Shown: positions 1 to 64,000 of the stretch, piece after piece
How the letters are laid out: the number at the start of each line of letters is the position of its first letter
How positions within the stretch are numbered: the first letter of the stretch is position 1
IMG/VR virus record: IMGVR_UViG_3300035208_002606
DNA from: a virus
Taxonomy: Duplodnaviria; Heunggongvirae; Uroviricota; Caudoviricetes
DNA length: 64,000 nt
Direction: 5' to 3' (one strand)
The notes under the pieces: generated by a model
Told to the model about the DNA's origin: nothing
What the model saw: the letters and a program-made list of their open reading frames with translations, nothing else
Databases searched by the model: none
Translations under genes and position numbers: made by a program

Positions 1-1
1 A

Positions 2-556
2 AAAGCCGCAGACTACGGCCTCACCAACGAGAAAGTCTCAAAATTCATGCGCTTCGTAAGGGAACGATATAAGAGTATACCCCCGCATAGAAAAGCCCCT
101 ATCCCCATGCTGGACCTCTACCCGACAAAGATGAAGATAAGATTTAAATTTCCCGCCCTCATCTTCTACACCAACAAGGTCGAAAAGGGACAAGGCTATG
201 TCGTGAGGGCAAAGACAATCGGCCCCATCGTTATAATAGGAAAACCCTACGAGCGCGACAAAGGCCTTCTAGCCCATGAAATCATCCACACCGAACAGTT
301 TTGGCTCCACGGCCTTCTCATCCATATGCTCCTCTACAAATTCCACCGCTACTACCGCCTTAAATGCGAATGCGAAGCCTACTACGCACAATGGAGAGCG
401 GGTGAACCCCAAGACCGCACCCAAACCAAAAAAGAAGACTTCACCGACAGAATCCACCTGTTCTATAATTTAAAATACTCCCGCGAGTATGTAGACAAAG
501 TATTCTCCGATTATTTTGACAAGTGGGATATCATCAGCAGGGAAACCATCATATGA
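2..556 (+). CDS. HExxH (zincin-like) putative metallopeptidase; probably 5'-truncated by the window edge
   Basis: Frame is open from nt 2 to the ATG at 47 and on to the stop at 556; motif LLAHEIIHTEQ. Confidence 0.5.
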   Translation, partial: KAADYGLTNEKVSKFMRFVRERYKSIPPHRKAPIPMLDLYPTKMKIRFKFPALIFYTNKVEKGQGYVVRAKTIGPIVIIGKPYERDKGLLAHEIIHTEQFWLHGLLIHMLLYKFHRYYRLKCECEAYYAQWRAGEPQDRTQTKKEDFTDRIHLFYNLKYSREYVDKVFSDYFDKWDIISRETII

Positions 557-879
557 AATTCAAAAAAAGACAAACAGCCTTCCATATTACATATAAAAAA
601 AATCTCCAATCTATTTTAAAAATAGGACTACTCCCAAAAATTCCCAAAGACTACGAACAAGAACAAAAAGGAATTTATCTTTTTCCAACCTTTAATGACG
701 CAGAAAATGCATTAGGAAGTTGGCTAGAAGATAGAATTGATGAAAATGAAGACCTCATAGCCCTAGAAATAGACATAACAGACTTAAACCCTTATATTAC
801 CCAATCAGTAGAATGGGAACTTATTTGCTCAATCCCCATCAAACCCAATCGTATTCTGAAATATATAGATATTGATTAA
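553..879 (+). CDS. ADP-ribosyltransferase-fold (Tpt1/DarT-like) small protein
   Basis: ATG at 553 overlaps the upstream stop (ATGA); FHIT..NLQSILKIGLLP followed by GIYLF resembles the H-x-T...GL...Y ART signature. Confidence 0.5.
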   Translation: MKFKKRQTAFHITYKKNLQSILKIGLLPKIPKDYEQEQKGIYLFPTFNDAENALGSWLEDRIDENEDLIALEIDITDLNPYITQSVEWELICSIPIKPNRILKYIDID

Positions 880-1373
880 TAAGAAGAATGGGGCCATTCG
901 GCAACAAACTCACAATAAGGATTTCCACTTTTCTTTGCCACAACCAAAGCCTTTTTAAACATTTCCTGTATTATTTCCTGACCCTCAATAATCACTTCCT
1001 CATCATACGACTCCGCAAGGGCAAATACTTTCGTACTTCCTTTTCTTTGAATGAATACAGCCTTCTTCAATAACTCAGGGTTGTGATACCATTCAGGAGC
1101 AGACACACCTTTAAACAATCCTTTTTCCTTTTGAAGAAGGTCTAACAAAATATTATGAATAAGGAAAGACCAAACCTGATTCTTCTCCGCATTTCCCTGC
1201 CTGTCCCAAGCCGCCTCCAAATACATATTACCGTCCGAATCCAAAATAGCCCTGTTATGCTTGCTATCCTCTTTCGAGTTTAAATCCGAGGCACTTGGAT
1301 TCTTATAAATGTTGTGAAAGGTATCGACCCTAGTAGTCGTGAGAATAATTTCTTCAAGAAGTGTAAATTTCAT
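876..1373 (-). CDS. hypothetical phage protein
   Basis: 165-aa ORF preceded by GGAG; no motif recognised. Confidence 0.6.
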   Translation of the reverse strand: MKFTLLEEIILTTTRVDTFHNIYKNPSASDLNSKEDSKHNRAILDSDGNMYLEAAWDRQGNAEKNQVWSFLIHNILLDLLQKEKGLFKGVSAPEWYHNPELLKKAVFIQRKGSTKVFALAESYDEEVIIEGQEIIQEMFKKALVVAKKSGNPYCEFVAEWPHSSY

Positions 1374-1568
1374 AACTTGCTCCTGAAGTTATTTATTTAA
1401 ATCGGGCCAGAGTAGCCCGAATATTAGCCCGAATCAAAATAAGCATGCTTTGGGTTTAAGATTGGGGCGCGACATTGGAAAAATATGAGACTCTATCTCT
1501 TTCTAAAAAAAGATTGTTTTTTGGATATATATGATGCCGAAGGTAGCACCCTCTTTTTACTAACCCCA

Positions 1569-1684
1569 ATCGTTATATTCTAACGATATCCCACTATAGG
1601 GCGCTCCCTCCCCCTAGGGGGGCATACCCCCTCCCCCTCCCCTATCGTTATAACCCTAACGATTGCTTGTTAATTTCTAACGAT
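1569..1684. promoter_or_regulatory. cluster of palindromic boxes (ATC/TT)GTTA-N5/6-TAACGAT
   Basis: Copies at 1569-1587, 1644-1663 and 1667-1684; further copies at 4606-4624, 4650-4667, 4811-4828 and 9974-9991. Confidence 0.6.
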
Positions 1685-1731
1685 ATAATCCTACGCACTA
1701 CTACCTGGTACTAATGGGTCATGATTGGGTT

Positions 1732-1990
1732 AGTACCCTCAGGACTCTCAGCACCCTCAGCACCCTCAGGACTATCATGACTTCAGTTCCAGTACCCTCA
1801 GGACTCTCAGCACCAACACCATCATCCTAACCATCCGACTAATCATCCGACTAACTATCCTAATCATCCTGACTATCCTAATCATCCTGACTATCCTAAC
1901 CTTCCTAGAACTGAAAGCCTGAGCATCCTGAACATCCTAACTATCCTGAACGTCCTAACTATCCTAACCCATCCTAACCCATCCTAACCT
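1732..1990. repeat. non-coding tract of short direct repeats
   Basis: 24-bp repeat AGTACCCTCAGGACTCTCAGCACC at 1732 and 1791; run of degenerate 9-mers ATCCT(A/G)A(C/A)(C/T) from about 1824 to 1990. Confidence 0.8.
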
Positions 1991-1991
1991 C

Positions 1992-2020
1992 TTGACAAGT
2001 CCAAATCCTTATGCTATTAT
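1992..2020 (+). promoter_or_regulatory. sigma70-type early promoter; leaderless start at ATG 2027
   Basis: TTGACA(1992)-N17-TATTAT(2015); ATG lies 6 nt after the -10 box with no SD. Confidence 0.8.
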
Positions 2021-2026
2021 TAAAGT

Positions 2027-2287
2027 ATGACGAAGGAACAGAAGGACATGCTTAAAAATCTGCCTGAAGAATGGAAAGGGATTGCACCTCTAGCCGAACA
2101 GACTTGGAACTTCGAAGATACCTTCGACAAGGCTACTAAGGCAATGGGTCTTAACGATGACAGCGGGGTGGAAGATTTATTGGCAGGGGTCGTTGGGGCT
2201 TTCGTTGGGAAGAACCCCGCCAAGGATATATACCTGAAGGGTCTGAAGCGTGAGAAGGCCATCGACAAGAAATACAAGGAGAAATAA
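2027..2287 (+). CDS. hypothetical early protein
   Basis: 86-aa ORF directly behind the promoter. Confidence 0.7.
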   Translation: MTKEQKDMLKNLPEEWKGIAPLAEQTWNFEDTFDKATKAMGLNDDSGVEDLLAGVVGAFVGKNPAKDIYLKGLKREKAIDKKYKEK

Positions 2288-2539
2288 ATGAACGGCAAAC
2301 TTCGGCACATTGAAAGGCGTAAGGCGGCTAAGGAGAAGGAGCAGGAGAAGTGGGGTGAGTTCCATACCAATCAGGAAAAGGTAAGACGGGCTATCGACTG
2401 CGTTTACATCCTGCAACAGCACGGAGTGAATGTTAAGGATTCGCTAGCGAAGCGGGGCATCGATGTAACCGATGCCATCAACTACACCGACAACATGCTT
2501 GAGGCCTTGGAAGAGATGGTCACTTCCTTGGAAGGGTAG
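2288..2539 (+). CDS. hypothetical early protein
   Basis: 83-aa ORF abutting the previous stop, with SD AAGGAG. Confidence 0.7.
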   Translation: MNGKLRHIERRKAAKEKEQEKWGEFHTNQEKVRRAIDCVYILQQHGVNVKDSLAKRGIDVTDAINYTDNMLEALEEMVTSLEG

Positions 2540-2551
2540 AGAGGGGTTAGC

Positions 2552-2827
2552 ATGTCTTTGATTGTATTGATTCTACTCCTGACGGTGAGCGAATTGGGTT
2601 ATCATTACCTTCAAACCCGCAAGAGGAACAAGACCTTGGCAATCTCTCAGGTCATTCTAGACACAATGACCAAATCCCTCTATGCCCACATCCTGTTAAA
2701 TTTGGGCAAGGATGACGGGGAGAAGATGGTGAAGAACGCCCTGCTTACCACTAGGAAGGAGTTGGAGAAGCAGTACGGCATCGTCCTGAAAGACCTGAAG
2801 ATTACGCAGATAAAGGAGGAGAAATAA
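2552..2827 (+). CDS. hypothetical protein with N-terminal hydrophobic segment
   Basis: MSLIVLILLLTV; SD GAGGGG. Confidence 0.65.
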   Translation: MSLIVLILLLTVSELGYHYLQTRKRNKTLAISQVILDTMTKSLYAHILLNLGKDDGEKMVKNALLTTRKELEKQYGIVLKDLKITQIKEEK

Positions 2828-3087
2828 TGACAACGACAAATTGCGAATGGGTTATAATTGATGGTAAATGTTATGTGCCATGTTTGAATAGTGTAACTCT
2901 CGATGTCGATTGCGGTGAAGATTTTGATTTAAAAAAAGATAAGGCTAGCGTGAAGAAGGCGATGCATGCGATGAAAATCGAACATGATAAAGAAGTAATG
3001 GAAGACGAAATAGAGGCCGAAATAAAAGAACGGCAGGATACACAGGTCAAGTTATTTGAACAACTTATTTCCCGTAAAAAGGCTTGA
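2827..3087 (+). CDS. hypothetical protein
   Basis: TAATG coupling; SD GGAGGAG. Confidence 0.65.
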   Translation: MTTTNCEWVIIDGKCYVPCLNSVTLDVDCGEDFDLKKDKASVKKAMHAMKIEHDKEVMEDEIEAEIKERQDTQVKLFEQLISRKKA

Positions 3088-3112
3088 CAAGTAAGATTTG
3101 GTGTGATACAAT
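3084..3112 (+). promoter_or_regulatory. sigma70-type promoter
   Basis: TTGACA(3084)-N17-TACAAT(3107). Confidence 0.8.
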
Positions 3113-3144
3113 TAAAGTATGAAAGACAATAAGGAGGTAAGGTA

Positions 3145-4485
3145 ATGGGTAATGCGGTAAACAATCAGAAGATTCGCAACCTGAGCATGCAGAAGTATCG
3201 GGGGGTGTTGGTGGAGTCGATGCAGATGCACCTGAGGGCGATGGAAGCGGGTGACTATTCCTACAACAATCCGCTGTTTGTATGGGGTCCTCCGGGCATC
3301 GGCAAGAGCATGATTCTGCTCTCCATCTGCCGTGAGACTTGGCTGAACGCCAAGGATGCCAAGGGCAAGATGCTGTTTGACGAGAAGTTCCTGAACGAAC
3401 TCAGGCCGTGGGACGCTTCGCAATGGCCCCTGTATACGACCGAGCAGAGAGAGAAGGTTAACACCTTCAAGCAGGGTTGGGTGCTGATGGATGTGCGCCT
3501 GTCTCAGGTTGACCCTGTCGAAATCAAGGGTGCGCCGATGTACGACTACAAGAACCTGAAGGCCTCTTTCGTCCGCTTCTCTTCCATTCTGCCCGACCCC
3601 AATATCGAGAACCCGACCTTCCTGTTCCTTGACGAACTGCCCTTGGCTTCGGAAATGGTCCAGTCCGCAGGGTATCAGTTAATCAACGACCGCAGGATTG
3701 GCGACTACCATCTACCCCGTAAGTGTCAGGTGGTTTCGGCGGGGAACCGTCCCGAAGACGGTGGCGTTCACAACGAAATGTCCCCCGCCCTTGTCAACCG
3801 CTTCGACCATGTTGGTCTTGACATCGACTATGACGGGTTCGTCAAGTACGTCTCCAACGGTCACGGCTACGATGAGACGATGGTGGCCTTCCTGATGTAC
3901 TCCAAGGAGCAGGACAAGGATGCTCTGTACAAGTTGGATATCTCCAATGTCGGCAACTTCCCGACCTTCCGCTCTTGGGAGAAGGCTCTCCGCAAGGTGA
4001 AGTACGGCTCCAAGGAATACGAAGCGTTGGCTGATTCCGTGGGTCAGGCCGTTGCCGCCAAGTTTGAGAATTTCAAGGAAATCACGAAGGACATTCCCGA
4101 TGCCGAGACTCTCGTGACCAAGAAGATTTACTATGAGGAAGTGGCCCTTCAGTTGGTGGCCTCTCAGAAGGTTGGCAATCACCTTCTCAACAAGGAACTG
4201 AGTGCCAAGATGAGCGAAGACAAGTCCCACAACTACTTTCGTTACTTCGTGGACATGAAGAACCCCAAGGACAAGTCCGACTCCCGTGAGGAACTCACTA
4301 TCCTGTTCCTTGTCAACGTCAAGGGCAATCTTGAGGTTCTCGACAAGATTGACAAGGGAATGCAGAAGGCTATCAAGGCCGGGAAACTCAAGGTTGAGAA
4401 GCATCCCGAAACGGGTGACGAAATGAAAGATGTGTACGGTCTCATTTTTGGAAAGTGGCGGTCGTTGAGCGATATTGAGGGTTAG
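3145..4485 (+). CDS. MoxR-like/AAA_5 ATPase
   Basis: Walker A WGPPGIGKS, Walker B LFLDE, sensor AGNR and NRF.H motifs. Confidence 0.85.
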   Translation: MGNAVNNQKIRNLSMQKYRGVLVESMQMHLRAMEAGDYSYNNPLFVWGPPGIGKSMILLSICRETWLNAKDAKGKMLFDEKFLNELRPWDASQWPLYTTEQREKVNTFKQGWVLMDVRLSQVDPVEIKGAPMYDYKNLKASFVRFSSILPDPNIENPTFLFLDELPLASEMVQSAGYQLINDRRIGDYHLPRKCQVVSAGNRPEDGGVHNEMSPALVNRFDHVGLDIDYDGFVKYVSNGHGYDETMVAFLMYSKEQDKDALYKLDISNVGNFPTFRSWEKALRKVKYGSKEYEALADSVGQAVAAKFENFKEITKDIPDAETLVTKKIYYEEVALQLVASQKVGNHLLNKELSAKMSEDKSHNYFRYFVDMKNPKDKSDSREELTILFLVNVKGNLEVLDKIDKGMQKAIKAGKLKVEKHPETGDEMKDVYGLIFGKWRSLSDIEG

Positions 4486-4507
4486 ACCCCTTACCTCCCT
4501 TTCATAT

Positions 4508-4540
4508 AACCCCCTCTGCCCGTGAGAGGGGGTTTTGTTT
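4508..4540 (+). terminator. rho-independent terminator
   Basis: AACCCCCTCT-GCCCGTG-AGAGGGGGTT followed by TTGTTT. Confidence 0.8.
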
Positions 4541-5042
4541 TATACTCGCTCTATGGCTTTTACGATTTAAATATATCTTAACCCCAATTTTCCCGCCGCC
4601 CTTATATCGTTAATTTCTAACGATTGCTTGTTAAAAGTTAAACAATATCTTGTTAAGTTCTAACGATTTTCCCGCGGTTCGAATGGGTTCGGATTATCCC
4701 GACTTATCGGGAGTTTGCGAAGGGTTGTGAAAGTCGTGAAAATTGGGCGAGGGAAATATTGCGAAGATTACCGATAGTCGGGAAGAATTCGGAAGGTCGT
4801 AGGGTCGGTGCGTTAGGAATTTAACGATAAAAAATTTAGAAGGATAGCGTTCTGATATGTTTAAACGGCAATGACCCCTCAGGAACGAGCAGGAATATGC
4901 AGAAATATTGACCCCTCTGCATTTCTCTGTCTCTCTCTGTATTGGCATGACATTACGTGATATTATGTGATATCATTTTGATATTGTTTTGAAACTCCAT
5001 CTTTCATCCCCCTGTACTGCCTGTTTTTAATCTCTTTTATAC

Positions 5043-5071
5043 TTGACAGGTGCTACATCATATGATATAAT
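5043..5071 (+). promoter_or_regulatory. consensus sigma70 promoter driving the Cys-rich ORF array
   Basis: TTGACA(5043)-N17-TATAAT(5066). Confidence 0.9.
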
Positions 5072-5091
5072 ATATTTGTGGATAGAATAGC

Positions 5092-5553
5092 ATGAAACAA
5101 GAAATATTTCGCTTCTATTTTGAGCCTGAGAAATACTTTGGAACGGGGTATAAAACAGGCTTAAAGAACTTCTCTGATGCCCCCTATTCTCCCCTTCGTT
5201 GTCCTACTCAAAAACAGGTTGAAGAGGCTAAGAGGATAGGGCAGAAGTTCCGCTTGTGGCTTGTACTACATCCTGATTATTTTAAAGGTAGACTTGAAGG
5301 ATTTGATAAGCCTTTGGGTGTGTGGAGTAGTATAAATCGGCAAGCACCTTTTCAATACAATAGTATGGTAATGGCAAAGATGTGCGATTTGTGTCTTTTT
5401 AATAAAATTGGTCAAGATGGGGTAGGAAATTTATTCAGGTGTCCTGATGTTCGGCCTAGGTTCTTCGGGTGTGGAGATGTGCGGTTTACGGATGCGAAGA
5501 CAGATTCTCGTTTTACATATTTCCCCTGCTTGGAATGGGTGAAGCATGTCTGA
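5092..5553 (+). CDS. Cys-rich array protein, unit 1
   Basis: KFRLWLVLH...CDLC...C...CLEWVKHV. Confidence 0.8.
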   Translation: MKQEIFRFYFEPEKYFGTGYKTGLKNFSDAPYSPLRCPTQKQVEEAKRIGQKFRLWLVLHPDYFKGRLEGFDKPLGVWSSINRQAPFQYNSMVMAKMCDLCLFNKIGQDGVGNLFRCPDVRPRFFGCGDVRFTDAKTDSRFTYFPCLEWVKHV

Positions 5554-5680
5554 ACAGGAATTGCAACTGTTGGGGGGCGATGTCGAAAAGAGCAAAACGG
5601 TAATCTTTACGGGAGAGTTGCTTGAATATTATCATGCGTTTGGAAATGGCTGTTGCATCGAATGGGTGAAGTATGTCTAA
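5546..5680 (+). CDS. Cys-rich array protein, unit 2 (44 aa, internally reduced; below the ORF-track cutoff)
   Basis: Hand translation MSEQELQLLGG...GCCIEWVKYV; 8-nt overlaps at both ends. Confidence 0.7.
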   Translation: MSEQELQLLGGDVEKSKTVIFTGELLEYYHAFGNGCCIEWVKYV

Positions 5681-6011
5681 TACGACAAACGAAATAGGCG
5701 TAGAGAACATGGAAAACATGTGCAAGTACAACAGGGAAGACTTGAAAAAGTTCGAGAACAAGTTAAGATTGTGGTGTATCCTGCATGGGGTTACTGTAAA
5801 AGAGATTTTAGCAAGAATGCCTACGTTTTGGATGAAGAATCTTTGCCCCCGTTGCCCTTATAGTGCTTCCTACAACACTTGTACAAAAGGACAGGATGCG
5901 AAAGTGCTGTGGATGGTTCGATACAGCGGTGAAATGATAGAAACATCATTGAAAGAGGCAACTGTCGGGGGGATGGATTGTCTTTGCATGGAATGGGTGA
6001 AGCATGTCTAG
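5673..6011 (+). CDS. Cys-rich array protein, unit 3
   Basis: KLRLWCILH...CPRC...CMEWVKHV. Confidence 0.8.
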   Translation: MSNTTNEIGVENMENMCKYNREDLKKFENKLRLWCILHGVTVKEILARMPTFWMKNLCPRCPYSASYNTCTKGQDAKVLWMVRYSGEMIETSLKEATVGGMDCLCMEWVKHV

Positions 6012-6273
6012 GAAAGAACTGAAGAGGTTGGAGGGGAAACTGCGTTTGTATTTGCTTCTGCATAATTTCGATATAAAAGAGGTAGTAACGGGGAATGATT
6101 ATATATATTCCCATATATTTTGTCGCCTGTGTCCTTTGTTTTCTGATAGGGAGTGTACAAAAAACAAAGTAGTGTGGGTGAATTGCGACAAGAAAATGAG
6201 AGAAATGACTTTGAGCGACGCGCAAAAAATCAAAAAACGCTATCGTTGTGTCGAATGGGTGAAACATGTCTGA
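6004..6273 (+). CDS. Cys-rich array protein, unit 4 (close paralogue of unit 13)
   Basis: KLRLYLLLH...CRLC...CVEWVKHV. Confidence 0.8.
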   Translation: MSRKELKRLEGKLRLYLLLHNFDIKEVVTGNDYIYSHIFCRLCPLFSDRECTKNKVVWVNCDKKMREMTLSDAQKIKKRYRCVEWVKHV

Positions 6274-6559
6274 AAACGAATTAAAGAAATGGGAAGGAAA
6301 ATTAAATTTGTGGGTGAAACTTCATCCTGAAGTGGTGCAGAATTATTTATTGGGTCGAAGGGTAATTGTTTGCTCAGACATTTGCGAAATAATGTCATGC
6401 CCTTATTGTAAAAACGGTAAAAGAACTTGTCGTAACAACCCCAAAAAATTATTATTGGGGGTTCAATATGATTTATCTACCATCAAATGCGTATCATCTA
6501 AAGAATTATCGACCAATCCTGAAATTATAGGGTGCGTGGAGTGGATTAAGCATGTCTAG
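6266..6559 (+). CDS. Cys-rich array protein, unit 5
   Basis: KLNLWVKLH...CPYC...CVEWIKHV. Confidence 0.8.
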   Translation: MSENELKKWEGKLNLWVKLHPEVVQNYLLGRRVIVCSDICEIMSCPYCKNGKRTCRNNPKKLLLGVQYDLSTIKCVSSKELSTNPEIIGCVEWIKHV

Positions 6560-6857
6560 ACGGGAAATAAACAAGATTAAAAAGAAAATCAGGCTGTGGT
6601 GCGTCCTGCATAATGTTTCTTTGGGGGATAGGGATACAGGAGCCAATGGGTTTGTCTATAAAGAAGCGTGTGGGGCTTGCATGAAAAAAAATGGGGGTAG
6701 ATGTATGGCGTCGCAAAAAGTGAGAAACAATACACCCTTGTTGGTTCTTGATACAAAGAGAATGAGATTGTATCGAAATATGGGTGCGAATAAAATAAAC
6801 AACTATTCACAGAACAATAAAAGTTGGTGGTGTGTGGAATGGGTGAATTATGTTTGA
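6552..6857 (+). CDS. Cys-rich array protein, unit 6 (close paralogue of unit 14)
   Basis: KIRLWCVLH...CGAC...CVEWVNYV. Confidence 0.8.
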   Translation: MSRREINKIKKKIRLWCVLHNVSLGDRDTGANGFVYKEACGACMKKNGGRCMASQKVRNNTPLLVLDTKRMRLYRNMGANKINNYSQNNKSWWCVEWVNYV

Positions 6858-7107
6858 CGGAACCTTCGAAAGCCTGACGAGTGAATATCGCCAAAGGCGA
6901 TTAATAAAAGAGTGGCGTTGGAAACCCACCAAAGCAGAATTAGAACGATTGACCCAGAAATATAGACTGTGGGGGATTTTACATCATAATGAATCAAATT
7001 GCAAGCATTGTATATTCAATCATCATCGTTGTACAGGAGCCAACAAACATTATGAAGGGTTCGGTGCTTGCCATGCCTTTTTAAAAGAGGGGAATTATAT
7101 TAAATGA
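6850..7107 (+). CDS. Cys-rich array protein, unit 7 (atypical ends)
   Basis: KYRLWGILH...CKHC; lacks the CxEW tail; ATGA overlap with the next gene. Confidence 0.7.
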   Translation: MFDGTFESLTSEYRQRRLIKEWRWKPTKAELERLTQKYRLWGILHHNESNCKHCIFNHHRCTGANKHYEGFGACHAFLKEGNYIK

Positions 7108-7343
7108 ACGAACAAGAATTGGAACGACTGCGGGGAAAGAAAAGGTTGTGGCATGTTTTGCACCCTAGAGAAGGGAATGTGTCATTTTGTAAATTTTGTC
7201 CCCATAGAAATACTCCCGAATGGTGTCTCCGCAACCCCCGTTTAGTATACATCTTTGATAAAGATGAAATAAAATTACATAAGGGATATCTCTCTGATGT
7301 CAAAGAAACATGTAATTGTGCAGAATGGGTGAGATATGTATAA
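7104..7343 (+). CDS. Cys-rich array protein, unit 8
   Basis: KKRLWHVLH...CKFC...CAEWVRYV. Confidence 0.8.
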   Translation: MNEQELERLRGKKRLWHVLHPREGNVSFCKFCPHRNTPEWCLRNPRLVYIFDKDEIKLHKGYLSDVKETCNCAEWVRYV

Positions 7344-7605
7344 AAAACAAACTCCTGAATATTGGCTTGGGAAATTAAGGCTATGGATGAAACTGCATCC
7401 CGAAGAATCAAGCCAAACTGATATAGTATCATCTTGTAAGGGGTGTCCTTGTTACTGCGACCCGCCTGAAGATTGTTTTGCATTAAAAGAAAGATTCTTT
7501 GTATCTAGAGATTTCAAAACAGGGGTGCTTTCAACCTGTACGGGATTTACAAAGTGCATTCACAATACCTTATTCTATTGCTTGGAGTGGATTAAGCATG
7601 TCTAA
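7336..7605 (+). CDS. Cys-rich array protein, unit 9
   Basis: KLRLWMKLH...CKGC...CLEWIKHV. Confidence 0.8.
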   Translation: MYKKQTPEYWLGKLRLWMKLHPEESSQTDIVSSCKGCPCYCDPPEDCFALKERFFVSRDFKTGVLSTCTGFTKCIHNTLFYCLEWIKHV

Positions 7606-7867
7606 GAAAAGAAATAATGAGTATTGGCTAGGTAAGATTAGATTATGGTTTACTCTGCGAGGCGGGAAAGAGTTGTGGAACAAGACCCACACTCGTCTTG
7701 ACCTTTGCGAGAAATGCCGATATTATCAACCAACGAATAAGGAGTGTGTTAAAAAGAAAAATTTTAGAGGAAGATTGATAGTGAATAGGGATTTGAGCGA
7801 AATTCGATATTGGAACGGGGGTGCGGATTACTATTTTTTCTGTGCCGAATGGATTAAAGATGTCTGA
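7598..7867 (+). CDS. Cys-rich array protein, unit 10
   Basis: Start reassigned to the junction ATG at 7598; KIRLWFTL...CEKC...CAEWIKDV. Confidence 0.8.
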   Translation: MSKKRNNEYWLGKIRLWFTLRGGKELWNKTHTRLDLCEKCRYYQPTNKECVKKKNFRGRLIVNRDLSEIRYWNGGADYYFFCAEWIKDV

Positions 7868-8117
7868 ACAAGAATTGGAACGATTAGAGAGGAAAGTAAA
7901 ATTGTGGATGGTTTTACATCTTCAAGAATTCCAAACTGACCCTATAAATTTCTGTTGCTCTCATTGTCCTTATCACAAAAATTGGGCTTGTTTTGAAAGG
8001 TCTATGGGGGCGAGACTTATGTATGATACAGAGAAAAATAAATTGATAATAGTAGAGGGGCCAGTAAATCCCTCTCATATGAGATTTCATTGTGCGGAAT
8101 GGATGAGGCATGTCTGA
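7860..8117 (+). CDS. Cys-rich array protein, unit 11
   Basis: Junction ATG at 7860; KVKLWMVLH...CSHC...CAEWMRHV. Confidence 0.8.
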   Translation: MSEQELERLERKVKLWMVLHLQEFQTDPINFCCSHCPYHKNWACFERSMGARLMYDTEKNKLIIVEGPVNPSHMRFHCAEWMRHV

Positions 8118-8403
8118 ACAGGAATTAAAAAAGTATCACTCAAAATTACGTTTGTACTTCCTGTTGCATAATTGTAATATGAAAGAGGGAATACGGATGG
8201 AAGATTTGGAATATACAACAACCTTTTGTTCCCGTTGTCCTTTGTATATATCTGGAAAGAGTCGGTGTGCAAAAGGAGTTGACGAAAAAAAAGTATTGTG
8301 GTTGCAAATGAATGACCTTGAAGAAATGAAAGAAATGACTTTGAAGACGGCATCACAATTTAAACAATCCTATCGTTGTGTCGAATGGGTGAAGCATGTC
8401 TAG
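8110..8403 (+). CDS. Cys-rich array protein, unit 12
   Basis: KLRLYFLLH...CSRC...CVEWVKHV. Confidence 0.8.
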   Translation: MSEQELKKYHSKLRLYFLLHNCNMKEGIRMEDLEYTTTFCSRCPLYISGKSRCAKGVDEKKVLWLQMNDLEEMKEMTLKTASQFKQSYRCVEWVKHV

Positions 8404-8665
8404 GAAAGAACTGAAGAAATTGGAAGGGAAACTGCGTTTGTATTTGCTTCTGCATAATTTCGACATACACAATGTAGTAAGGGGGAATAATTACGCATAT
8501 TCCAATATATTTTGTCGCCTGTGTCCTTTGCTTCCTGATAGGGAGTGTACAAATAACAAAGTAGTGTGGGTGAATTGCGATAAGAAAATGAGAGAAATGA
8601 CTTTGGGGCGCGCGCAAAAAATCAAAAAACAGTATCGATGCGTGGAGTGGATTAAGCATGTCTAG
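8396..8665 (+). CDS. Cys-rich array protein, unit 13
   Basis: Same length as unit 4 and colinear with it. Confidence 0.8.
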   Translation: MSRKELKKLEGKLRLYLLLHNFDIHNVVRGNNYAYSNIFCRLCPLLPDRECTNNKVVWVNCDKKMREMTLGRAQKIKKQYRCVEWIKHV

Positions 8666-8960
8666 ACGGGAAATAAACAAGATTAAAAAGAAAATCAGGC
8701 TGTGGTGTGTCCTGCATAATGTCTCTTTGGGTGATAGAGGAAGTCCCGATGGATTTGTTTATAAAGAAGCGTGTGAGGCTTGCAAAAGAAAAAACGGGGG
8801 TAAATGTATAGGGTCGGAAAAGGTGAGAAACAACACACCCTTGTTGGTTCTTGATACAAAGAGAATGAGGTTGTATCGAAATATGGGTGCGGACAAAATA
8901 AACAACTATTCAAAAAACAATAAAAATTGGTGGTGTGCGGAATGGGTGAACCATGTCTAA
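8658..8960 (+). CDS. Cys-rich array protein, unit 14
   Basis: Colinear with unit 6 apart from a one-codon indel. Confidence 0.8.
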   Translation: MSRREINKIKKKIRLWCVLHNVSLGDRGSPDGFVYKEACEACKRKNGGKCIGSEKVRNNTPLLVLDTKRMRLYRNMGADKINNYSKNNKNWWCAEWVNHV

Positions 8961-9234
8961 ACAGTCTATAGAATATTGGAAGGGGAAATTTGAACTGTAC
9001 AAGAAATTACACCTTGAAGAATTTAAAAATTTTCACCTTGAAGAATTTAAAAATTTTAACAAAAAGTACACCCCCATGCGTTGCGACCTTTGCCCTTATA
9101 GATTGGGGCGGTGTCCTGACCCGTTTTTGCTTCTGTTCCCTGATGGAAGCATCATCGAAGATACGCTAGCGAACTTTATGAAAAGGCCGTCCTTTATAGA
9201 AGGGTGGTGTATTGAATGGATTAAGCATGTCTAA
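8953..9234 (+). CDS. Cys-rich array protein, unit 15
   Basis: KFELYKKLH...CDLC...CIEWIKHV; internal 24-bp duplication. Confidence 0.8.
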   Translation: MSKQSIEYWKGKFELYKKLHLEEFKNFHLEEFKNFNKKYTPMRCDLCPYRLGRCPDPFLLLFPDGSIIEDTLANFMKRPSFIEGWCIEWIKHV

Positions 9235-9463
9235 ACAGGAAAAAGATAAAATCGTGGCAAAGGCTAGGTTGTGGTTAATTCTACACGGGGCATTACAACG
9301 ATATGAACTTCATTCACGATGTGAACTATGCAAGCCCTTTAGGGATGCTATAAGAAATAACAATATATTTGCATGCACGGAAGACCAAAAAGTTTACGCA
9401 ACGATGGATATGAAAGAATCTTCAAATCATGGCGTTTGCGTGGCATGGGCAAAATATGTCTAA
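9227..9463 (+). CDS. Cys-rich array protein, unit 16
   Basis: Junction ATG at 9227; KARLWLILH...CELC...CVAWAKYV. Confidence 0.8.
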   Translation: MSKQEKDKIVAKARLWLILHGALQRYELHSRCELCKPFRDAIRNNNIFACTEDQKVYATMDMKESSNHGVCVAWAKYV

Positions 9464-9725
9464 AGAAGAAAAAACAAAAATACTGAATAAACTGCGCCTG
9501 TATTTTATTCTCCACCCTGGTTCAAAGGAAAGATGGATAAACAGCGATATCTTTTGTCAGATTTGTAAATTTAATGAGGCTCCCGTGGGATATACTCCTT
9601 CTTGTCCAAATAGCGTTCGTCTGTTAGTGAGGGGAGATTTAAAGGATGTTATCGAAATGGCAGCGATTGCTCATATTGAGAATGATGAGATTTTTTATTG
9701 TGCGGATTGGATTAAAAATGATTAA
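9456..9725 (+). CDS. Cys-rich array protein, unit 17
   Basis: Junction ATG at 9456; KLRLYFILH...CQIC...CADWIKND. Confidence 0.8.
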   Translation: MSKEEKTKILNKLRLYFILHPGSKERWINSDIFCQICKFNEAPVGYTPSCPNSVRLLVRGDLKDVIEMAAIAHIENDEIFYCADWIKND

Positions 9726-9963
9726 ATCATTTCAAGAACTAAAAGAAATAAAACACCTTCCGACTTGGGCCTCAACCATGAACTATATTTACAAAAATGG
9801 AATTTTTAAATATCTAGACAATTATCACACTCTCCCTATTCTAGATAGTCGTAAGCATTCACCTATGGCTAGGGCATGGTTAAAAAAGCATCATCCTATC
9901 TATGCTAATCAAATAAGATTATGGGAAATTCTTCACAATAAAGATGTTGTTACAATGGAATAG
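9718..9963 (+). CDS. hypothetical protein closing the array
   Basis: Same 8-nt overlap; carries QIRLWEILH near its C-terminus. Confidence 0.65.
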   Translation: MIKSFQELKEIKHLPTWASTMNYIYKNGIFKYLDNYHTLPILDSRKHSPMARAWLKKHHPIYANQIRLWEILHNKDVVTME

Positions 9964-9997
9964 CACGATTATATTGTTAGAATTTAACGATATATAC

Positions 9998-10026
9998 TTG
10001 ACAAGTCAGATTTTTCGTGATATAAT
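9998..10026 (+). promoter_or_regulatory. consensus sigma70 promoter
   Basis: TTGACA(9998)-N17-TATAAT(10021); a GTTA-N5-TAACGAT box lies just upstream. Confidence 0.9.
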
Positions 10027-10044
10027 ATGTTAGGAGTGTGAAAA

Positions 10045-10275
10045 ATGAACATACTGATGTTAGGACTTATCGTTGGAATGGGGGTCTATATCCTTTACCT
10101 TCGGGCCGTAATTGCAGGAAAGACCGATGCCCTGAAAGTCATCAAATTACTCTATGTCAAAATGTGCAATCGGGTATTTGTGGAATACGGCATCAGTAAA
10201 GCATTGGAACTTAGAAAGGGGGTTGAAGCCGAAGTCCTAAAAGAAATGGGATTGAATACTCTTCGGGAGAATTAA
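10045..10275 (+). CDS. hypothetical membrane-anchored protein
   Basis: N-terminal hydrophobic helix; SD AGGAG. Confidence 0.65.
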   Translation: MNILMLGLIVGMGVYILYLRAVIAGKTDALKVIKLLYVKMCNRVFVEYGISKALELRKGVEAEVLKEMGLNTLREN

Positions 10276-10277
10276 AA

Positions 10278-10694
10278 ATGTCCAAGTGGGTTACAAAGTG
10301 GGAAGTTCAGTCGGAAAGCAATCCTCAGAAGTTCTACACCGTTTCGAGGGCTGAAGATGGGGAGTTCGGCTGTTCCTGTCCCCAATGGGTCTTTCGCAAA
10401 AAGACTTGCAAGCACATTCGGGCCATCGTCAAAGTATTGAATATAAGCGAGACTGAAAGTGCGATTGCCAATCGTATGCGCTTTGTTGCCAAAATGAACC
10501 TGATGACCCTAAGTTGCGATAACTGTGCGAAAAGAAATTCCTCCGCACAATGTCCGTATTTTACTAGTCATGGTTATTATGGCATTAGGCATGATATCCC
10601 CTCTCAAGATTTGTTTTATGTCAAAAGCGGCAAGGATACTTTCTATTTGCTTGGGCGGTGTTGCAAGTATTACGAAAAGGCAAAAGATGAATAA
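10278..10694 (+). CDS. SWIM zinc-finger protein
   Basis: GCSCPQW...CKHI (CxC...CxH), plus a C-terminal CxxC cluster. Confidence 0.8.
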   Translation: MSKWVTKWEVQSESNPQKFYTVSRAEDGEFGCSCPQWVFRKKTCKHIRAIVKVLNISETESAIANRMRFVAKMNLMTLSCDNCAKRNSSAQCPYFTSHGYYGIRHDIPSQDLFYVKSGKDTFYLLGRCCKYYEKAKDE

Positions 10695-10723
10695 AAAGCA
10701 AACGGAGGTAGATGGGGGTTTGA

Positions 10724-11074
10724 ATGTCTAAGCCTGAAATTGACGAAAAGTTCGAGCGTAAGGTCAAATTGTTTTGCATTTTACATAGCAATAATATTGA
10801 AAACATACAACAAGCCCAAATAAAAAGTTGTCCTGAATGCAGGGCGAGACACGCCGGGATTTGCAATATCCGATATTACAAAGGTCAGGTGATTTATAAT
10901 CATGAAGACGGTTCCATTGCAAAGATTAAGCCCGAAGGAATATTTGAAAGAAAAACTACCCCCAACATGGGAATGTTCAAGCGATTCGTATCTATTGATG
11001 GGGAAATTTATCATCAAAGCCTTTTTTATGTTGCTGACGTTTGTTTTGGGTTTTTAAGAAATGAATCTAAATAA
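10724..11074 (+). CDS. divergent Cys-rich array-family protein
   Basis: KVKLFCILH...CPEC...C. Confidence 0.65.
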   Translation: MSKPEIDEKFERKVKLFCILHSNNIENIQQAQIKSCPECRARHAGICNIRYYKGQVIYNHEDGSIAKIKPEGIFERKTTPNMGMFKRFVSIDGEIYHQSLFYVADVCFGFLRNESK

Positions 11075-11294
11075 ATTACAACAGAAAGCGGATTTGTGGC
11101 TAAAATTACATGGAGTATTAACTTTTGAAGATGCGCCACTAATGAATTGTGAAGATGTATGTCCATATTTTCACCAATGTCGGCCTATAAAGTTAAAAAA
11201 TTCTAAGGAGATAATTGTATATAAGGACGGTTGTATCAAATGGCTTGACGATGAAGGGTTTGATAATGGAAAGGCTAGCGATGAATCTAAATAA
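11061..11294 (+). CDS. divergent Cys-rich array-family protein
   Basis: KADLWLKLHG...C...CIKWLDDEGF. Confidence 0.7.
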   Translation: MNLNKLQQKADLWLKLHGVLTFEDAPLMNCEDVCPYFHQCRPIKLKNSKEIIVYKDGCIKWLDDEGFDNGKASDESK

Positions 11295-11505
11295 ATTACA
11301 ACAAAAAGCGGATTTGTGGCTAGCCCTTCATGGGGTTGGTAGGTTCTCCCAATTAAAGGGTTTAAATTGTAAAGATTATTGCAATTATACGCACCAATGT
11401 CCTTATTATGCAGAACACGGTCTAGGGAAGTTACCTTTCGAATACAAAGATGGTTGTATCAAATGGCTTGACGATGAAGGGTTTAAGGACTTGACAGATA
11501 AATAA
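11281..11505 (+). CDS. tandem duplicate of the previous gene with a different centre
   Basis: Near-identical 5' and 3' DNA to 11061-11294; start reassigned to 11281. Confidence 0.7.
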   Translation: MNLNKLQQKADLWLALHGVGRFSQLKGLNCKDYCNYTHQCPYYAEHGLGKLPFEYKDGCIKWLDDEGFKDLTDK

Positions 11506-11519
11506 CAGTATGGTATAAT
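11491..11519 (+). promoter_or_regulatory. consensus sigma70 promoter with extended -10; leaderless start
   Basis: TTGACA(11491)-N17-TATAAT(11514) with TG; ATGs at 11523 and 11526 with no SD. Confidence 0.85.
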
Positions 11520-11525
11520 AGAATG

Positions 11526-11996
11526 ATGGGAAAAATAGACAAAATTCATATTTCGGTAATGGGTTCTGATATTTGGAAACAGGTCAGCAGGGTCTACCCC
11601 TACGACCACATCCTTATCAGGTTTAAGACCCCTAGGGTCAATTACCCTCAGACTATTCTCTCTCCTTTTTGCCGTGGTCAGGTTGAACTGTTCGTTCATG
11701 ACTTCACGCCGAATGAGGCAATGGGGAATAATCAGATTATCCTGTTCAATAAGAACCACGCCAAGAAAATCCTAGAACTTGTGGAGAGGGAGAAGCACAA
11801 CATTTATCATTTAATTTGCGTTTGTGATGCCGGCATCAGCCGCAGTTCGGCTACTGCTGCCGCAATCGGGAAAATCCTGTACAATGACGACACTTTCATC
11901 TTTGAAAACCCCCGTTACATCCCCAATAGTCATGTGTACAGCACAATCCTTCGCACTAATTTTGAAAGGGAAATTCCTCTTTTACAGCCCCTTTAA
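11526..11996 (+). CDS. protein-tyrosine/dual-specificity phosphatase-like protein
   Basis: CX5R P-loop CDAGISRSSATAAAI. Confidence 0.8.
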   Translation: MGKIDKIHISVMGSDIWKQVSRVYPYDHILIRFKTPRVNYPQTILSPFCRGQVELFVHDFTPNEAMGNNQIILFNKNHAKKILELVEREKHNIYHLICVCDAGISRSSATAAAIGKILYNDDTFIFENPRYIPNSHVYSTILRTNFEREIPLLQPL

Positions 11997-11999
11997 GCC

Positions 12000-12329
12000 A
12001 TGTTAAAAATCATAAGCGGGTATCTACCAAAAAACAAGGCATTGAGCCGCCTAGGGCGCAAGGCACGGCTAGAATTGGTTCTAAATGGGGTAGTATCGGA
12101 AAGAACAACGGATGAAATACGTTGGGCCATATCCTGTTGGAATTGCAAGTGGTATGTTCTTGACAAAAAAGCACTAGGGCAAAGTTTTTATACTTGCACC
12201 AAGTCGGGAAGCAAGACAAAAAGAAATAATCTTGAACTTTTAGTACGACTAGGAATAAAAAAAGATGAACCTAGTGGAATAAGAATGATTCCTTACTGCA
12301 ATGGGTTTGAAGAGAAGAAAGAAGAGTAA
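12000..12329 (+). CDS. Cys-rich protein, remote array-family member
   Basis: RKARLELVLNG...CWNC...C...C. Confidence 0.55.
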   Translation: MLKIISGYLPKNKALSRLGRKARLELVLNGVVSERTTDEIRWAISCWNCKWYVLDKKALGQSFYTCTKSGSKTKRNNLELLVRLGIKKDEPSGIRMIPYCNGFEEKKEE

Positions 12330-12331
12330 AT

Positions 12332-12490
12332 TTATTCTTTAATCTTTCCCCACAAATAATAGATAACCCCACAAAGAACAGGAACAAGAATCAACAGAGA
12401 AATTCCCCCTGCTAATACCAATCCGTAACCAAGTGAAATTGCTACGAAAAGCGCAAACAAAGCCGCCACAATTGTCAATAATGTTTTCAT
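12332..12490 (-). CDS. 52-aa two-TM membrane protein (holin candidate)
   Basis: Hand translation MKTLLTIVAALFALFVAISLGYGLVLAGGISLLILVPVLCGVIYYLWGKIKE; SD AGGAG; late box at 12508-12515. Confidence 0.55.
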   Translation of the reverse strand: MKTLLTIVAALFALFVAISLGYGLVLAGGISLLILVPVLCGVIYYLWGKIKE

Positions 12491-12513
12491 GTTATTTCTC
12501 CTATTTCTATTTA

Positions 12514-13152
12514 TTAATGTTTAAGAAAATTATATGTTTTATTACTTTTTTCCCAATTTTCTTTCGACCATAATGGTTGAAGGTTTGTATAATGACAGGC
12601 CTTTAAAAAATCTTCTCTATTTGTTAGGTCAAAAGATGAAAGGGGTTTAATATGGTCAATGTGCCAACCCGTATAACTCCAATTGTCCCAGGTCATTCCT
12701 GGTTGAAATTTATTTTCCAAGTAAATTTTAAGTTCAGGAATAGAACAACCTAAATCTTTGATTGCGGAACCCGATTTTTGATTATTACATAAGGCATGAT
12801 ATATTCTAATCCGTAAATTATAAGCCAATTTAAAATTTATATCTTTTTTTAATTTTTTCTTTTGATATTTATTTTGGCGTATTAATATTTCTTTTTTATG
12901 AGTTTTCTTATATTTTTTTGCTTTTAATGATATCTCTTTTTTATGAGTTTTCCTATACTCTTTTGCATATAAATTTCTTTTTTCTTTATGATTTTCATTA
13001 TATTCATTTTCTCTTTGTTTTTTAAATATTTGTCTTTCTTCTTCCGAATTAAATTTTCTTCTGACCCGTATTCCTTTTTTTCTACGCCATTTTGTATTTA
13101 TATTTTTCCTAGCCTCTTTCTTTTCTTCTTCCGTAAAATATTTTCTCTTCAT
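12514..13152 (-). CDS. free-standing HNH homing endonuclease
   Basis: WHIDHIKPL...CHYTNLQPLW; Lys-rich N-terminus; SD GGAGGT before ATG 13152. Confidence 0.85.
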   Translation of the reverse strand: MKRKYFTEEEKKEARKNINTKWRRKKGIRVRRKFNSEEERQIFKKQRENEYNENHKEKRNLYAKEYRKTHKKEISLKAKKYKKTHKKEILIRQNKYQKKKLKKDINFKLAYNLRIRIYHALCNNQKSGSAIKDLGCSIPELKIYLENKFQPGMTWDNWSYTGWHIDHIKPLSSFDLTNREDFLKACHYTNLQPLWSKENWEKSNKTYNFLKH

Positions 13153-13177
13153 TTCAACCTCCACCAAAGTTTAATTT

Positions 13178-13241
13178 TAGTGTAGGTAATCCGAAAAGTG
13201 GTGGCTTTTCAGAGGGGTAATTACTCCTTGTCCCTACACTA
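13178..13241 (-). ncRNA. structured leader upstream of homing endonuclease (copy 1)
   Basis: TAGTGTAGG/CCTACACTA closing stem enclosing two hairpins; paralogous to the 23378 and 34154 copies. Confidence 0.6.
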
Positions 13242-14660
13242 TTATTTAGTGTTTTTGTTATTTTTATCTTTACAGTACGGGACCAATTTTCCAAAAATGC
13301 ACTTTAAGAAATTAGGAATCCCAAAAAGAAAGTCCTTAATGTTTAAATAAAACCAACAGGAACATTTTTGCTCAGGCTCTTCAGGACAAGTGTTCCCCGT
13401 TTCGACCCACTTATTTTCCACACAAGTGTGCGTGACAATTTCCAACCCATTCCAACAGGTCATTTTTTTAACTTCCCCAATCGAACACTCTGGCGGTGAT
13501 GGGTAAACAGGGTCAGGCGTTCCGTAGTTCTCAGGATATTTGCCGTAACGATTCTTGTATGCGTCCGCTAACCCACGAATACTTTCCAACCAAGCATCAG
13601 GGGCAGTATTAGAGGGTAGACTTTCTAGAGAGGTCTTGCCGTCAACGCCGCCACACTTGGACAGGATATATTTTGCCGTGTTGTATGTTTGCTGATAATC
13701 CCCTCGTCTCCAAGTTCCATCGGGTTCACAATTCTTTGCGCTGTCCCCCTTGCTTTGTCCGTCATCACTTGCAAGGAACCAACGGGTTCTTGCATCGCCC
13801 CACATTTGTATGCATTTTTCTTCGTCATCGGAATCTTCAGGATAAATGCCGATATTATGGACGGTGCAGAGGATTAAATCTTGCGCCTGAGGAAGAGTCT
13901 CACGATATTTCTTTCCTGTCCTGCCGTCAATCATGTTCGACAAATAGCGACAAGCCTGAACAATCAAGTCCCTGTCTGTATCAACTTCCCATTTATCCCC
14001 AACAAATTCACCCACGGGTAATGCCCCCCAACAAATATTTCGTTCGGGACAGCCGCTCTGAATCAGGAAGTCTGCAAGTTTAGCGGCCCATGCTCCGCAA
14101 TCTTGAGGGGAGTATCCTTTTATTTGTGAGAACTCGTTGCAAATTTCGTACTCCATTGTATTTCCGTAACGACTATAAACTTTTTGTGCTGTTCTTCGGG
14201 CGTACTCAAAGGACACAAAATAGTTGGCAAAGCCTTGCACGTTGTTCTGCCACGGGGCCATAAGGGGGTTGCGATTGGAGCCAGGAGCAGTATGATATTG
14301 GCAGTTGTCGAATAAGGAATAAACGATTTTGATGTTATTTTTTCCCGCCAAATATACCACCTTATCCAACTCCACAAAATAGGCCTCGTTAAACTTATCC
14401 AAGTTCCATTTCTGTTTTACGGAATCCCAAAGATAAGGGCTGAACATCTTGTCCGCACTCTTTACCCATTTTGTTTCATAAGGGAAGATGCGGCAACGGT
14501 TCGCACCATATTTTCTTGCAGGGTGGATAAAGGCCTTGAATTGGTCTTCGTCTAATTTCATATCCCCCATACAACCGCCATCCCACCCCTCTTTATCGGG
14601 CATCCATCCTGTTGCGAAAATTCCCAACCAACTTACATATAAATTTGCTTTGTCTGCCAT
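13242..14660 (-). CDS. GH5-like (clan GH-A) glycoside hydrolase with Cys-rich C-terminal tail
   Basis: RIFPY, VYSLFD and YEICNE acid/base motif; start reassigned to MADK at 14660. Confidence 0.65.
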   Translation of the reverse strand: MADKANLYVSWLGIFATGWMPDKEGWDGGCMGDMKLDEDQFKAFIHPARKYGANRCRIFPYETKWVKSADKMFSPYLWDSVKQKWNLDKFNEAYFVELDKVVYLAGKNNIKIVYSLFDNCQYHTAPGSNRNPLMAPWQNNVQGFANYFVSFEYARRTAQKVYSRYGNTMEYEICNEFSQIKGYSPQDCGAWAAKLADFLIQSGCPERNICWGALPVGEFVGDKWEVDTDRDLIVQACRYLSNMIDGRTGKKYRETLPQAQDLILCTVHNIGIYPEDSDDEEKCIQMWGDARTRWFLASDDGQSKGDSAKNCEPDGTWRRGDYQQTYNTAKYILSKCGGVDGKTSLESLPSNTAPDAWLESIRGLADAYKNRYGKYPENYGTPDPVYPSPPECSIGEVKKMTCWNGLEIVTHTCVENKWVETGNTCPEEPEQKCSCWFYLNIKDFLFGIPNFLKCIFGKLVPYCKDKNNKNTK

Positions 14661-14664
14661 GTTA

Positions 14665-16014
14665 TTATTTTTCTTTACAATACGGCTCCAATTTTCCAAA
14701 AAGGCATTTGATAAAGTTAGGAACCCCAAAGAGAAAGTCTTTAATGTTCAAGTAGTGGAAGCAAGAACATTTTTGGTCGGGGGGTTCAGGTTGTTCAGGA
14801 CAGGTGTTACCCGTCTCAACCCATTTATTTTCCACACATGTATGCGTTATAATCTCAGACCCATCCCAACAAATAGATTTCTTCACTTCTCCTGTCTGAC
14901 ATTCAGCAATATATGGGAACTTACCGTAATTCTCAGGCCATACCCCATATTTTTCAAAATAAGCCTTACTAATTGCTTCCATTGTCGGAACCCAAACATC
15001 AGGATTCATGTTGGAGGGTAAACGCTCAATAACCCATTTGTTTATTTTGTTGGCATCATTTTTCAGAATGAGTTTTGCCACATTATACCATTGCTCCGGA
15101 GAAGGCCTACGATATTTCCCATTTGGTTTGATATCATTATCACTTGCACCGTTCGCAACCCCATCATCACTTAAAAATCCCTTGCCTGTATGACTACCAC
15201 CCCACCAATTCAATGCCCATTCTCCGTGATAGGAAGCCGGAAATATTTCTCCATCTTTGACTTCATTATATACCCCCACATTATGCATTGAGCGGTATGA
15301 TTGTATTTTTCCTGGGCGAAATTTCACGGTGGATAAAATAATGGTTTGTAAACTGTTATTTCTGTCCTCTTCCCATACTCCATTTTCATATGTCGCTGCT
15401 GATGAAGCACCCCAACATATTTCTTCTTCTATAACGCCTTTGGAAAGTAAACGGTCAAAAATTTCTACATTCCATTCTGCTGCTGCTTTAATGGGAAGAT
15501 TGCGTTTTACCCCCTCATTAATAATTTCGTAAAAAACCTTTCGTCCCAACACAGAAAATACCTTATCTGTCCATTTCAAAGCATAAGGCAGAGAATCATA
15601 GTAATCATCAAACCCTTGAACATTGTTTCCCCAAGGTGATACTTCTGTTGACCCATGATGGAATTGAGCATTATCAAATAGGCTGTACCAAATCTTGAGA
15701 TTGTACTTTGCGGCGACCGCGACCATCTGTGATAAAATCTCAAAATATTTGTCGTTATACTTGTTAAGATTCCACTTGCCATTTTCAAGAATGTAAGGAG
15801 ACCATAATTTCTCAATTGGAACGCCTCCCCCTTCTTGAGACCAAGGGGAATAAGGTAAAATACGAATACCATTTGCCCCCGCATTTGCCGATTTCTGACA
15901 CCAATTTTCCCACTTGTCAAAGTCAAATTCGGTGTAATCATTTTTAAGACAGCCCTGTACTGTGGGGCTGAATACTACCAACCAACTGTTTAAAAGATAT
16001 TGTTTGTCTGCCAT
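14665..16014 (-). CDS. GH5-like glycoside hydrolase, tandem paralogue
   Basis: RILPY, WYSLFD and YEIINE; same Cys-rich tail. Confidence 0.65.
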   Translation of the reverse strand: MADKQYLLNSWLVVFSPTVQGCLKNDYTEFDFDKWENWCQKSANAGANGIRILPYSPWSQEGGGVPIEKLWSPYILENGKWNLNKYNDKYFEILSQMVAVAAKYNLKIWYSLFDNAQFHHGSTEVSPWGNNVQGFDDYYDSLPYALKWTDKVFSVLGRKVFYEIINEGVKRNLPIKAAAEWNVEIFDRLLSKGVIEEEICWGASSAATYENGVWEEDRNNSLQTIILSTVKFRPGKIQSYRSMHNVGVYNEVKDGEIFPASYHGEWALNWWGGSHTGKGFLSDDGVANGASDNDIKPNGKYRRPSPEQWYNVAKLILKNDANKINKWVIERLPSNMNPDVWVPTMEAISKAYFEKYGVWPENYGKFPYIAECQTGEVKKSICWDGSEIITHTCVENKWVETGNTCPEQPEPPDQKCSCFHYLNIKDFLFGVPNFIKCLFGKLEPYCKEK

Positions 16015-16030
16015 GTTATTTTCTCCTATC

Positions 16031-16076
16031 TTTCTTATTTTCTTATTTTCTTATTTTCTTATTTTCTTATTTTTTT
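16031..16076 (-). repeat. (AATAAGAAA)x~5 tract directly before the SD of the GH5-like gene
   Basis: TTTTCTTAT tandem copies on the + strand. Confidence 0.8.
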
Positions 16077-16323
16077 ATGGTTCAACAGGTGGTTCAACAG
16101 GTGGTTCAACAGGCGGTTCAGGAAGTGTCAACCCCAACAACGAGATAACACTATCCATCGTTTCAGGGTCATCCTTCAACTTGTCAAGAATCAACACCAT
16201 CCCCTCTTGAAAGTTGCCTGTCGCCAAACTTCGTTGTTTGTTCCATTCCCTACCCAACTGTTTGAGATGCTTTATCAGTTTAGGTTCAACCTCTTCCCAA
16301 GTATCCCCACCCCAAATTTCCAT
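16075..16323 (-). CDS. small protein ending in (PEPPV)-type repeats
   Basis: 12-bp repeat GGTTCAACAGGT x3 at 16078-16115. Confidence 0.55.
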   Translation of the reverse strand: MEIWGGDTWEEVEPKLIKHLKQLGREWNKQRSLATGNFQEGMVLILDKLKDDPETMDSVISLLGLTLPEPPVEPPVEPPVEP

Positions 16324-16385
16324 GCAAATCCCTTCTTCTGCTTTGCCGTAAAATCTCCTGTTCCTATTGCCATGTTTTATTCCTC

Positions 16386-17723
16386 CTATTCATAAACCAC
16401 AATACATTTTGCGCCGCCGGCCGTAACAATCGTCAACCCTGTTCCGAACGGAATATTCAACGGGAATGCTCCCAATACCTTTGAAGCGTCTATCGCCCCA
16501 ATCAGAGGAACTGCCGCAGAAGTGTTGTCGTAAATCGTGATGGTTCCCGCATTCTCTACGTTGTTAATGGATTGCAAAACCCCTGCTCCATATTTACAAA
16601 TCGTTGTCGTATCCGTGGAGATGTATTTGTAGATTGCCTCTGTCGTAATATTTCCTAATCTGACGATGGTTGCAAATCTAACTTCGAATGAGTTGTCAGT
16701 TGTATTTCCGTTGGAGTTGATATTTTCCATCGTGATAGGGAGATTGAGAGTATTGGTGAGACTTGTTGTTGCTGATGAGAGTGTGTGGAGCAGGACGTTG
16801 TTGACGAAAAACTTCACATTGAACTCTGAAATATCTATCGTAAGCCGAACAAGTGTAGTACTCATTACAACACTTGCTCCCAAATTGCCGTTGAAACTAC
16901 CCGAAGCAACTGTCGTGTCTGCGCCGCCTTTTCTTGCCCCTACTTCGAATGCTGTTCCGTTCATTTGAAAATAAAATCCCTCGTTTGCATTGTACGGGCC
17001 GATTCTGCGAATATTATCCGCTTCGGGGTCTGTCATCAATCTTGCAATTGCACGGAACTGATTAACACTTCCAGGAACTTTACGAGAGGTGCGAACAGTT
17101 ACATATTTGGCTGTGGAATCGGCAGTCACTCCTGTTGCCAAGACGATTTCTCCTGCTAAGGTAACACTTCCCGACCCTGTTACCGTTTCCGTCCAAAAGT
17201 TCGTATCCTTGGTCGTGCCTGAAAAAGCAGTCCCGATTAGTCGCACGGGGCTGACTGTTTTCAAACCACCAATTGCATCCACTTCAACCCTGTTCCCAGT
17301 TTCTTCGTCTACAATCCCGCCGCTCGTTTTCAGGCGTTCGTAGGAGTTGAGGGCGCGAGGCAAAGGGTCGGCAATCGGACACAGGACTGCGTTGAGACGA
17401 AAATAAGTCGTATCCGTTGTGCCTGTCAATACCACCCTGATGCGCCAATAGTTAGTGATGGCTTGGACGGTTCCTCCGTCAGCACCCTTGGAGTAATAAT
17501 AGGCGAAAGAATCGGAGATGTCCCAATTGGTATCATCGTCCGACTGCTCGATGTAGACGGTTGCGTTTTGGTCGGTCTTCAGGTTCCATTGCAATGCCGC
17601 AACCCCCAAAGTGGATGTTCCTGTTCCCGTGAAGGTGTAACTGTTTCCTGAAGTAAGATTGGTAGTGGAACTGTTGTTCGCACCAACCTCTGCTTGTTGT
17701 TTTATGTGGCTAAAGTAACTCAT
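16386..17723 (-). CDS. putative virion structural protein (beta-rich, lectin-like)
   Basis: Thr/Gly-rich 445 aa; C-terminal TITIYDNT...FGTGLTIVT motif typical of phage virion proteins. Confidence 0.55.
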   Translation of the reverse strand: MSYFSHIKQQAEVGANNSSTTNLTSGNSYTFTGTGTSTLGVAALQWNLKTDQNATVYIEQSDDDTNWDISDSFAYYYSKGADGGTVQAITNYWRIRVVLTGTTDTTYFRLNAVLCPIADPLPRALNSYERLKTSGGIVDEETGNRVEVDAIGGLKTVSPVRLIGTAFSGTTKDTNFWTETVTGSGSVTLAGEIVLATGVTADSTAKYVTVRTSRKVPGSVNQFRAIARLMTDPEADNIRRIGPYNANEGFYFQMNGTAFEVGARKGGADTTVASGSFNGNLGASVVMSTTLVRLTIDISEFNVKFFVNNVLLHTLSSATTSLTNTLNLPITMENINSNGNTTDNSFEVRFATIVRLGNITTEAIYKYISTDTTTICKYGAGVLQSINNVENAGTITIYDNTSAAVPLIGAIDASKVLGAFPLNIPFGTGLTIVTAGGAKCIVVYE

Positions 17724-17815
17724 GCTTTATCTCCTATATTATTATCCATTGATTCGGCGCCGAACATTGCACCGTCAAGTTTTCCCATTGATTTACACTT
17801 TGGGTTGCATTGCCG

Positions 17816-20314
17816 TCAATTGTATCTGCCATCCCCATCAACTGTCACGATTCCCGTATTGATATTCTTGATGTTGAAGATTTGCCCTGTTGTTGCGGTG
17901 GGGAGTGTTACTGTGAAGTCAGTTGCCTTGTTGCAGACAACGGTGTAGTCGGTATTGAGAATGGTGTAAGTGTCTGTTACGGTTGTGACTTTTCTTATTT
18001 GCCCGTTTTGCAGGGTCGTGGTGGTGACAGGGGTTACTGTTAGTGCGCCTGCCGAAGATACTGCAAGGTCAGCATAATAAGTAGCACTCCCATCTGCATC
18101 ATTGTAAGTAAGTCTAAGGCAATCGCCTGTTGCGGAGTTGATTTCAAGTTGCTTGTCAGGTGCGGTTGTGCCGATGCCTACGTTCCCACTTGCCCTGATT
18201 ATCATTCCTGTTGTTAGTCCTGTAGTTCCAACCATAAATTCCAATGCACCGGCATTGTCTGCTCCATCTCTTCGTGCATAAATTCTGCTTATATAGTTGA
18301 ATTCACCAATAACTGCACTATCATCAATACTAAAAATGAAACCTCCTCCAAAGCCATCCGTCATATTTCCACTTGTTGTTGTTCTGCAATGGAACCCTGA
18401 TGCGATACCATTTGTTGTTCCAAAAGCACCACCTGTTACCGAAGTAGTTCTCAAGAATCTTCCAACGGGGAAAGCATCACTTACCACATCCAACTTGCCC
18501 AATGGATTCGTAGTCCCGATACCGACATTCCCCGCAAAGTATCCGTTTCCTGCGTAATCGGTATAGAACTTCGATGTAGATGCAACCTGTGCATCTATTA
18601 GATTCCCACTCGTCTTTACAGTAGGATTGATAAGGAAGTCGGTTAGGGCTGAAGAGTCTGTGTTTACTAACTCTGCCCCAATGCCGAAGTATTTGCCTGA
18701 AGTGTAAACGCCTGTGACAGAAGTATTGCCGAGTTGAACCGTATTGCTTCCACTTCCTATTGCGTTGTAACCGATTACTGTTTCGTTCTGGGCATTGTCA
18801 ACTGACGCTTTGGTATCTGTGCCAAGATATGTAGAGTAATCGCTTGTGGTGTTGTCAGTTATACCATCTGCAATAAACATTCCCGCCTGATAACCCTGTG
18901 CTGAATTGTAACGGCCCGTGGTATTTAGGAAGAGCGCCCGAATACCCTGTGCTGAATTGTAACTGCCCGTGGTATTTGAGGAGAGCGCGCGATAACTCTG
19001 TGCTGAATTGTAACTGCCCGTGGTATTTGAGGAGAGCGCATAAGCCCCCTGCGCTGAGTTGAAAGACCCCGTGGTGTTGGAGTAGAGCGCATTAGCCCCC
19101 TGCGCGGAGTTGTAACTCCCCGTGGTGTTGGAGTAGAGCGCCTGATAACCCTGCGCGGAGTTGTTACTCCCCGTGGTGTTGGAGTAGAGCGCCTGAACAC
19201 CCTGTGCAGAGTTGTAATAGCCCGTGGTGTTGGAGTAGAGTGCCTGATAACCAATCCCCACATTGTATGACGCTTGGGATATGCTTGTCGCCGTTGACCC
19301 CATCGTGAAATTGCCGGCATCTTCACCTACGAATAAGTTCTTACCCGAAGGAACCGCAGTATCCCCTGTCGGGTGATGGAAGGTGTGGATGAAAGGACTG
19401 CCGCCTTTGTAGATAACGCCTGAATCTCCTGAAGTGTTGTCGGGGAAGGTGAAGTTCTTTGTTATCTCCAACTGTTGAGTAGGCGCATCCGTCCCAATCC
19501 CAATCCTATCATTCACATCATCGTAATAAATCAGCGAATCAGTAATGTCAGTAGAAGATGTGAAGTAGGGAACATATCCTGATGTGCCTGTTGTGCTGAC
19601 GGGTTCGCCGGAGTAGCCGGAGATTCCAGAATATCCTGACCATGCAGAAGTTCCTGAATATCCTGACCATCCTGACCATGCGGAGGTTCCTGAATATCCT
19701 GACCATGCAGAAGTTCCTGAATATCCTGACCATGCCGATGTTCCTGAATATCCTGACCATGCAGAAGTTCTAGAATATCCTGACCATGCGGAGGTTCCTG
19801 AATATCCTGACCATCCTGACCATGCAGAGGTTCCTGAATATCCTGACCATGCAGAAGTTCCTGAATATCCTGACCATGCAGAGGTTCCTGAATATCCTGA
19901 CGATGCGGAGGTTCCTGAATATCCTGACCATCCTGACCATGCGGAGGTTCCTGAATATCCTGAATATCCTGACCATCCTGACCATGCGGAGGTTCCTGAA
20001 TATCCTGACCATCCTGACCATGCGGAGATTCCTGAATATCCTGACCATCCTGATTCTCCACTCCACCCGCTTATCCCCGAACCACTATATCCGCTTTCTC
20101 CTGAATATCCACTCCATCCGCTTATACCCGAACCTGAATATCCTGATGTACTACTTCCCGAATAACCGCTTAATCCGCTATAACCCGAAGCACCGTCAAT
20201 TCCATAATTAAGGGCTTCGAATACAATAACTTCGCTTTCTGCAATATCTACACTAATAGGGGTTATCTCGTTCTCTTCAAAATTAACAGTTATGTAAATA
20301 TTTTGTTTAGCCAT
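17816..20314 (-). CDS. tail fibre-like protein with SGx repeats; C-terminal domain continues in the +1 frame to 17734
   Basis: SGY/SGW triplets, NTTGxxNSAQGxxAL repeats and GNVGIGT repeats. Confidence 0.75.
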   Translation of the reverse strand: MAKQNIYITVNFEENEITPISVDIAESEVIVFEALNYGIDGASGYSGLSGYSGSSTSGYSGSGISGWSGYSGESGYSGSGISGWSGESGWSGYSGISAWSGWSGYSGTSAWSGWSGYSGYSGTSAWSGWSGYSGTSASSGYSGTSAWSGYSGTSAWSGYSGTSAWSGWSGYSGTSAWSGYSRTSAWSGYSGTSAWSGYSGTSAWSGYSGTSAWSGWSGYSGTSAWSGYSGISGYSGEPVSTTGTSGYVPYFTSSTDITDSLIYYDDVNDRIGIGTDAPTQQLEITKNFTFPDNTSGDSGVIYKGGSPFIHTFHHPTGDTAVPSGKNLFVGEDAGNFTMGSTATSISQASYNVGIGYQALYSNTTGYYNSAQGVQALYSNTTGSNNSAQGYQALYSNTTGSYNSAQGANALYSNTTGSFNSAQGAYALSSNTTGSYNSAQSYRALSSNTTGSYNSAQGIRALFLNTTGRYNSAQGYQAGMFIADGITDNTTSDYSTYLGTDTKASVDNAQNETVIGYNAIGSGSNTVQLGNTSVTGVYTSGKYFGIGAELVNTDSSALTDFLINPTVKTSGNLIDAQVASTSKFYTDYAGNGYFAGNVGIGTTNPLGKLDVVSDAFPVGRFLRTTSVTGGAFGTTNGIASGFHCRTTTSGNMTDGFGGGFIFSIDDSAVIGEFNYISRIYARRDGADNAGALEFMVGTTGLTTGMIIRASGNVGIGTTAPDKQLEINSATGDCLRLTYNDADGSATYYADLAVSSAGALTVTPVTTTTLQNGQIRKVTTVTDTYTILNTDYTVVCNKATDFTVTLPTATTGQIFNIKNINTGIVTVDGDGRYN

Positions 20315-20316
20315 GT

Positions 20317-20670
20317 TTAATCAATCCTATCCGCAACCTCTTCAACCAAATAATTCCCCTTCAATAGAGTATAGAGTTTTCCCGCACTAGGTCTTGCTTG
20401 AATACTGTAATAATAATTACCCCTAGGTAAAAGTTCGGTATCTTCGTGTGTGAGTTCTATGGTAGCCGTTCCTGAGGCTCCCCCGCCGTCAGGAATTGTT
20501 ACATCTTTTCTTATAAGAGCGTCTGCATCGGCATCACTATAACATGTTTTAACGGTAAAATAAATAATCCAACCGCTGATGTCTAATAATTCCCCCGCAG
20601 CGTCTTTAAATACAAGTTCGTAAGTTTTGGAATCTCCCGCTATTATTGATAAATGTTGTTTGGTTGCCAT
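20317..20670 (-). CDS. BppU-like fibre/baseplate attachment domain protein
   Basis: AGDSKTYELVF...DISGWIIYFTVK...YYYSIQ pattern. Confidence 0.6.
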   Translation of the reverse strand: MATKQHLSIIAGDSKTYELVFKDAAGELLDISGWIIYFTVKTCYSDADADALIRKDVTIPDGGGASGTATIELTHEDTELLPRGNYYYSIQARPSAGKLYTLLKGNYLVEEVADRID

Positions 20671-20672
20671 TA

Positions 20673-20709
20673 TTTCTAATCTCCTATATGTATTTATGGA
20701 GATTAGAAA
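20673..20709 (-). promoter_or_regulatory. 12-bp hairpin occluding the SD, with a late promoter box in the loop
   Basis: TTTCTAATCTCC-ATAAATACATATA-GGAGATTAGAAA immediately before the ATG at 20670. Confidence 0.7.
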
Positions 20710-20794
20710 ATGTATAAACCAATCCTATCAAATTGGTTTATGGGATTGATAACCCAATCAGAGTCGGAATACCGATGGTCTGATTGGGAGCAGA

Positions 20795-20977
20795 TTATTC
20801 TTTAACTTCTTCTTTCTTTTCCTGCAATAGTTCGTCCAATGCCTTGATAGCACCATCGATTTGAACCATTTTTGTTTCCTGTTGCTTCAACATATTCATT
20901 ACTTGCTGATGCTGATTATTCAGGTCGGTCATTTCCTTTACCAACTGTTCTCTTTTCTTCAAGATTTGTTCTCTCAT
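20795..20977 (-). CDS. small coiled-coil protein
   Basis: Heptad-rich 60 aa; SD GGAG. Confidence 0.6.
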   Translation of the reverse strand: MREQILKKREQLVKEMTDLNNQHQQVMNMLKQQETKMVQIDGAIKALDELLQEKKEEVKE

Positions 20978-20988
20978 ATTTGTCTCCT

Positions 20989-21126
20989 TTACTTTGTTTT
21001 CTTTTCTTTCGCCTTTTCCCGCTGTTTCTTCTTCTCTTCCATGATACGAAGTTTGTCTTCGGTATTCAGGGTTTCAATTAATAGTTTAACCTTTGGCTGA
21101 TTCAGGGATGTCGTTAACTTGCTCAT
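20989..21126 (-). CDS. small basic hypothetical protein
   Basis: MSKLTTSLNQPK...; SD GGAGG. Confidence 0.45.
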   Translation of the reverse strand: MSKLTTSLNQPKVKLLIETLNTEDKLRIMEEKKKQREKAKEKKTK

Positions 21127-21334
21127 CTGATAAAACCTCCTGTGTATTTTCCTCTTCCATTTCCTTGCTGTTTTCAACAAGCAATCTCTCTAGGGCAGAA
21201 ATCGCACCCGCTAATTGTTCTAATTTTCTTTCCTGCTGATTAGCCATTTGTACCATTTTATCACGATTCTCTGCCGTTTTCTGCCATTCCTTCTTGTACT
21301 CTTCCATCTGGCTTCTTAAAGTCTCGATATCCAT
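21086..21334 (-). CDS. small coiled-coil protein, similar to 20795-20977
   Basis: Both contain Q(L/I)xGAIxALxxLL. Confidence 0.6.
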   Translation of the reverse strand: MDIETLRSQMEEYKKEWQKTAENRDKMVQMANQQERKLEQLAGAISALERLLVENSKEMEEENTQEVLSDEQVNDIPESAKG

Positions 21335-21335
21335 T

Positions 21336-22388
21336 TTATTCTCCTCCTTTATTTATTAGTTCTTCTACTTTCTCGACAACGGTTTCGGGGGATACGAAAG
21401 CGTCTGCATTAAATTCTGCCGCTTCCCAAAGTTCGAATTGCTTTTCTCTTAAATAACTACGATTTTTCAAAAGATTTACATTAGCCTCGTGTCCAAAGAT
21501 GGACGGGTCAGACTGACTCCAAATAACTATTCCTCTTTTTTTAAATTGCAACAAGGCCCAGTGATGAAAGAAGTTGTCTATACTTATCCACGCCTTGCAG
21601 TTCTTAATGTCTTCCCCCAATTCCCACAAATCTTTATCCCAGATGTGGGCATCTGCTGTTTTCAGTTTAAGTTCCGCGCCTTGGCCGGCTTGCCAGACCG
21701 TATACCCTTTTTCCTTCAGAAGTTTTATCAACTTGGTCCAATATTCCTTCGAAGGGTTTTTGGCATTAAATCCCCCTGACCGCAGCGGTTTCGCCCAACA
21801 ACTCATCAGTATTGTATTCTCGTCCATTCTTAACTCCGTTATTTTTTGCCAAATATTTTCATCGCCTACAACTGCCCTGTACTTAAATAATTTATCCAAC
21901 GCCGCCTTAACCGTACCCCACAACAGGTCGTGGCCTGCCATAATCCCTCTGTCTTTTAACTTCGGCAGGCAAAGTTTAACATCGTTCGTGACGGCTTCTG
22001 TCGTATGCTCGCCGTCAATAAAAATGAAGTCGAAGAACTTATCAGGGATAGAGTATTCTTCCCACTTCAAATTTCTCGTGTCTGCAACGATAACTTTAAC
22101 ATTGTCGGTGATTTCAAAATCGGCTATTGCCTTGCGGAATATTCCTTCGATGTCCAATTCCTGCGCTTCCTTGTGTGCGCCATCTGCTTCGCTTTCCGCT
22201 CCTTTGAAGGTGTCCACGACATAAGCCGTAATATTTTTTTTCTTAATGATGTCGGCAACGGAACAAATGGAGCGGCCTCGCCAACAACCGATTTCGAGAG
22301 TGGTTGCCCCGTTGGGAAGAGATTCAAAAGTCCTTCGATAAAAAGCGATATCGTTGTCATACCACCATCCCACAGGTAACTCAGCCAT
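21336..22388 (-). CDS. class I SAM methyltransferase fused to a GT9-like C-terminal half
   Basis: LEIGCWRGRS, FIFIDGEH and MAGHD; then KNPSKEYW...WISIDNFFHH...IVIWSQSDP. Confidence 0.75.
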   Translation of the reverse strand: MAELPVGWWYDNDIAFYRRTFESLPNGATTLEIGCWRGRSICSVADIIKKKNITAYVVDTFKGAESEADGAHKEAQELDIEGIFRKAIADFEITDNVKVIVADTRNLKWEEYSIPDKFFDFIFIDGEHTTEAVTNDVKLCLPKLKDRGIMAGHDLLWGTVKAALDKLFKYRAVVGDENIWQKITELRMDENTILMSCWAKPLRSGGFNAKNPSKEYWTKLIKLLKEKGYTVWQAGQGAELKLKTADAHIWDKDLWELGEDIKNCKAWISIDNFFHHWALLQFKKRGIVIWSQSDPSIFGHEANVNLLKNRSYLREKQFELWEAAEFNADAFVSPETVVEKVEELINKGGE

Positions 22389-22632
22389 TCTTACCCTCCA
22401 ATTCCCGCTCAAGAGTGTTCAAAATTATAGATAAAGTTTTTTGGTCAGCAATTTCAGAAAAATCAAAATAACCAGATAACCCTTTTATTTCTTTAAATTT
22501 AACTGTAACTATTTCATTTACTCGAATAAAAATAAAATGTTGAGATTCAAGTCGTTGTATAGTTGAATCTGAAACTAATTTTTTAGCCAAACTTTTAAAT
22601 TCTTTTTTAAATATTTTTTTTTGTTTCATCAT
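22381..22632 (-). CDS. hypothetical protein
   Basis: 83-aa ORF coupled to the downstream gene. Confidence 0.55.
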   Translation of the reverse strand: MMKQKKIFKKEFKSLAKKLVSDSTIQRLESQHFIFIRVNEIVTVKFKEIKGLSGYFDFSEIADQKTLSIILNTLERELEGKNG

Positions 22633-23350
22633 TAAACTCCTTATTTACTCGAACTTGGTTTTTTTTTATTTTGTAAAAATAACCATTTGAAATTCCAAAT
22701 TTGGTATAAATTTCTTTACTGCTTAATTTTCCCTTTTCTATTAATTTTTTAATCAATAAAATATCATTATCTGTTAGTTTGTGATTCCAACTATTATTTC
22801 CGATATATTTACCTTTTAATCTTTTACTTATTTCTTCACCAAATCCTTCTCTTTTTGGTTTTCTCATATGCTGTTTGCCCTCTTCGCTTCTGGGCTTTCT
22901 CATTTTTATTAAAGATTCTTCAGTATGGCGTTTTCCGTAAAATGGATTATTTATTCCATTAGATTTTTCTCTTTTTTTCTGTTTTGTTTCTTCTGTTTGT
23001 AATCTACCAATTGCTCTTTTTCTTATTTTTTGTTTTGTTATTTCTGAATGGTGTTTATTTTCATGCCCACCTGTTTCTAAATTATACCCATTCGGAGCCA
23101 ATGTATTCAACTCTTTTATTAAAAACTGTTCTGTCCAATCCAAGTCTTCTTCAACACAAGAAAAAGAAATCCATTTAAAGTTTTTGATACCATATTTTTT
23201 AATCGCTCTCGTTAAAATACAAATTTGTTTCTTTTTTCCGCACTTGTGTCCCGCTATTCGTTCTTTTAATTTTCTCGTTGTTTGCCCCACATATCTCATT
23301 CCATTTAAGAGATTAATACCAATATAAATCGTTCCAAGTTTTTGATTCAT
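22607..23350 (-). CDS. GIY-YIG homing endonuclease with NUMOD3-like repeats
   Basis: GTIYIGINLLNGMRYVGQT, APNGYN and NPFYGKRHTEE; SD AAGGAG. Confidence 0.85.
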   Translation of the reverse strand: MNQKLGTIYIGINLLNGMRYVGQTTRKLKERIAGHKCGKKKQICILTRAIKKYGIKNFKWISFSCVEEDLDWTEQFLIKELNTLAPNGYNLETGGHENKHHSEITKQKIRKRAIGRLQTEETKQKKREKSNGINNPFYGKRHTEESLIKMRKPRSEEGKQHMRKPKREGFGEEISKRLKGKYIGNNSWNHKLTDNDILLIKKLIEKGKLSSKEIYTKFGISNGYFYKIKKNQVRVNKEFNDETKKNI

Positions 23351-23377
23351 CTTCAACTCCTTATCCAAGTCAGATTT

Positions 23378-23443
23378 AATAGTGAAGTAATCCGAAATGG
23401 GATAAGCATTTCGAAAAGGGAATGACCCCTGTCCTACACTATT
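23378..23443 (-). ncRNA. structured leader upstream of homing endonuclease (copy 2)
   Basis: AATAGTG/CACTATT stem with hairpins AGGG/CCCT and TTCGAAATG/CATTTCGGA. Confidence 0.6.
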
Positions 23444-23457
23444 ATTTATTGTTTTCA

Positions 23458-26400
23458 TTAAAATTTTTCTTGTAAAAATAACTCTTCGTAGGCGGTTTTT
23501 AAATGAATTTTTCTTCCCAAATCCGACTGCTTCCACAAATATCTATAGACGTTGTGTACATCGGCCATTTTTTCTCCGATAATATCTTTAACTTGCCAAG
23601 GATGTAATGTTTGAACAGAAGGAAAATCTTTAAAGAGGAGAGAATAATAAGTCCCAACTATAACCTTTCCATATTTTTTAATGAGTTCGGGAAGTATTTC
23701 TTTAAAACAAATAGTATCCCCAATACCCGCATCAATTTGGAATATTTTTCCATCGGGTTTAATAGACCAACTTTGTAATTTACGTTTGAAAATTTCTTCA
23801 TCATGTGTCCAAAGTTCGGGATTGGGATTAGACCGTATCCCGCCGTTGGGGTTTCTAAAATGCCAAATCTGGGCTGAAGTTGTAACAAGAAGTTTCCAAC
23901 CTCTGCGGAAATATTCGTGTGTAAATATACTTTCTTCTCTATGGGCAACATCACTCAGGGAGAGACAAAAATTAATATCTTCTACTTTGCGATATAAAAA
24001 AGAAGAATAAAGATGTTCGACTTCAAACACTTGGCCTTCTTTCTGTTTCATCCATTGTGTATTCTCTTTTGTATATATTTCTGAAATTTTATTATTATTA
24101 ACATAACCCTCTGGAGCCAATTGCGATTGTTTAGGGTCTAATACTAAACAACCGACAGCACCCACACCATCGGTCATTTGTTCCATTAATTTTTCCAAAA
24201 CATTAGGTTCTAAATATTCATCATCATCGACCCGAAACACAAACTCTGTCTTGGCTTTGTCGAGGACAATCTGATGGCTGAAGTGCTGACCCTTATGTTG
24301 CCCAAAGATGACTTCCCATTCAATACCCTTTTTCGACAACATCGAAAAGAGGTATTGATACATCGGGTCATCTCGCAAGTCTGTCATCTTACCGTCTTCC
24401 TTGGGGTCTGAATCGTCCACGATGATAAGTTTTCTGATGGGGTAGGTCTGCATCATTACGGACAGCAATGTTGTCGGGAGCGTGGAGAAGTAGCGGTTCT
24501 TGGTGGGGATGCCGACAGTTACTTCGTATTTTTTCTCGTTCTCCTTTTTGCGCTCATATCCTAATGTTCGTAGTCTTGGGTCGGCGGGTCTATCCTGAAA
24601 AATTTCCACAAAGCCCTGAGCGGTCAGAAATTTTCTCAACCCTTCTATCAACCCGAACTGCCCTTCAGTTTTATGGACATTCTCGTGCATTTCAATACGG
24701 ATGGAATCAATCTTCGACAGAGCATGAAACGATGCCCCATAAAATAAATCGTACTCAGCACCTTCGCAATCCACTTTCAGAAAGATGGGTTTATCGTTTC
24801 CTACTTGTTCCACCAAATAATCAAGGTTAACAGTTCTTACTATATTTGTAGAGTTGTCTGTTGCGGGTTGAGAATATACTCTTCCATCTGCCTTGTCGAA
24901 CTGTGGGAGATGCACCATTTCAACTTCTTCCCCTTTTCTTAATCCAACAGCCATCGGCAAAAGAAAAATATTTTCCTCGCCTTTTGTATTTTCAGATAGA
25001 GTGAGAAGGGTTTCAGTATTTGGCTCAACAGCAATAATTTTTGCGGCTCCGTATTCCTCAGCCAACAAGGTAAATATTCCCGTATTGGCTCCGACATCAA
25101 TGACATTTTTCCCCCCAATATCTTTTTGCGATACATGATAGCAATTATTATCCACGATTTCCTTGAAAATTAAGGGGTTTTGTGTTTTTAAATTCTGTCT
25201 ATTGACTAACGGCATTGGGTTTAAGACATTGATGGTCTTCTTTTCTAATTCCATGAATTGTTCTTTTGTCATTTTTGCATCTCTAGCGTAATGAAATGCC
25301 CAACCATTCTTCAAATCGGTTTCGCTAAGTCTTGCCGCTTCCCTTTTGTTTCTTTCTATGAAATTATCAAAATCTATATATTTAAAATGTAAGAGGTATA
25401 AAGACTCGTCTGATTTTTTTATCGTTCCTGTAGGATTTGCCTGATGGCAACCTACTTGGTAATTTACGTCTACCTTTGCGGGGTTGAAAACCGAAAGTTT
25501 ACTCAACCATTGCGGGTCGTGATATCCTCTTCTCACTATGTCATAAATTTGACCTGAGTATCCATAATCAAACTTTTCGGAAACCATCTGAAACCCCTTA
25601 ATAGTAGGGATTGTGATTCCATTGCGCTTAAATTCTTCTAACTTTTCTCTCAATTTTGGATGATGAATGAACTCATCCATATCCACTACAATAACCCAGT
25701 CATAATCATATCGATATTTTTTCCATGCCTCATTCCTGAAATCAGTCAAGTGTTGATTGTTCATTTTGTCTTCGGGAACAGAAATAATTTCAACCTTATT
25801 TGAAGCCTTTAGTATTTCAAGGGTTTTATCCGTAGAGCCGCCGTCATAAATTAAAATCTTATCAGCAATGGTTTCATAGTGTCGTAGAAAAAATGGGGCA
25901 ATAAGTTCTTCGTTACGGCAGACTGCCATAACCAATACACTTAATTCCTGCCCGTGCGAACCAAGCACTTCTGGTTCAAATACAGTAGGTAATTCGTCAA
26001 AACATGCTTTGGCAAACCTAAAGTCATTTCCAATTTCCTCTGTTTCTTTCCACACTAGCGCATGTTTTTTGGCAATATCTAAGCGAACCATCATGTTCAA
26101 AGTATCAATTTGAAAAAATTCAGGCTTGCCTTGATGTCCGACTTCGGGAATATCTCGACCCGTTTCGGAATGATGAATTTTACACCATGCTCCTCCAACA
26201 TCCTTTAGGAATGTGGCCTGCCAAAGATGAAGCAACCATTCGGGTTTTACGGTATTATCAGAATCTAAAAACACCACCCATTCCTTATTACTTGATTCCA
26301 ACTTATTCAAAATTTCAATGCGTTGCCCATCTCCGTAATGATTATCGGGCGGGTCAATAAAAGTATACTCAATCTCAGGAGCATTCTGAATTTTTGACCA

Positions 26401-27300
26401 CTCCGTTTTCTTTTGTGCAACAATCCACATCACCGTTTCATCATGTCCATCCGCACAGACATGAACTTTAAATTTTCGATACTGTTGCTTGTCCAAATCC
26501 TCTAAAACCTTTTTCAACCGTTCGTACCTTTTGTAAACGGGAACTACAATATGAATTTTTTCCCAATATTTTTCAGCCAACAAATTTCTATTTTTCGCAG
26601 TTTGATTATCCCAATCTTCCAAAGAAAATAATTCTCCTGAATGCATCGTGTTCTCTGCGTAATGGCTGATGGGAAAATTCCCAACAGACTTATGCAGTTT
26701 TCTGTCAAAGCCATTAATATAGGAATATATATTGTATCCCAACTTGACGGCCTTGATAGCGATATCCGTATCATCACCGTAGCCAATTCCCCAGATGGAA
26801 TCAAGTCCGTCAATTTTGTTAAGTAAATCCATCTTTATCATTTCGCAGAATCCCAACGGAAAGTCAATGCCTGTAACGGGACAAGGCAGGGATTTTGCTC
26901 CGACTATTCCCATTTTGGGGTCTTTGCGAAACGGAGTCAAAAGAAGTTCAACCCAATCCTTAGAATGAATTACGGTGTCATCATTCAGGAAAATAACGTA
27001 ATCCTGTTTGACCTCCATATTTTTTTCAAGTTGTCGGATGTCCCTTAATCCTTGATTGATTGCCCCTACATACCCCAATGGTTCATTTTTCCAATCAAAA
27101 AAAATGGATAAGTTCTCCTCACTAAAAGATTCAATAAAATCCTGAAGCCTTTCGTCTTTTGCGCCGTTTACCATCAGAAAGAGAGTTATATCCCCCGACT
27201 TTAAATCGGTGTTGGCTACTATGCTTTCCACACAAGGTTTCAACGCTTTGTCAAAATTAATTGCACAAGTAGGGATGAGAATTGTGACTTTCTCGTTCAT
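23458..27300 (-). CDS. multidomain glycosyltransferase (several GT2/GT-A domains, FkbM-type methyltransferase, GT9-like N-half)
   Basis: Four GT-A-like segments with DxD-type motifs (LNDD, LDSD, VDMDE, VDDDE); VIDVGANTG...KVDCEGAE; C-terminal AGIGD. Confidence 0.85.
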   Translation of the reverse strand: MNEKVTILIPTCAINFDKALKPCVESIVANTDLKSGDITLFLMVNGAKDERLQDFIESFSEENLSIFFDWKNEPLGYVGAINQGLRDIRQLEKNMEVKQDYVIFLNDDTVIHSKDWVELLLTPFRKDPKMGIVGAKSLPCPVTGIDFPLGFCEMIKMDLLNKIDGLDSIWGIGYGDDTDIAIKAVKLGYNIYSYINGFDRKLHKSVGNFPISHYAENTMHSGELFSLEDWDNQTAKNRNLLAEKYWEKIHIVVPVYKRYERLKKVLEDLDKQQYRKFKVHVCADGHDETVMWIVAQKKTEWSKIQNAPEIEYTFIDPPDNHYGDGQRIEILNKLESSNKEWVVFLDSDNTVKPEWLLHLWQATFLKDVGGAWCKIHHSETGRDIPEVGHQGKPEFFQIDTLNMMVRLDIAKKHALVWKETEEIGNDFRFAKACFDELPTVFEPEVLGSHGQELSVLVMAVCRNEELIAPFFLRHYETIADKILIYDGGSTDKTLEILKASNKVEIISVPEDKMNNQHLTDFRNEAWKKYRYDYDWVIVVDMDEFIHHPKLREKLEEFKRNGITIPTIKGFQMVSEKFDYGYSGQIYDIVRRGYHDPQWLSKLSVFNPAKVDVNYQVGCHQANPTGTIKKSDESLYLLHFKYIDFDNFIERNKREAARLSETDLKNGWAFHYARDAKMTKEQFMELEKKTINVLNPMPLVNRQNLKTQNPLIFKEIVDNNCYHVSQKDIGGKNVIDVGANTGIFTLLAEEYGAAKIIAVEPNTETLLTLSENTKGEENIFLLPMAVGLRKGEEVEMVHLPQFDKADGRVYSQPATDNSTNIVRTVNLDYLVEQVGNDKPIFLKVDCEGAEYDLFYGASFHALSKIDSIRIEMHENVHKTEGQFGLIEGLRKFLTAQGFVEIFQDRPADPRLRTLGYERKKENEKKYEVTVGIPTKNRYFSTLPTTLLSVMMQTYPIRKLIIVDDSDPKEDGKMTDLRDDPMYQYLFSMLSKKGIEWEVIFGQHKGQHFSHQIVLDKAKTEFVFRVDDDEYLEPNVLEKLMEQMTDGVGAVGCLVLDPKQSQLAPEGYVNNNKISEIYTKENTQWMKQKEGQVFEVEHLYSSFLYRKVEDINFCLSLSDVAHREESIFTHEYFRRGWKLLVTTSAQIWHFRNPNGGIRSNPNPELWTHDEEIFKRKLQSWSIKPDGKIFQIDAGIGDTICFKEILPELIKKYGKVIVGTYYSLLFKDFPSVQTLHPWQVKDIIGEKMADVHNVYRYLWKQSDLGRKIHLKTAYEELFLQEKF

Positions 27301-27336
27301 TTTATTTGAACTCCTTTTTTAAATTCTTTTCTGTCT

Positions 27337-27759
27337 TTATTCTTTCTTTTTGTTTAGAATTGCCAAGACGATACTCGTTAGGGCTGTTACTAAAGAGCCT
27401 ATGAAGGTGAGATACATTTGAGTTGTTGCCCTTTTTTCTTTCTGTTCTTCTAGTTGGGAATTTTGCAACTGCTCATTTTTCATCTTATCCATTTCGGCTT
27501 TTACCTTATCTCTTTCAGCAATAGCAGACTCAAGTTCGTTTTTTAATTGGGATTCTTGCGACCTTGTTTTGATTCTGTCCCGAAGCGTCTCAATTCTGTG
27601 GTCGGTGTTTACTTTTTCCCTAAGCAATTGCTTTTCTTGAGAGGACAAAGCCCGAACTTCCTGCTTGACTATTTGCGGCCTAGTTAGTGTTAAGAGTTGG
27701 ACAACTCCCAATACAGCCAAAATACCCGCAAGTGCCATCAATATTTTTATTTTTTTCAT
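27337..27759 (-). CDS. coiled-coil protein with N- and C-terminal TM segments
   Basis: Hydrophobic termini flanking a heptad-rich centre. Confidence 0.6.
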   Translation of the reverse strand: MKKIKILMALAGILAVLGVVQLLTLTRPQIVKQEVRALSSQEKQLLREKVNTDHRIETLRDRIKTRSQESQLKNELESAIAERDKVKAEMDKMKNEQLQNSQLEEQKEKRATTQMYLTFIGSLVTALTSIVLAILNKKKE

Positions 27760-27764
27760 TTTTC

Positions 27765-28043
27765 TCACCGCATATATTTAGGCTTAAACCCGTTTTTGGG
27801 TTTATTTTGAGTTGGTTGCTGAAGTTCCGTGCCGCCATTTTTCTTAAAACAAGAAGTAATCTCCGATGCAAGCAACCAATTCTTGCAAATATGACTTGTT
27901 TTTTTAATATCCCCGTAACGGGAAATATAGGTGGTGACGGTAAAGAAGTCCGCTTTGGGACAGGCGGCTCTTACTGTTCTATCAGGGGAGTGTTCGCAAG
28001 TCAGGCATGTGCCTTCGTAATATTGAACGCTTGCCGCCCCCAT
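27765..28043 (-). CDS. small Cys-rich (CxxC) protein
   Basis: Start reassigned to MGAASV with SD GAGGAG; CLTC...C...CKNW. Confidence 0.55.
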   Translation of the reverse strand: MGAASVQYYEGTCLTCEHSPDRTVRAACPKADFFTVTTYISRYGDIKKTSHICKNWLLASEITSCFKKNGGTELQQPTQNKPKNGFKPKYMR

Positions 28044-28068
28044 TTCTTTCTCCTCTTTCAATAATTTT

Positions 28069-28905
28069 TTATAATTTACATGAAACATTTTGTAACGGCT
28101 CCTTAAAATATTTCCCCGTCCAACCTTTATGGTGTTTTCTTTTACCTTGAAGAACTCTACAAAGTGATGTTGGGGCCAAAGAATATTTTTTACAAAAAGG
28201 GGCAATCCCCTTTATTTCAAATTTTTCACCTTGGGGCGAAATTAAAATTGCCGATTTAGTATAATGATTTTTGTTAATATTTAATCTTCCATTTTCTGAC
28301 CGTGGACTTCTCATTTTTTGTAATGATTTCTCATCGTGTTGTTTTTTATAAAAAGGATTTTTTGACCCAAGCATCTTTTCTCGTTGTTGTTTCTTTATTT
28401 CGGGGTATTTTTCGTATCGTTCTATAGTTTTTTTGCTTCTTTTCTTTTTTACTTCTGGATGATTACTCCACCATTCTTTTGATTTTTTTCTTGTTTTTTC
28501 TCTTTCATTAGGATTTTCAAATCGTTTTTTATTTCTTTTTTTTATTTCTTCTTTCACTTCAGGGTGTTCTTCATAATATTTTTTCACCGCTATGCTTAAT
28601 CTTTTTTTTGTTATTTTATGGGGGTGTCTGTTTACTCGCCCACCACTCTCTAAGTTATACCCATTTGGGGCTAAAGTATTAAATTCCTTTATTAAAAAAA
28701 TTTCGTGCCAATCTAAATCTTCTTCTAGGCAAGAATAAGAAATAATTTTGAAATTTTTAATGCCATATTTTTTGATAGCATTATGAAAAGCACTACAATT
28801 TTTATTATTTTCGTGAATTTTAATACGATTTTTTATTGTTTTTATTGTTTGTCCCACGTACTGCTTCCCATTAATTAAATTAATGGCAATATAGATAATA
28901 CCCAT
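28069..28905 (-). CDS. GIY-YIG homing endonuclease
   Basis: GIIYIAINLINGKQYVGQT, APNGYN; C-terminal HKGW HTH-like domain. Confidence 0.85.
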   Translation of the reverse strand: MGIIYIAINLINGKQYVGQTIKTIKNRIKIHENNKNCSAFHNAIKKYGIKNFKIISYSCLEEDLDWHEIFLIKEFNTLAPNGYNLESGGRVNRHPHKITKKRLSIAVKKYYEEHPEVKEEIKKRNKKRFENPNEREKTRKKSKEWWSNHPEVKKKRSKKTIERYEKYPEIKKQQREKMLGSKNPFYKKQHDEKSLQKMRSPRSENGRLNINKNHYTKSAILISPQGEKFEIKGIAPFCKKYSLAPTSLCRVLQGKRKHHKGWTGKYFKEPLQNVSCKL

Positions 28906-28907
28906 TT

Positions 28908-29657
28908 TTATGTTTTAACAATAAGATTTTCTGCTTCTCGTTCCATTTCTTCGGGAGATTCATAGCCTTGTTTTATGAGTCCTTCAATTTCTTTAATATT
29001 TTTATATCCCCCTGCGAGCCATATGGCTGCTTTTTCTGGGCGGTGGAGAACCCGTTCCCATTTAATTGCAACTTCAGGTTTAAATCTAAGACTCTTCCAA
29101 GCAAAAGCAATACTGGGATATTTAAAATTATTTTCTAACCAATTGCCAATTTCCCTAACATGAAACCCCTTTTCCAACCACTTTGGAACATCTTGAAGAG
29201 ATATTAATTCCTTGTCCACCAAAGGCTTGATGAATTTTTCCAAATGCGCTGGTTCCACCTTAAACTCGTCTGCAAGTCTCACCAAAGTATTAGGGTCTTG
29301 AACCCCAATTTTGGCCCATTGAGAATATGAATCAGGGGTAACTCCTTTTTCCTTAAATGCACTTACAACTTCAGGAGTAGCCTTGACCCTGTGCCACGAA
29401 AGTAATTCTTTATAATCTGTAATTCCTGCGTTCGTATAATCGGTAACATCATAAGGATTTAACCCTTCTTTGTGATAAATCGCGGCTACAGAGGGTTCAA
29501 TACTCGGAACCATGTCGCGCCAATAGGCGGCATTTTCTGCCGCTTCTCCCTCTTGTCCAAAATTCGTGCGCCATCTTTCTCTGTCGATATCGTCATCAAA
29601 CATCTCTGCCCACATATCATCATTGGGGTTTGTTGGTTTCCATGCTTCATCAGCCAT
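28908..29657 (-). CDS. hypothetical protein with Trp-spaced helical repeats
   Basis: Recurrent W...G repeats; late box at 29708-29715. Confidence 0.65.
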   Translation of the reverse strand: MADEAWKPTNPNDDMWAEMFDDDIDRERWRTNFGQEGEAAENAAYWRDMVPSIEPSVAAIYHKEGLNPYDVTDYTNAGITDYKELLSWHRVKATPEVVSAFKEKGVTPDSYSQWAKIGVQDPNTLVRLADEFKVEPAHLEKFIKPLVDKELISLQDVPKWLEKGFHVREIGNWLENNFKYPSIAFAWKSLRFKPEVAIKWERVLHRPEKAAIWLAGGYKNIKEIEGLIKQGYESPEEMEREAENLIVKT

Positions 29658-29727
29658 TTTTATTTCTCCTTTTTAAATAGTTTCGTAGAGCCACCTCGCT
29701 CTACTGCTATTTATTAAAAATCGAAAA

Positions 29728-30012
29728 TTACGAAAATTCAAATTGTAGGTATTTCCAAAGGGCTTCGATTTTGGCTCTGTCGGAAGTCCAATTATTCTCA
29801 ATCAGGAAATCGCCAACGTAATAAAATTGTTCCTCGGATATTTGTTCTAATTGACTAGAGACATCCCCGTCTTTGTCTATCTTGCGAACTCTACGCAGTT
29901 CTTCTACTAACTGCCTGATTTTTTGCTGTTCTTCAGGCTCAAATATCTTTAGTAATGTCTGCTTCTCTTCGGGAGTTAGCCTTGCGGACCTTTGCCTTAA
30001 TTTCTTTCTCAT
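29728..30012 (-). CDS. hypothetical protein (start uncertain; overlaps bS21)
   Basis: 94-aa ORF from the track. Confidence 0.45.
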   Translation of the reverse strand: MRKKLRQRSARLTPEEKQTLLKIFEPEEQQKIRQLVEELRRVRKIDKDGDVSSQLEQISEEQFYYVGDFLIENNWTSDRAKIEALWKYLQFEFS

Positions 30013-30172
30013 AAGCCCTCCTTTTCTCAGAGGGCTTCATGTAGGAACCTCGTTCTCTACAGGTTGCGACAATCCGTTCTTCGATTACTTTCCTTTTGAA
30101 CCTTCTGAGCATGTCGTCCAATTCTTCAACTTTCCAAGGGGAATTAGGATTTCTCCTGAAAATCTGTGCCAT
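29939..30172 (-). CDS. rpsU: phage-encoded ribosomal protein bS21
   Basis: LRRFKRKV...I...RER..YMKPSEKRR is the bS21 signature; SD AAGGAG. Confidence 0.85.
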   Translation of the reverse strand: MAQIFRRNPNSPWKVEELDDMLRRFKRKVIEERIVATCRERGSYMKPSEKRRAYEKEIKAKVRKANSRREADITKDI

Positions 30173-30187
30173 TCTTATTTCTCCTTA

Positions 30188-30526
30188 TTACACTTTCTTT
30201 TTTCTAGAAAAAAACATCCAAGAGTTTTTCAGTTTGAGTGGTTTAAATATCATACTGATTTCATATGGTATTTCACGATAAACCAAGATTATTATTGCCT
30301 TGGTCACATTGGAATATTCGGGATGAGCAAAAATAGAAATTTTGACATCATCACAACCATTCGCCAAAAACATATTCTTCGTTAGGATTTCGGCATGTTC
30401 GTGAGTCGCTCTTGTGTTTGGTTCAAAGAATATCATTTCTCTCATGGCCCCGATAATGCCATTCAAAATCTTTTCAAACTCTTTCTTGTCTTTACGCTTT
30501 TCGTTCCATCTTTTAATAAAATTCAT
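30188..30526 (-). CDS. hypothetical protein
   Basis: 112 aa; SD AGGAGG. Confidence 0.6.
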   Translation of the reverse strand: MNFIKRWNEKRKDKKEFEKILNGIIGAMREMIFFEPNTRATHEHAEILTKNMFLANGCDDVKISIFAHPEYSNVTKAIIILVYREIPYEISMIFKPLKLKNSWMFFSRKKKV

Positions 30527-30536
30527 TTTTATCCTC

Positions 30537-30743
30537 CTATGATATTATTGTTCCGTGCCATTTACACTTGGGGCAATCCACAGATATTTGTGGTGGGTAA
30601 CTTGTGTAAACTAGACTAGTATCCTTCAATAATTCTTCTCCACATTGGGGGCAAGCCAGACCAGATTTTTGCGGGTGTTCTAGTTGTTGGTATAGTTTAC
30701 GCATTTCTTCGTTATACTCTTCGACTGTTTTTAATTTAGACAT
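30537..30743 (-). CDS. zinc-ribbon protein
   Basis: CPQCG...CPKC. Confidence 0.65.
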   Translation of the reverse strand: MSKLKTVEEYNEEMRKLYQQLEHPQKSGLACPQCGEELLKDTSLVYTSYPPQISVDCPKCKWHGTIIS

Positions 30744-31048
30744 TTTTTATCCTCCATATCAATCACCTTTATCGGTGATTTGGTTTCTTCTCTTTCGTTC
30801 CAAGACTTGATGGCATTTTTGATTTCTTTTCTCGACCATGCCTCTACATTGTTACATTTCTTGTTACTGCAATAAATCTCGACAATATGCAAGGAAACAT
30901 CTTTATCGGTTCGTGGGTCATGAAATTTATGCCATGCTCCATATTCACATGCGTGTGGTTTTGCTCCGCATCTTTTGCAGGGTAGGAGTTTCTTCATCAT
31001 ATCGAGCATATATTTTTTTCTACCCTGTTTTTCTACAATTTTTCCCAT
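30731..31048 (-). CDS. Lar-like zinc-ribbon protein
   Basis: CKRCG...CSNKKC...AIKSWN. Confidence 0.5.
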   Translation of the reverse strand: MGKIVEKQGRKKYMLDMMKKLLPCKRCGAKPHACEYGAWHKFHDPRTDKDVSLHIVEIYCSNKKCNNVEAWSRKEIKNAIKSWNEREETKSPIKVIDMEDKKCLN

Positions 31049-31506
31049 GCTTTGTCCTCTTCGGGCGTATCCCAATCCTTCTTCAAGCAGGGTTCGCTAG
31101 CCTTCATTATCATTTTCGTTTCCTTCTCGTTTTTCAAATCGTCCTTGTGTATAATGCGGTACTCGTGTTCAAACCAACCTTTCCTTTGTTTTTGCAATCT
31201 TAAATTTTGATTCATCACGACTTCGGCGGCTTCTTTTTCGTAATACTTGCCTTCTCTCACCCAATCATTATTTTTTCCCAATGCCCAATACCAAGGCCAG
31301 TATCGTCTCCCGCCTAATTTTTTCCCCGATTCTTCTTCTCTCTTTTTATCTTCGGCTAACATCTTTTCCCACGATTCTTTCGTGTAGCGATATTGAAGAT
31401 GCCATACCTTTTCGCCTTTGTGCTTTGCCTTCGGCTTCGGAACTTCGGGAGCGGGAAGCCTTTTCTTCTTCTTGTATTCTTCTCGTTCTGCGGCTCGTTG
31501 GGTCAT
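31033..31506 (-). CDS. hypothetical protein
   Basis: 157 aa; SD GGAGG. Confidence 0.6.
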   Translation of the reverse strand: MTQRAAEREEYKKKKRLPAPEVPKPKAKHKGEKVWHLQYRYTKESWEKMLAEDKKREEESGKKLGGRRYWPWYWALGKNNDWVREGKYYEKEAAEVVMNQNLRLQKQRKGWFEHEYRIIHKDDLKNEKETKMIMKASEPCLKKDWDTPEEDKAWEKL

Positions 31507-31517
31507 TATTCAACCTC

Positions 31518-32090
31518 CTATGGTTTAATATTTTCCACGAGTTCGTAAATCATTGCCGTTTGTTCGGGGGTAAACATCCACCTTTTGTTGACATTCTTGT
31601 TCGCCCAAAATTCAACAGGGTTGTGCCGCTCCTTGCTGACGGCGAACCAATCAGCCACCATCTCTGCAACCGACAAAGTATCCATCTTCGTTGCGTCTAT
31701 CGTTTGCGAAGCCTCATCCCTTGCGTCAGGATTTACCAAGTTGGTCGTAACATCCGACCAATATTCAGGATGGTGCTTGCTGTTCTTGATATGGTGCGCC
31801 GTTGCGTTGTTCATCGGTTCCTTCATTTCTTCGGGAGGTTCGTAGGGAACTCCTTCGGCTTTGCACTTATATGTCCAAGTCGTGAAGATGTAAGGGGTTC
31901 GTTCGGGTTCCCTGAATTTAAGAGAGTCATGCCATTTCGCCTGAAATACTAACCCTTTGAAACGCTTAGGGTCGTAACTTTCAATTTTATTGCAGTAGCG
32001 TTGCACATTCTTGATGTGATTGGTGGTTCGCTTGACAAACCAATCTTCCATCTCCTTAGTGTATTTTGGCTCAATTACATTGAATATCAT
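31518..32090 (-). CDS. HD-like (DUF5662-type) protein
   Basis: WHDSLK...HHIKNSKHHPEYW...EMVADW. Confidence 0.65.
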   Translation of the reverse strand: MIFNVIEPKYTKEMEDWFVKRTTNHIKNVQRYCNKIESYDPKRFKGLVFQAKWHDSLKFREPERTPYIFTTWTYKCKAEGVPYEPPEEMKEPMNNATAHHIKNSKHHPEYWSDVTTNLVNPDARDEASQTIDATKMDTLSVAEMVADWFAVSKERHNPVEFWANKNVNKRWMFTPEQTAMIYELVENIKP

Positions 32091-32130
32091 TAATCACTCA
32101 TCACTTATATTATACCATAGAGTGTTATGT

Positions 32131-32967
32131 TTATACCCAATACCTCACGAACTGATGAAAGAGTTCCTTTACCTCATTCTTCTTCAATTCGTCATCCTTC
32201 AGTTTATCACGAAAAATTGCCGACCACTTGTAATACAGCCACTTCACCAAAAGTTTATACACGATGTTCCACGGCAGGAAGTTGCGGCTCTTGTACTTGC
32301 GAACCGTCTCAAGGCTCTCACCCTCAAGACTCTTGCTGAACTCGTCCACCCTCTTCTTGTGAATGGCATCCAAGGTGTTGTTGTAATCGTCCAACTCCAA
32401 TTGCAGTTGGTTCAGCCTGTTCTCGATTTTTTCCCCGCCGCCCTGATAGTCTCCTGTCAAGTCCTGTACCATTTTGGCAACATCGTCCAACTGTGCGTCC
32501 AACCTCTTTGCAATTCTTTGTGCCAACGCCGTAGGATTTTTCAGGACTTCCTCAACTTGGTCAACATCGATGGGTTCCTTCACCCATTTATCCTGAAGCA
32601 AGTCGTAGATGCCGTCTGCCAAGGTCATCATGTCTCCGACATTATCGGTGCGGAAATAAAAATTTATTGGAAAGGGGCCGAAGAAATGGCGCTCATTTAC
32701 CACCCGTGTCAGTTTACGGTAGGAATCCAAAGTCTTCTCGTCCACATCACAAAACACGGTACAGTCAATGTCGGATTCGTGGCTCCAGAACTTCCCCGTG
32801 ATGGAACCTACAATGGTCAATTCCCTGTAAACCACTTTCAACTCCCTTAGTATGTCCACAATCTTGATGCGTATGAGGGGGTTGATTTTTTTGTCCTTCC
32901 AAACATAGGGATTTTCCTGAGGTTGGGCGGGGTCAACGATGGATTCTCTAATTTTTTTTAGTTGCAT
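32131..32967 (-). CDS. Pol-beta superfamily nucleotidyltransferase
   Basis: GSI...SDID catalytic motif. Confidence 0.7.
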   Translation of the reverse strand: MQLKKIRESIVDPAQPQENPYVWKDKKINPLIRIKIVDILRELKVVYRELTIVGSITGKFWSHESDIDCTVFCDVDEKTLDSYRKLTRVVNERHFFGPFPINFYFRTDNVGDMMTLADGIYDLLQDKWVKEPIDVDQVEEVLKNPTALAQRIAKRLDAQLDDVAKMVQDLTGDYQGGGEKIENRLNQLQLELDDYNNTLDAIHKKRVDEFSKSLEGESLETVRKYKSRNFLPWNIVYKLLVKWLYYKWSAIFRDKLKDDELKKNEVKELFHQFVRYWV

Positions 32968-33577
32968 TTAAAATATTATTTAATTGGGCCTCAAATTGAC
33001 TGAGATTCATTTGTCCCGAAGGCATTCTGTGTAATTGGCCAAGAACTTCGAGAAATTGTTGTTGTTGTTGTGGAGTTAAATCTACTTGTGTTTTTCTTCT
33101 AGTTAATAATCGTATAAATTCCCTAGCCTCGTCGTCGTTTAAGTTTTGTTTATTGTATAATTTACTAAACCATTCCGACATTTTATCAATTGTTTTATCG
33201 TCCCACCCCATTTTTCTTCCGTAAGAATCAAATTCTTTATCTCCTGTAGATTCGGGTAATGTGCCGATAAATTTTTGTATATCTAAAATCATGTTATTTA
33301 AAAAAGTATCAAAATTGTTAGATTGAAGTTGTTTAGAAAAGTAATCATACCCTTTTTCTTTCATATAAGCGACAACTAGATTGTTCAATGATTGTGCTAT
33401 TTGTTCTTTAGAAAGATTTGTGGATTTTACTAAAGAATCATCTATTGTATTGGGGTCTATATTTTCACCGTTTATATCTTTACCTATGGTTGACAATGCG
33501 CTTATAAACTCATTTGGTTTTATTAATTCTCCTTTTGTTGTTTTGAAACTAAAAAATTCTTTTAATATTTTTTTCAT
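32948..33577 (-). CDS. hypothetical protein
   Basis: Long ORF; start MKKILKE. Confidence 0.6.
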   Translation of the reverse strand: MKKILKEFFSFKTTKGELIKPNEFISALSTIGKDINGENIDPNTIDDSLVKSTNLSKEQIAQSLNNLVVAYMKEKGYDYFSKQLQSNNFDTFLNNMILDIQKFIGTLPESTGDKEFDSYGRKMGWDDKTIDKMSEWFSKLYNKQNLNDDEAREFIRLLTRRKTQVDLTPQQQQQFLEVLGQLHRMPSGQMNLSQFEAQLNNILNATKKN

Positions 33578-33578
33578 T

Positions 33579-34106
33579 TTATATAACCTCATGAATGTCA
33601 TTAATAGTTTTGGCATTTGGGTTAGCGGCTAATATTCGTTTTGCTTCACTTTGTGCCATCGCATCTGCAACTTTTTGTTTTTTAAAATCTGCTATCAAAT
33701 CTGCCATTAATTTTGCCTCTTCTTCTGGAGTTCTTCCTGTTGATGTTTCTTCTCCCTCTTCAGGCATTGAAGTAGGAGGCGTGGAAGTAAAAAGTGTTCT
33801 AATATATATGCCTGCTGATTTTTCAAAATTTTTATCTTTCTTTAGTATTTCAGCGAGTAATAAATCGTTTTTATTTAAACCTTTGCTTTTTGGACTTTTT
33901 GAAATAGCATTCCAAAAACTCACAATATTTCCTGCCATTCCCGAAACAGTTGTCAAAAAATTGGTATTTATTCCAAATGCAGAGCCTAAACTAGCAAGAC
34001 TTTGTAAAGCATTTTGAATATTTCTAACACTATCTTGAGTTTTTTGTGATATTTGTTTAAGTTCTTCGAGGTTCTGTTTGATTTTTATCACTCTGAATTT
34101 TGTCAT
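33579..34106 (-). CDS. hypothetical protein
   Basis: SD GGAG; late box at 34122-34129. Confidence 0.6.
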   Translation of the reverse strand: MTKFRVIKIKQNLEELKQISQKTQDSVRNIQNALQSLASLGSAFGINTNFLTTVSGMAGNIVSFWNAISKSPKSKGLNKNDLLLAEILKKDKNFEKSAGIYIRTLFTSTPPTSMPEEGEETSTGRTPEEEAKLMADLIADFKKQKVADAMAQSEAKRILAANPNAKTINDIHEVI

Positions 34107-34121
34107 ATTGTTCTCCACCCT

Positions 34122-34152
34122 TATTTATTGATATTAAAAAAAACAATAAATA
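34122..34152. promoter_or_regulatory. back-to-back T4-like late promoter boxes (AATAAATA)
   Basis: - strand 34122-34129 and + strand 34145-34152, at the strand switch. Confidence 0.65.
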
Positions 34153-34153
34153 A

Positions 34154-34217
34154 TAGTGTAGGGACAGGGGATGCAACCCTTTCTGAAAAGCCATACCTTT
34201 TTAGATTACCTACAATA
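34154..34217 (+). ncRNA. structured leader upstream of homing endonuclease (copy 3)
   Basis: TAGTGTAGG/CCTACAATA stem with hairpins AGGG/CCCT and CTGAAAAG/CTTTTTAG. Confidence 0.6.
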
Positions 34218-34240
34218 AACAAAACTTGTATGGAGGTTAA

Positions 34241-34804
34241 ATGGGAAAACAAAAATATTTTACGGAAGAAGAAAGAAAAATAGCATATAAAGAATATCAG
34301 AGAAAATATCAAAGAAAATATCGAAAAATTCATAAAAAAAAATTAATTGAATATTATAAAGAATATCGTAAAAATCATAAATTTATATTAACTCTAAAAC
34401 AAAAACAACAAATTAAAAAATGGCAAAAGGAACACAAGATTGAAATTAAAACATGGAGAAGAAATTATACAAATATAAAATTAAAAACAGATATTAATTT
34501 TAAAATGGCTCATTATTTACGCAATAGATTGCGAATTTCCTTACATCAAAACCAAAAATCAGGCTCCGCAGTCGAAGATTTAGGTTGTTCAATTTCTGAC
34601 CTGAAGGTTTACTTGGAGTCAAAATTTCAAGATGGAATGAATTGGAATAATTGGGGAATCAACGGATGGCATATAGACCACATTAGACCCCTATCGTCTT
34701 TTGACTTGACAAATCGTGATGAATTTTTAAAGGCCTGCCACTACACCAACCTTCAGCCAATGTGGGCAAAAGAAAATTGGGATAAAGGTACATCTTTATC
34801 ATAA
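34241..34804 (+). CDS. HNH homing endonuclease
   Basis: WHIDHIRPL...CHYTNLQPMW. Confidence 0.85.
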   Translation: MGKQKYFTEEERKIAYKEYQRKYQRKYRKIHKKKLIEYYKEYRKNHKFILTLKQKQQIKKWQKEHKIEIKTWRRNYTNIKLKTDINFKMAHYLRNRLRISLHQNQKSGSAVEDLGCSISDLKVYLESKFQDGMNWNNWGINGWHIDHIRPLSSFDLTNRDEFLKACHYTNLQPMWAKENWDKGTSLS

Positions 34805-34823
34805 ATAGTAGTAGAGGTGTAAT

Positions 34824-35057
34824 TTGGCACTTTATAAATTCAGCAGACAGACTCGTGCATGTGGAACATGCGACTATTGGTACGGTTGCAGAAAGTTGGA
34901 TTCCATTTGGGCGCCGATGTATGTAATTGTCGAAGGAGCAGGAGCGGAGGAAATCGGGGTCTGTGGGCATCGCAAGAGCGGGTGGTGGAATCAAAAGAAA
35001 AAAAGTAATATGTCTTGTCCTAAGTGGGAATTATTTGCAAGGTTGAAGAATCTTTAA
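34824..35057 (+). CDS. small Cys-rich protein (TTG start)
   Basis: CGTC...C...C...CPKW; late box at 34800 and SD GAGGTG. Confidence 0.55.
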   Translation: MALYKFSRQTRACGTCDYWYGCRKLDSIWAPMYVIVEGAGAEEIGVCGHRKSGWWNQKKKSNMSCPKWELFARLKNL

Positions 35058-35058
35058 A

Positions 35059-35685
35059 ATGGGAACAATTTATATATCAACTAATCTAGTGAATCAAAAG
35101 CAATATGTGGGGCAAACTACTAGAAATTTACAGGAACGAAAAAACAACCACAAAAAATTTTCTTATTATTTTGGGGCCGCATTGAAAAAATACGGTTTAG
35201 AAAATTTTAAATGGATTCATTTTGATTGTGCTATTGAAGAGTTAGATTGGGTGGAGACTTTTTTAATAAAAGAGTTAAAGACATTGGCCCCGAATGGATA
35301 TAACTGTGAAACTGGTGGCAATAAACAGAAGGTAATGTCAAAATCATCTAGAAAAAAAATGTCAAAGGCTAAGAAAGGAACAATTATGTCAGAAGAAAGT
35401 AGAAAAAAAATGTCAGAAAGGAGAAAAGGAGTTAAATTTTCAGAAGAACATAAATTACATATTGCAGAAAGTAAAATGGGTGAAAAGAATCCTATGTTTG
35501 GTAATACTCACTCTAAAGAAGTTAGACAAAAATTATCCGAGTTTAATAAAAATAAAATACTTTCAAATGAGCATAGAGATAAAATAGCAAAAACACTTAT
35601 TGGTCATTCTGTTTCCGAAGAAACCCGACAAAAAATTTCAGAAACTTTAAAAGCGAGAAATAGGAAATTTAAAAATGTCACTTAG
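35059..35685 (+). CDS. GIY-YIG homing endonuclease with NUMOD3 repeats
   Basis: GTIYISTNLVNQKQYVGQT; repeated SEEsrkKMS. Confidence 0.85.
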   Translation: MGTIYISTNLVNQKQYVGQTTRNLQERKNNHKKFSYYFGAALKKYGLENFKWIHFDCAIEELDWVETFLIKELKTLAPNGYNCETGGNKQKVMSKSSRKKMSKAKKGTIMSEESRKKMSERRKGVKFSEEHKLHIAESKMGEKNPMFGNTHSKEVRQKLSEFNKNKILSNEHRDKIAKTLIGHSVSEETRQKISETLKARNRKFKNVT

Positions 35686-36754
35686 ATATAGTTCAAATAT
35701 ATATTTTTATAACCGCAATATTAAAGAAATAATTATTGGTTTTTTAAATTTATTTACAGATATAAAAATTGGAAACTACTCATCAGAAACAGGACTCTTA
35801 AATTCTACTTCTCCTGTTAATATTCTTTTCGGACCACTAGAAAGGTCATCATACATTAACTCCAAAGGCGAAACTGTTCAGCGCATTGTTCAAATGCCTT
35901 TACTCCATTTTGAATTGACGGGGTTGGAAAAAGATAAAAACCGTCAATTTGCTATGAAGTCTCTACATATGCAAGGCCAGCGTTCGGGCTATGAATATGA
36001 TGTTTTAATGCCCGTACCTTATAATTTTAGTATTACAATGACAATATATAGTAAATATCAGGAAGAGTTGATGCAATTGATAGAGCAGATAGAACCAAAA
36101 TTTAATTTACATGTGGTATATTATCGTAAACACCCAATTTTTCCCGAAGAAATCACTCTTTCCCATTGGGCTAGTATTACAACTCCCCCCTCTTTTGCTT
36201 TTAATCACGAATATTCAGCAGAACAACGCAGGGACATTCTCTCCGTCCCAATCGGGTTCACAATTGAAAGTTGGATGGTACGAGAAGCGTACGATGGAAC
36301 CGGAATCATCAAGGAAATCATCACCAACTTTAAAGAATACGACACGCAAAAAGGGTTGGAACAAGTCCGACTTGTTGCCGACCCGACCATCAGGGATTTG
36401 TATTTCACTCCTGACGCTCTGTATTTTGCGCCGACCTTAGGAACATTAATTTCAGGAACCTATCACTCGGCATATATCGTTGACATGCCTGAAGACGGAC
36501 ATTTCATCGTTAAGTTCGGAGATGAGAAACATGTATTTCTTACGAATGAAACTTTGCGGGTCGGGAGCAATGCCATTGGCACAACAATTTCCTGCGAACC
36601 TTACGAGCCGTGGCGACAGAGTAACTACGGGTGGTCAGGATATAGTAATTTAGTGTGGCGAAGCGGCTATCCCGGACCATCAGGCTGGACAGGATACTCG
36701 GAAGTGTGGGATTCGTATTCTGGATATAGTGAATTTATAACAGAAATTATATAA
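35675..36754 (+). CDS. T4 gp15-like tail terminator/sheath stabiliser
   Basis: MPVPYNFSITMTI...QLIEQI.P.F pattern; upstream of the sheath; SGx tail. Confidence 0.7.
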   Translation: MSLRYSSNIYFYNRNIKEIIIGFLNLFTDIKIGNYSSETGLLNSTSPVNILFGPLERSSYINSKGETVQRIVQMPLLHFELTGLEKDKNRQFAMKSLHMQGQRSGYEYDVLMPVPYNFSITMTIYSKYQEELMQLIEQIEPKFNLHVVYYRKHPIFPEEITLSHWASITTPPSFAFNHEYSAEQRRDILSVPIGFTIESWMVREAYDGTGIIKEIITNFKEYDTQKGLEQVRLVADPTIRDLYFTPDALYFAPTLGTLISGTYHSAYIVDMPEDGHFIVKFGDEKHVFLTNETLRVGSNAIGTTISCEPYEPWRQSNYGWSGYSNLVWRSGYPGPSGWTGYSEVWDSYSGYSEFITEII

Positions 36755-37341
36755 TGAATATAGAAGAAAAAAAATTAGTAAAAAAATTATATGATGCCGA
36801 AAAGTATAAAAAGAATATAGAAAAAATAAAAATACGGAAATTAGAATATAATAAAAATCATAAAAAAGAAATAAAAATATATAATCAAAAATATATACAA
36901 ACCCATAAAGAAGAAAAAAGAATTTATGATAAAAAATATAATAAAAATCTTACAAATGAAATAAAAGATAGGAAAAAGAAATATAATAATAATAAAATAA
37001 AAACAGATATTAATTATAAAATTTCTTGTAGATTACGAACTCGTTTATGTGTATCTATTAAAAATAATCAGAAAGTTGGTTCTGCCGTCAAAGATTTGGG
37101 TTGTTCTATTCCCGAACTTAAACTATACTTGGAGTCCAAATTCCAAGAAGGAATGTCATGGGATAACTGGAAACACGATGGTTGGCATATAGACCATATT
37201 ATTCCTCTATCTTCTTTTAATCTTCAAAATAGGGGGGAATTTTTAAAGGCAAACCACTACACAAACCTTCAACCGATGTGGGCTGAAGAGAATTTATACA
37301 AAGGAAGTAAAAATGATAAACAGGAACGAGAAAAAACATAA
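36754..37341 (+). CDS. HNH homing endonuclease
   Basis: WHIDHIIPL...HYTNLQPMW. Confidence 0.85.
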   Translation: MNIEEKKLVKKLYDAEKYKKNIEKIKIRKLEYNKNHKKEIKIYNQKYIQTHKEEKRIYDKKYNKNLTNEIKDRKKKYNNNKIKTDINYKISCRLRTRLCVSIKNNQKVGSAVKDLGCSIPELKLYLESKFQEGMSWDNWKHDGWHIDHIIPLSSFNLQNRGEFLKANHYTNLQPMWAEENLYKGSKNDKQEREKT

Positions 37342-37376
37342 ATAGTAGTGATGGTATTTATATATGGAGGGTTATA

Positions 37377-37700
37377 ATGGACGCGGAAGCAAAAGTTACA
37401 ATCGTGAATAAGAGTTCTACTGTGGCAACTGTTACCTACACCAATTGGACTGACAATACTTCGAAGTCGTTGGTTCTTCCTGCGGGTAGCAAATTCATCA
37501 CCTATAATTGGTGGGAATTGGATGATACAGGAGTGGAGAAGGTCGCTGCGGATGAGAATGTATTGAATCTCCCTGTTTACGATGCTCATGATGCAGGAGA
37601 TGTTTACACAGGAACTCTAGTCAAAGTCCTGCTTACGGACTTTGCATATGACAAAGATAAAATGTCGGTTAAATTGACCGCTGGTCAATATACTGAATAA
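37377..37700 (+). CDS. hypothetical structural-region protein
   Basis: Late box at 37337; SD GGAGGT. Confidence 0.7.
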   Translation: MDAEAKVTIVNKSSTVATVTYTNWTDNTSKSLVLPAGSKFITYNWWELDDTGVEKVAADENVLNLPVYDAHDAGDVYTGTLVKVLLTDFAYDKDKMSVKLTAGQYTE

Positions 37701-37711
37701 GGAGAACCACA

Positions 37712-40228
37712 ATGGCAGAATATATCAAGCCTAATATTTACATCAACGAGTTCGACAAGTCCTCGTACATTACCGAAGGCGCAACAACGGTTACGGGTAT
37801 TGTCGGAACTTCAAGCAAGGGGCCAGCAAACGAAATCATTTTAGTAACCTCATATGCAAATTATACCGACATGTTTGGAAAGGACAGCGGATATCTTGAC
37901 TTCTTCGCTCGCTTCTTCTTCAAATACGGCGGCAATAAATTGCTTGTTGTTCGGGCAACCGACCAATATAACTTTGCAGGCATCTGCAACGGCCTTGACT
38001 CTATCTACGAAATCGTAGGTGAATTGAGTGCCAACGAAAGCGATATCCCCATCACCCATGTTTCAGGACCGACCATCGATGCGTATGACGGCACTTGGCC
38101 TCATTCAGGTCTCGCCGCACTTACCTACAATGGGGAGACTGAATATGTCATCTATCGTGAAATCATCGGTACGGACGCTTTGGATACTGTTGTCCTCCAT
38201 GACTGTATCAGAGGCGTAAACGCCACCAACGAAACTGTTATCGCAACTTGGGGTATTACGGTTACGGCAAACCCCACAACTGACTTCTTCGAAACGACAA
38301 ATCCGCACGGATTGAGAAACGGGCAAAATATCCAATTCACCGATACAGAATGCGGCGTTACTGCGGATACAAATTATTGGGTCATCAACAAGACCTCCAA
38401 GACTTTTCAAGTTACTGCCATCAACGGCGTTTCAACCCCTGTACCTTTGACAGGAACATCTTTGAGCAACACCGTTAATAGAATTCCTATCCCAACAAAA
38501 TACATCAGTCCCGTTTGCCCTGTTGTGTGTGGTGAAGTAACCTCAGGACAAGGCACAACTACTGTGGCTTTTGAGGAATTAAATTACGGTCAACTTATCG
38601 TGGGCAAGCAAGTAATGTTTAACGACCCGACAGACCCATCAGAATCTTATTCACTATACACCATTTCCTCAATCGACACGGCATTTAATGAAACAACAAG
38701 AACACAGACAGTTGTGTTCTCTGCGGCTGTTCCTGCGGCTGTGGATGGTACTTGGGCCTGCATGGTTCTTGACCCGTTCTACGGCGAATTCGGAACTTAC
38801 ACTCTGCCGATGTACATGAATTATGACGCATGGTCATTGCCAAAGTATGACTCCACGGGAACATATGTGGAGAAGGGTGCGGGAATTTCCGACCCGACAG
38901 AAAGGGCAATTTTCATGCAGATTTATGCCCGTTCCTGCGGCAAGTGGGCCAATACGGATGTAAGAATCAGCGTATACAACAACGATGCATGGAATTCTTC
39001 TACAGAAACTCCATACTTCAAAAACAAGATTGAATTTGTCCCAAGCACCGATGACGAGTTTTTGATTGTCGTGGAAAGTTATGCAACGGGGGCTATTGAG
39101 GAATCATGGCTCTGTTCGTTAATCCCAGGTAAGACGGATTATTGGGGAAAGACGATGTTCGTGACCGACCTTGTAAACGACAATTCAGAATGGATTCGTG
39201 TGTTCGTAAATCCCGACTATATTGCGGAGATTGATGGAACCTTTAACAAGTTGAAGGAAGACGGAACTATTGACTCTATTACTTATCTTCCGCACAAGAT
39301 TGAAAGATACTACCTTGGGGGAGGCACGGATGGTTCCGCAAGCGTGGCAACATTGGGCGCAGGCGGCATTCCTCAGGTTCGTGAGTACAAAATCATGGAC
39401 TGCTACAACCTCTTCTCCAACAAGAACGAAGTTGACATTGACATCATTTCGGCAGGCGGCAACCAATCCCTAGCGGTTCAGGTGAACATTAAGTCTATTT
39501 GCGATACAAGAATGGACTGCGTGGGCATTCTGAATATTCCTTGGGGTCTTTCAATTGCCGATGCTGTGCGTTATAAGAACTTAGTTGGTTCATCTACATA
39601 TTCAGCAATCTATTGCAACGGCTCCAAGGTGCTTGACTCCTTCACGGGGTCAATCGTATCTCTGCCGCCTGCAATTCAGGTAACTCCTTTGATTGTCAAG
39701 ACCGACCTCATTCGTGAGCCTTGGTACGCAGTCGCAGGATATAACCGTGGCATGCTGAACGAAGTTATTGAGTTGGAGCAGAACATCACAGACGGAGATT
39801 TTGAGACTCTGTATGCCGCAGGAATCAACCCCATCATCAACGATGGCGCGGGTCCTGTAATTTACGGCATCAAGACAATGTACGTGGGTTCTTCGGCGTT
39901 CAACAAACTCACCGTTCGCAGGCTGATGCTGAAGATGGAGAAGGATATCAAGAACAGCATGAAGGCCTTCTTGTTCGAGCCTAACACTTTCGACACAAGA
40001 TTGCGTATCGTGCGTACTTGCGAACCTTATCTTGAATCGATTAAGGCAAGGGACGGCATTGAGGACTTCCGTGTAATTTGCGATGATACGAACAATACGA
40101 ACCAGACTATTGCTTCGGGTCAAATCATTTGCGACATCTACATCAAGCCTGTGTTTGCGGCTGAGTATATCATCTTCAACTTCACGGTAACAAAGGACGA
40201 GATTTCGTCTATAATTAGCAACACATAA
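37712..40228 (+). CDS. contractile tail sheath protein (gp18-like)
   Basis: PNIYINEFD, PWYAVAGYNRG, VRRLM...FEPN and DIYIKP motifs. Confidence 0.95.
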   Translation: MAEYIKPNIYINEFDKSSYITEGATTVTGIVGTSSKGPANEIILVTSYANYTDMFGKDSGYLDFFARFFFKYGGNKLLVVRATDQYNFAGICNGLDSIYEIVGELSANESDIPITHVSGPTIDAYDGTWPHSGLAALTYNGETEYVIYREIIGTDALDTVVLHDCIRGVNATNETVIATWGITVTANPTTDFFETTNPHGLRNGQNIQFTDTECGVTADTNYWVINKTSKTFQVTAINGVSTPVPLTGTSLSNTVNRIPIPTKYISPVCPVVCGEVTSGQGTTTVAFEELNYGQLIVGKQVMFNDPTDPSESYSLYTISSIDTAFNETTRTQTVVFSAAVPAAVDGTWACMVLDPFYGEFGTYTLPMYMNYDAWSLPKYDSTGTYVEKGAGISDPTERAIFMQIYARSCGKWANTDVRISVYNNDAWNSSTETPYFKNKIEFVPSTDDEFLIVVESYATGAIEESWLCSLIPGKTDYWGKTMFVTDLVNDNSEWIRVFVNPDYIAEIDGTFNKLKEDGTIDSITYLPHKIERYYLGGGTDGSASVATLGAGGIPQVREYKIMDCYNLFSNKNEVDIDIISAGGNQSLAVQVNIKSICDTRMDCVGILNIPWGLSIADAVRYKNLVGSSTYSAIYCNGSKVLDSFTGSIVSLPPAIQVTPLIVKTDLIREPWYAVAGYNRGMLNEVIELEQNITDGDFETLYAAGINPIINDGAGPVIYGIKTMYVGSSAFNKLTVRRLMLKMEKDIKNSMKAFLFEPNTFDTRLRIVRTCEPYLESIKARDGIEDFRVICDDTNNTNQTIASGQIICDIYIKPVFAAEYIIFNFTVTKDEISSIISNT

Positions 40229-40239
40229 GGAGAGTAAAT

Positions 40240-40800
40240 ATGGCTGATACAACTGTTATTTCACCAACAGCGTTTTTTGAGAGGACAATCGGCAAGTTAG
40301 GCCCAAGTACAGACTATCATCGTCAGTATTTGTTTCAGGTATGGTTGTATCCCATTCCGGGGGTAAGTGATTCCTCTATTATCACCTACTTCATGGGAAG
40401 CACACAATCTCCTGTCGAGACCACGGGTGTTATCAATGTTCCGTGGATGAACTCCGAAGTTAAGATTGGTGGGCAAACCAAGTATTCGGAGTGGTCGGTA
40501 ACGGTCAGAGACGATACGACTTCGATGGCATATAACTACTTCAAGATGTGGAGACGGTTGGTCTATCAAACGAAGGACGGAGCGGGAGAACTAAGCGGCG
40601 GTCAATCGCATATTCCTAATCAATATAAATATCCTATCGACCTTTATCTACTCGACAATCGGGGAAACCATGACAGGGGATATAAGATTGTCAACGCATG
40701 GCCTGGGTCAATCGGTCAGATGACATTAGACTATGCAACGGAAGGCATCATCACCTTCCCTGTAACGATTAACTTTGACGAGTTCGAGCCGACAGTCTAA
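40240..40800 (+). CDS. tail tube protein (gp19-like)
   Basis: KIGGQTKYSEWSVTVRDD...AWP..IG...LDY...F.VT. Confidence 0.85.
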   Translation: MADTTVISPTAFFERTIGKLGPSTDYHRQYLFQVWLYPIPGVSDSSIITYFMGSTQSPVETTGVINVPWMNSEVKIGGQTKYSEWSVTVRDDTTSMAYNYFKMWRRLVYQTKDGAGELSGGQSHIPNQYKYPIDLYLLDNRGNHDRGYKIVNAWPGSIGQMTLDYATEGIITFPVTINFDEFEPTV

Positions 40801-40849
40801 GGGATACAAATTTTCTGAAGCGGTTGATTACGGAGACCAAGAAGACTAA

Positions 40850-41581
40850 ATGGCTGAAACGAAATTAATCACAGTTAATCAATTCGCAAGCATTATCAAC
40901 GGCATAGAATATCAGAAGACTTATCTTTTTAAGATTCATTTGCCGCTAATACAAGCCCCTATGATGGGAATCATTTCTCCTGGGGAGCAATTTAATCTTT
41001 GTACTGCTTCAACGGCCTTTCCTATTGCACAGGCGGCTACACAAAATATAGCCTATTATAACAGCGAAATTAAAATTCAAAATAAAACCACATACAGCGA
41101 TTGGAGTGCAACATTCAGGCTTAACTTGGCAGGAGAGGGAGTTGCCAAGGGAAATTTTGTAGATATGAGTAAACTTCAGGCTCTTATTCAACAACAAACA
41201 TCCTTTTGGAATAAATTGCCTGGAATTACTGATTGGAATATAAGCACTCCTACAGCGGCGCTTCTTCAAGGGAATAATTTTTTAAAGGGAGAAAAAACCA
41301 TCAGCACTTTTCGTTATTTTTATGAATGGATGATGATTGCATATAATTCCTCTTCTAGGGTTTCCGATTTACCAAGATATTATAAAAAAGAAATATCCTT
41401 AATACTTTTGAATGAACTTGGTGAAGAGCAAAAAGATGTGAGTTTTACTCTAGAGGGGGCATTTCCTGTTAGGATTAGCGGAGGCAATTTGGATTATGCC
41501 AATGATTCCATCTTGACCTATAATGTCGATTTTGCTTTCGACAGATTTTATGTCGGCCTTACAGCACCAATCGAAATATGA
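40850..41581 (+). CDS. tail tube paralogue
   Basis: TTYSDWSATF...GAFP...LDY. Confidence 0.7.
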   Translation: MAETKLITVNQFASIINGIEYQKTYLFKIHLPLIQAPMMGIISPGEQFNLCTASTAFPIAQAATQNIAYYNSEIKIQNKTTYSDWSATFRLNLAGEGVAKGNFVDMSKLQALIQQQTSFWNKLPGITDWNISTPTAALLQGNNFLKGEKTISTFRYFYEWMMIAYNSSSRVSDLPRYYKKEISLILLNELGEEQKDVSFTLEGAFPVRISGGNLDYANDSILTYNVDFAFDRFYVGLTAPIEI

Positions 41582-42093
41582 ACTATTTCAACGATAATAA
41601 AGACTTTGGCATAAGCACTTTTAACAAGGCTATTATCAAGGACTTTTTTCGCACTTACCTTTTCAAGGTAGTGATGGGGGATGGATTCGAATGTCATTGG
41701 ATTTCCAACACCCAAACCCCAATAGTGAATACAAGCGCACAAGTGGTTGATTACATGCACACGCAAATCAAAGTGGGTGGCAAAACCCTGCCGCAACAAT
41801 GGCAGATTACCGTGAGGGACGATGCTGACGGCAAGGCCTTTGCTTATTTTAACAATTGGCGCAGGGAAATTTATCCCATCATGACAGGGACACTTCCAGG
41901 TCGATATAAAAAGGATATAAACTTGATACTGATATCCCCAAAAATCGTAACCCCGCAAAGAAATTATATCATTCGTGGGGTTTGGCCTATGGAAATCGGC
42001 AACATCCAACTTGACTATGAGTCGGACAATATCAGCACATTTCCCATAACCTTGTCGTTTGATTATTACGACATTGCAGGAGTGGGGGAATAA
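41578..42093 (+). CDS. tail tube paralogue
   Basis: KVGGKT...WQITVRDD...GVWP...LDY. Confidence 0.75.
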   Translation: MNYFNDNKDFGISTFNKAIIKDFFRTYLFKVVMGDGFECHWISNTQTPIVNTSAQVVDYMHTQIKVGGKTLPQQWQITVRDDADGKAFAYFNNWRREIYPIMTGTLPGRYKKDINLILISPKIVTPQRNYIIRGVWPMEIGNIQLDYESDNISTFPITLSFDYYDIAGVGE

Positions 42094-42094
42094 A

Positions 42095-42643
42095 ATGGGA
42101 ATCTCACCTTCTGATTTTCAAAGAGTCATCGATAAATACTATGATTTGCATAGGGCTTATCTATTCAAAGTGTACTTTTACAATAATGAAAATACTGAGG
42201 GTTTAAAAGACGAACCTGTTTTCATAACAGACCTGATTTCGGCAACCGAAACCCCTGTCTCTACAAGCACTCAACTTTCTGTGGGTTGGATGGGCAGTAA
42301 AGTTAAAGTCGCAGGGAAGACTGATTTTCAGGATTGGAAGGTTACAGTTCGAGATGATTTAACTAATCGAGCCTACAATTTTTTCCAACAATGGAGAGAA
42401 GAAGTTTATAATCTTTTTGACGGAAGTAGTGAAGGATTGGAAAATGTCGGATATAAAAGGTCGGCAATAGTTCACCTCTTAGGTGGGATAAACGATATGA
42501 CTGAATTTGGCAGACTCTATAAAATTGAAGGAATTTGGCCCAAAGATATAGGGGCAATTACTTTGGATTATGCAACTGAAAATATTTCTACTTTCCCCGT
42601 TACTTTTTCCATTGATTATTATTCTCTCCAATCCCAAAATTAA
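42095..42643 (+). CDS. tail tube paralogue
   Basis: KVAGKTDFQDWKVTVRDD...GIWP...LDY. Confidence 0.75.
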   Translation: MGISPSDFQRVIDKYYDLHRAYLFKVYFYNNENTEGLKDEPVFITDLISATETPVSTSTQLSVGWMGSKVKVAGKTDFQDWKVTVRDDLTNRAYNFFQQWREEVYNLFDGSSEGLENVGYKRSAIVHLLGGINDMTEFGRLYKIEGIWPKDIGAITLDYATENISTFPVTFSIDYYSLQSQN

Positions 42644-42702
42644 AGAAAAATAAATAATTCAATAAATAACATTGTATCAGTACAAAGGAGGATTTTGTAT
42701 AA

Positions 42703-43653
42703 ATGGAAACACAACAAAAAGATTTACAACAAATTGCGAGACAAAAAATGCAAGCGACTACACCGCCTGTAAATGCGCCTGTGGTTGCGCCTAGTCCTGC
42801 TCCTGCTCAGGCTCCTGCTTCTGTTTCTATCAGCGAGTTCGAGAGGGTCAGCGCATTGCCACCCAATCATATTCTCAATATCACGAAAACGATGAAGGAG
42901 AGAAGGACAAGGCAGACTGTGTGGTTTGATTTCGCACTACCTTCCAACGGAAGGTGCGGATATCCAAAGGATATCAAACTGCGGGAACTGACAACGGAAG
43001 ATGAAAAAATTCTTATCAAGGAAATGTTCGCTTCCAAGGAAAATTCCCTTCTGAATGTCATTGCCAAGTGTGCCAAATTTGAAGGGGTGGAAAACTTCAA
43101 TTGGGAAAACTTGACGGTATTCGACCAAGACTATATTCTCATTGCCTTATCCACGATTACCTTTCCAGGAAAAAAGGACATTCAGATTACAGACGATGCG
43201 GGACATAAAGTCACAGTCGAATTAAAGAAAGAAGACCTCAGTTTGACTCAGTTGTCTACGGACGCTGAATATCCCTTTAAGGTGGAACTACCGGAAACAA
43301 AGTTTAATTGGTATTTGAAGTTCACAACCCTTAAAATGCTGAAGGAAATTGACAAGCAGATGCAGGCTCTTCCTGACGATATGCTGACAAGGCTCCTTAT
43401 GTCGATTGCCCACGCAACGGATAAAATTGTAACAACAGATGGCAACGAAGTCAAATTCGACAATTACTTCGAAGTAATTAAACTTCTTGATACTTTACCG
43501 ACATCAGACTTGAAGGTAATCATCGATTATTTCAACGACAAAACGACTGCGGCATACGGCTACAAATTACAAAAAGAATATTACTGTGCTACTTGTGTCA
43601 AGGGAGGTACAATAGAGTTGGAACCTCTCACCTTTTTTCGGATTACAATATAA
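42703..43653 (+). CDS. gp26-like baseplate hub / tail assembly chaperone
   Basis: LPSNG...LRELTTEDEKIL; located between the tubes and the tape measure. Confidence 0.7.
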   Translation: METQQKDLQQIARQKMQATTPPVNAPVVAPSPAPAQAPASVSISEFERVSALPPNHILNITKTMKERRTRQTVWFDFALPSNGRCGYPKDIKLRELTTEDEKILIKEMFASKENSLLNVIAKCAKFEGVENFNWENLTVFDQDYILIALSTITFPGKKDIQITDDAGHKVTVELKKEDLSLTQLSTDAEYPFKVELPETKFNWYLKFTTLKMLKEIDKQMQALPDDMLTRLLMSIAHATDKIVTTDGNEVKFDNYFEVIKLLDTLPTSDLKVIIDYFNDKTTAAYGYKLQKEYYCATCVKGGTIELEPLTFFRITI

Positions 43654-43843
43654 ACCCGATTTTCTTGTCAACCGTTACCGGGATTTATTGACGGAGATTT
43701 TTAATCTCTGCTACAAGGGTAACTTGGGGGGAATTGGGGATATATTGGATTTGACTGTAAACGATAGAATCATTTTATTGGATATCTATCTTCGGGCAAA
43801 GGCACTAGAAGAGAAAGAACGAGGCAACCAACTAAAATTATAA
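43634..43843 (+). CDS. 69-codon +1-frame extension (gp51-like / chaperone 'T' part), no ATG
   Basis: Open frame FFGLQYKPDF...DILDLTVNDRIILL...KL* begins within TTTTTTC. Confidence 0.65.
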   Translation, partial: FFGLQYKPDFLVNRYRDLLTEIFNLCYKGNLGGIGDILDLTVNDRIILLDIYLRAKALEEKERGNQLKL

Positions 43844-43911
43844 GTTCTTATTTTCTCTAACAATAAATAGAAGTAGAGATTTCAATTCTTCTCTTTAAGG
43901 ATTTTTCAAAA

Positions 43912-46680
43912 ATGGCTGAAACCCTAGATACTCTAAAACAAGTAAAACAACTTGACCAATTAACAGGTAGTGTTGATGATTTAACAAAACTCGTAAAAAA
44001 ACTGTTTAAAAATATTCAGACTATTACCAAAGAAGGAAATGAGTCTATTCTTGACGGGGTCAAGAAATTTGAGAAAAATCATCAACGGTTCAGAGAACAA
44101 AATCATTTAGACAAGATGAAGGAACTCAAAGACCTTCAAAAGAGATTGAGTGGAGTTGAAAAGGATATTCAGAAACAAACTCTAGAGGGGAAAAAAGAAG
44201 AATTTGAGTCCCTTATTAAACAACAGCAGGATTACAACAGAAGAATACAGCGTCTTGAACTTCGTAGTCAGGCCTACAGAATTAAAACGAATCAAGATTT
44301 TTACAAAAAAATAGACGACACCTTCAAGAATTTTAACCAAAAAACAGCGATGATTGCGGGTAAATTGGACTCGGTGCTTGGAATGCCTCTATTTAGTTCC
44401 CTTCAAAAGGCAGGGGCAGCAGTAGCGGGATTAAGTAAAAACGCACTTAAACTCACTCTCGGCGGGATAAATTTTGCAAAAATTTGGAAACAAGAGGGGT
44501 TTAAAAACGCATTTCAACAAACTAAAATAGGGCAAGGAATAAGAACTGCAAAAAGTAAAGTTCGAAAAACTAAAATAGGAGTTCGAAAGGCAATTACAGG
44601 AGTACGGCAATTTGTAACAGGGGGTAAAAAGGAAGGGGCATCAGAACGAATGATGGCAAAAGATAAAGCCGCAGAACTTGAAGAAACACAAAGAAAATCT
44701 TTTGGAGTTAATAAAAAAGGAGCAAAGGCTTCTGAAGGATTATTTTCTTCTTTTACAGGATTTTTTAAATGGTTTAAAAATTGGGAAATGATGAAATTTG
44801 CTTGGCAAATTTTAAAAACTGGCGCAGGCGCAATCGCTAGTATGTTAGGATTTTTACTACCTAAAGTCTTATTGGCCCCTCTTGCCGCATTAATAGGCAA
44901 AACCGCACTAGGGGGAAAATTCTTAGACTCCAAAATAGGTACAAAACTTTTCGGGAGAAAGGCAGGAGACACGGTTGCAAAATCCGCAGCGTCAAGAGCT
45001 GCAAAAACAGCCGCAAAAACAGTTGCTAAAAAAGGGGCAACAGGACTATTAAAAAAAGCCGCTTTAGGCGTTACTAAAAAACTTCCTCTTGTGGGTTGGG
45101 CTATTACTGCATTTGAAGGAATTGGTGGGGCTTTAAAGGGTTGGAAAGAATCGAAAGGTAAACCCCTTGCAACCCGCATCAGAGACACAGCCACAAGTGC
45201 GGCAGGAAACATCGTAGAAAGTTTTAGTCTAGGACTTATTAGCCGCAAAACAGTTCAAAAAGGGTTGAATACTGTTATTAAAGGCGCAGGATTTTTAGCC
45301 AAATGGTCGCCATTTGGAATTCTTGCGAGAATGACAACAAATGCGTTTAAAAAAGATGCTGAAAAATCTAAAAAAATTACAGAAGAAGCAAAAGAAGACA
45401 TAGCCAAAAAATATAAAGGGGGCATGGCAGAGTTTAGAAAAAAACTCTTTCAAGGGGATAAAGAAGCACTCAAAGACTTCAAAGAATTTAAAGATAAAGA
45501 AAAAGGAAAAACCCCCCACATCGCTGCGGCTTCAGGGTTTCCGAAAAAGACAACTCAACCAAAAAGACTCGAAGACCTTTTTGGAAAAATTGACAAGAGA
45601 ACTAATGTAACGGTTGCCGAAGCAGGAGAACCCGAATACTTAGCAGTTCTTAAAAAAGACCAATACGAACAATTGAAAGGGATGCTGATGCAACAGTTAA
45701 GTCCATCATTCCTAAATCCTTTAACCCTCGCAAAAAGTGTTGGTAAGGCAACTAGTTCTGTATTTAAGGCATTGGGCGGGGCAGTTAAAAATCTCTTTGG
45801 GAAAAAATCCGAATCCGAAAAAATGAATCAGGACGAGGATATAAAAAAATATGGTGGGGTTCTTTCCAAAGGAGCATATCGACTTAAAGACCAAAGTGTA
45901 GATATTGAAAATCTCCCCTTTAAAAATAGGCTTCTTGCGATGCTTGCAGAAAGATTCAAATTAACAGGTAAGCAATCTCAAATCAATTCAGGATACAGAA
46001 GTCTTGAAGACCAAGAACGGGTTTACAGAGAGATGCCAAATAGAGCGGCAAAACCTGGCCGTTCACCCCACGGCCCTCCGAATCCTAGGGCTGTTGATAT
46101 TAATTCGACTGATGTTGCCGACCTTGTAGAGTTGGGGTTAATAAAAAAATACGGTTTCAAATATCCTACAGCCCGAACAAAATCGGGACAAGTGGAAACT
46201 TGGCATATTCAAGCCCAACAAGGTGCGGCCTTTGCTCATGCCCCAAAAGACTTCTTAATGCAGGGTCATAAGGGAGAAGGTGCGTTTGTTGCCAAAACAA
46301 AAGAGTTTGAAAGCGTCTTCAAATATTTTGAAATGGGTAAGCAACTTGCAGAAAATGTGATGGCGGGAAAACTTGGAATGCAATTCGACAAAGACATCCC
46401 AGGAAGAATGGCACAACAAACACAAAAAGGTGCAACAGAGGAAGAAACCAAACTGACAAAAGAAACAGTTAGGCTTCTTTCAGAAATCAAAACAGAATTG
46501 TCGCAAACCAAAACAGACGCAAAGGAAAGAGAAAAGCAAACGGATAGAAATATTCCAAAACCTTCTGCTCCTGCTCAAGGCGGTTCAGCGGGGTACAGGC
46601 AAAAAAGTGAAGTATTCCCAACAGATGTGATGATGACAAGTATGTATTCCTTGATAACCCAATTCAGCGGAGGGTATTAA
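43912..46680 (+). CDS. tape-measure-like protein with an M15 (D-Ala-D-Ala) peptidase domain
   Basis: Helical Ala/Gly/Lys-rich body; INSGYRS...SPH...AVDI...ETWH. Confidence 0.8.
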   Translation: MAETLDTLKQVKQLDQLTGSVDDLTKLVKKLFKNIQTITKEGNESILDGVKKFEKNHQRFREQNHLDKMKELKDLQKRLSGVEKDIQKQTLEGKKEEFESLIKQQQDYNRRIQRLELRSQAYRIKTNQDFYKKIDDTFKNFNQKTAMIAGKLDSVLGMPLFSSLQKAGAAVAGLSKNALKLTLGGINFAKIWKQEGFKNAFQQTKIGQGIRTAKSKVRKTKIGVRKAITGVRQFVTGGKKEGASERMMAKDKAAELEETQRKSFGVNKKGAKASEGLFSSFTGFFKWFKNWEMMKFAWQILKTGAGAIASMLGFLLPKVLLAPLAALIGKTALGGKFLDSKIGTKLFGRKAGDTVAKSAASRAAKTAAKTVAKKGATGLLKKAALGVTKKLPLVGWAITAFEGIGGALKGWKESKGKPLATRIRDTATSAAGNIVESFSLGLISRKTVQKGLNTVIKGAGFLAKWSPFGILARMTTNAFKKDAEKSKKITEEAKEDIAKKYKGGMAEFRKKLFQGDKEALKDFKEFKDKEKGKTPHIAAASGFPKKTTQPKRLEDLFGKIDKRTNVTVAEAGEPEYLAVLKKDQYEQLKGMLMQQLSPSFLNPLTLAKSVGKATSSVFKALGGAVKNLFGKKSESEKMNQDEDIKKYGGVLSKGAYRLKDQSVDIENLPFKNRLLAMLAERFKLTGKQSQINSGYRSLEDQERVYREMPNRAAKPGRSPHGPPNPRAVDINSTDVADLVELGLIKKYGFKYPTARTKSGQVETWHIQAQQGAAFAHAPKDFLMQGHKGEGAFVAKTKEFESVFKYFEMGKQLAENVMAGKLGMQFDKDIPGRMAQQTQKGATEEETKLTKETVRLLSEIKTELSQTKTDAKEREKQTDRNIPKPSAPAQGGSAGYRQKSEVFPTDVMMTSMYSLITQFSGGY

Positions 46681-46681
46681 A

Positions 46682-47407
46682 ATGCCTGATATCACTTTTG
46701 GAGATAAAGCGAATGTGCGAATAGAATTTTATAATGAAGTTACGGGTAAATTCAATATTCCACCAAGAGATAAATTATATTATGAACTTTTTGGATTTTT
46801 AACCGATGAAGGATTAGATTTAAGATTAGATAATGAATTTAAAAATGCTTTAGATTTTGGAATATTGGAAGCATTTAAATCAATGGCGGCAGGACTTAAA
46901 GGATTAGCAGGAGCAATCGGAGAATCAGAAACACATGGTTATCTTACAGGTGGATTTGGAAATTCAAATATTATTTTAAATGCGCCTTATTATTGGCAAG
47001 GTACAAGCCCCATACAATTAAATCTTTCTTTTTATCAAATCTCTGATACAGAAAATGATATTATTTTAAATTATCAAAGAGTTATGGAAATTCTTTCTCC
47101 AGGAATGGGAATCCCTTCTAAAGAAGAAGGAGGCGCAGAAGCAGTTACTCTTGCAGGCAGCGGTCCAGGATTAGTGTATGTTCATTATTTTCCATCTAAA
47201 GGCGTTGGGGAAGGGAAAATGGTATTTGGCCCATGTTTGTGTAAAAGTGTCAGTATGAAAATTGCGCCGCCCTATTCTTTACAATATACTCCAATTATAG
47301 GAGTATATAATTTTGGACTTCAAGTATCTAGAATTGTTGACCGAACTCAAATTAAAAATATTTTTAATAATTCCTCCGATACTTATGCAGAAACAAAGGG
47401 AAAATAA
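46682..47407 (+). CDS. baseplate/tube initiator (gp48-like)
   Basis: Position; YWQGTSPIQLNLSF motif. Confidence 0.55.
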   Translation: MPDITFGDKANVRIEFYNEVTGKFNIPPRDKLYYELFGFLTDEGLDLRLDNEFKNALDFGILEAFKSMAAGLKGLAGAIGESETHGYLTGGFGNSNIILNAPYYWQGTSPIQLNLSFYQISDTENDIILNYQRVMEILSPGMGIPSKEEGGAEAVTLAGSGPGLVYVHYFPSKGVGEGKMVFGPCLCKSVSMKIAPPYSLQYTPIIGVYNFGLQVSRIVDRTQIKNIFNNSSDTYAETKGK

Positions 47408-47790
47408 TGCAATACATATACACTAAAACTACGAAAAACATTCTTGATTTCTTCAAGAATATGAATTACAGCCTGACAAAACTGGACGGTCTCATTTATC
47501 GTGACGAGGCGAACAAGACATATTTTCAAAATGTCGATATGGAATTGGATATTGAAAAGGGAGTAAATCAGGACTCCCGATTTGTCACCATCAATGAGGA
47601 AACTCAGTATCGTCCTGACCGTCTTGCCTATCTTGCTTACGGCAATGAAACTTTGGCATGGATAGTCTTGCGATTCAACGATATTACCGACCCATTCGAT
47701 TTAGAAGTGGGTAAGATAATCGAAATCCCATCTCTTACCGAAGTCAACAAGGCCTTGCAGAAGAAGAGGCAAAAGTTAAAGTACAAGTAA
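47407..47790 (+). CDS. gp53-like baseplate wedge protein (LysM-like)
   Basis: RPDRLAYLAYG...WIVL.FNDI.DPF.L..G..I.IP. Confidence 0.8.
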   Translation: MQYIYTKTTKNILDFFKNMNYSLTKLDGLIYRDEANKTYFQNVDMELDIEKGVNQDSRFVTINEETQYRPDRLAYLAYGNETLAWIVLRFNDITDPFDLEVGKIIEIPSLTEVNKALQKKRQKLKYK

Positions 47791-47791
47791 A

Positions 47792-49057
47792 ATGGCACAA
47801 ATAGGAAAAGCCCCGAAAATCATTATCAAAGGAACCACTCAAGACATTGACTTGGGTAATTATGGATTTGAGAACCTCCGTTATACGGAGGATATCAACC
47901 AGGGGTTCCCAACAATCGAATTTGGATTAGTGGACAATCTTTACGAACTCCTGCGAAAACTTTTATACGGGGACGAAGAACTACTTATCGAAGAATTTGA
48001 GCAGGACAAATTCAAATTCACACAAAAAAGTTTCCGCATCAAGTCAATCGGCTCAATGGGAGAAAAACCCAAACCCGCCTCAAAACAAACCGTAAAAATT
48101 CTCGCTGTTGATAAAAACTATGATTCCATTCTAAAAAGTCGAGATTCTTGTTACTTCAAAAAGGGTGAGGTCAAAAAAATTTCCGACCTTTTAGAAAAGT
48201 TTATATCAGGGGTGGGAATCTCTGAAACTGACAACTTCAAAATCAACATAACGCCGACTGCACCGATTGCGGAACATGGCTTTCAGAACCTCTTCATTCC
48301 GTACAGTCGGGACGCAATGAAGGTTATTCGCAAATTGAGTAACTATGCAGTAACTCCCGATGGAACAGGAGCCTTCGTATTCTTCATCAATCGCAGAGGG
48401 TTGAACTTTGTACCCATCAGTACCCTATTCAAACCCGTTACAGATGATACTCCAAAAATTCAGATTACGGATATTCGTGAAAACTATGGAATTCAAAACC
48501 TTCGATTGTCCCCCTTCAACGCATTCACGAACTTCATCATGGGTCATGAAAAAAGGGTTATGGGATTTAATCTCATGGAAAAGGATTACAACATCATCAA
48601 CTATTCTGCAAATGCCAAGTATATTGAACATTCACAATACATTGACAAGCCTGAAACCGTTTCCAATATCACCACTATGCCGATTACAGGAATGGCAAGC
48701 CACTCCGTCCCTTTCTCAAAGGATTTTGCAAAGGGTAATGTAAAAGTATACTTCACCCCTCTTGACAACCCCGCCATGTTGAAGGGCTTTGCCGACAGGC
48801 TTTATTATTCGCAGATGTTCACCTACAACATCGAGACGGAAATTGATTTCATTCAGGTGATGCCCGATTTGGCAGTCGGGGAAATGGTGAATGTGGAATT
48901 TAAAACAATGGACGAGGATAGTTGGGAATCGTTGAATGGGGCATGGTTGTTAAAGTCTCTTTCATATGCATATCCTGGGGATAATGTTACGATGAAACTG
49001 ACGAGAATCGGCATCGGCACTTTACCCGAAGGATTTTATACTAAGGTAGGAGAATAA
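47792..49057 (+). CDS. baseplate hub protein (gp27-like)
   Basis: Between the gp53-like and gp5-like genes; L..GE.V...NG.WL..S. Confidence 0.6.
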   Translation: MAQIGKAPKIIIKGTTQDIDLGNYGFENLRYTEDINQGFPTIEFGLVDNLYELLRKLLYGDEELLIEEFEQDKFKFTQKSFRIKSIGSMGEKPKPASKQTVKILAVDKNYDSILKSRDSCYFKKGEVKKISDLLEKFISGVGISETDNFKINITPTAPIAEHGFQNLFIPYSRDAMKVIRKLSNYAVTPDGTGAFVFFINRRGLNFVPISTLFKPVTDDTPKIQITDIRENYGIQNLRLSPFNAFTNFIMGHEKRVMGFNLMEKDYNIINYSANAKYIEHSQYIDKPETVSNITTMPITGMASHSVPFSKDFAKGNVKVYFTPLDNPAMLKGFADRLYYSQMFTYNIETEIDFIQVMPDLAVGEMVNVEFKTMDEDSWESLNGAWLLKSLSYAYPGDNVTMKLTRIGIGTLPEGFYTKVGE

Positions 49058-49059
49058 GA

Positions 49060-51015
49060 ATGTTTGACCTAGACCAAGTTAAGGCTCTTGAGGATACGCA
49101 AAAAAGTAATTTTTATCGTGCAAAAGTCGTTTCATTAGATGACCCTTTGAAATTGAATAGAATACAGGTCATGATTTACGGATTGACCGATGATTTTGAA
49201 GAACCTGAAAATGTGGAAGACAGCCCTCAGCCGTGGTGCGAATTTCAATTTCGAGATGGCGTTGTCACCTATCCGAATATTGATGATATTATTTGGCTGT
49301 GGTTCGAAGGGGGAGACATCTTCAGGCCTGTCTATCTCGGCACGATTTATGCGGGGCTTGATATTTCAACAGAAGCGGGGTTCGAAAAATTATTAGAACA
49401 ACGGGGAACCAAAGTCGAAGACTTAGAAAATTACAAGACTGCCTTAAAAACCCTGAATCAAACGGGAGACCAAGACAAACTGATAGCGAAGGATGCACAT
49501 CAAGCCTTCTCCAATTTCATGCTGACGGAAGATGATATCCCATTTCAAATTTTTGACGGGGATGATGCGGATGGGGAAATAATTTATCACGATGAAAGAG
49601 ATATATCTGATAAAAATAGTGATTTGGGTGAAAATGTAGAACCATTCCAAGCATACGGCATCAATTGGGGACATTATAAATATTGGCCCAAAATTCCAAA
49701 AGGTTGGGCAGGCCGTCCCATGTACGTATGGTATACAACGGAAGACATAACAGAAGAGGAAGCCGCCGCAGGAACAACTTGGAAAGATAAGTGCGGGGGA
49801 TGGACTTTTTACACGGCTGAACAAGTTCAAGAGGGAATGGCAAGTTTCCCCGATAATTTACGGCACTTCAACTACAAACGATTTCAAAAATGGAAAAAAG
49901 GTGTTGAGGGGGTGCGCTTTGACATAACAAAAGAAAAAGGAAACATTCCGGGTTGGGAACAGGAATATTCAAGCGTTCAACAACAATGGATGTGGCGTTC
50001 TAACACTCCCGATAATACAATATTTCAAACCCCAGGGGCCGGCGCACCATTTTTTCGTTCTCGCCCCCACCGTTGGGAATTTATAGCGGATTATCCTTTT
50101 CACTTTTGGCAACCTGAAAAAACCTGTGATAATGGTTTGTGGCATTCGTGGATACAATCATTTCCTTTCGGTAAAATGAATTTAAAAAACAGGAAGTATT
50201 GGAAACAACACACGTTTCTTTCACACGATGCAAAGTCCTCAATCGAACTAGACGACAATGATAATTACGAACGATTGGCATTGATTTTTGACCACGGTTC
50301 AGGGGGTTTGGAATTTTCTCATGCAGGAATGAATGGTATTGATATGTGGACGGATGGTGTGTTTCATTTTCATGCAGGGGGACGAAGCAACGCAGGGGGG
50401 CCGAAAGAACATAGTATGTTTTTTCCTGGTGGAGACTTCGCAGTTCAGGCAAGAAAGGCATCCTTAGTTGGAGATAATGAAGCAACAGTTTATGCGACAG
50501 GAAGTGCAAAATTAATAGGCAAATTGGGGTCAGTTACCATTATGGGAAATGCGGGAATCAGCCTGACAAGTTGGGGTGGACTAACGGTATTAAAAGGTGG
50601 AGATGGAAGTGTTGCTCCTGACCGCGCTCAACCTGTTGACACTAGAGGGGTTTGGTTTGGAACACCTTTAATCAGTTCTCCTATGGGGTACAAATCGGGA
50701 TTGGGCAGTAGTGGATTTCAGGCATTATTTCTTTGCTTGCCAACTGTCGGAGGCGAAGAAGGTGGTGGCGGGTCGATGAGTGATGAATCAGCCCAACAAT
50801 GGGTGGATAAATTTAATATGGCTATGATATGCTTAAAAACCCTTTTTAAGGTTTTGGGAAAAACAAATAATTCAATGGCATTACCAGTAATGGCAGGTTG
50901 GGCAACAACCATTGAAAAATTATTAGATGATTGGGAAATAGAAAGTTCACCTTGTTCGGGGGCAAAATTTGGGTCGGCATGGAAAGGAATTGCTATACAG
51001 GGTGCGAGGTCGTAA
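49060..51015 (+). CDS. baseplate central spike (gp5-like)
   Basis: N-terminal OB fold YRAKVV..DDPLKLNRIQV...P...D..W.WFEGGD..RPVY.G. Confidence 0.85.
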   Translation: MFDLDQVKALEDTQKSNFYRAKVVSLDDPLKLNRIQVMIYGLTDDFEEPENVEDSPQPWCEFQFRDGVVTYPNIDDIIWLWFEGGDIFRPVYLGTIYAGLDISTEAGFEKLLEQRGTKVEDLENYKTALKTLNQTGDQDKLIAKDAHQAFSNFMLTEDDIPFQIFDGDDADGEIIYHDERDISDKNSDLGENVEPFQAYGINWGHYKYWPKIPKGWAGRPMYVWYTTEDITEEEAAAGTTWKDKCGGWTFYTAEQVQEGMASFPDNLRHFNYKRFQKWKKGVEGVRFDITKEKGNIPGWEQEYSSVQQQWMWRSNTPDNTIFQTPGAGAPFFRSRPHRWEFIADYPFHFWQPEKTCDNGLWHSWIQSFPFGKMNLKNRKYWKQHTFLSHDAKSSIELDDNDNYERLALIFDHGSGGLEFSHAGMNGIDMWTDGVFHFHAGGRSNAGGPKEHSMFFPGGDFAVQARKASLVGDNEATVYATGSAKLIGKLGSVTIMGNAGISLTSWGGLTVLKGGDGSVAPDRAQPVDTRGVWFGTPLISSPMGYKSGLGSSGFQALFLCLPTVGGEEGGGGSMSDESAQQWVDKFNMAMICLKTLFKVLGKTNNSMALPVMAGWATTIEKLLDDWEIESSPCSGAKFGSAWKGIAIQGARS

Positions 51016-51043
51016 AGACTAAATAAAAAAGGAGGGATTAATA

Positions 51044-51262
51044 ATGGCATGGAATATGAGTGCGGCTGGTATGAGCGGTGGAGTAAGTATTTTTACACCA
51101 AAAAATTTAAATGCTGCGATGCCGCCTTTTCCATTCGTTGAGTATTTTAAAAAATCTAAATTAACTCCTACGGGTGAAGTAGTGGAAGATTTAATAGACA
51201 AAAATCCAAATTTATCTGAACAAGAAAAACGAACATATAAAAGAAAACTTCGTGAGGAATAA
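51044..51262 (+). CDS. hypothetical protein
   Basis: 72 aa; SD GGAGG. Confidence 0.55.
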   Translation: MAWNMSAAGMSGGVSIFTPKNLNAAMPPFPFVEYFKKSKLTPTGEVVEDLIDKNPNLSEQEKRTYKRKLREE

Positions 51263-51264
51263 AA

Positions 51265-51696
51265 ATGGCTGACGAAAAAACACTTACTAATTACTACAAC
51301 TCGGACATCGTAGTTGACAAGGATATTCAACAGACCTTTGAATTCCAATACGGAGACTTGAAGGCTCTTACGAACTATGATGCCATTGTGCAATCTATCC
51401 GAAACATCTTACACACTCGAAAAGGTGAACTCATCGGCCTGATTGAATTTGGTAGTTCCATTTATGATTTTTTGTTCGAGCAGTTAAGTGTGAAGAATGT
51501 GGAGATGCTACGAGCGACATTGATTGCGGAAATAGAGCGATGGGAAAACAGGGTCAATATCGTAGACTTTCAATACACACTTAATGAACCTGTGGGAACA
51601 CTTCGCTTGGATATGATTTTCAGTATCAGGGCCTTGGGGCCGTTGCAATTGTTCCGTGAAGAATTTCTTTTGAGCAATTCGTCTGAAGTGAGGTAA
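51265..51696 (+). CDS. gp25-like baseplate wedge protein
   Basis: QSIRNIL.T.KGE...EFGS...LFE...ERWE.RV. Confidence 0.9.
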   Translation: MADEKTLTNYYNSDIVVDKDIQQTFEFQYGDLKALTNYDAIVQSIRNILHTRKGELIGLIEFGSSIYDFLFEQLSVKNVEMLRATLIAEIERWENRVNIVDFQYTLNEPVGTLRLDMIFSIRALGPLQLFREEFLLSNSSEVR

Positions 51697-51700
51697 TAAT

Positions 51701-53203
51701 ATGGCTGATAGAATTTTGACCCTTAGCGGAGATTTCGATACCATTCGCACCGAACTGAACGCCAAACTCTCAGTACTTGATGGATGGAAGGATAATGTGG
51801 AAGGTGGAATGGGGTCGAGCCTCATTCGTATGTTCTCATATGTGGCTGACCTTTTGAGTTACAGGATGAATGTGCTAGCCAACGAAAATTATCTCGACAC
51901 CGCCCAAATCAAGGAGAACATGATGAAAATCATTAAACTCCTGAATTACAAAGTAAAACGGGCCGTTCCTTCTCACGGGGAAGTTACCTTATGGATTAAG
52001 GAGGCCTCTGCAAACAATATCGTCATTCCTCAGGGGACAAAACTTTCAACGGGAGACAATGTTCTTTTTTACACGGTGTACGAAAATGAATTGATTGCAG
52101 GAGAAAAAGAAATTACCGTCAAGGTTGTTCAGGGAGTGGAAAAGGAAGTATCCTATACTTCCGCAGGAACGAAAAATCAGGAATTTCTTTTGAACTCCGA
52201 CAGCAAAAGTTATTATATCGGAGATGCGATTTGGCCTAATTCGGAGTATGAGTATTCAGGACTGAAAGTTTATGTGGATGATGAGGAATGGGAGGAAATC
52301 GATTCATTGGTGAACGCAGATGCTGACGGGGAAAATTATTACGCAGAACAATTTTCCGATTACGCCCTAAAAATAGTATTTGGGGATGGAACTTTTGGTG
52401 CGATTCCTACTAACAATAAACTCATCAAGTTCGTCTACAACCTGAACATCGGCAAGTTCGGAAATGTCAACGCAGGCTCCATTACAAAAGTTCTCGACAC
52501 CGTCAGCGACACGGAAGCACTACCTGTCTCGATGTATGTCACCCAATCACAATCCTTCTTGAACGCAGGCGACCCTGAAACCTTGGAAGAAATCAGGGCC
52601 AATGCTCCGAAGTACTTCACCACGGGAGACAGAATAGTCACGGAAGACGATATCACGGCAATGATAAATGCGAACTTCTCCAACATTCTCGACATTTATA
52701 TCCTGTCGGAAGAGGATAAGAACCCTCCCAATTTTAAAGAGTTTAATCAAATCACAATCGGCCTATTGCTGAAGGATACGGACGGAACGCCGCTTGTGCC
52801 TTCGAAGAACGGCGAGAATTATCTTTCTTACTACGAATCGGTGGACGAACTCATCAAGCAGAAACGCACCATTACTGTTCATCGCAAGTACATCATTCCC
52901 GAACCCGTAGAAGTCATGTTTAAGGTCAACTACAGAAAATATTCAGGATATACGGACTCACAGGCAAGAAGCGCAATACAGGATGCCATCGAACAATATC
53001 TTCTCGATTACGGGAGATTAGGCTCAATCGTAAAATACTCAGACATTATCTATGCAATCGACTCCCTTTCGGAAATCGATTGGTGCTATTTAGAAATGAA
53101 GCGAACAACGGATGCAAGTTATTCCACACAAAACATTGAAATGAGTGATACGGAATTTCCTGTCGAAGCGACTATTCAATTCCTTACACTAGTTGCGGTA
53201 TAA
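51701..53203 (+). CDS. gp6/J-like baseplate wedge protein
   Basis: DFDTIR.EL...ENYLDTA...G.DPETLEEIR.NAP. Confidence 0.9.
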   Translation: MADRILTLSGDFDTIRTELNAKLSVLDGWKDNVEGGMGSSLIRMFSYVADLLSYRMNVLANENYLDTAQIKENMMKIIKLLNYKVKRAVPSHGEVTLWIKEASANNIVIPQGTKLSTGDNVLFYTVYENELIAGEKEITVKVVQGVEKEVSYTSAGTKNQEFLLNSDSKSYYIGDAIWPNSEYEYSGLKVYVDDEEWEEIDSLVNADADGENYYAEQFSDYALKIVFGDGTFGAIPTNNKLIKFVYNLNIGKFGNVNAGSITKVLDTVSDTEALPVSMYVTQSQSFLNAGDPETLEEIRANAPKYFTTGDRIVTEDDITAMINANFSNILDIYILSEEDKNPPNFKEFNQITIGLLLKDTDGTPLVPSKNGENYLSYYESVDELIKQKRTITVHRKYIIPEPVEVMFKVNYRKYSGYTDSQARSAIQDAIEQYLLDYGRLGSIVKYSDIIYAIDSLSEIDWCYLEMKRTTDASYSTQNIEMSDTEFPVEATIQFLTLVAV

Positions 53204-53206
53204 AAT

Positions 53207-56200
53207 ATGGCTAAATTCGTAAACTTATTTTCAAAGTATCTTCCGACCCGTATGAAGGTCGCACCAAAAGGGGTAGACCTCTATCTTTCAGAAGACCTGG
53301 AATACACACCCATTATTCGCAATCGTTACTTGTCGGGAACACTTACTCCCGACTCTACGGAAATTTACTACGATTGCTCTGACGGGGTGGAAATTTTCAA
53401 GGATAAAGGGGTTGTCAAAATTGAGGACGAGTACATCAAGTACAATTCCATCGACAGAACAAACCATAAATTATACGACCTAGAGCGTGGGTATTTCGAC
53501 AGCGAAATAGCGACCCATTGTAACGATATTTTGTGGACGGCGGTATTGTCGGAAGATATTGACGCTTATACAACCATTATCCCTTTTACTTCCATTACCG
53601 ATTCAGCAAAAATTCCTTCGCAGGGAAAATTTGCCATTTATACGGATGTCAACGACCTTGAAATTATTTCCTATGCCGACTTCAATCAATACATCAGCGG
53701 CTATCAATTCACGAATGTTAGCAGAGGGTCGGGGACTGCCGCTTATCGACACGCAAAAGATTCCATCATCGAAGAATATGCCAACTTATTGATAGAACAA
53801 GTCGATTCCATCGAGTACGAACAGGGGCTATGGAGCCTGGCACTTGAATCGGATATGACCTGGGATGATGAAACGGCAACAATTACCGTACCATTTACAG
53901 CCCTGTTGGATGAAGAACTGATTCTCAGCGACACCTCTATCGATGTCAGCGGGGTTACAGGAACAGTCCCGACCCAAGGCTATATTCTTATCGGAACTGA
54001 AATTATTCGCTATGGGTATTATACTGCCGACACTAGCGACCCATCTAATACACTAGGAACTTTTTCAGAATGCATTCGAGGACAGTTCGGAACAAACGCA
54101 ACTAGTCATTCAAGTGGAAATACTATTTTCTTTCAACCCCCTCCTTATGGAGAATTTCTTATCGATGACGAATATATTCACTACTCTTATTATGTCGATA
54201 ATGAAGATGGAACGGGAACTTTTGGCTCCGAAAATTATCCTCTTGTTCGTGGCTTCTATGGGACCGTTGCCGATGAACATTCAACATCGACAATCCTGAC
54301 AGAACGCAGACACACGGAATTGGAAGCCGTGGGTATTTTCACAATCGGGAAGGAATACTTTAAGTATTGGAGCGTAGACGATGACCGCTTCTATGTCGAT
54401 AAACGGCCTGCCTTGAACGCCAAAACCTACTATCGAACGGGAACAGGAACGGAGTTCCAGTCCATCATCGAATCGCACGATATCGGAGCCTTGATAACCA
54501 CTTATCATTTTGACGATGAAAATTCTTACCTCATCGACTTCCTGCATTCAACCGCAGAGTATTTGGATTTTGCCATCAGCGCAAAAGCGGACATGTTGGA
54601 AAAATTCTCCGATGTAGACACGGTTGATTTTGACTATCTCACCTACATTGTTAAAATGCTTGGGGAAAATCTTGAGGATTATCAAAATCTTCCGTTCTTC
54701 GCAGCGGAAAACTACGACTACCGTGTGCGCCTCTTCACGAAGGAATTGGTGAACATCTACAAGGAAAAGGGACTTCTCTCAGCATTGCGCTTGTGGCAAA
54801 AAGTCATTTCTGAACCCTTAGAATCCTATCAAGACCTTTGGACGATGAACTATTGCAGTTTCTACTCCTTGCCTTTTCTTTCCCTGCTTTTGTATGATGC
54901 AGAAAGGAATTTTTATCCCAACAATGAAAACTTCTTTCGTCCGCAGATTTCAAAGGCTATACAAAAAGAGATAGCCGAATACTACGAAAACAAAGTTGTA
55001 CGAGACCCCAATACGGCAATCTCTTATCCTGTCAGCAGTTTAAAACTCCTTGTTCATAATTGGGATTACTTCGCCAAAGCAGACGATGAATTAAATACGG
55101 CAAGTGGAAGAAGTTTTGACGATAAAATCGTTCCCTGCGATACGCAAGATAACTTGGGAACATATTACGACAGGGTCAATGTGGAGTTGTTGGTTCGTGG
55201 GACATCAACCACAATTCCATTCCCCTACTATATCGAAGATTACGATGTAGACCTGTTCAAGTTTGAAGATGAATTAGACGCTTCAAAGAATGACATGCCC
55301 ACTTCTGAAACGGATTGTCTACCTATTACAACAGATGTCGGGCTTGTTTCTGATTACGAGGAAGAATGGATTTTGGACGAGTCGGCACTTCGGATTTACG
55401 ATTATTGCGACCTTGCGGATAGATTACGATGGATTCAAACCGACACAGGCGTACTGCACAACTTGACAAGCGACATCAGCAATGCTGAAATCGAACTTGA
55501 CCACAATACAACAGCAGACGAAACATCCATCGTTGTCAAAGTTACTGACGGAAAATTATACGACCCTGCGGAACATATTGAATCGAGCATAACCCCTGCA
55601 ATTGCCCCAAAGGGATTTGTCAAGTTTGGAAACGAAGTCATTTCCTATACAGGCATTAAGTTTTATGACGCACACACAGGAGTATTCACAAACAAGCGAT
55701 ATTTACTAACGGGTTGTGAACGGGGCGTGAAGAGTACGACAGCCTCAGCATACAAGCCGAATGTTTACGAAGGGAACGAACGGTTATTGAATGGCAGAGG
55801 CTTGGAAATCTTGGATGATTCAGTAACCTACAGACTCATCCTAACAAGAGACCCAAGAGGATACGAAGTTGAAGTTGGGGACAGCCTATATCTTGTTCAA
55901 GCAGACGGCACATACGAAATTTATACCATTACAAATCTTGCGAGCGAATATGATTACTGCGAAGAGACATATGCCTTTGGAATTGATTTTATACCTAGCG
56001 TGTCCACAACACCAACCATAGGCTCTGATGTCATTGCCCCGACAACTCATTATTCCTGCACGATTAATGAAGACACCGACACCATCACATGTACTTCACA
56101 CCTTCTGTCAGATAACGACATTATTTACTTCCTGAAGAGTTTCAGCGGGGTTAATGCCTATCAGGGATATTATGTCATCGTAGTGGATGCCAACACCTTC

Positions 56201-57205
56201 CAAATTTCTTTGACTTTTGGCGGGGTTGCAATCGCCTTCGCAAATGTGCAGGATACTTCCAATACTTACTTGTGGAATGGCACGAGAATTATTTCAACAG
56301 AAGAAGGTTATCAACACCGTTATTCTCTTTGTCAGCATTTGTTATGGAGATTAGATAACGAAGTCAATGCTAACGATATGCCTCTTGTGTACGGAATGAC
56401 AACGGCGCAACTCACAGAAAAAAAACTAGATAGTTACAAGGGAGTTGGCAACGGAATTATTTGGCCTACTCCGCATTTTAAATATGGAGTAAATATCGCA
56501 ACAACGGCAGGAGGCCTCTCTAACGATGGAGTTGTCAACCTCGTTTTAAAGAAAATCAAGCAGTATAAGCCGAAGCACACAGTTGCCGACCTGACAATTG
56601 TTGACCCTCTTGATTCGACTTCCGCTTGTCAGTTGGATTCGGTGGTTTCTCAGGAAAATTACGAGACGGAAATAATGCGAAGCGACATCTATACGAGAAT
56701 GGCAGGCATCACCAATTCATCAAGTTCGGCCCCTGCTGACAGTATTACTTGCCACAATCACGACTTGCATAACGGAGAAGTCGTTTATATCGAAGGGTCG
56801 AGCAGTCTGACTTTCGGAACGCCTTATTACGCAATCTATGTTGACGCTGATACGTTCAAGGTCTCGGCAAGTAGGGCGGGGTCGGAACCATTTGTGGTTC
56901 CGGGGGTAGCAGTAGCAATTGCAGGAACGGAAGCGGTTCATATCACTCAGGCTCCTGAAAGTCAATTCCGTATCAACCTTTATCCGATTATTGGAGACCC
57001 TGCGGCGAAATCTTGGGAACTGCCAATTATTACGCTTGATGAGGTTGTCGATTATGGGGCAAGTGCCAATTTCTCTTATACTTGGAAGGTGGGAACACCT
57101 GACGAAACACTTGTGTATTATGACATCTTCGAGGCCTATCCATACGGCTTGAAATTGGATGTACCATATCGAGTGAGAAAAAGATTTTTAACGCATGTGG
57201 AATAA
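53207..57205 (+). CDS. large baseplate wedge protein (gp7-like) with internal repeats
   Basis: Repeated I..E.I.Y...RG..GT.A..H units; P2 gpI-like segment (YKEKG); YKPKHT. Confidence 0.65.
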   Translation: MAKFVNLFSKYLPTRMKVAPKGVDLYLSEDLEYTPIIRNRYLSGTLTPDSTEIYYDCSDGVEIFKDKGVVKIEDEYIKYNSIDRTNHKLYDLERGYFDSEIATHCNDILWTAVLSEDIDAYTTIIPFTSITDSAKIPSQGKFAIYTDVNDLEIISYADFNQYISGYQFTNVSRGSGTAAYRHAKDSIIEEYANLLIEQVDSIEYEQGLWSLALESDMTWDDETATITVPFTALLDEELILSDTSIDVSGVTGTVPTQGYILIGTEIIRYGYYTADTSDPSNTLGTFSECIRGQFGTNATSHSSGNTIFFQPPPYGEFLIDDEYIHYSYYVDNEDGTGTFGSENYPLVRGFYGTVADEHSTSTILTERRHTELEAVGIFTIGKEYFKYWSVDDDRFYVDKRPALNAKTYYRTGTGTEFQSIIESHDIGALITTYHFDDENSYLIDFLHSTAEYLDFAISAKADMLEKFSDVDTVDFDYLTYIVKMLGENLEDYQNLPFFAAENYDYRVRLFTKELVNIYKEKGLLSALRLWQKVISEPLESYQDLWTMNYCSFYSLPFLSLLLYDAERNFYPNNENFFRPQISKAIQKEIAEYYENKVVRDPNTAISYPVSSLKLLVHNWDYFAKADDELNTASGRSFDDKIVPCDTQDNLGTYYDRVNVELLVRGTSTTIPFPYYIEDYDVDLFKFEDELDASKNDMPTSETDCLPITTDVGLVSDYEEEWILDESALRIYDYCDLADRLRWIQTDTGVLHNLTSDISNAEIELDHNTTADETSIVVKVTDGKLYDPAEHIESSITPAIAPKGFVKFGNEVISYTGIKFYDAHTGVFTNKRYLLTGCERGVKSTTASAYKPNVYEGNERLLNGRGLEILDDSVTYRLILTRDPRGYEVEVGDSLYLVQADGTYEIYTITNLASEYDYCEETYAFGIDFIPSVSTTPTIGSDVIAPTTHYSCTINEDTDTITCTSHLLSDNDIIYFLKSFSGVNAYQGYYVIVVDANTFQISLTFGGVAIAFANVQDTSNTYLWNGTRIISTEEGYQHRYSLCQHLLWRLDNEVNANDMPLVYGMTTAQLTEKKLDSYKGVGNGIIWPTPHFKYGVNIATTAGGLSNDGVVNLVLKKIKQYKPKHTVADLTIVDPLDSTSACQLDSVVSQENYETEIMRSDIYTRMAGITNSSSSAPADSITCHNHDLHNGEVVYIEGSSSLTFGTPYYAIYVDADTFKVSASRAGSEPFVVPGVAVAIAGTEAVHITQAPESQFRINLYPIIGDPAAKSWELPIITLDEVVDYGASANFSYTWKVGTPDETLVYYDIFEAYPYGLKLDVPYRVRKRFLTHVE

Positions 57206-57224
57206 ATAGATAAGGAGAATAAAA

Positions 57225-57749
57225 ATGGCTGTTGAAAGTACACAAATAGCAATTACTAAAGAGGGTCTTATTGATATCGCCAAACTAGTAGCAATTGGGG
57301 TTACGGAAGGAGAAGCAGGGACGACAAATTTTAAAGTGGCATACTTCCGTCTTGGTAGTTTAGGAAATGCCACGACCTTCGAAGCGGCAAAGGAATACAG
57401 AGACGAGTGTGAAGAAATTTATTATATGGATTACACCGCAGATGAATTTGATGATGACCACCCCACGACAATCGATAACAATATTACGGGATACTTGGCA
57501 ATAAATTCGATACAATATGTTGAAGCAGAAACGGTGGGGGAACTCGGAACGGTCGAAATCAGTTGCTATCTAATTCCAGGGCAGACGAACTCCTTGGGAA
57601 ACAATACATTCTTAAACAATGAAATCATGGTGTTTACTGGAGAAGGAACCGTTGATAATCCCTATCGGAGTTTTATTTACGGAATCTTCCCCGATATTAC
57701 CAAGGAAGCAGAATACGGAATCAACTTCACGATAAGTTGCCAATTTTAA
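57225..57749 (+). CDS. baseplate/tail collar protein
   Basis: ITKEG...YFRLG...NEIMVF; late box at 57201. Confidence 0.55.
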   Translation: MAVESTQIAITKEGLIDIAKLVAIGVTEGEAGTTNFKVAYFRLGSLGNATTFEAAKEYRDECEEIYYMDYTADEFDDDHPTTIDNNITGYLAINSIQYVEAETVGELGTVEISCYLIPGQTNSLGNNTFLNNEIMVFTGEGTVDNPYRSFIYGIFPDITKEAEYGINFTISCQF

Positions 57750-57762
57750 GTGAGGAAAAGTA

Positions 57763-59109
57763 ATGCCGATTAATTATTCCGTTGACGGAACGCAAAGTGC
57801 TAATTTTCACTACAAGTGCAGACTCATTTCCAACACTTTCAATAAACTCTTCTACAACATCCTCTCAAAAGGAGTCGTTCCTGAAAGTGGAACACCAACT
57901 ATCGTAAATACCAATGGAATCGAAGATGCGGGAGAAGAAGTTAAGGTTAAAATCCCATCAGGATTTTCACTCCTTATTTCTCCGAACAATCGCTATTCCC
58001 AAGAACAAACCATCCGCAATAATTTTTTCGCCATGACAGAAACGAATCGGAAGATTCTTGAAAGACAGGTATTGAAGTGTGATATCGTGAAGGACTTCTA
58101 TGTCTCACCTACGACAATGGCGAGTGGTTGGCTAGTGGCAGAATACAATTATTTGGAATTTCCTGACCTTGCTGTGAATTTTAATATTGTCAGCGACATG
58201 CCTACGGACAATCGTGTGATTATCGCACAAATCACGGTTTCGGGAGATTACATCTCTGCCATCGACTTTACCAATCAAAACAAGGCCATTCTCAATCCTG
58301 AAATTTATTACGAAATGAATCTCGACACCTTGAATGGATATCATGCAGGAAACTCTTCAGGATACATTCCTGTATCCAACGGAATCTTGTGCCAAGGCTT
58401 AAATACTGAAATGGTAAACGGCTATTCAGGATACGAGGCCGCACTTAAATGGGATATGAGTTCAGGATTAAATGCTGAATTTATGGGAGATGAATTCGGA
58501 GAAGCACATACAGCAGGAACTCTGAAAAATAATGTACCCATAAGCCTAGGAACAGGGGTTACAAATGATTATTTAAATACTGAATTACTAGGGGGTGAAA
58601 AATATACAACCTTGGCATGGAGCAATCACAAGCATTGGCTTTCTGATATTGTGGATGGGCCGAATGTAAATCGACCTGTCAATGTTAATGCCTTGAACCA
58701 CTTGACTTCATCATCGTTTTTGGAAGGAGCCTTTACCTTACCCAAGATTGAAGGGGAATGCTTCTTTGCTTACAACGATGCGGATGATACAGGGGGTAGA
58801 CTACGAATAGTTTCAGGGGAAGAATTGATTACGAAGAATTTACACGTTATTGACTTCGTCAAATCAAATAACAATGTCTTTTCCAAGAAGCCGCAAGTCA
58901 TGATTCAAATTTTGGATAATGGTGAAGGAACATACGATGGCTACTATATCAAAATGATGGCCTGCAACATCACCTACTCTAAATTCGAAGTATCCTATAC
59001 CATTTACAAGGCTGACGATGGAAATAATTATGTAGAACAACCTGTAGAAGATGTGTGGATTCATTGGATAGCATGGGGTTATACCGATGATGATACTTGG
59101 GGACTATAA
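57763..59109 (+). CDS. tail fibre-associated paralogue 1
   Basis: LNxE.L.G repeats; C-terminal H-type-lectin-like (P.V...F...W.A.G) domain. Confidence 0.6.
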   Translation: MPINYSVDGTQSANFHYKCRLISNTFNKLFYNILSKGVVPESGTPTIVNTNGIEDAGEEVKVKIPSGFSLLISPNNRYSQEQTIRNNFFAMTETNRKILERQVLKCDIVKDFYVSPTTMASGWLVAEYNYLEFPDLAVNFNIVSDMPTDNRVIIAQITVSGDYISAIDFTNQNKAILNPEIYYEMNLDTLNGYHAGNSSGYIPVSNGILCQGLNTEMVNGYSGYEAALKWDMSSGLNAEFMGDEFGEAHTAGTLKNNVPISLGTGVTNDYLNTELLGGEKYTTLAWSNHKHWLSDIVDGPNVNRPVNVNALNHLTSSSFLEGAFTLPKIEGECFFAYNDADDTGGRLRIVSGEELITKNLHVIDFVKSNNNVFSKKPQVMIQILDNGEGTYDGYYIKMMACNITYSKFEVSYTIYKADDGNNYVEQPVEDVWIHWIAWGYTDDDTWGL

Positions 59110-59111
59110 CG

Positions 59112-60458
59112 ATGAAAGCATTAAACAATAACACACAGGTGTTGAATATTCACTACAATCAACGCTTGGCTTCCGATGTCCTGAATAAGATTTTTTACAC
59201 CCTGTTCACGGCAGGAGTGATAGAGGCAACCTTATCAACCAATGCGAATATCATTACCATCGAATCCGTATCGTTCCTTATTCATCCCCAGAATCAACCT
59301 GATATCTTGGTTCGTATTGATACGACATTGCCGATTTCCATAACGAATAATTCTCCGTCCAATTCGTATTTGATTGCTCGTTATCGTTGGGAGAATGAGA
59401 ACACAGGTGCGGAATTTATTTTCACGGATGATGCTAACATTGTTGGCACGGATGTCATTCTCGCAGGATTAATTTTAGACAACACAGGTAATATTCTCGT
59501 TTTGAATTATGACGAGCAGGAAAGAGCGAGACTGAAGGTTATTCAGAAGGATACTGTTTTTCCGTTGATTTCCATGTTGGACGGGTATAGAGTGGGGCAT
59601 GAAGAGGACGAAATTCCTGTTTCGGACGGAGTACTCAATGTCAATCTGAACGCCGAATATTTCAACGGTAAAAAAATTACCGAATATGCCGTTGCGAAAG
59701 AAGCACCGATTGTTTTTTACAACGAAACGAGTTTTGAAGAGGTAATAGAAACCCCGACATATCCCTCATGGATGGATGTCGAAGCAGTTGACAAAGGCGA
59801 GGGCATTACAGCACAATACCTGAACGATTATTCTATTCAACCTCAAGACGGAACAACTTATCCTGATTTGACCGATAGAATCCCCGTTGCCAACACCATC
59901 CTGCAAAAAGAATTAAATGCTGGAATGTTGGAGGGATACGACTCCACCAAGTTCGCAAAAGAAGGACATACGCATACACTAGACGAACTTACGGAAGGAA
60001 GCGGATATTTTAATGTGGAGGGAATGTCGGGAACGAATCAAGCAGGCCCGACTTCAATTGAAGAGGCCGATATTACGTATCGGGAGATTACACCATTAGC
60101 ATATGACAAGTCCGTGGAACAGAAATATTCTCCGATTTACGAAACGGGAACTTTAACATTAAAAGGATATACTCCTGCTAGTGTTGTTTTCTCAAACGCC
60201 TTATTTGGTGGCTTGGGAATCAATAACCCTCGTATTATTCTACAAAGGGTTCCTGCGGCTGGGGAAAGTGCTGAAACAACAGCATCCCTAGGAAAAAGAA
60301 TTGCAAGAATTATGACCGTATCGGAAACAGGATTTACGGCTCAACAAATGGGAAGTATTCTCGAAGATAGTGGTGATTATATCAGAAGTGATGCCATTGA
60401 TGAGGATGCTAATCAGTATTATTATTTTGTAATAGGCGAGAAAATAGAGGTAGAATAA
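59112..60458 (+). CDS. tail fibre-associated paralogue 2
   Basis: Shared N-terminal domain and LNAE repeats. Confidence 0.6.
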   Translation: MKALNNNTQVLNIHYNQRLASDVLNKIFYTLFTAGVIEATLSTNANIITIESVSFLIHPQNQPDILVRIDTTLPISITNNSPSNSYLIARYRWENENTGAEFIFTDDANIVGTDVILAGLILDNTGNILVLNYDEQERARLKVIQKDTVFPLISMLDGYRVGHEEDEIPVSDGVLNVNLNAEYFNGKKITEYAVAKEAPIVFYNETSFEEVIETPTYPSWMDVEAVDKGEGITAQYLNDYSIQPQDGTTYPDLTDRIPVANTILQKELNAGMLEGYDSTKFAKEGHTHTLDELTEGSGYFNVEGMSGTNQAGPTSIEEADITYREITPLAYDKSVEQKYSPIYETGTLTLKGYTPASVVFSNALFGGLGINNPRIILQRVPAAGESAETTASLGKRIARIMTVSETGFTAQQMGSILEDSGDYIRSDAIDEDANQYYYFVIGEKIEVE

Positions 60459-62180
60459 ATGCCAGATAAAATCGGACAGGCAGGACAAGTTATTAATTTT
60501 AACTTCGTCAACAACTTTGTAGCAGAAAATTTGAATCGACTTCTGTATGCGGCCTTCACTCCAGGGGTCTTGAAGTTGGAGTATACCTATGTACACGATA
60601 GTGATGAAATTGAACTTACGGAATTTTCTGCCCTTATTCTGCCAAAAAATAAAAATTTTCTTGTTAAAGCCGACCTCCATAGTTCGTTGAAAATAAAAAT
60701 CGATGCAAACCCCTATCTTGTCGCATGGATGGATTGGATTGAACCGCCTTCAGGATTTGTCTACGACTCTTGGTATTATGGAACATCGGGATATTCATCC
60801 TATTCAGGATATTACGATATTCCGTGGATTGCCTGCACCCTAGATGCTGATGAAGATGAGTTCACCTCTGCTAATCACAATCTTGAAGCGGGGGATGTCG
60901 TGCGATTTTATTCAACCGTTGGCTCGTTATCGGCAGATGTAAATTATTATGTCGTGTATGTGGATACCGACACATTTCAGATTTCAGAGGAATCGGACGG
61001 AGACGCACTTGACCTGACTTTATCAGGTTCAACGCAATATCGCAAAATCAATTCCCATATCACTCGTTTTAATATGGTGTCTGAAGATGATTACGACCCC
61101 ACTTATCATGTTCTTTTGGGTGAGTTTAAATATGTGACGATTGGAAGCGTTGTGCATAGAGTTTTTGACACTCTTTATCAAAGTCGAGTGTATTTAAGCG
61201 ATAACTGTATCAACTATGACAAGGTGCAATGGTCAGGGGTCAGCGGTTGGGAAGGAGTCAGCGGATATTCGGGATATTCAGGACCAAGAACACTAGACGG
61301 CTCAAATTCTACCCGTATGGGGCTGTCAGGGTGGAGTGGAATTTCAGGAGTCTATGATGAGACAGATGGAACAATAGAACGCTATGTGGGTCATAATTCA
61401 GGATACATACCTATTAGTGATACTACTATCAATCTTGGACTTAATGCAGAAAAATTAAATAATATTCCTGCGGGAAACAATGACAACAGTATAGCGGTTG
61501 TCAATGGTGTTGTTTGTTCAAACCTTGTTGCCGCTCGACTCTTTTTAGACGGAGTTGAATACGGCCTTGGTCAATCGGGATTAAAGGGATATTCATCATT
61601 CTCAGGATATACAGGATGGTCAGGATTCAGCGGCGAATCGGGATACCGCTCTTATGTAAGCGGATATATTCCCATCAGCAACGAAATCCTGCAAACAAAA
61701 CTGAACGCTGAATATTTGGAAGGGTACGCTTTGGAAGACCTCAGCGCTTCCGACCACACTCATAATATTGAGTTCCTTGAAGATGGAACCGTATTTAAAG
61801 TGTTAACAGGAGTGAATGAGGACGGGTTGGTAACTTCAGCGGGTTTACAGGATGGCGTATTACAATACAGGCATCAGAGCCTTACCACGCCGTTTCGTTA
61901 TGACGGTCTTGTAGCGGCAAAGATGTTTGCCTTGGCGGGACAAATCGGCAGAGGCCAATCACAAGTCGTGAGTTTCAGGAAAGAGTTCTCCGAAAAGCCA
62001 AGAGTTTTTATTTTGAATAATGAGACGGATGAATGGAAAGCCGTGAACGAAGAAGATATTACAACAGTAGGCTTTGAAGTCAATTGGGAAGAGAACACAA
62101 AAAGCGATGGTTCGGACAATCTAGTTTCCGACACAACTGACTTCAGTTGCTATTGGATTGCAATAGGACAATTAGTCTAA
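60459..62180 (+). CDS. tail fibre-associated paralogue 3 with SGx repeats
   Basis: Shared N-terminus, LNAE repeats and SGY/SGW tracts. Confidence 0.6.
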   Translation: MPDKIGQAGQVINFNFVNNFVAENLNRLLYAAFTPGVLKLEYTYVHDSDEIELTEFSALILPKNKNFLVKADLHSSLKIKIDANPYLVAWMDWIEPPSGFVYDSWYYGTSGYSSYSGYYDIPWIACTLDADEDEFTSANHNLEAGDVVRFYSTVGSLSADVNYYVVYVDTDTFQISEESDGDALDLTLSGSTQYRKINSHITRFNMVSEDDYDPTYHVLLGEFKYVTIGSVVHRVFDTLYQSRVYLSDNCINYDKVQWSGVSGWEGVSGYSGYSGPRTLDGSNSTRMGLSGWSGISGVYDETDGTIERYVGHNSGYIPISDTTINLGLNAEKLNNIPAGNNDNSIAVVNGVVCSNLVAARLFLDGVEYGLGQSGLKGYSSFSGYTGWSGFSGESGYRSYVSGYIPISNEILQTKLNAEYLEGYALEDLSASDHTHNIEFLEDGTVFKVLTGVNEDGLVTSAGLQDGVLQYRHQSLTTPFRYDGLVAAKMFALAGQIGRGQSQVVSFRKEFSEKPRVFILNNETDEWKAVNEEDITTVGFEVNWEENTKSDGSDNLVSDTTDFSCYWIAIGQLV

Positions 62181-62210
62181 AATGATAAATAATAATATAG
62201 GAGTAGAAAT

Positions 62211-63290
62211 ATGAGTAAGTATGTTTCACCGAATGGAATTTCTGGAGTTTCGGGATATGAACAGTCTTTGGTTTTTCATTATCGTATGGATGTTGACCGT
62301 ACCATGTTTGGAAGATGGTTCGTTAATGTCTTTGACCACGGAGTTCTTTATTATGTTCCCGACCCTGATACTGATACAAGTCCTAGCACGGCAGGGGGAA
62401 CTGACATTACTATTAAAGCAGGAACTTCATTCCTTATCAAGCAGAAAGAAAGTACAGACGGAGATATAATCGCAAAAGGCGATATGGTGAAAGATTATGC
62501 CATTGATGTCAGCGGTTATGCTGCCGCTACTTATTCTCTTATTGCCATTTGGGAAAATGCGGCTGAAGAATATCGGGGCGTTGAATTTTATCTCTACACC
62601 GCCGCTGAAATAGCGGTTCTTGATGCGGCGGGATATAATTATATCAAGTTCGGAGAAGTTGTCATTTCAGGCGGGGTCATCGATTCCAACACAACTACCA
62701 ATCAAACCCAAGGTTCAATGTACTCAGGATTGGCAGGATGGTCGGGATATTCGGGAACTTCGGGATATTCAGGATGGTCAGGAAAATCAGGATGGTCGGG
62801 ATATTCATCTTACAGCGGCACGAGTGGGTACTCAGGCCCATCAGGATATAGCAGTCATTCGGGGTGGAGTGGAGAGAGCGGATATAGCAGTCCATCGGGA
62901 TATAGTGGGGTTAGCGGATGGAGCGGGGAAACTCCTAGCGTATCAGAATGTTTTATTGTTGCGGCATCAGATGAAATAACTCCTTTAACAACGGGAGAAG
63001 GAAAAACCACATTCTACATTCCGTATAATTTCACGCTATCAGAAGTAAAGGCTAGTTTGACCACATACGGCTCAAGCCAAACAATCGTTGATATTCAATA
63101 TACTCGTGGAGTAACCACGGACTCTATTTTCACGGTCAGGCCGACATTTGCGTCAAGTAGTTATTTGGCGGCGGCTTCAACATTGGATGTTACCGACTTT
63201 ATTGAAGACGATAGGATACGGGTGGACATCAATACAGCAGGAACAGGAGCCACGGGATTAAAAGTGTACTTAATCGGAACCAAATCTTAA
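62211..63290 (+). CDS. tail fibre-associated paralogue 4 with SGx repeats
   Basis: Long SG(Y/W/T) tract; C-terminal beta-sandwich ending GLKVYLIG. Confidence 0.6.
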   Translation: MSKYVSPNGISGVSGYEQSLVFHYRMDVDRTMFGRWFVNVFDHGVLYYVPDPDTDTSPSTAGGTDITIKAGTSFLIKQKESTDGDIIAKGDMVKDYAIDVSGYAAATYSLIAIWENAAEEYRGVEFYLYTAAEIAVLDAAGYNYIKFGEVVISGGVIDSNTTTNQTQGSMYSGLAGWSGYSGTSGYSGWSGKSGWSGYSSYSGTSGYSGPSGYSSHSGWSGESGYSSPSGYSGVSGWSGETPSVSECFIVAASDEITPLTTGEGKTTFYIPYNFTLSEVKASLTTYGSSQTIVDIQYTRGVTTDSIFTVRPTFASSSYLAAASTLDVTDFIEDDRIRVDINTAGTGATGLKVYLIGTKS

Positions 63291-63303
63291 CAAGGATTAA
63301 ATT

Positions 63304-64000
63304 ATGATAGGAGTTGCAAATTCTTATATTTTCAGTTACGTCCCATTGGGGCTTATCGTTCCTTATTACACAGCGGACGCTGTTCCTAGCGGATGGGCAT
63401 TATTCGATTCTGCGGACGGAAAATACATAACAGGTGCAGATTCAGGTGATGCCGATTACAGCGTGGGGGCGCACTCAGGAACCGATGCCACTTTCGATGT
63501 TGTTACAAGCGATGAGGGCAAACATTTGGGAGACGGGGAAACCGTAAGATTAGGAAATTTGCCCGGGCAATATCCTGGACCCCCAATACAACTTGAAATA
63601 AGAAAAGGAGCAAACAAGGGGGGAGAGCATTCACACACCATTACATATACCCCAACATTGGGATATGAGCAAATGAGGTTTATCAAATCAACAGAAAATC
63701 ATGATAAATTTCCCGCAAACTCTCTCGTATTAACAAGTTCAATATTGACCCCCCCTTCAGGAGTAACTCAGCAAATTGTTGTCGCAGATTCCGCACACAA
63801 TAGATTTTTAAAATCCAATACAAGTATCACAACCGCTTACACTTCAGTAAGTCCTGCATGTTCTACAGATGGAGACCATGACCATGATTGGGTTACTTTA
63901 GCAAATACTGCCTTTGAAAGGGGAGAAGCAGGGTCAAGCGAACAAGTAGTTGTTATAACTGGACCTAGTGATACTGATGGAGACCACGCTCATACATTTG
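63304..64000 (+). CDS. tail collar-domain fibre protein, 3'-truncated
   Basis: Hand translation ...VPLGLIVPYY...PSGWALF...GKYITGA; appears open to the window end. Confidence 0.6.
   Translation, partial: MIGVANSYIFSYVPLGLIVPYYTADAVPSGWALFDSADGKYITGADSGDADYSVGAHSGTDATFDVVTSDEGKHLGDGETVRLGNLPGQYPGPPIQLEIRKGANKGGEHSHTITYTPTLGYEQMRFIKSTENHDKFPANSLVLTSSILTPPSGVTQQIVVADSAHNRFLKSNTSITTAYTSVSPACSTDGDHDHDWVTLANTAFERGEAGSSEQVVVITGPSDTDGDHAHTF

Follow-up and report, generated by a model that had tools for sequence, protein, structure and literature searches.

A conserved RNA leader predicted to bury the ribosome-binding site of phage homing-endonuclease genes through a kissing loop

Introduction

Homing endonucleases are selfish elements with toxic potential and, to our knowledge, phage control of them is understood in detail for a few T4 genes only, each with its own simple hairpin. 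The 64-kb stretch of DNA from an uncultured T4-like phage analysed here (the window) raises the question of what a common leader might do in front of nuclease genes of different families: it carries three copies of one structured element, each encoded immediately downstream of a TAAATA box and each acting as the 5' neighbor of a nuclease ORF.

A recurrent leader upstream of distinct nucleases

The three copies (c1, c2 and c3) share the sequence AATAGTGTAGG(G)ACA(A/G)GG...CCC..GATTAC and each folds alone into the same three-way junction, comprising a closing stem (P1) and the stems P2 and P3. Together with a further hairpin (P4) described below, the leader is about 95 bases long. The principal features are:

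13178-13241, minus strand: c1 three-way junction, with P1 UAGUGUAGG/CCUACACUA, P2 GGAGU/ACCC, P3 CUGAAAAG/CUUUUCGG and the junction strands GACA and AUUA
23378-23443, minus strand: c2 three-way junction, with P1 one base pair shorter and bearing a U.U mismatch, and P3 UUCGAAAUG/CAUUUCGGA
34154-34217, plus strand: c3 three-way junction; the outer part of P1 contains a G.A mismatch
13243-13248, minus strand: c1 TAAATA late-promoter box, abutting the leader on its 5' side and overlapped by the stop codon of an upstream 495-aa ORF
23443-23448, minus strand: c2 TAAATA late-promoter box
34147-34152, plus strand: c3 TAAATA late-promoter box
12514-13152, minus strand: c1 ORF, HNH-like (His-Me finger motif) putative homing endonuclease, 212 aa
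22607-23350, minus strand: c2 ORF, GIY-YIG and NUMOD3 homing endonuclease (predicted), 247 aa
34241-34804, plus strand: c3 ORF, HNH-like putative homing endonuclease, 187 aa, a paralogue of the c1 protein

The folding energies are -22.0 (c1), -20.5 (c2) and -18.8 (c3) kcal/mol, with z-scores against dinucleotide shuffles of -4.5, -3.9 and -2.8 respectively. A covariance model run over the 64-kb window recovers exactly these three copies at 58-90 bits, the next match, at 18.5 bits, being the reverse strand of c1. A preliminary description of this DNA had located all three right after TAAATA and had noted their shared sequence and common three-stem fold, both of which are borne out by the sequence and the folding energies. 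Two of its details need amendment: the closing stem contains one mismatch each in c2 and c3, and the compensatory changes reported for the third hairpin reduce, inside the window, to a single P3 pair altered on both sides, whereas they are strong among 48 aligned leaders.

The same description counted two HNH enzymes and one GIY-YIG enzyme downstream of the leaders. The GIY-YIG assignment stands by Pfam: the c2 gene product is predicted to be a GIY-YIG homing endonuclease with a NUMOD3 DNA-binding motif, given matches past the Pfam cut-offs to PF01541 (E 6.7e-7) and PF07460 (E 6.5e-8), along with PHROG 314 'homing endonuclease' (E 2e-28). The HNH pair is assigned tentatively, by the motif HIDHI..P...NLQP..W..EN..K, present in both the c1 and c3 proteins, whose two blocks (HIDHI..P and NLQP..W..EN..K) are invariant in 11 paralogues, and by a match of the c3 protein to PHROG 1035 'endonuclease VII' (E 3.5e-5); neither protein has a Pfam, NCBIfam or PDB match above threshold. 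A weak Pfam HNH match (E 2e-3) was obtained for one of the 26 scanned downstream proteins, and AlphaFold models the nuclease part at a pLDDT of ~40-65.

In relatives of this phage, the leader additionally precedes genes of a third nuclease family, DUF7487/DUF559 (Vsr-like), and every collected leader is followed by a GIY-YIG, HNH-like or DUF7487/Vsr-like ORF or by a truncated remnant of one. Conversely, some nuclease genes of these phages lack it: the leader accompanies three of the four nuclease genes in the window, 11 of 14 in one relative (G002) and five of 10 in another (G001).

Covariation and strand

In all, 52 distinct leaders were assembled from the window and from IMG/VR relatives. 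The covariation alignment comprised 48 leaders, with 500 shuffles and slid versions of the alignment serving as controls. In it 92% of the cells are paired, as against 40-50% in the slid controls, and both sides change in 15 of the 22 pairs (128 cells), a result matched by none of the 500 shuffles. Compensatory changes are found in three helices; the preliminary description had advised building a covariance model and searching phage genomes for covariation, and on this alignment P1 (five of nine pairs) and P3 (eight of nine) covary strongly. The stems covary freely while the junction nucleotides (G12 A13 C14 A15, and A-U-U-A) are near-invariant. The mRNA strand folds better in 37 of 49 leaders, by a mean of 3.1 kcal/mol, and P3 in a set of 15 leaders shows 12 G-U cells versus one A-C cell. 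Thus, both the G-U pairs and the folding energy favour an RNA on the mRNA strand.

Loop-loop complementarity over the Shine-Dalgarno sequence

The entire P3 loop (6-8 nt) is a perfect Watson-Crick complement of a downstream stretch in 49 of the 52 distinct leaders. This stretch sits 5-11 nt 3' of the junction, ends 7-11 nt 5' of the start codon and forms the loop of P4, a short fourth hairpin in which the Shine-Dalgarno sequence resides. In the window these elements are:

13199-13204, minus strand: c1 P3 loop CCACCA, the predicted anti-Shine-Dalgarno address
13156-13171, minus strand: c1 P4 hairpin AACUU-UGGUGG-AGGUU, whose loop UGGUGG (13161-13166) complements the c1 P3 loop; the Shine-Dalgarno GGAGG spans the P4 loop and P4 3' arm, and the ATG lies at 13150-13152
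23400-23406, minus strand: c2 P3 loop CUUAUCC
23355-23371, minus strand: c2 P4 hairpin GACUU-GGAUAAG-GAGUU, whose loop GGAUAAG (23360-23366) complements the c2 P3 loop; ATG at 23348-23350
34191-34196, plus strand: c3 P3 loop CCAUAC
34223-34238, plus strand: c3 P4 hairpin AACUU-GUAUGG-AGGUU, whose loop GUAUGG (34228-34233) complements the c3 P3 loop; ATG at 34241-34243

The match of a loop to its own downstream region averages 6.67 nt, versus 3.95 +/- 0.13 nt after permutation of loops against downstream regions (2000 rounds, highest value 4.41), and the mean energy of the loop-loop duplex is -8.1 kcal/mol. The P4 arms, of types that include AACUU/AGGUU, UUGaCC/GGgCAA and AGUUC/GAACU, pair over a mean of 5.0 bp, versus 4.1 +/- 0.13 bp in permuted sets. 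Between one and five nucleotides of the GGAGG core fall within the loop-loop helix (at least two in 39 of the 49 leaders), with the remainder mostly in the P4 3' arm. As the complementary leaders display 37 different P3 loop sequences, each with its matching partner, the covariation is unusually clean, and the predicted tertiary contact between P3 and P4 is almost certainly real, even ahead of experiment. Hence the predicted RNA combines a three-way junction and an intramolecular kissing loop, and the latter would bury the ribosome-binding site. This pairing turns what would otherwise be 'some structured RNA' into a candidate ribosome-site-occluding leader, and supports the cis-regulatory RNA that was among the options of the preliminary description. 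The fourth hairpin with its Shine-Dalgarno sequence, and the pairing with P3, did not figure in that account.

Promoter context and mobility of the cassette

In the window TAAATA sits 10-40 nt 5' of many structural genes, as expected of a T4-type late promoter, and the tail sheath protein is a distant relative of T4 gp18. An extended consensus, TAAATA-R-N-AGT-R, also occurs at non-nuclease genes and overlaps the first ~7 nt of the leader. Two observations speak for the release mechanism proposed below. In >90% of the copies, G.U variants included, the 3' strand of P1 keeps its complementarity to promoter-region positions -4 to -1. In the folding model, an RNA that begins at column 7 of P1, where T4 spacing would place the start, forms P1 with a probability of 0.45 instead of 0.80.

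Two relatives, G003 and G009, are otherwise collinear with the window and have an empty site in place of one cassette:

34129-34800, plus strand: whole inserted c3 cassette of promoter, leader and ORF, absent in G003 and G009 (boundaries approximate)

The leader is thus part of the inserted unit. The earlier proposal of a portable module, in which a late promoter and a structured RNA accompany endonucleases of different families, is upheld by the three families, the empty sites, the use of TAAATA and the lack of an Rfam match (below). In G003, a complete relative, five of the seven leaders precede truncated nuclease remnants and yet retain perfect loop complementarity, which fits recent decay of the nucleases and also a nuclease-independent role.

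A probable translational brake and the competing explanations

We consider it probable that the leader is a translational brake on the nuclease, carried as part of the mobile cassette and operating by kissing-loop burial of the ribosome site. Each copy would be the 5' leader of a homing-endonuclease mRNA, in a cassette ordered as late promoter TAAATA, leader and nuclease ORF. The P3 loop would pair base for base with the P4 loop, and the junction, with its near-invariant single-stranded GACA and AUUA, would serve as a scaffold aiming P3 at P4. Since part of the Shine-Dalgarno sequence would lie in the loop-loop helix and the rest in the P4 3' arm, the ribosome-binding site would be fully paired, and we infer that translation of the nuclease would thereby be held down. 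As the loop letters are free to vary so long as they remain complementary, each copy would possess its own private pairing.

For the release of this brake we prefer a model in which a T4-type start, ~6 nt past TAAATA, would fall within the 5' strand of P1, such that late transcripts would be left with just 4-5 inner bp of P1 and a looser brake, while read-through transcripts would keep the full 9-11 bp. However, the late promoter lies 5' of the whole inhibitory contact, so that P4 and the two kissing loops would still be present in a late transcript; this release mechanism hence depends on a nearest-neighbour model, which is unable to score the loop-loop helix. A constant, leaky brake and a late-start release appear about equally likely. 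Further, a ribosome site could be hidden by a simple hairpin, so the near-invariance of the junction letters hints at an additional function.

One such function would be sensing: the junction might be a riboswitch or a protein-binding operator, in which a small molecule, or a protein of the phage or host, would tighten or loosen the P3-P4 kiss and so time nuclease translation. The leader is laid out like a translational riboswitch, with a conserved core, covarying stems and an expression platform that overlaps the ribosome site and hides the Shine-Dalgarno sequence through tertiary pairing; as one core serves three unrelated nucleases, any factor sensed would have to act in trans and be shared. 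Nevertheless, Rfam riboswitch models are unmatched in searches of the 64 kb, of 24 kb and of a 131-nt query, a pure scaffold predicts equal conservation of the junction, and some of the conservation in the 5' part of P1 stems from the extended promoter consensus. We regard sensing as unlikely. If true, a new class of riboswitch, or the operator of a phage or host protein in shared use, would gate homing-endonuclease translation through a programmable kissing loop; this would be a natural design of 'constant sensor, variable address', in which a single scaffold carries dozens of loop pairs orthogonal to one another.

The fold might protect and not repress: with a 5'-terminal stem and a buried GGAG, the mRNA would be shielded against decay that depends on its 5' end, or against a Shine-Dalgarno-cutting nuclease akin to RegB, which cuts GGAG in the ribosome sites of T4-like phages; P1 would indeed lie at or near the 5' end of the late transcript, given T4-type spacing. 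Protection, though, requires neither private, fully complementary loops nor a geometry proximal to the start codon, and is very unlikely. We give slightly less credence, as a highly improbable option, to a self-cleaving ribozyme or nuclease-processing site, where a cut, for instance in the AU-rich strand that links P3 to P1, would detach the anti-Shine-Dalgarno loop from the ribosome site and activate the mRNA; these alternatives of the preliminary description gained no support. Small ribozymes likewise combine a compact junction, conserved single-stranded letters and tertiary pairing, and RNase E-type cleavage is plausible in the conserved AUUA strand; yet the 131-nt query has no hammerhead, twister, twister-sister, pistol, hatchet or plausible other Rfam match at E <= 10, and the junction strands (4, 0-2 and 3 nt) are unlike the hammerhead core. 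Finally, the element could be a DNA-level feature or relic, i.e. a copied promoter, homing or recombination site with an incidental RNA fold, or, in a variant, an opposite-strand antisense RNA or terminator. The overlap of its first ~7 nt with the general promoter consensus and the insertion of the cassettes beside late promoters agree with this, but copying of DNA cannot yield compensatory changes in three helices and 37 complementary loop pairs in a pseudoknot layout, the G-U pairs and the folding energy point to the mRNA strand, and TAAATA close to a nuclease stop codon is weakly enriched (16/42 versus 10/47). We consider this barely credible.

Relationship to known systems and implications

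Rfam 15 yields no match at the gathering threshold across the 64-kb window, the search that the preliminary description had recommended, and at E <= 10 (24 kb; 131-nt query) the weak matches are all far below threshold and include no plausible family. The hammerhead ribozyme was rejected as a candidate, as that description had already held: the junction strands GACA(A), 0-2 nt and UUA differ from the CUGAnGA/GAAA core, and its model is unmatched.

The nearest parallels are T4 I-TevI, I-TevII, I-TevIII and segB and Aeh1 mobE, which combine ribosome-site-hiding hairpins with late promoters (PMC2988022). As in those T4-like phages, a cis-acting RNA segment pairs with the Shine-Dalgarno sequence (predicted here for 49 leaders), a TATAAATA-type late promoter adjoins it and the presumed purpose is to keep the nuclease low or late. 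However, whereas T4 uses one stable local hairpin, with the late promoter inside it so that late RNAs lack the 5' arm, the present leader combines a three-way junction, a separate hairpin and a 6-7-bp loop-loop helix, with the promoter 5' of everything and only the outer P1 losable. Moreover, unlike the T4 hairpins, it is a conserved multi-copy family common to three nuclease families.

Among riboswitches, SAM-II and preQ1-II/III hide the Shine-Dalgarno sequence in a pseudoknot, and the purine riboswitch is a three-way junction with an L2-L3 contact. The leader resembles them in its conserved junction core, covarying stems, tertiary pairing over the ribosome site and size class of ~60-100 nt, but has no sequence or model likeness to them in Rfam, and its kissing partner lies outside the junction, with letters that vary freely between copies. 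The ColE1 RNA I/RNA II, R1 CopA/CopT and HIV TAR/TAR* pairs form fully paired kissing-loop complexes between two RNA molecules. Here too all 6-7 loop nucleotides would pair and specificity would reside solely in the loop letters; in contrast to those pairs, both loops are on one mRNA leader, ~35 nt apart, and would be held by the junction scaffold. The principle of concealing a homing endonuclease's ribosome site is known from T4, whereas the architecture is new, and the family is most likely an undescribed brake on nuclease production that travels with the mobile gene.

It represents an uncatalogued RNA family ready for curation, and its natural orthogonal kissing-loop pairs on a constant scaffold could supply parts for the engineering of translational control. 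The near-invariance of the junction prompts the question of whether the brake is sensed by something. For the phages themselves, a single portable RNA module would do the job of a brake for at least three unrelated nuclease families, moving with them.

The leader copies and their distribution

The three copies of the leader reported in the preliminary description were confirmed at their positions, each with TAAATA directly 5' of it. They align over ~70 nt with a mean column identity of 83%, and a covariance model built from relatives recovers them as the only copies across the 64-kb window.

Leader copies in the window, with the P3 loop and its downstream partner
13178-13241 (-): c1, CCACCA/UGGUGG
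23378-23443 (-): c2, CUUAUCC/GGAUAAG
34154-34217 (+): c3, CCAUAC/GUAUGG

The leaders of relatives were gathered from IMG/VR by pattern scans followed by covariance-model searches, giving 52 distinct leaders; the first pattern scan of viral contigs returned mostly chance matches, which were filtered by context and the covariance model. Each of the following relatives has several copies.

IMG/VR relatives with multiple leaders
G002: 89-kb fragment, 11 copies
G003: complete 223-kb genome with terminal repeats, 7 copies
G001: 169-kb fragment, 5 copies

When representative genomes of bacteria and archaea were scanned with the pattern, the 120 matches listed included no true leader copy. The novelty proposed earlier holds against Rfam, where no credible match was obtained at the gathering threshold or at E <= 10 (24 kb; 131-nt query); a tRNA/tmRNA scan found none, and full-text literature searches brought up no description of a leader of this kind.

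Fold and covariation

Each of the three copies, taken alone, folds into the same three-way junction (closing stem P1, hairpins P2 and P3) and beats 598 of 600 dinucleotide shuffles. The compensatory changes seen initially in the three copies extend to the relatives: in an alignment of 48 leaders the P1, P2 and P3 helices are 92% paired, and both sides are altered in 15 of 22 pairs (128 cells). Covariation is found in 8/9 pairs of P3 and 5/9 of P1, and P2 retains a G-rich/C-rich stem in several registers. None of 500 shuffles reached any of the five structure measures. As a control, the partner was shifted by 1-3 columns, which lowers pairing to 40-50%. The linkers earlier singled out as conserved correspond to single-stranded junction letters, GACA and AUUA, that are nearly invariant. 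The P2 loops were also considered as a dimerisation signal, a candidate dropped because no more than 5 of the 30 distinct P2 hairpins had self-complementary loops.

The kissing loop and the ribosome site

In 49 of the 52 leaders the entire P3 loop, which occurs in 37 different sequences, is reverse-complementary to the bases leading into the Shine-Dalgarno sequence. This partner always lies 5-11 nt past the junction and ends 7-11 nt 5' of the start codon, and a loop matches its own partner over a mean of 6.67 nt, as against 3.95 +/- 0.13 upon permutation. The partner stretch in turn sits between the arms of a short stem, termed P4, and the remainder of the Shine-Dalgarno sequence lies in the 3' arm of this stem; P4 arms pair with each other over 5.0 bp (4.1 +/- 0.13 when permuted) and occur in several covarying types. 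Both elements were assessed by scripted permutation rather than alignment-based covariation, as MAFFT fails to register the short variable loops. Thus, with an intramolecular kissing loop between P3 and P4, and with P4 itself, the ribosome site is predicted to be buried twice. Loop complementarity extending into the P3 stem, as in an alternative, mutually exclusive hairpin, was not seen when the sequences were inspected by eye.

Within each genome the kissing-loop sequences are all distinct (11 in G002, seven in G003, five in G001 and three in the window), and genomes share a sequence only where the sites correspond, e.g. GGAUAAG at the c2 site.

The probable late promoter and the phage setting

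The window represents the structural region of a myovirus that is uncultured and has a tail sheath distantly related to T4-type gp18 (about 26% identity); a Megablast search of GenBank phages with 12 kb of sequence gave no match and no close relative. Many structural genes have TAAATA 10-40 nt upstream, and an extended form, TAAATA-R-N-AGT-R, is common to the leaders and several of these genes.

Extended TAAATA-R-N-AGT-R boxes of non-nuclease genes
29701-29713 (-)
34802-34814 (+)
37339-37348 (+)
43864-43876 (+)

Canonical TTGACA-N17-TATAAT promoters 5' of early-region genes
~3075-3144 (+)
~5022-5091 (+)
~9975-10044 (+)

Two of the four extended boxes are followed immediately 3' by a small hairpin. 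The early promoters suggest that the host uses an ordinary sigma-70 and has strong GGAGG ribosome sites. The placement of TAAATA before structural genes, together with the different promoters of the early region, argues that it is most likely a T4-type late promoter, in line with the original proposal; this would account for the first ~7 nt of the leader, which never vary.

Further features of the window
6266-9463 (+): tandem array of ~10 small paralogous ORFs (78-105 aa) with overlapping starts and stops and the common ending ...GAATGGATTAAGC
~16030-16070 (-): (AAGAAAAT)x5 tandem repeat directly upstream of the ribosome site of a 449-aa gene (14665-16014)
23458-27300 (-): 1280-aa protein encoded within the structural module, combining several glycosyltransferase domains of family 2 with an FkbM methyltransferase domain
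21336-22412: another methyltransferase, coming after the 1280-aa protein

The downstream nucleases

All leaders lie 5' of a nuclease ORF or of what remains of one. The families represented are GIY-YIG (with NUMOD3), HNH-like and, in relatives, a third family that combines DUF7487 repeats (KYGVE motifs), a zinc ribbon and a DUF559/Vsr-like C-terminal domain. The gene following c2 is indeed GIY-YIG with NUMOD3. The two genes described as HNH, those following c1 and c3, encode proteins that are paralogues and share the invariant motif HIDH...N...N, and their assignment as HNH is probable, library support for it being weak: sequence and profile searches of the PDB for this fold were empty, a protein-atlas search gave weak HNH leads only, and in the nuclease part the AlphaFold model lacked the certainty needed for a structure search.

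Third-family nuclease genes in relatives (locus:coordinates)
L177:7116-8180
L192:2776-3963
L192:5546-6676
L144:6742-7704
L164:5558-6613
L048:7881-8849
L155:10529-11356

A leader precedes 11 of 14 nuclease genes in G002 and 5 of 10 in G001. A fourth homing endonuclease gene of the window (35059-35685, +; GIY-YIG with NUMOD3), directly after the c3 cassette, has neither a leader nor an obvious Shine-Dalgarno sequence, and the 254-nt stretch preceding it is conserved in relatives. In G003, five of the seven leaders (L118, L123, L127, L135, L137) stand 5' of nuclease remnants of just 15-50 codons and keep the perfect loop-loop match, the Shine-Dalgarno sequence and the ATG. This could mean that the nucleases decayed recently; alternatively, the following gene may have co-opted the promoter and leader.

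Mobility of the cassette

The suggestion that promoter and leader travel with the endonucleases is upheld at the c3 site: G003 and a further relative, G009, are collinear here and lack window ~34129-34800, i.e. exactly promoter, leader and ORF. Thus, the leader belongs to the inserted unit. Among the three sites only c3 has a clean empty counterpart; at c2 the relatives carry a nuclease gene or remnant, and at c1 synteny is lost. Bracketing of cassettes by TAAATA, seen at c3 and c1, is weak overall (16/42 versus 10/47 background ORFs) and was rejected as a general feature.

Mechanistic interpretation

The best reading of these sequences is that the leader is a putative cis-acting translational brake. 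The same braking principle is found in T4 I-TevI, I-TevII, I-TevIII and segB, and in Aeh1 mobE (PMC2988022). In T4, however, the late promoter lies within the inhibitory hairpin, whereas here it is 5' of the entire structure, so the defining T4 device is absent. With T4 spacing, transcription would start at P1 column 7, and the closing stem would lose no more than its outer 4-6 bp. A weaker form of the T4 switch can be envisaged in which the shorter late RNA, with its weakened P1, would loosen the brake. This is plausible given that the unconstrained P1 3' strand keeps complementarity to the promoter-proximal bases in >90% of copies, and that P1, in a nearest-neighbour model, falls in probability from 0.80 to 0.45 when the RNA is short. 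A brake that is constant and leaky has about the same likelihood.

As the junction is nearly invariant, it could also serve a switch sensing a ligand or protein, which we consider unlikely. Readings of the leader as a ribozyme, as a protective structure or as an element acting at the DNA level are less likely still. The fold is that of the mRNA strand. Such a brake would be a novel form of an already known type of control.
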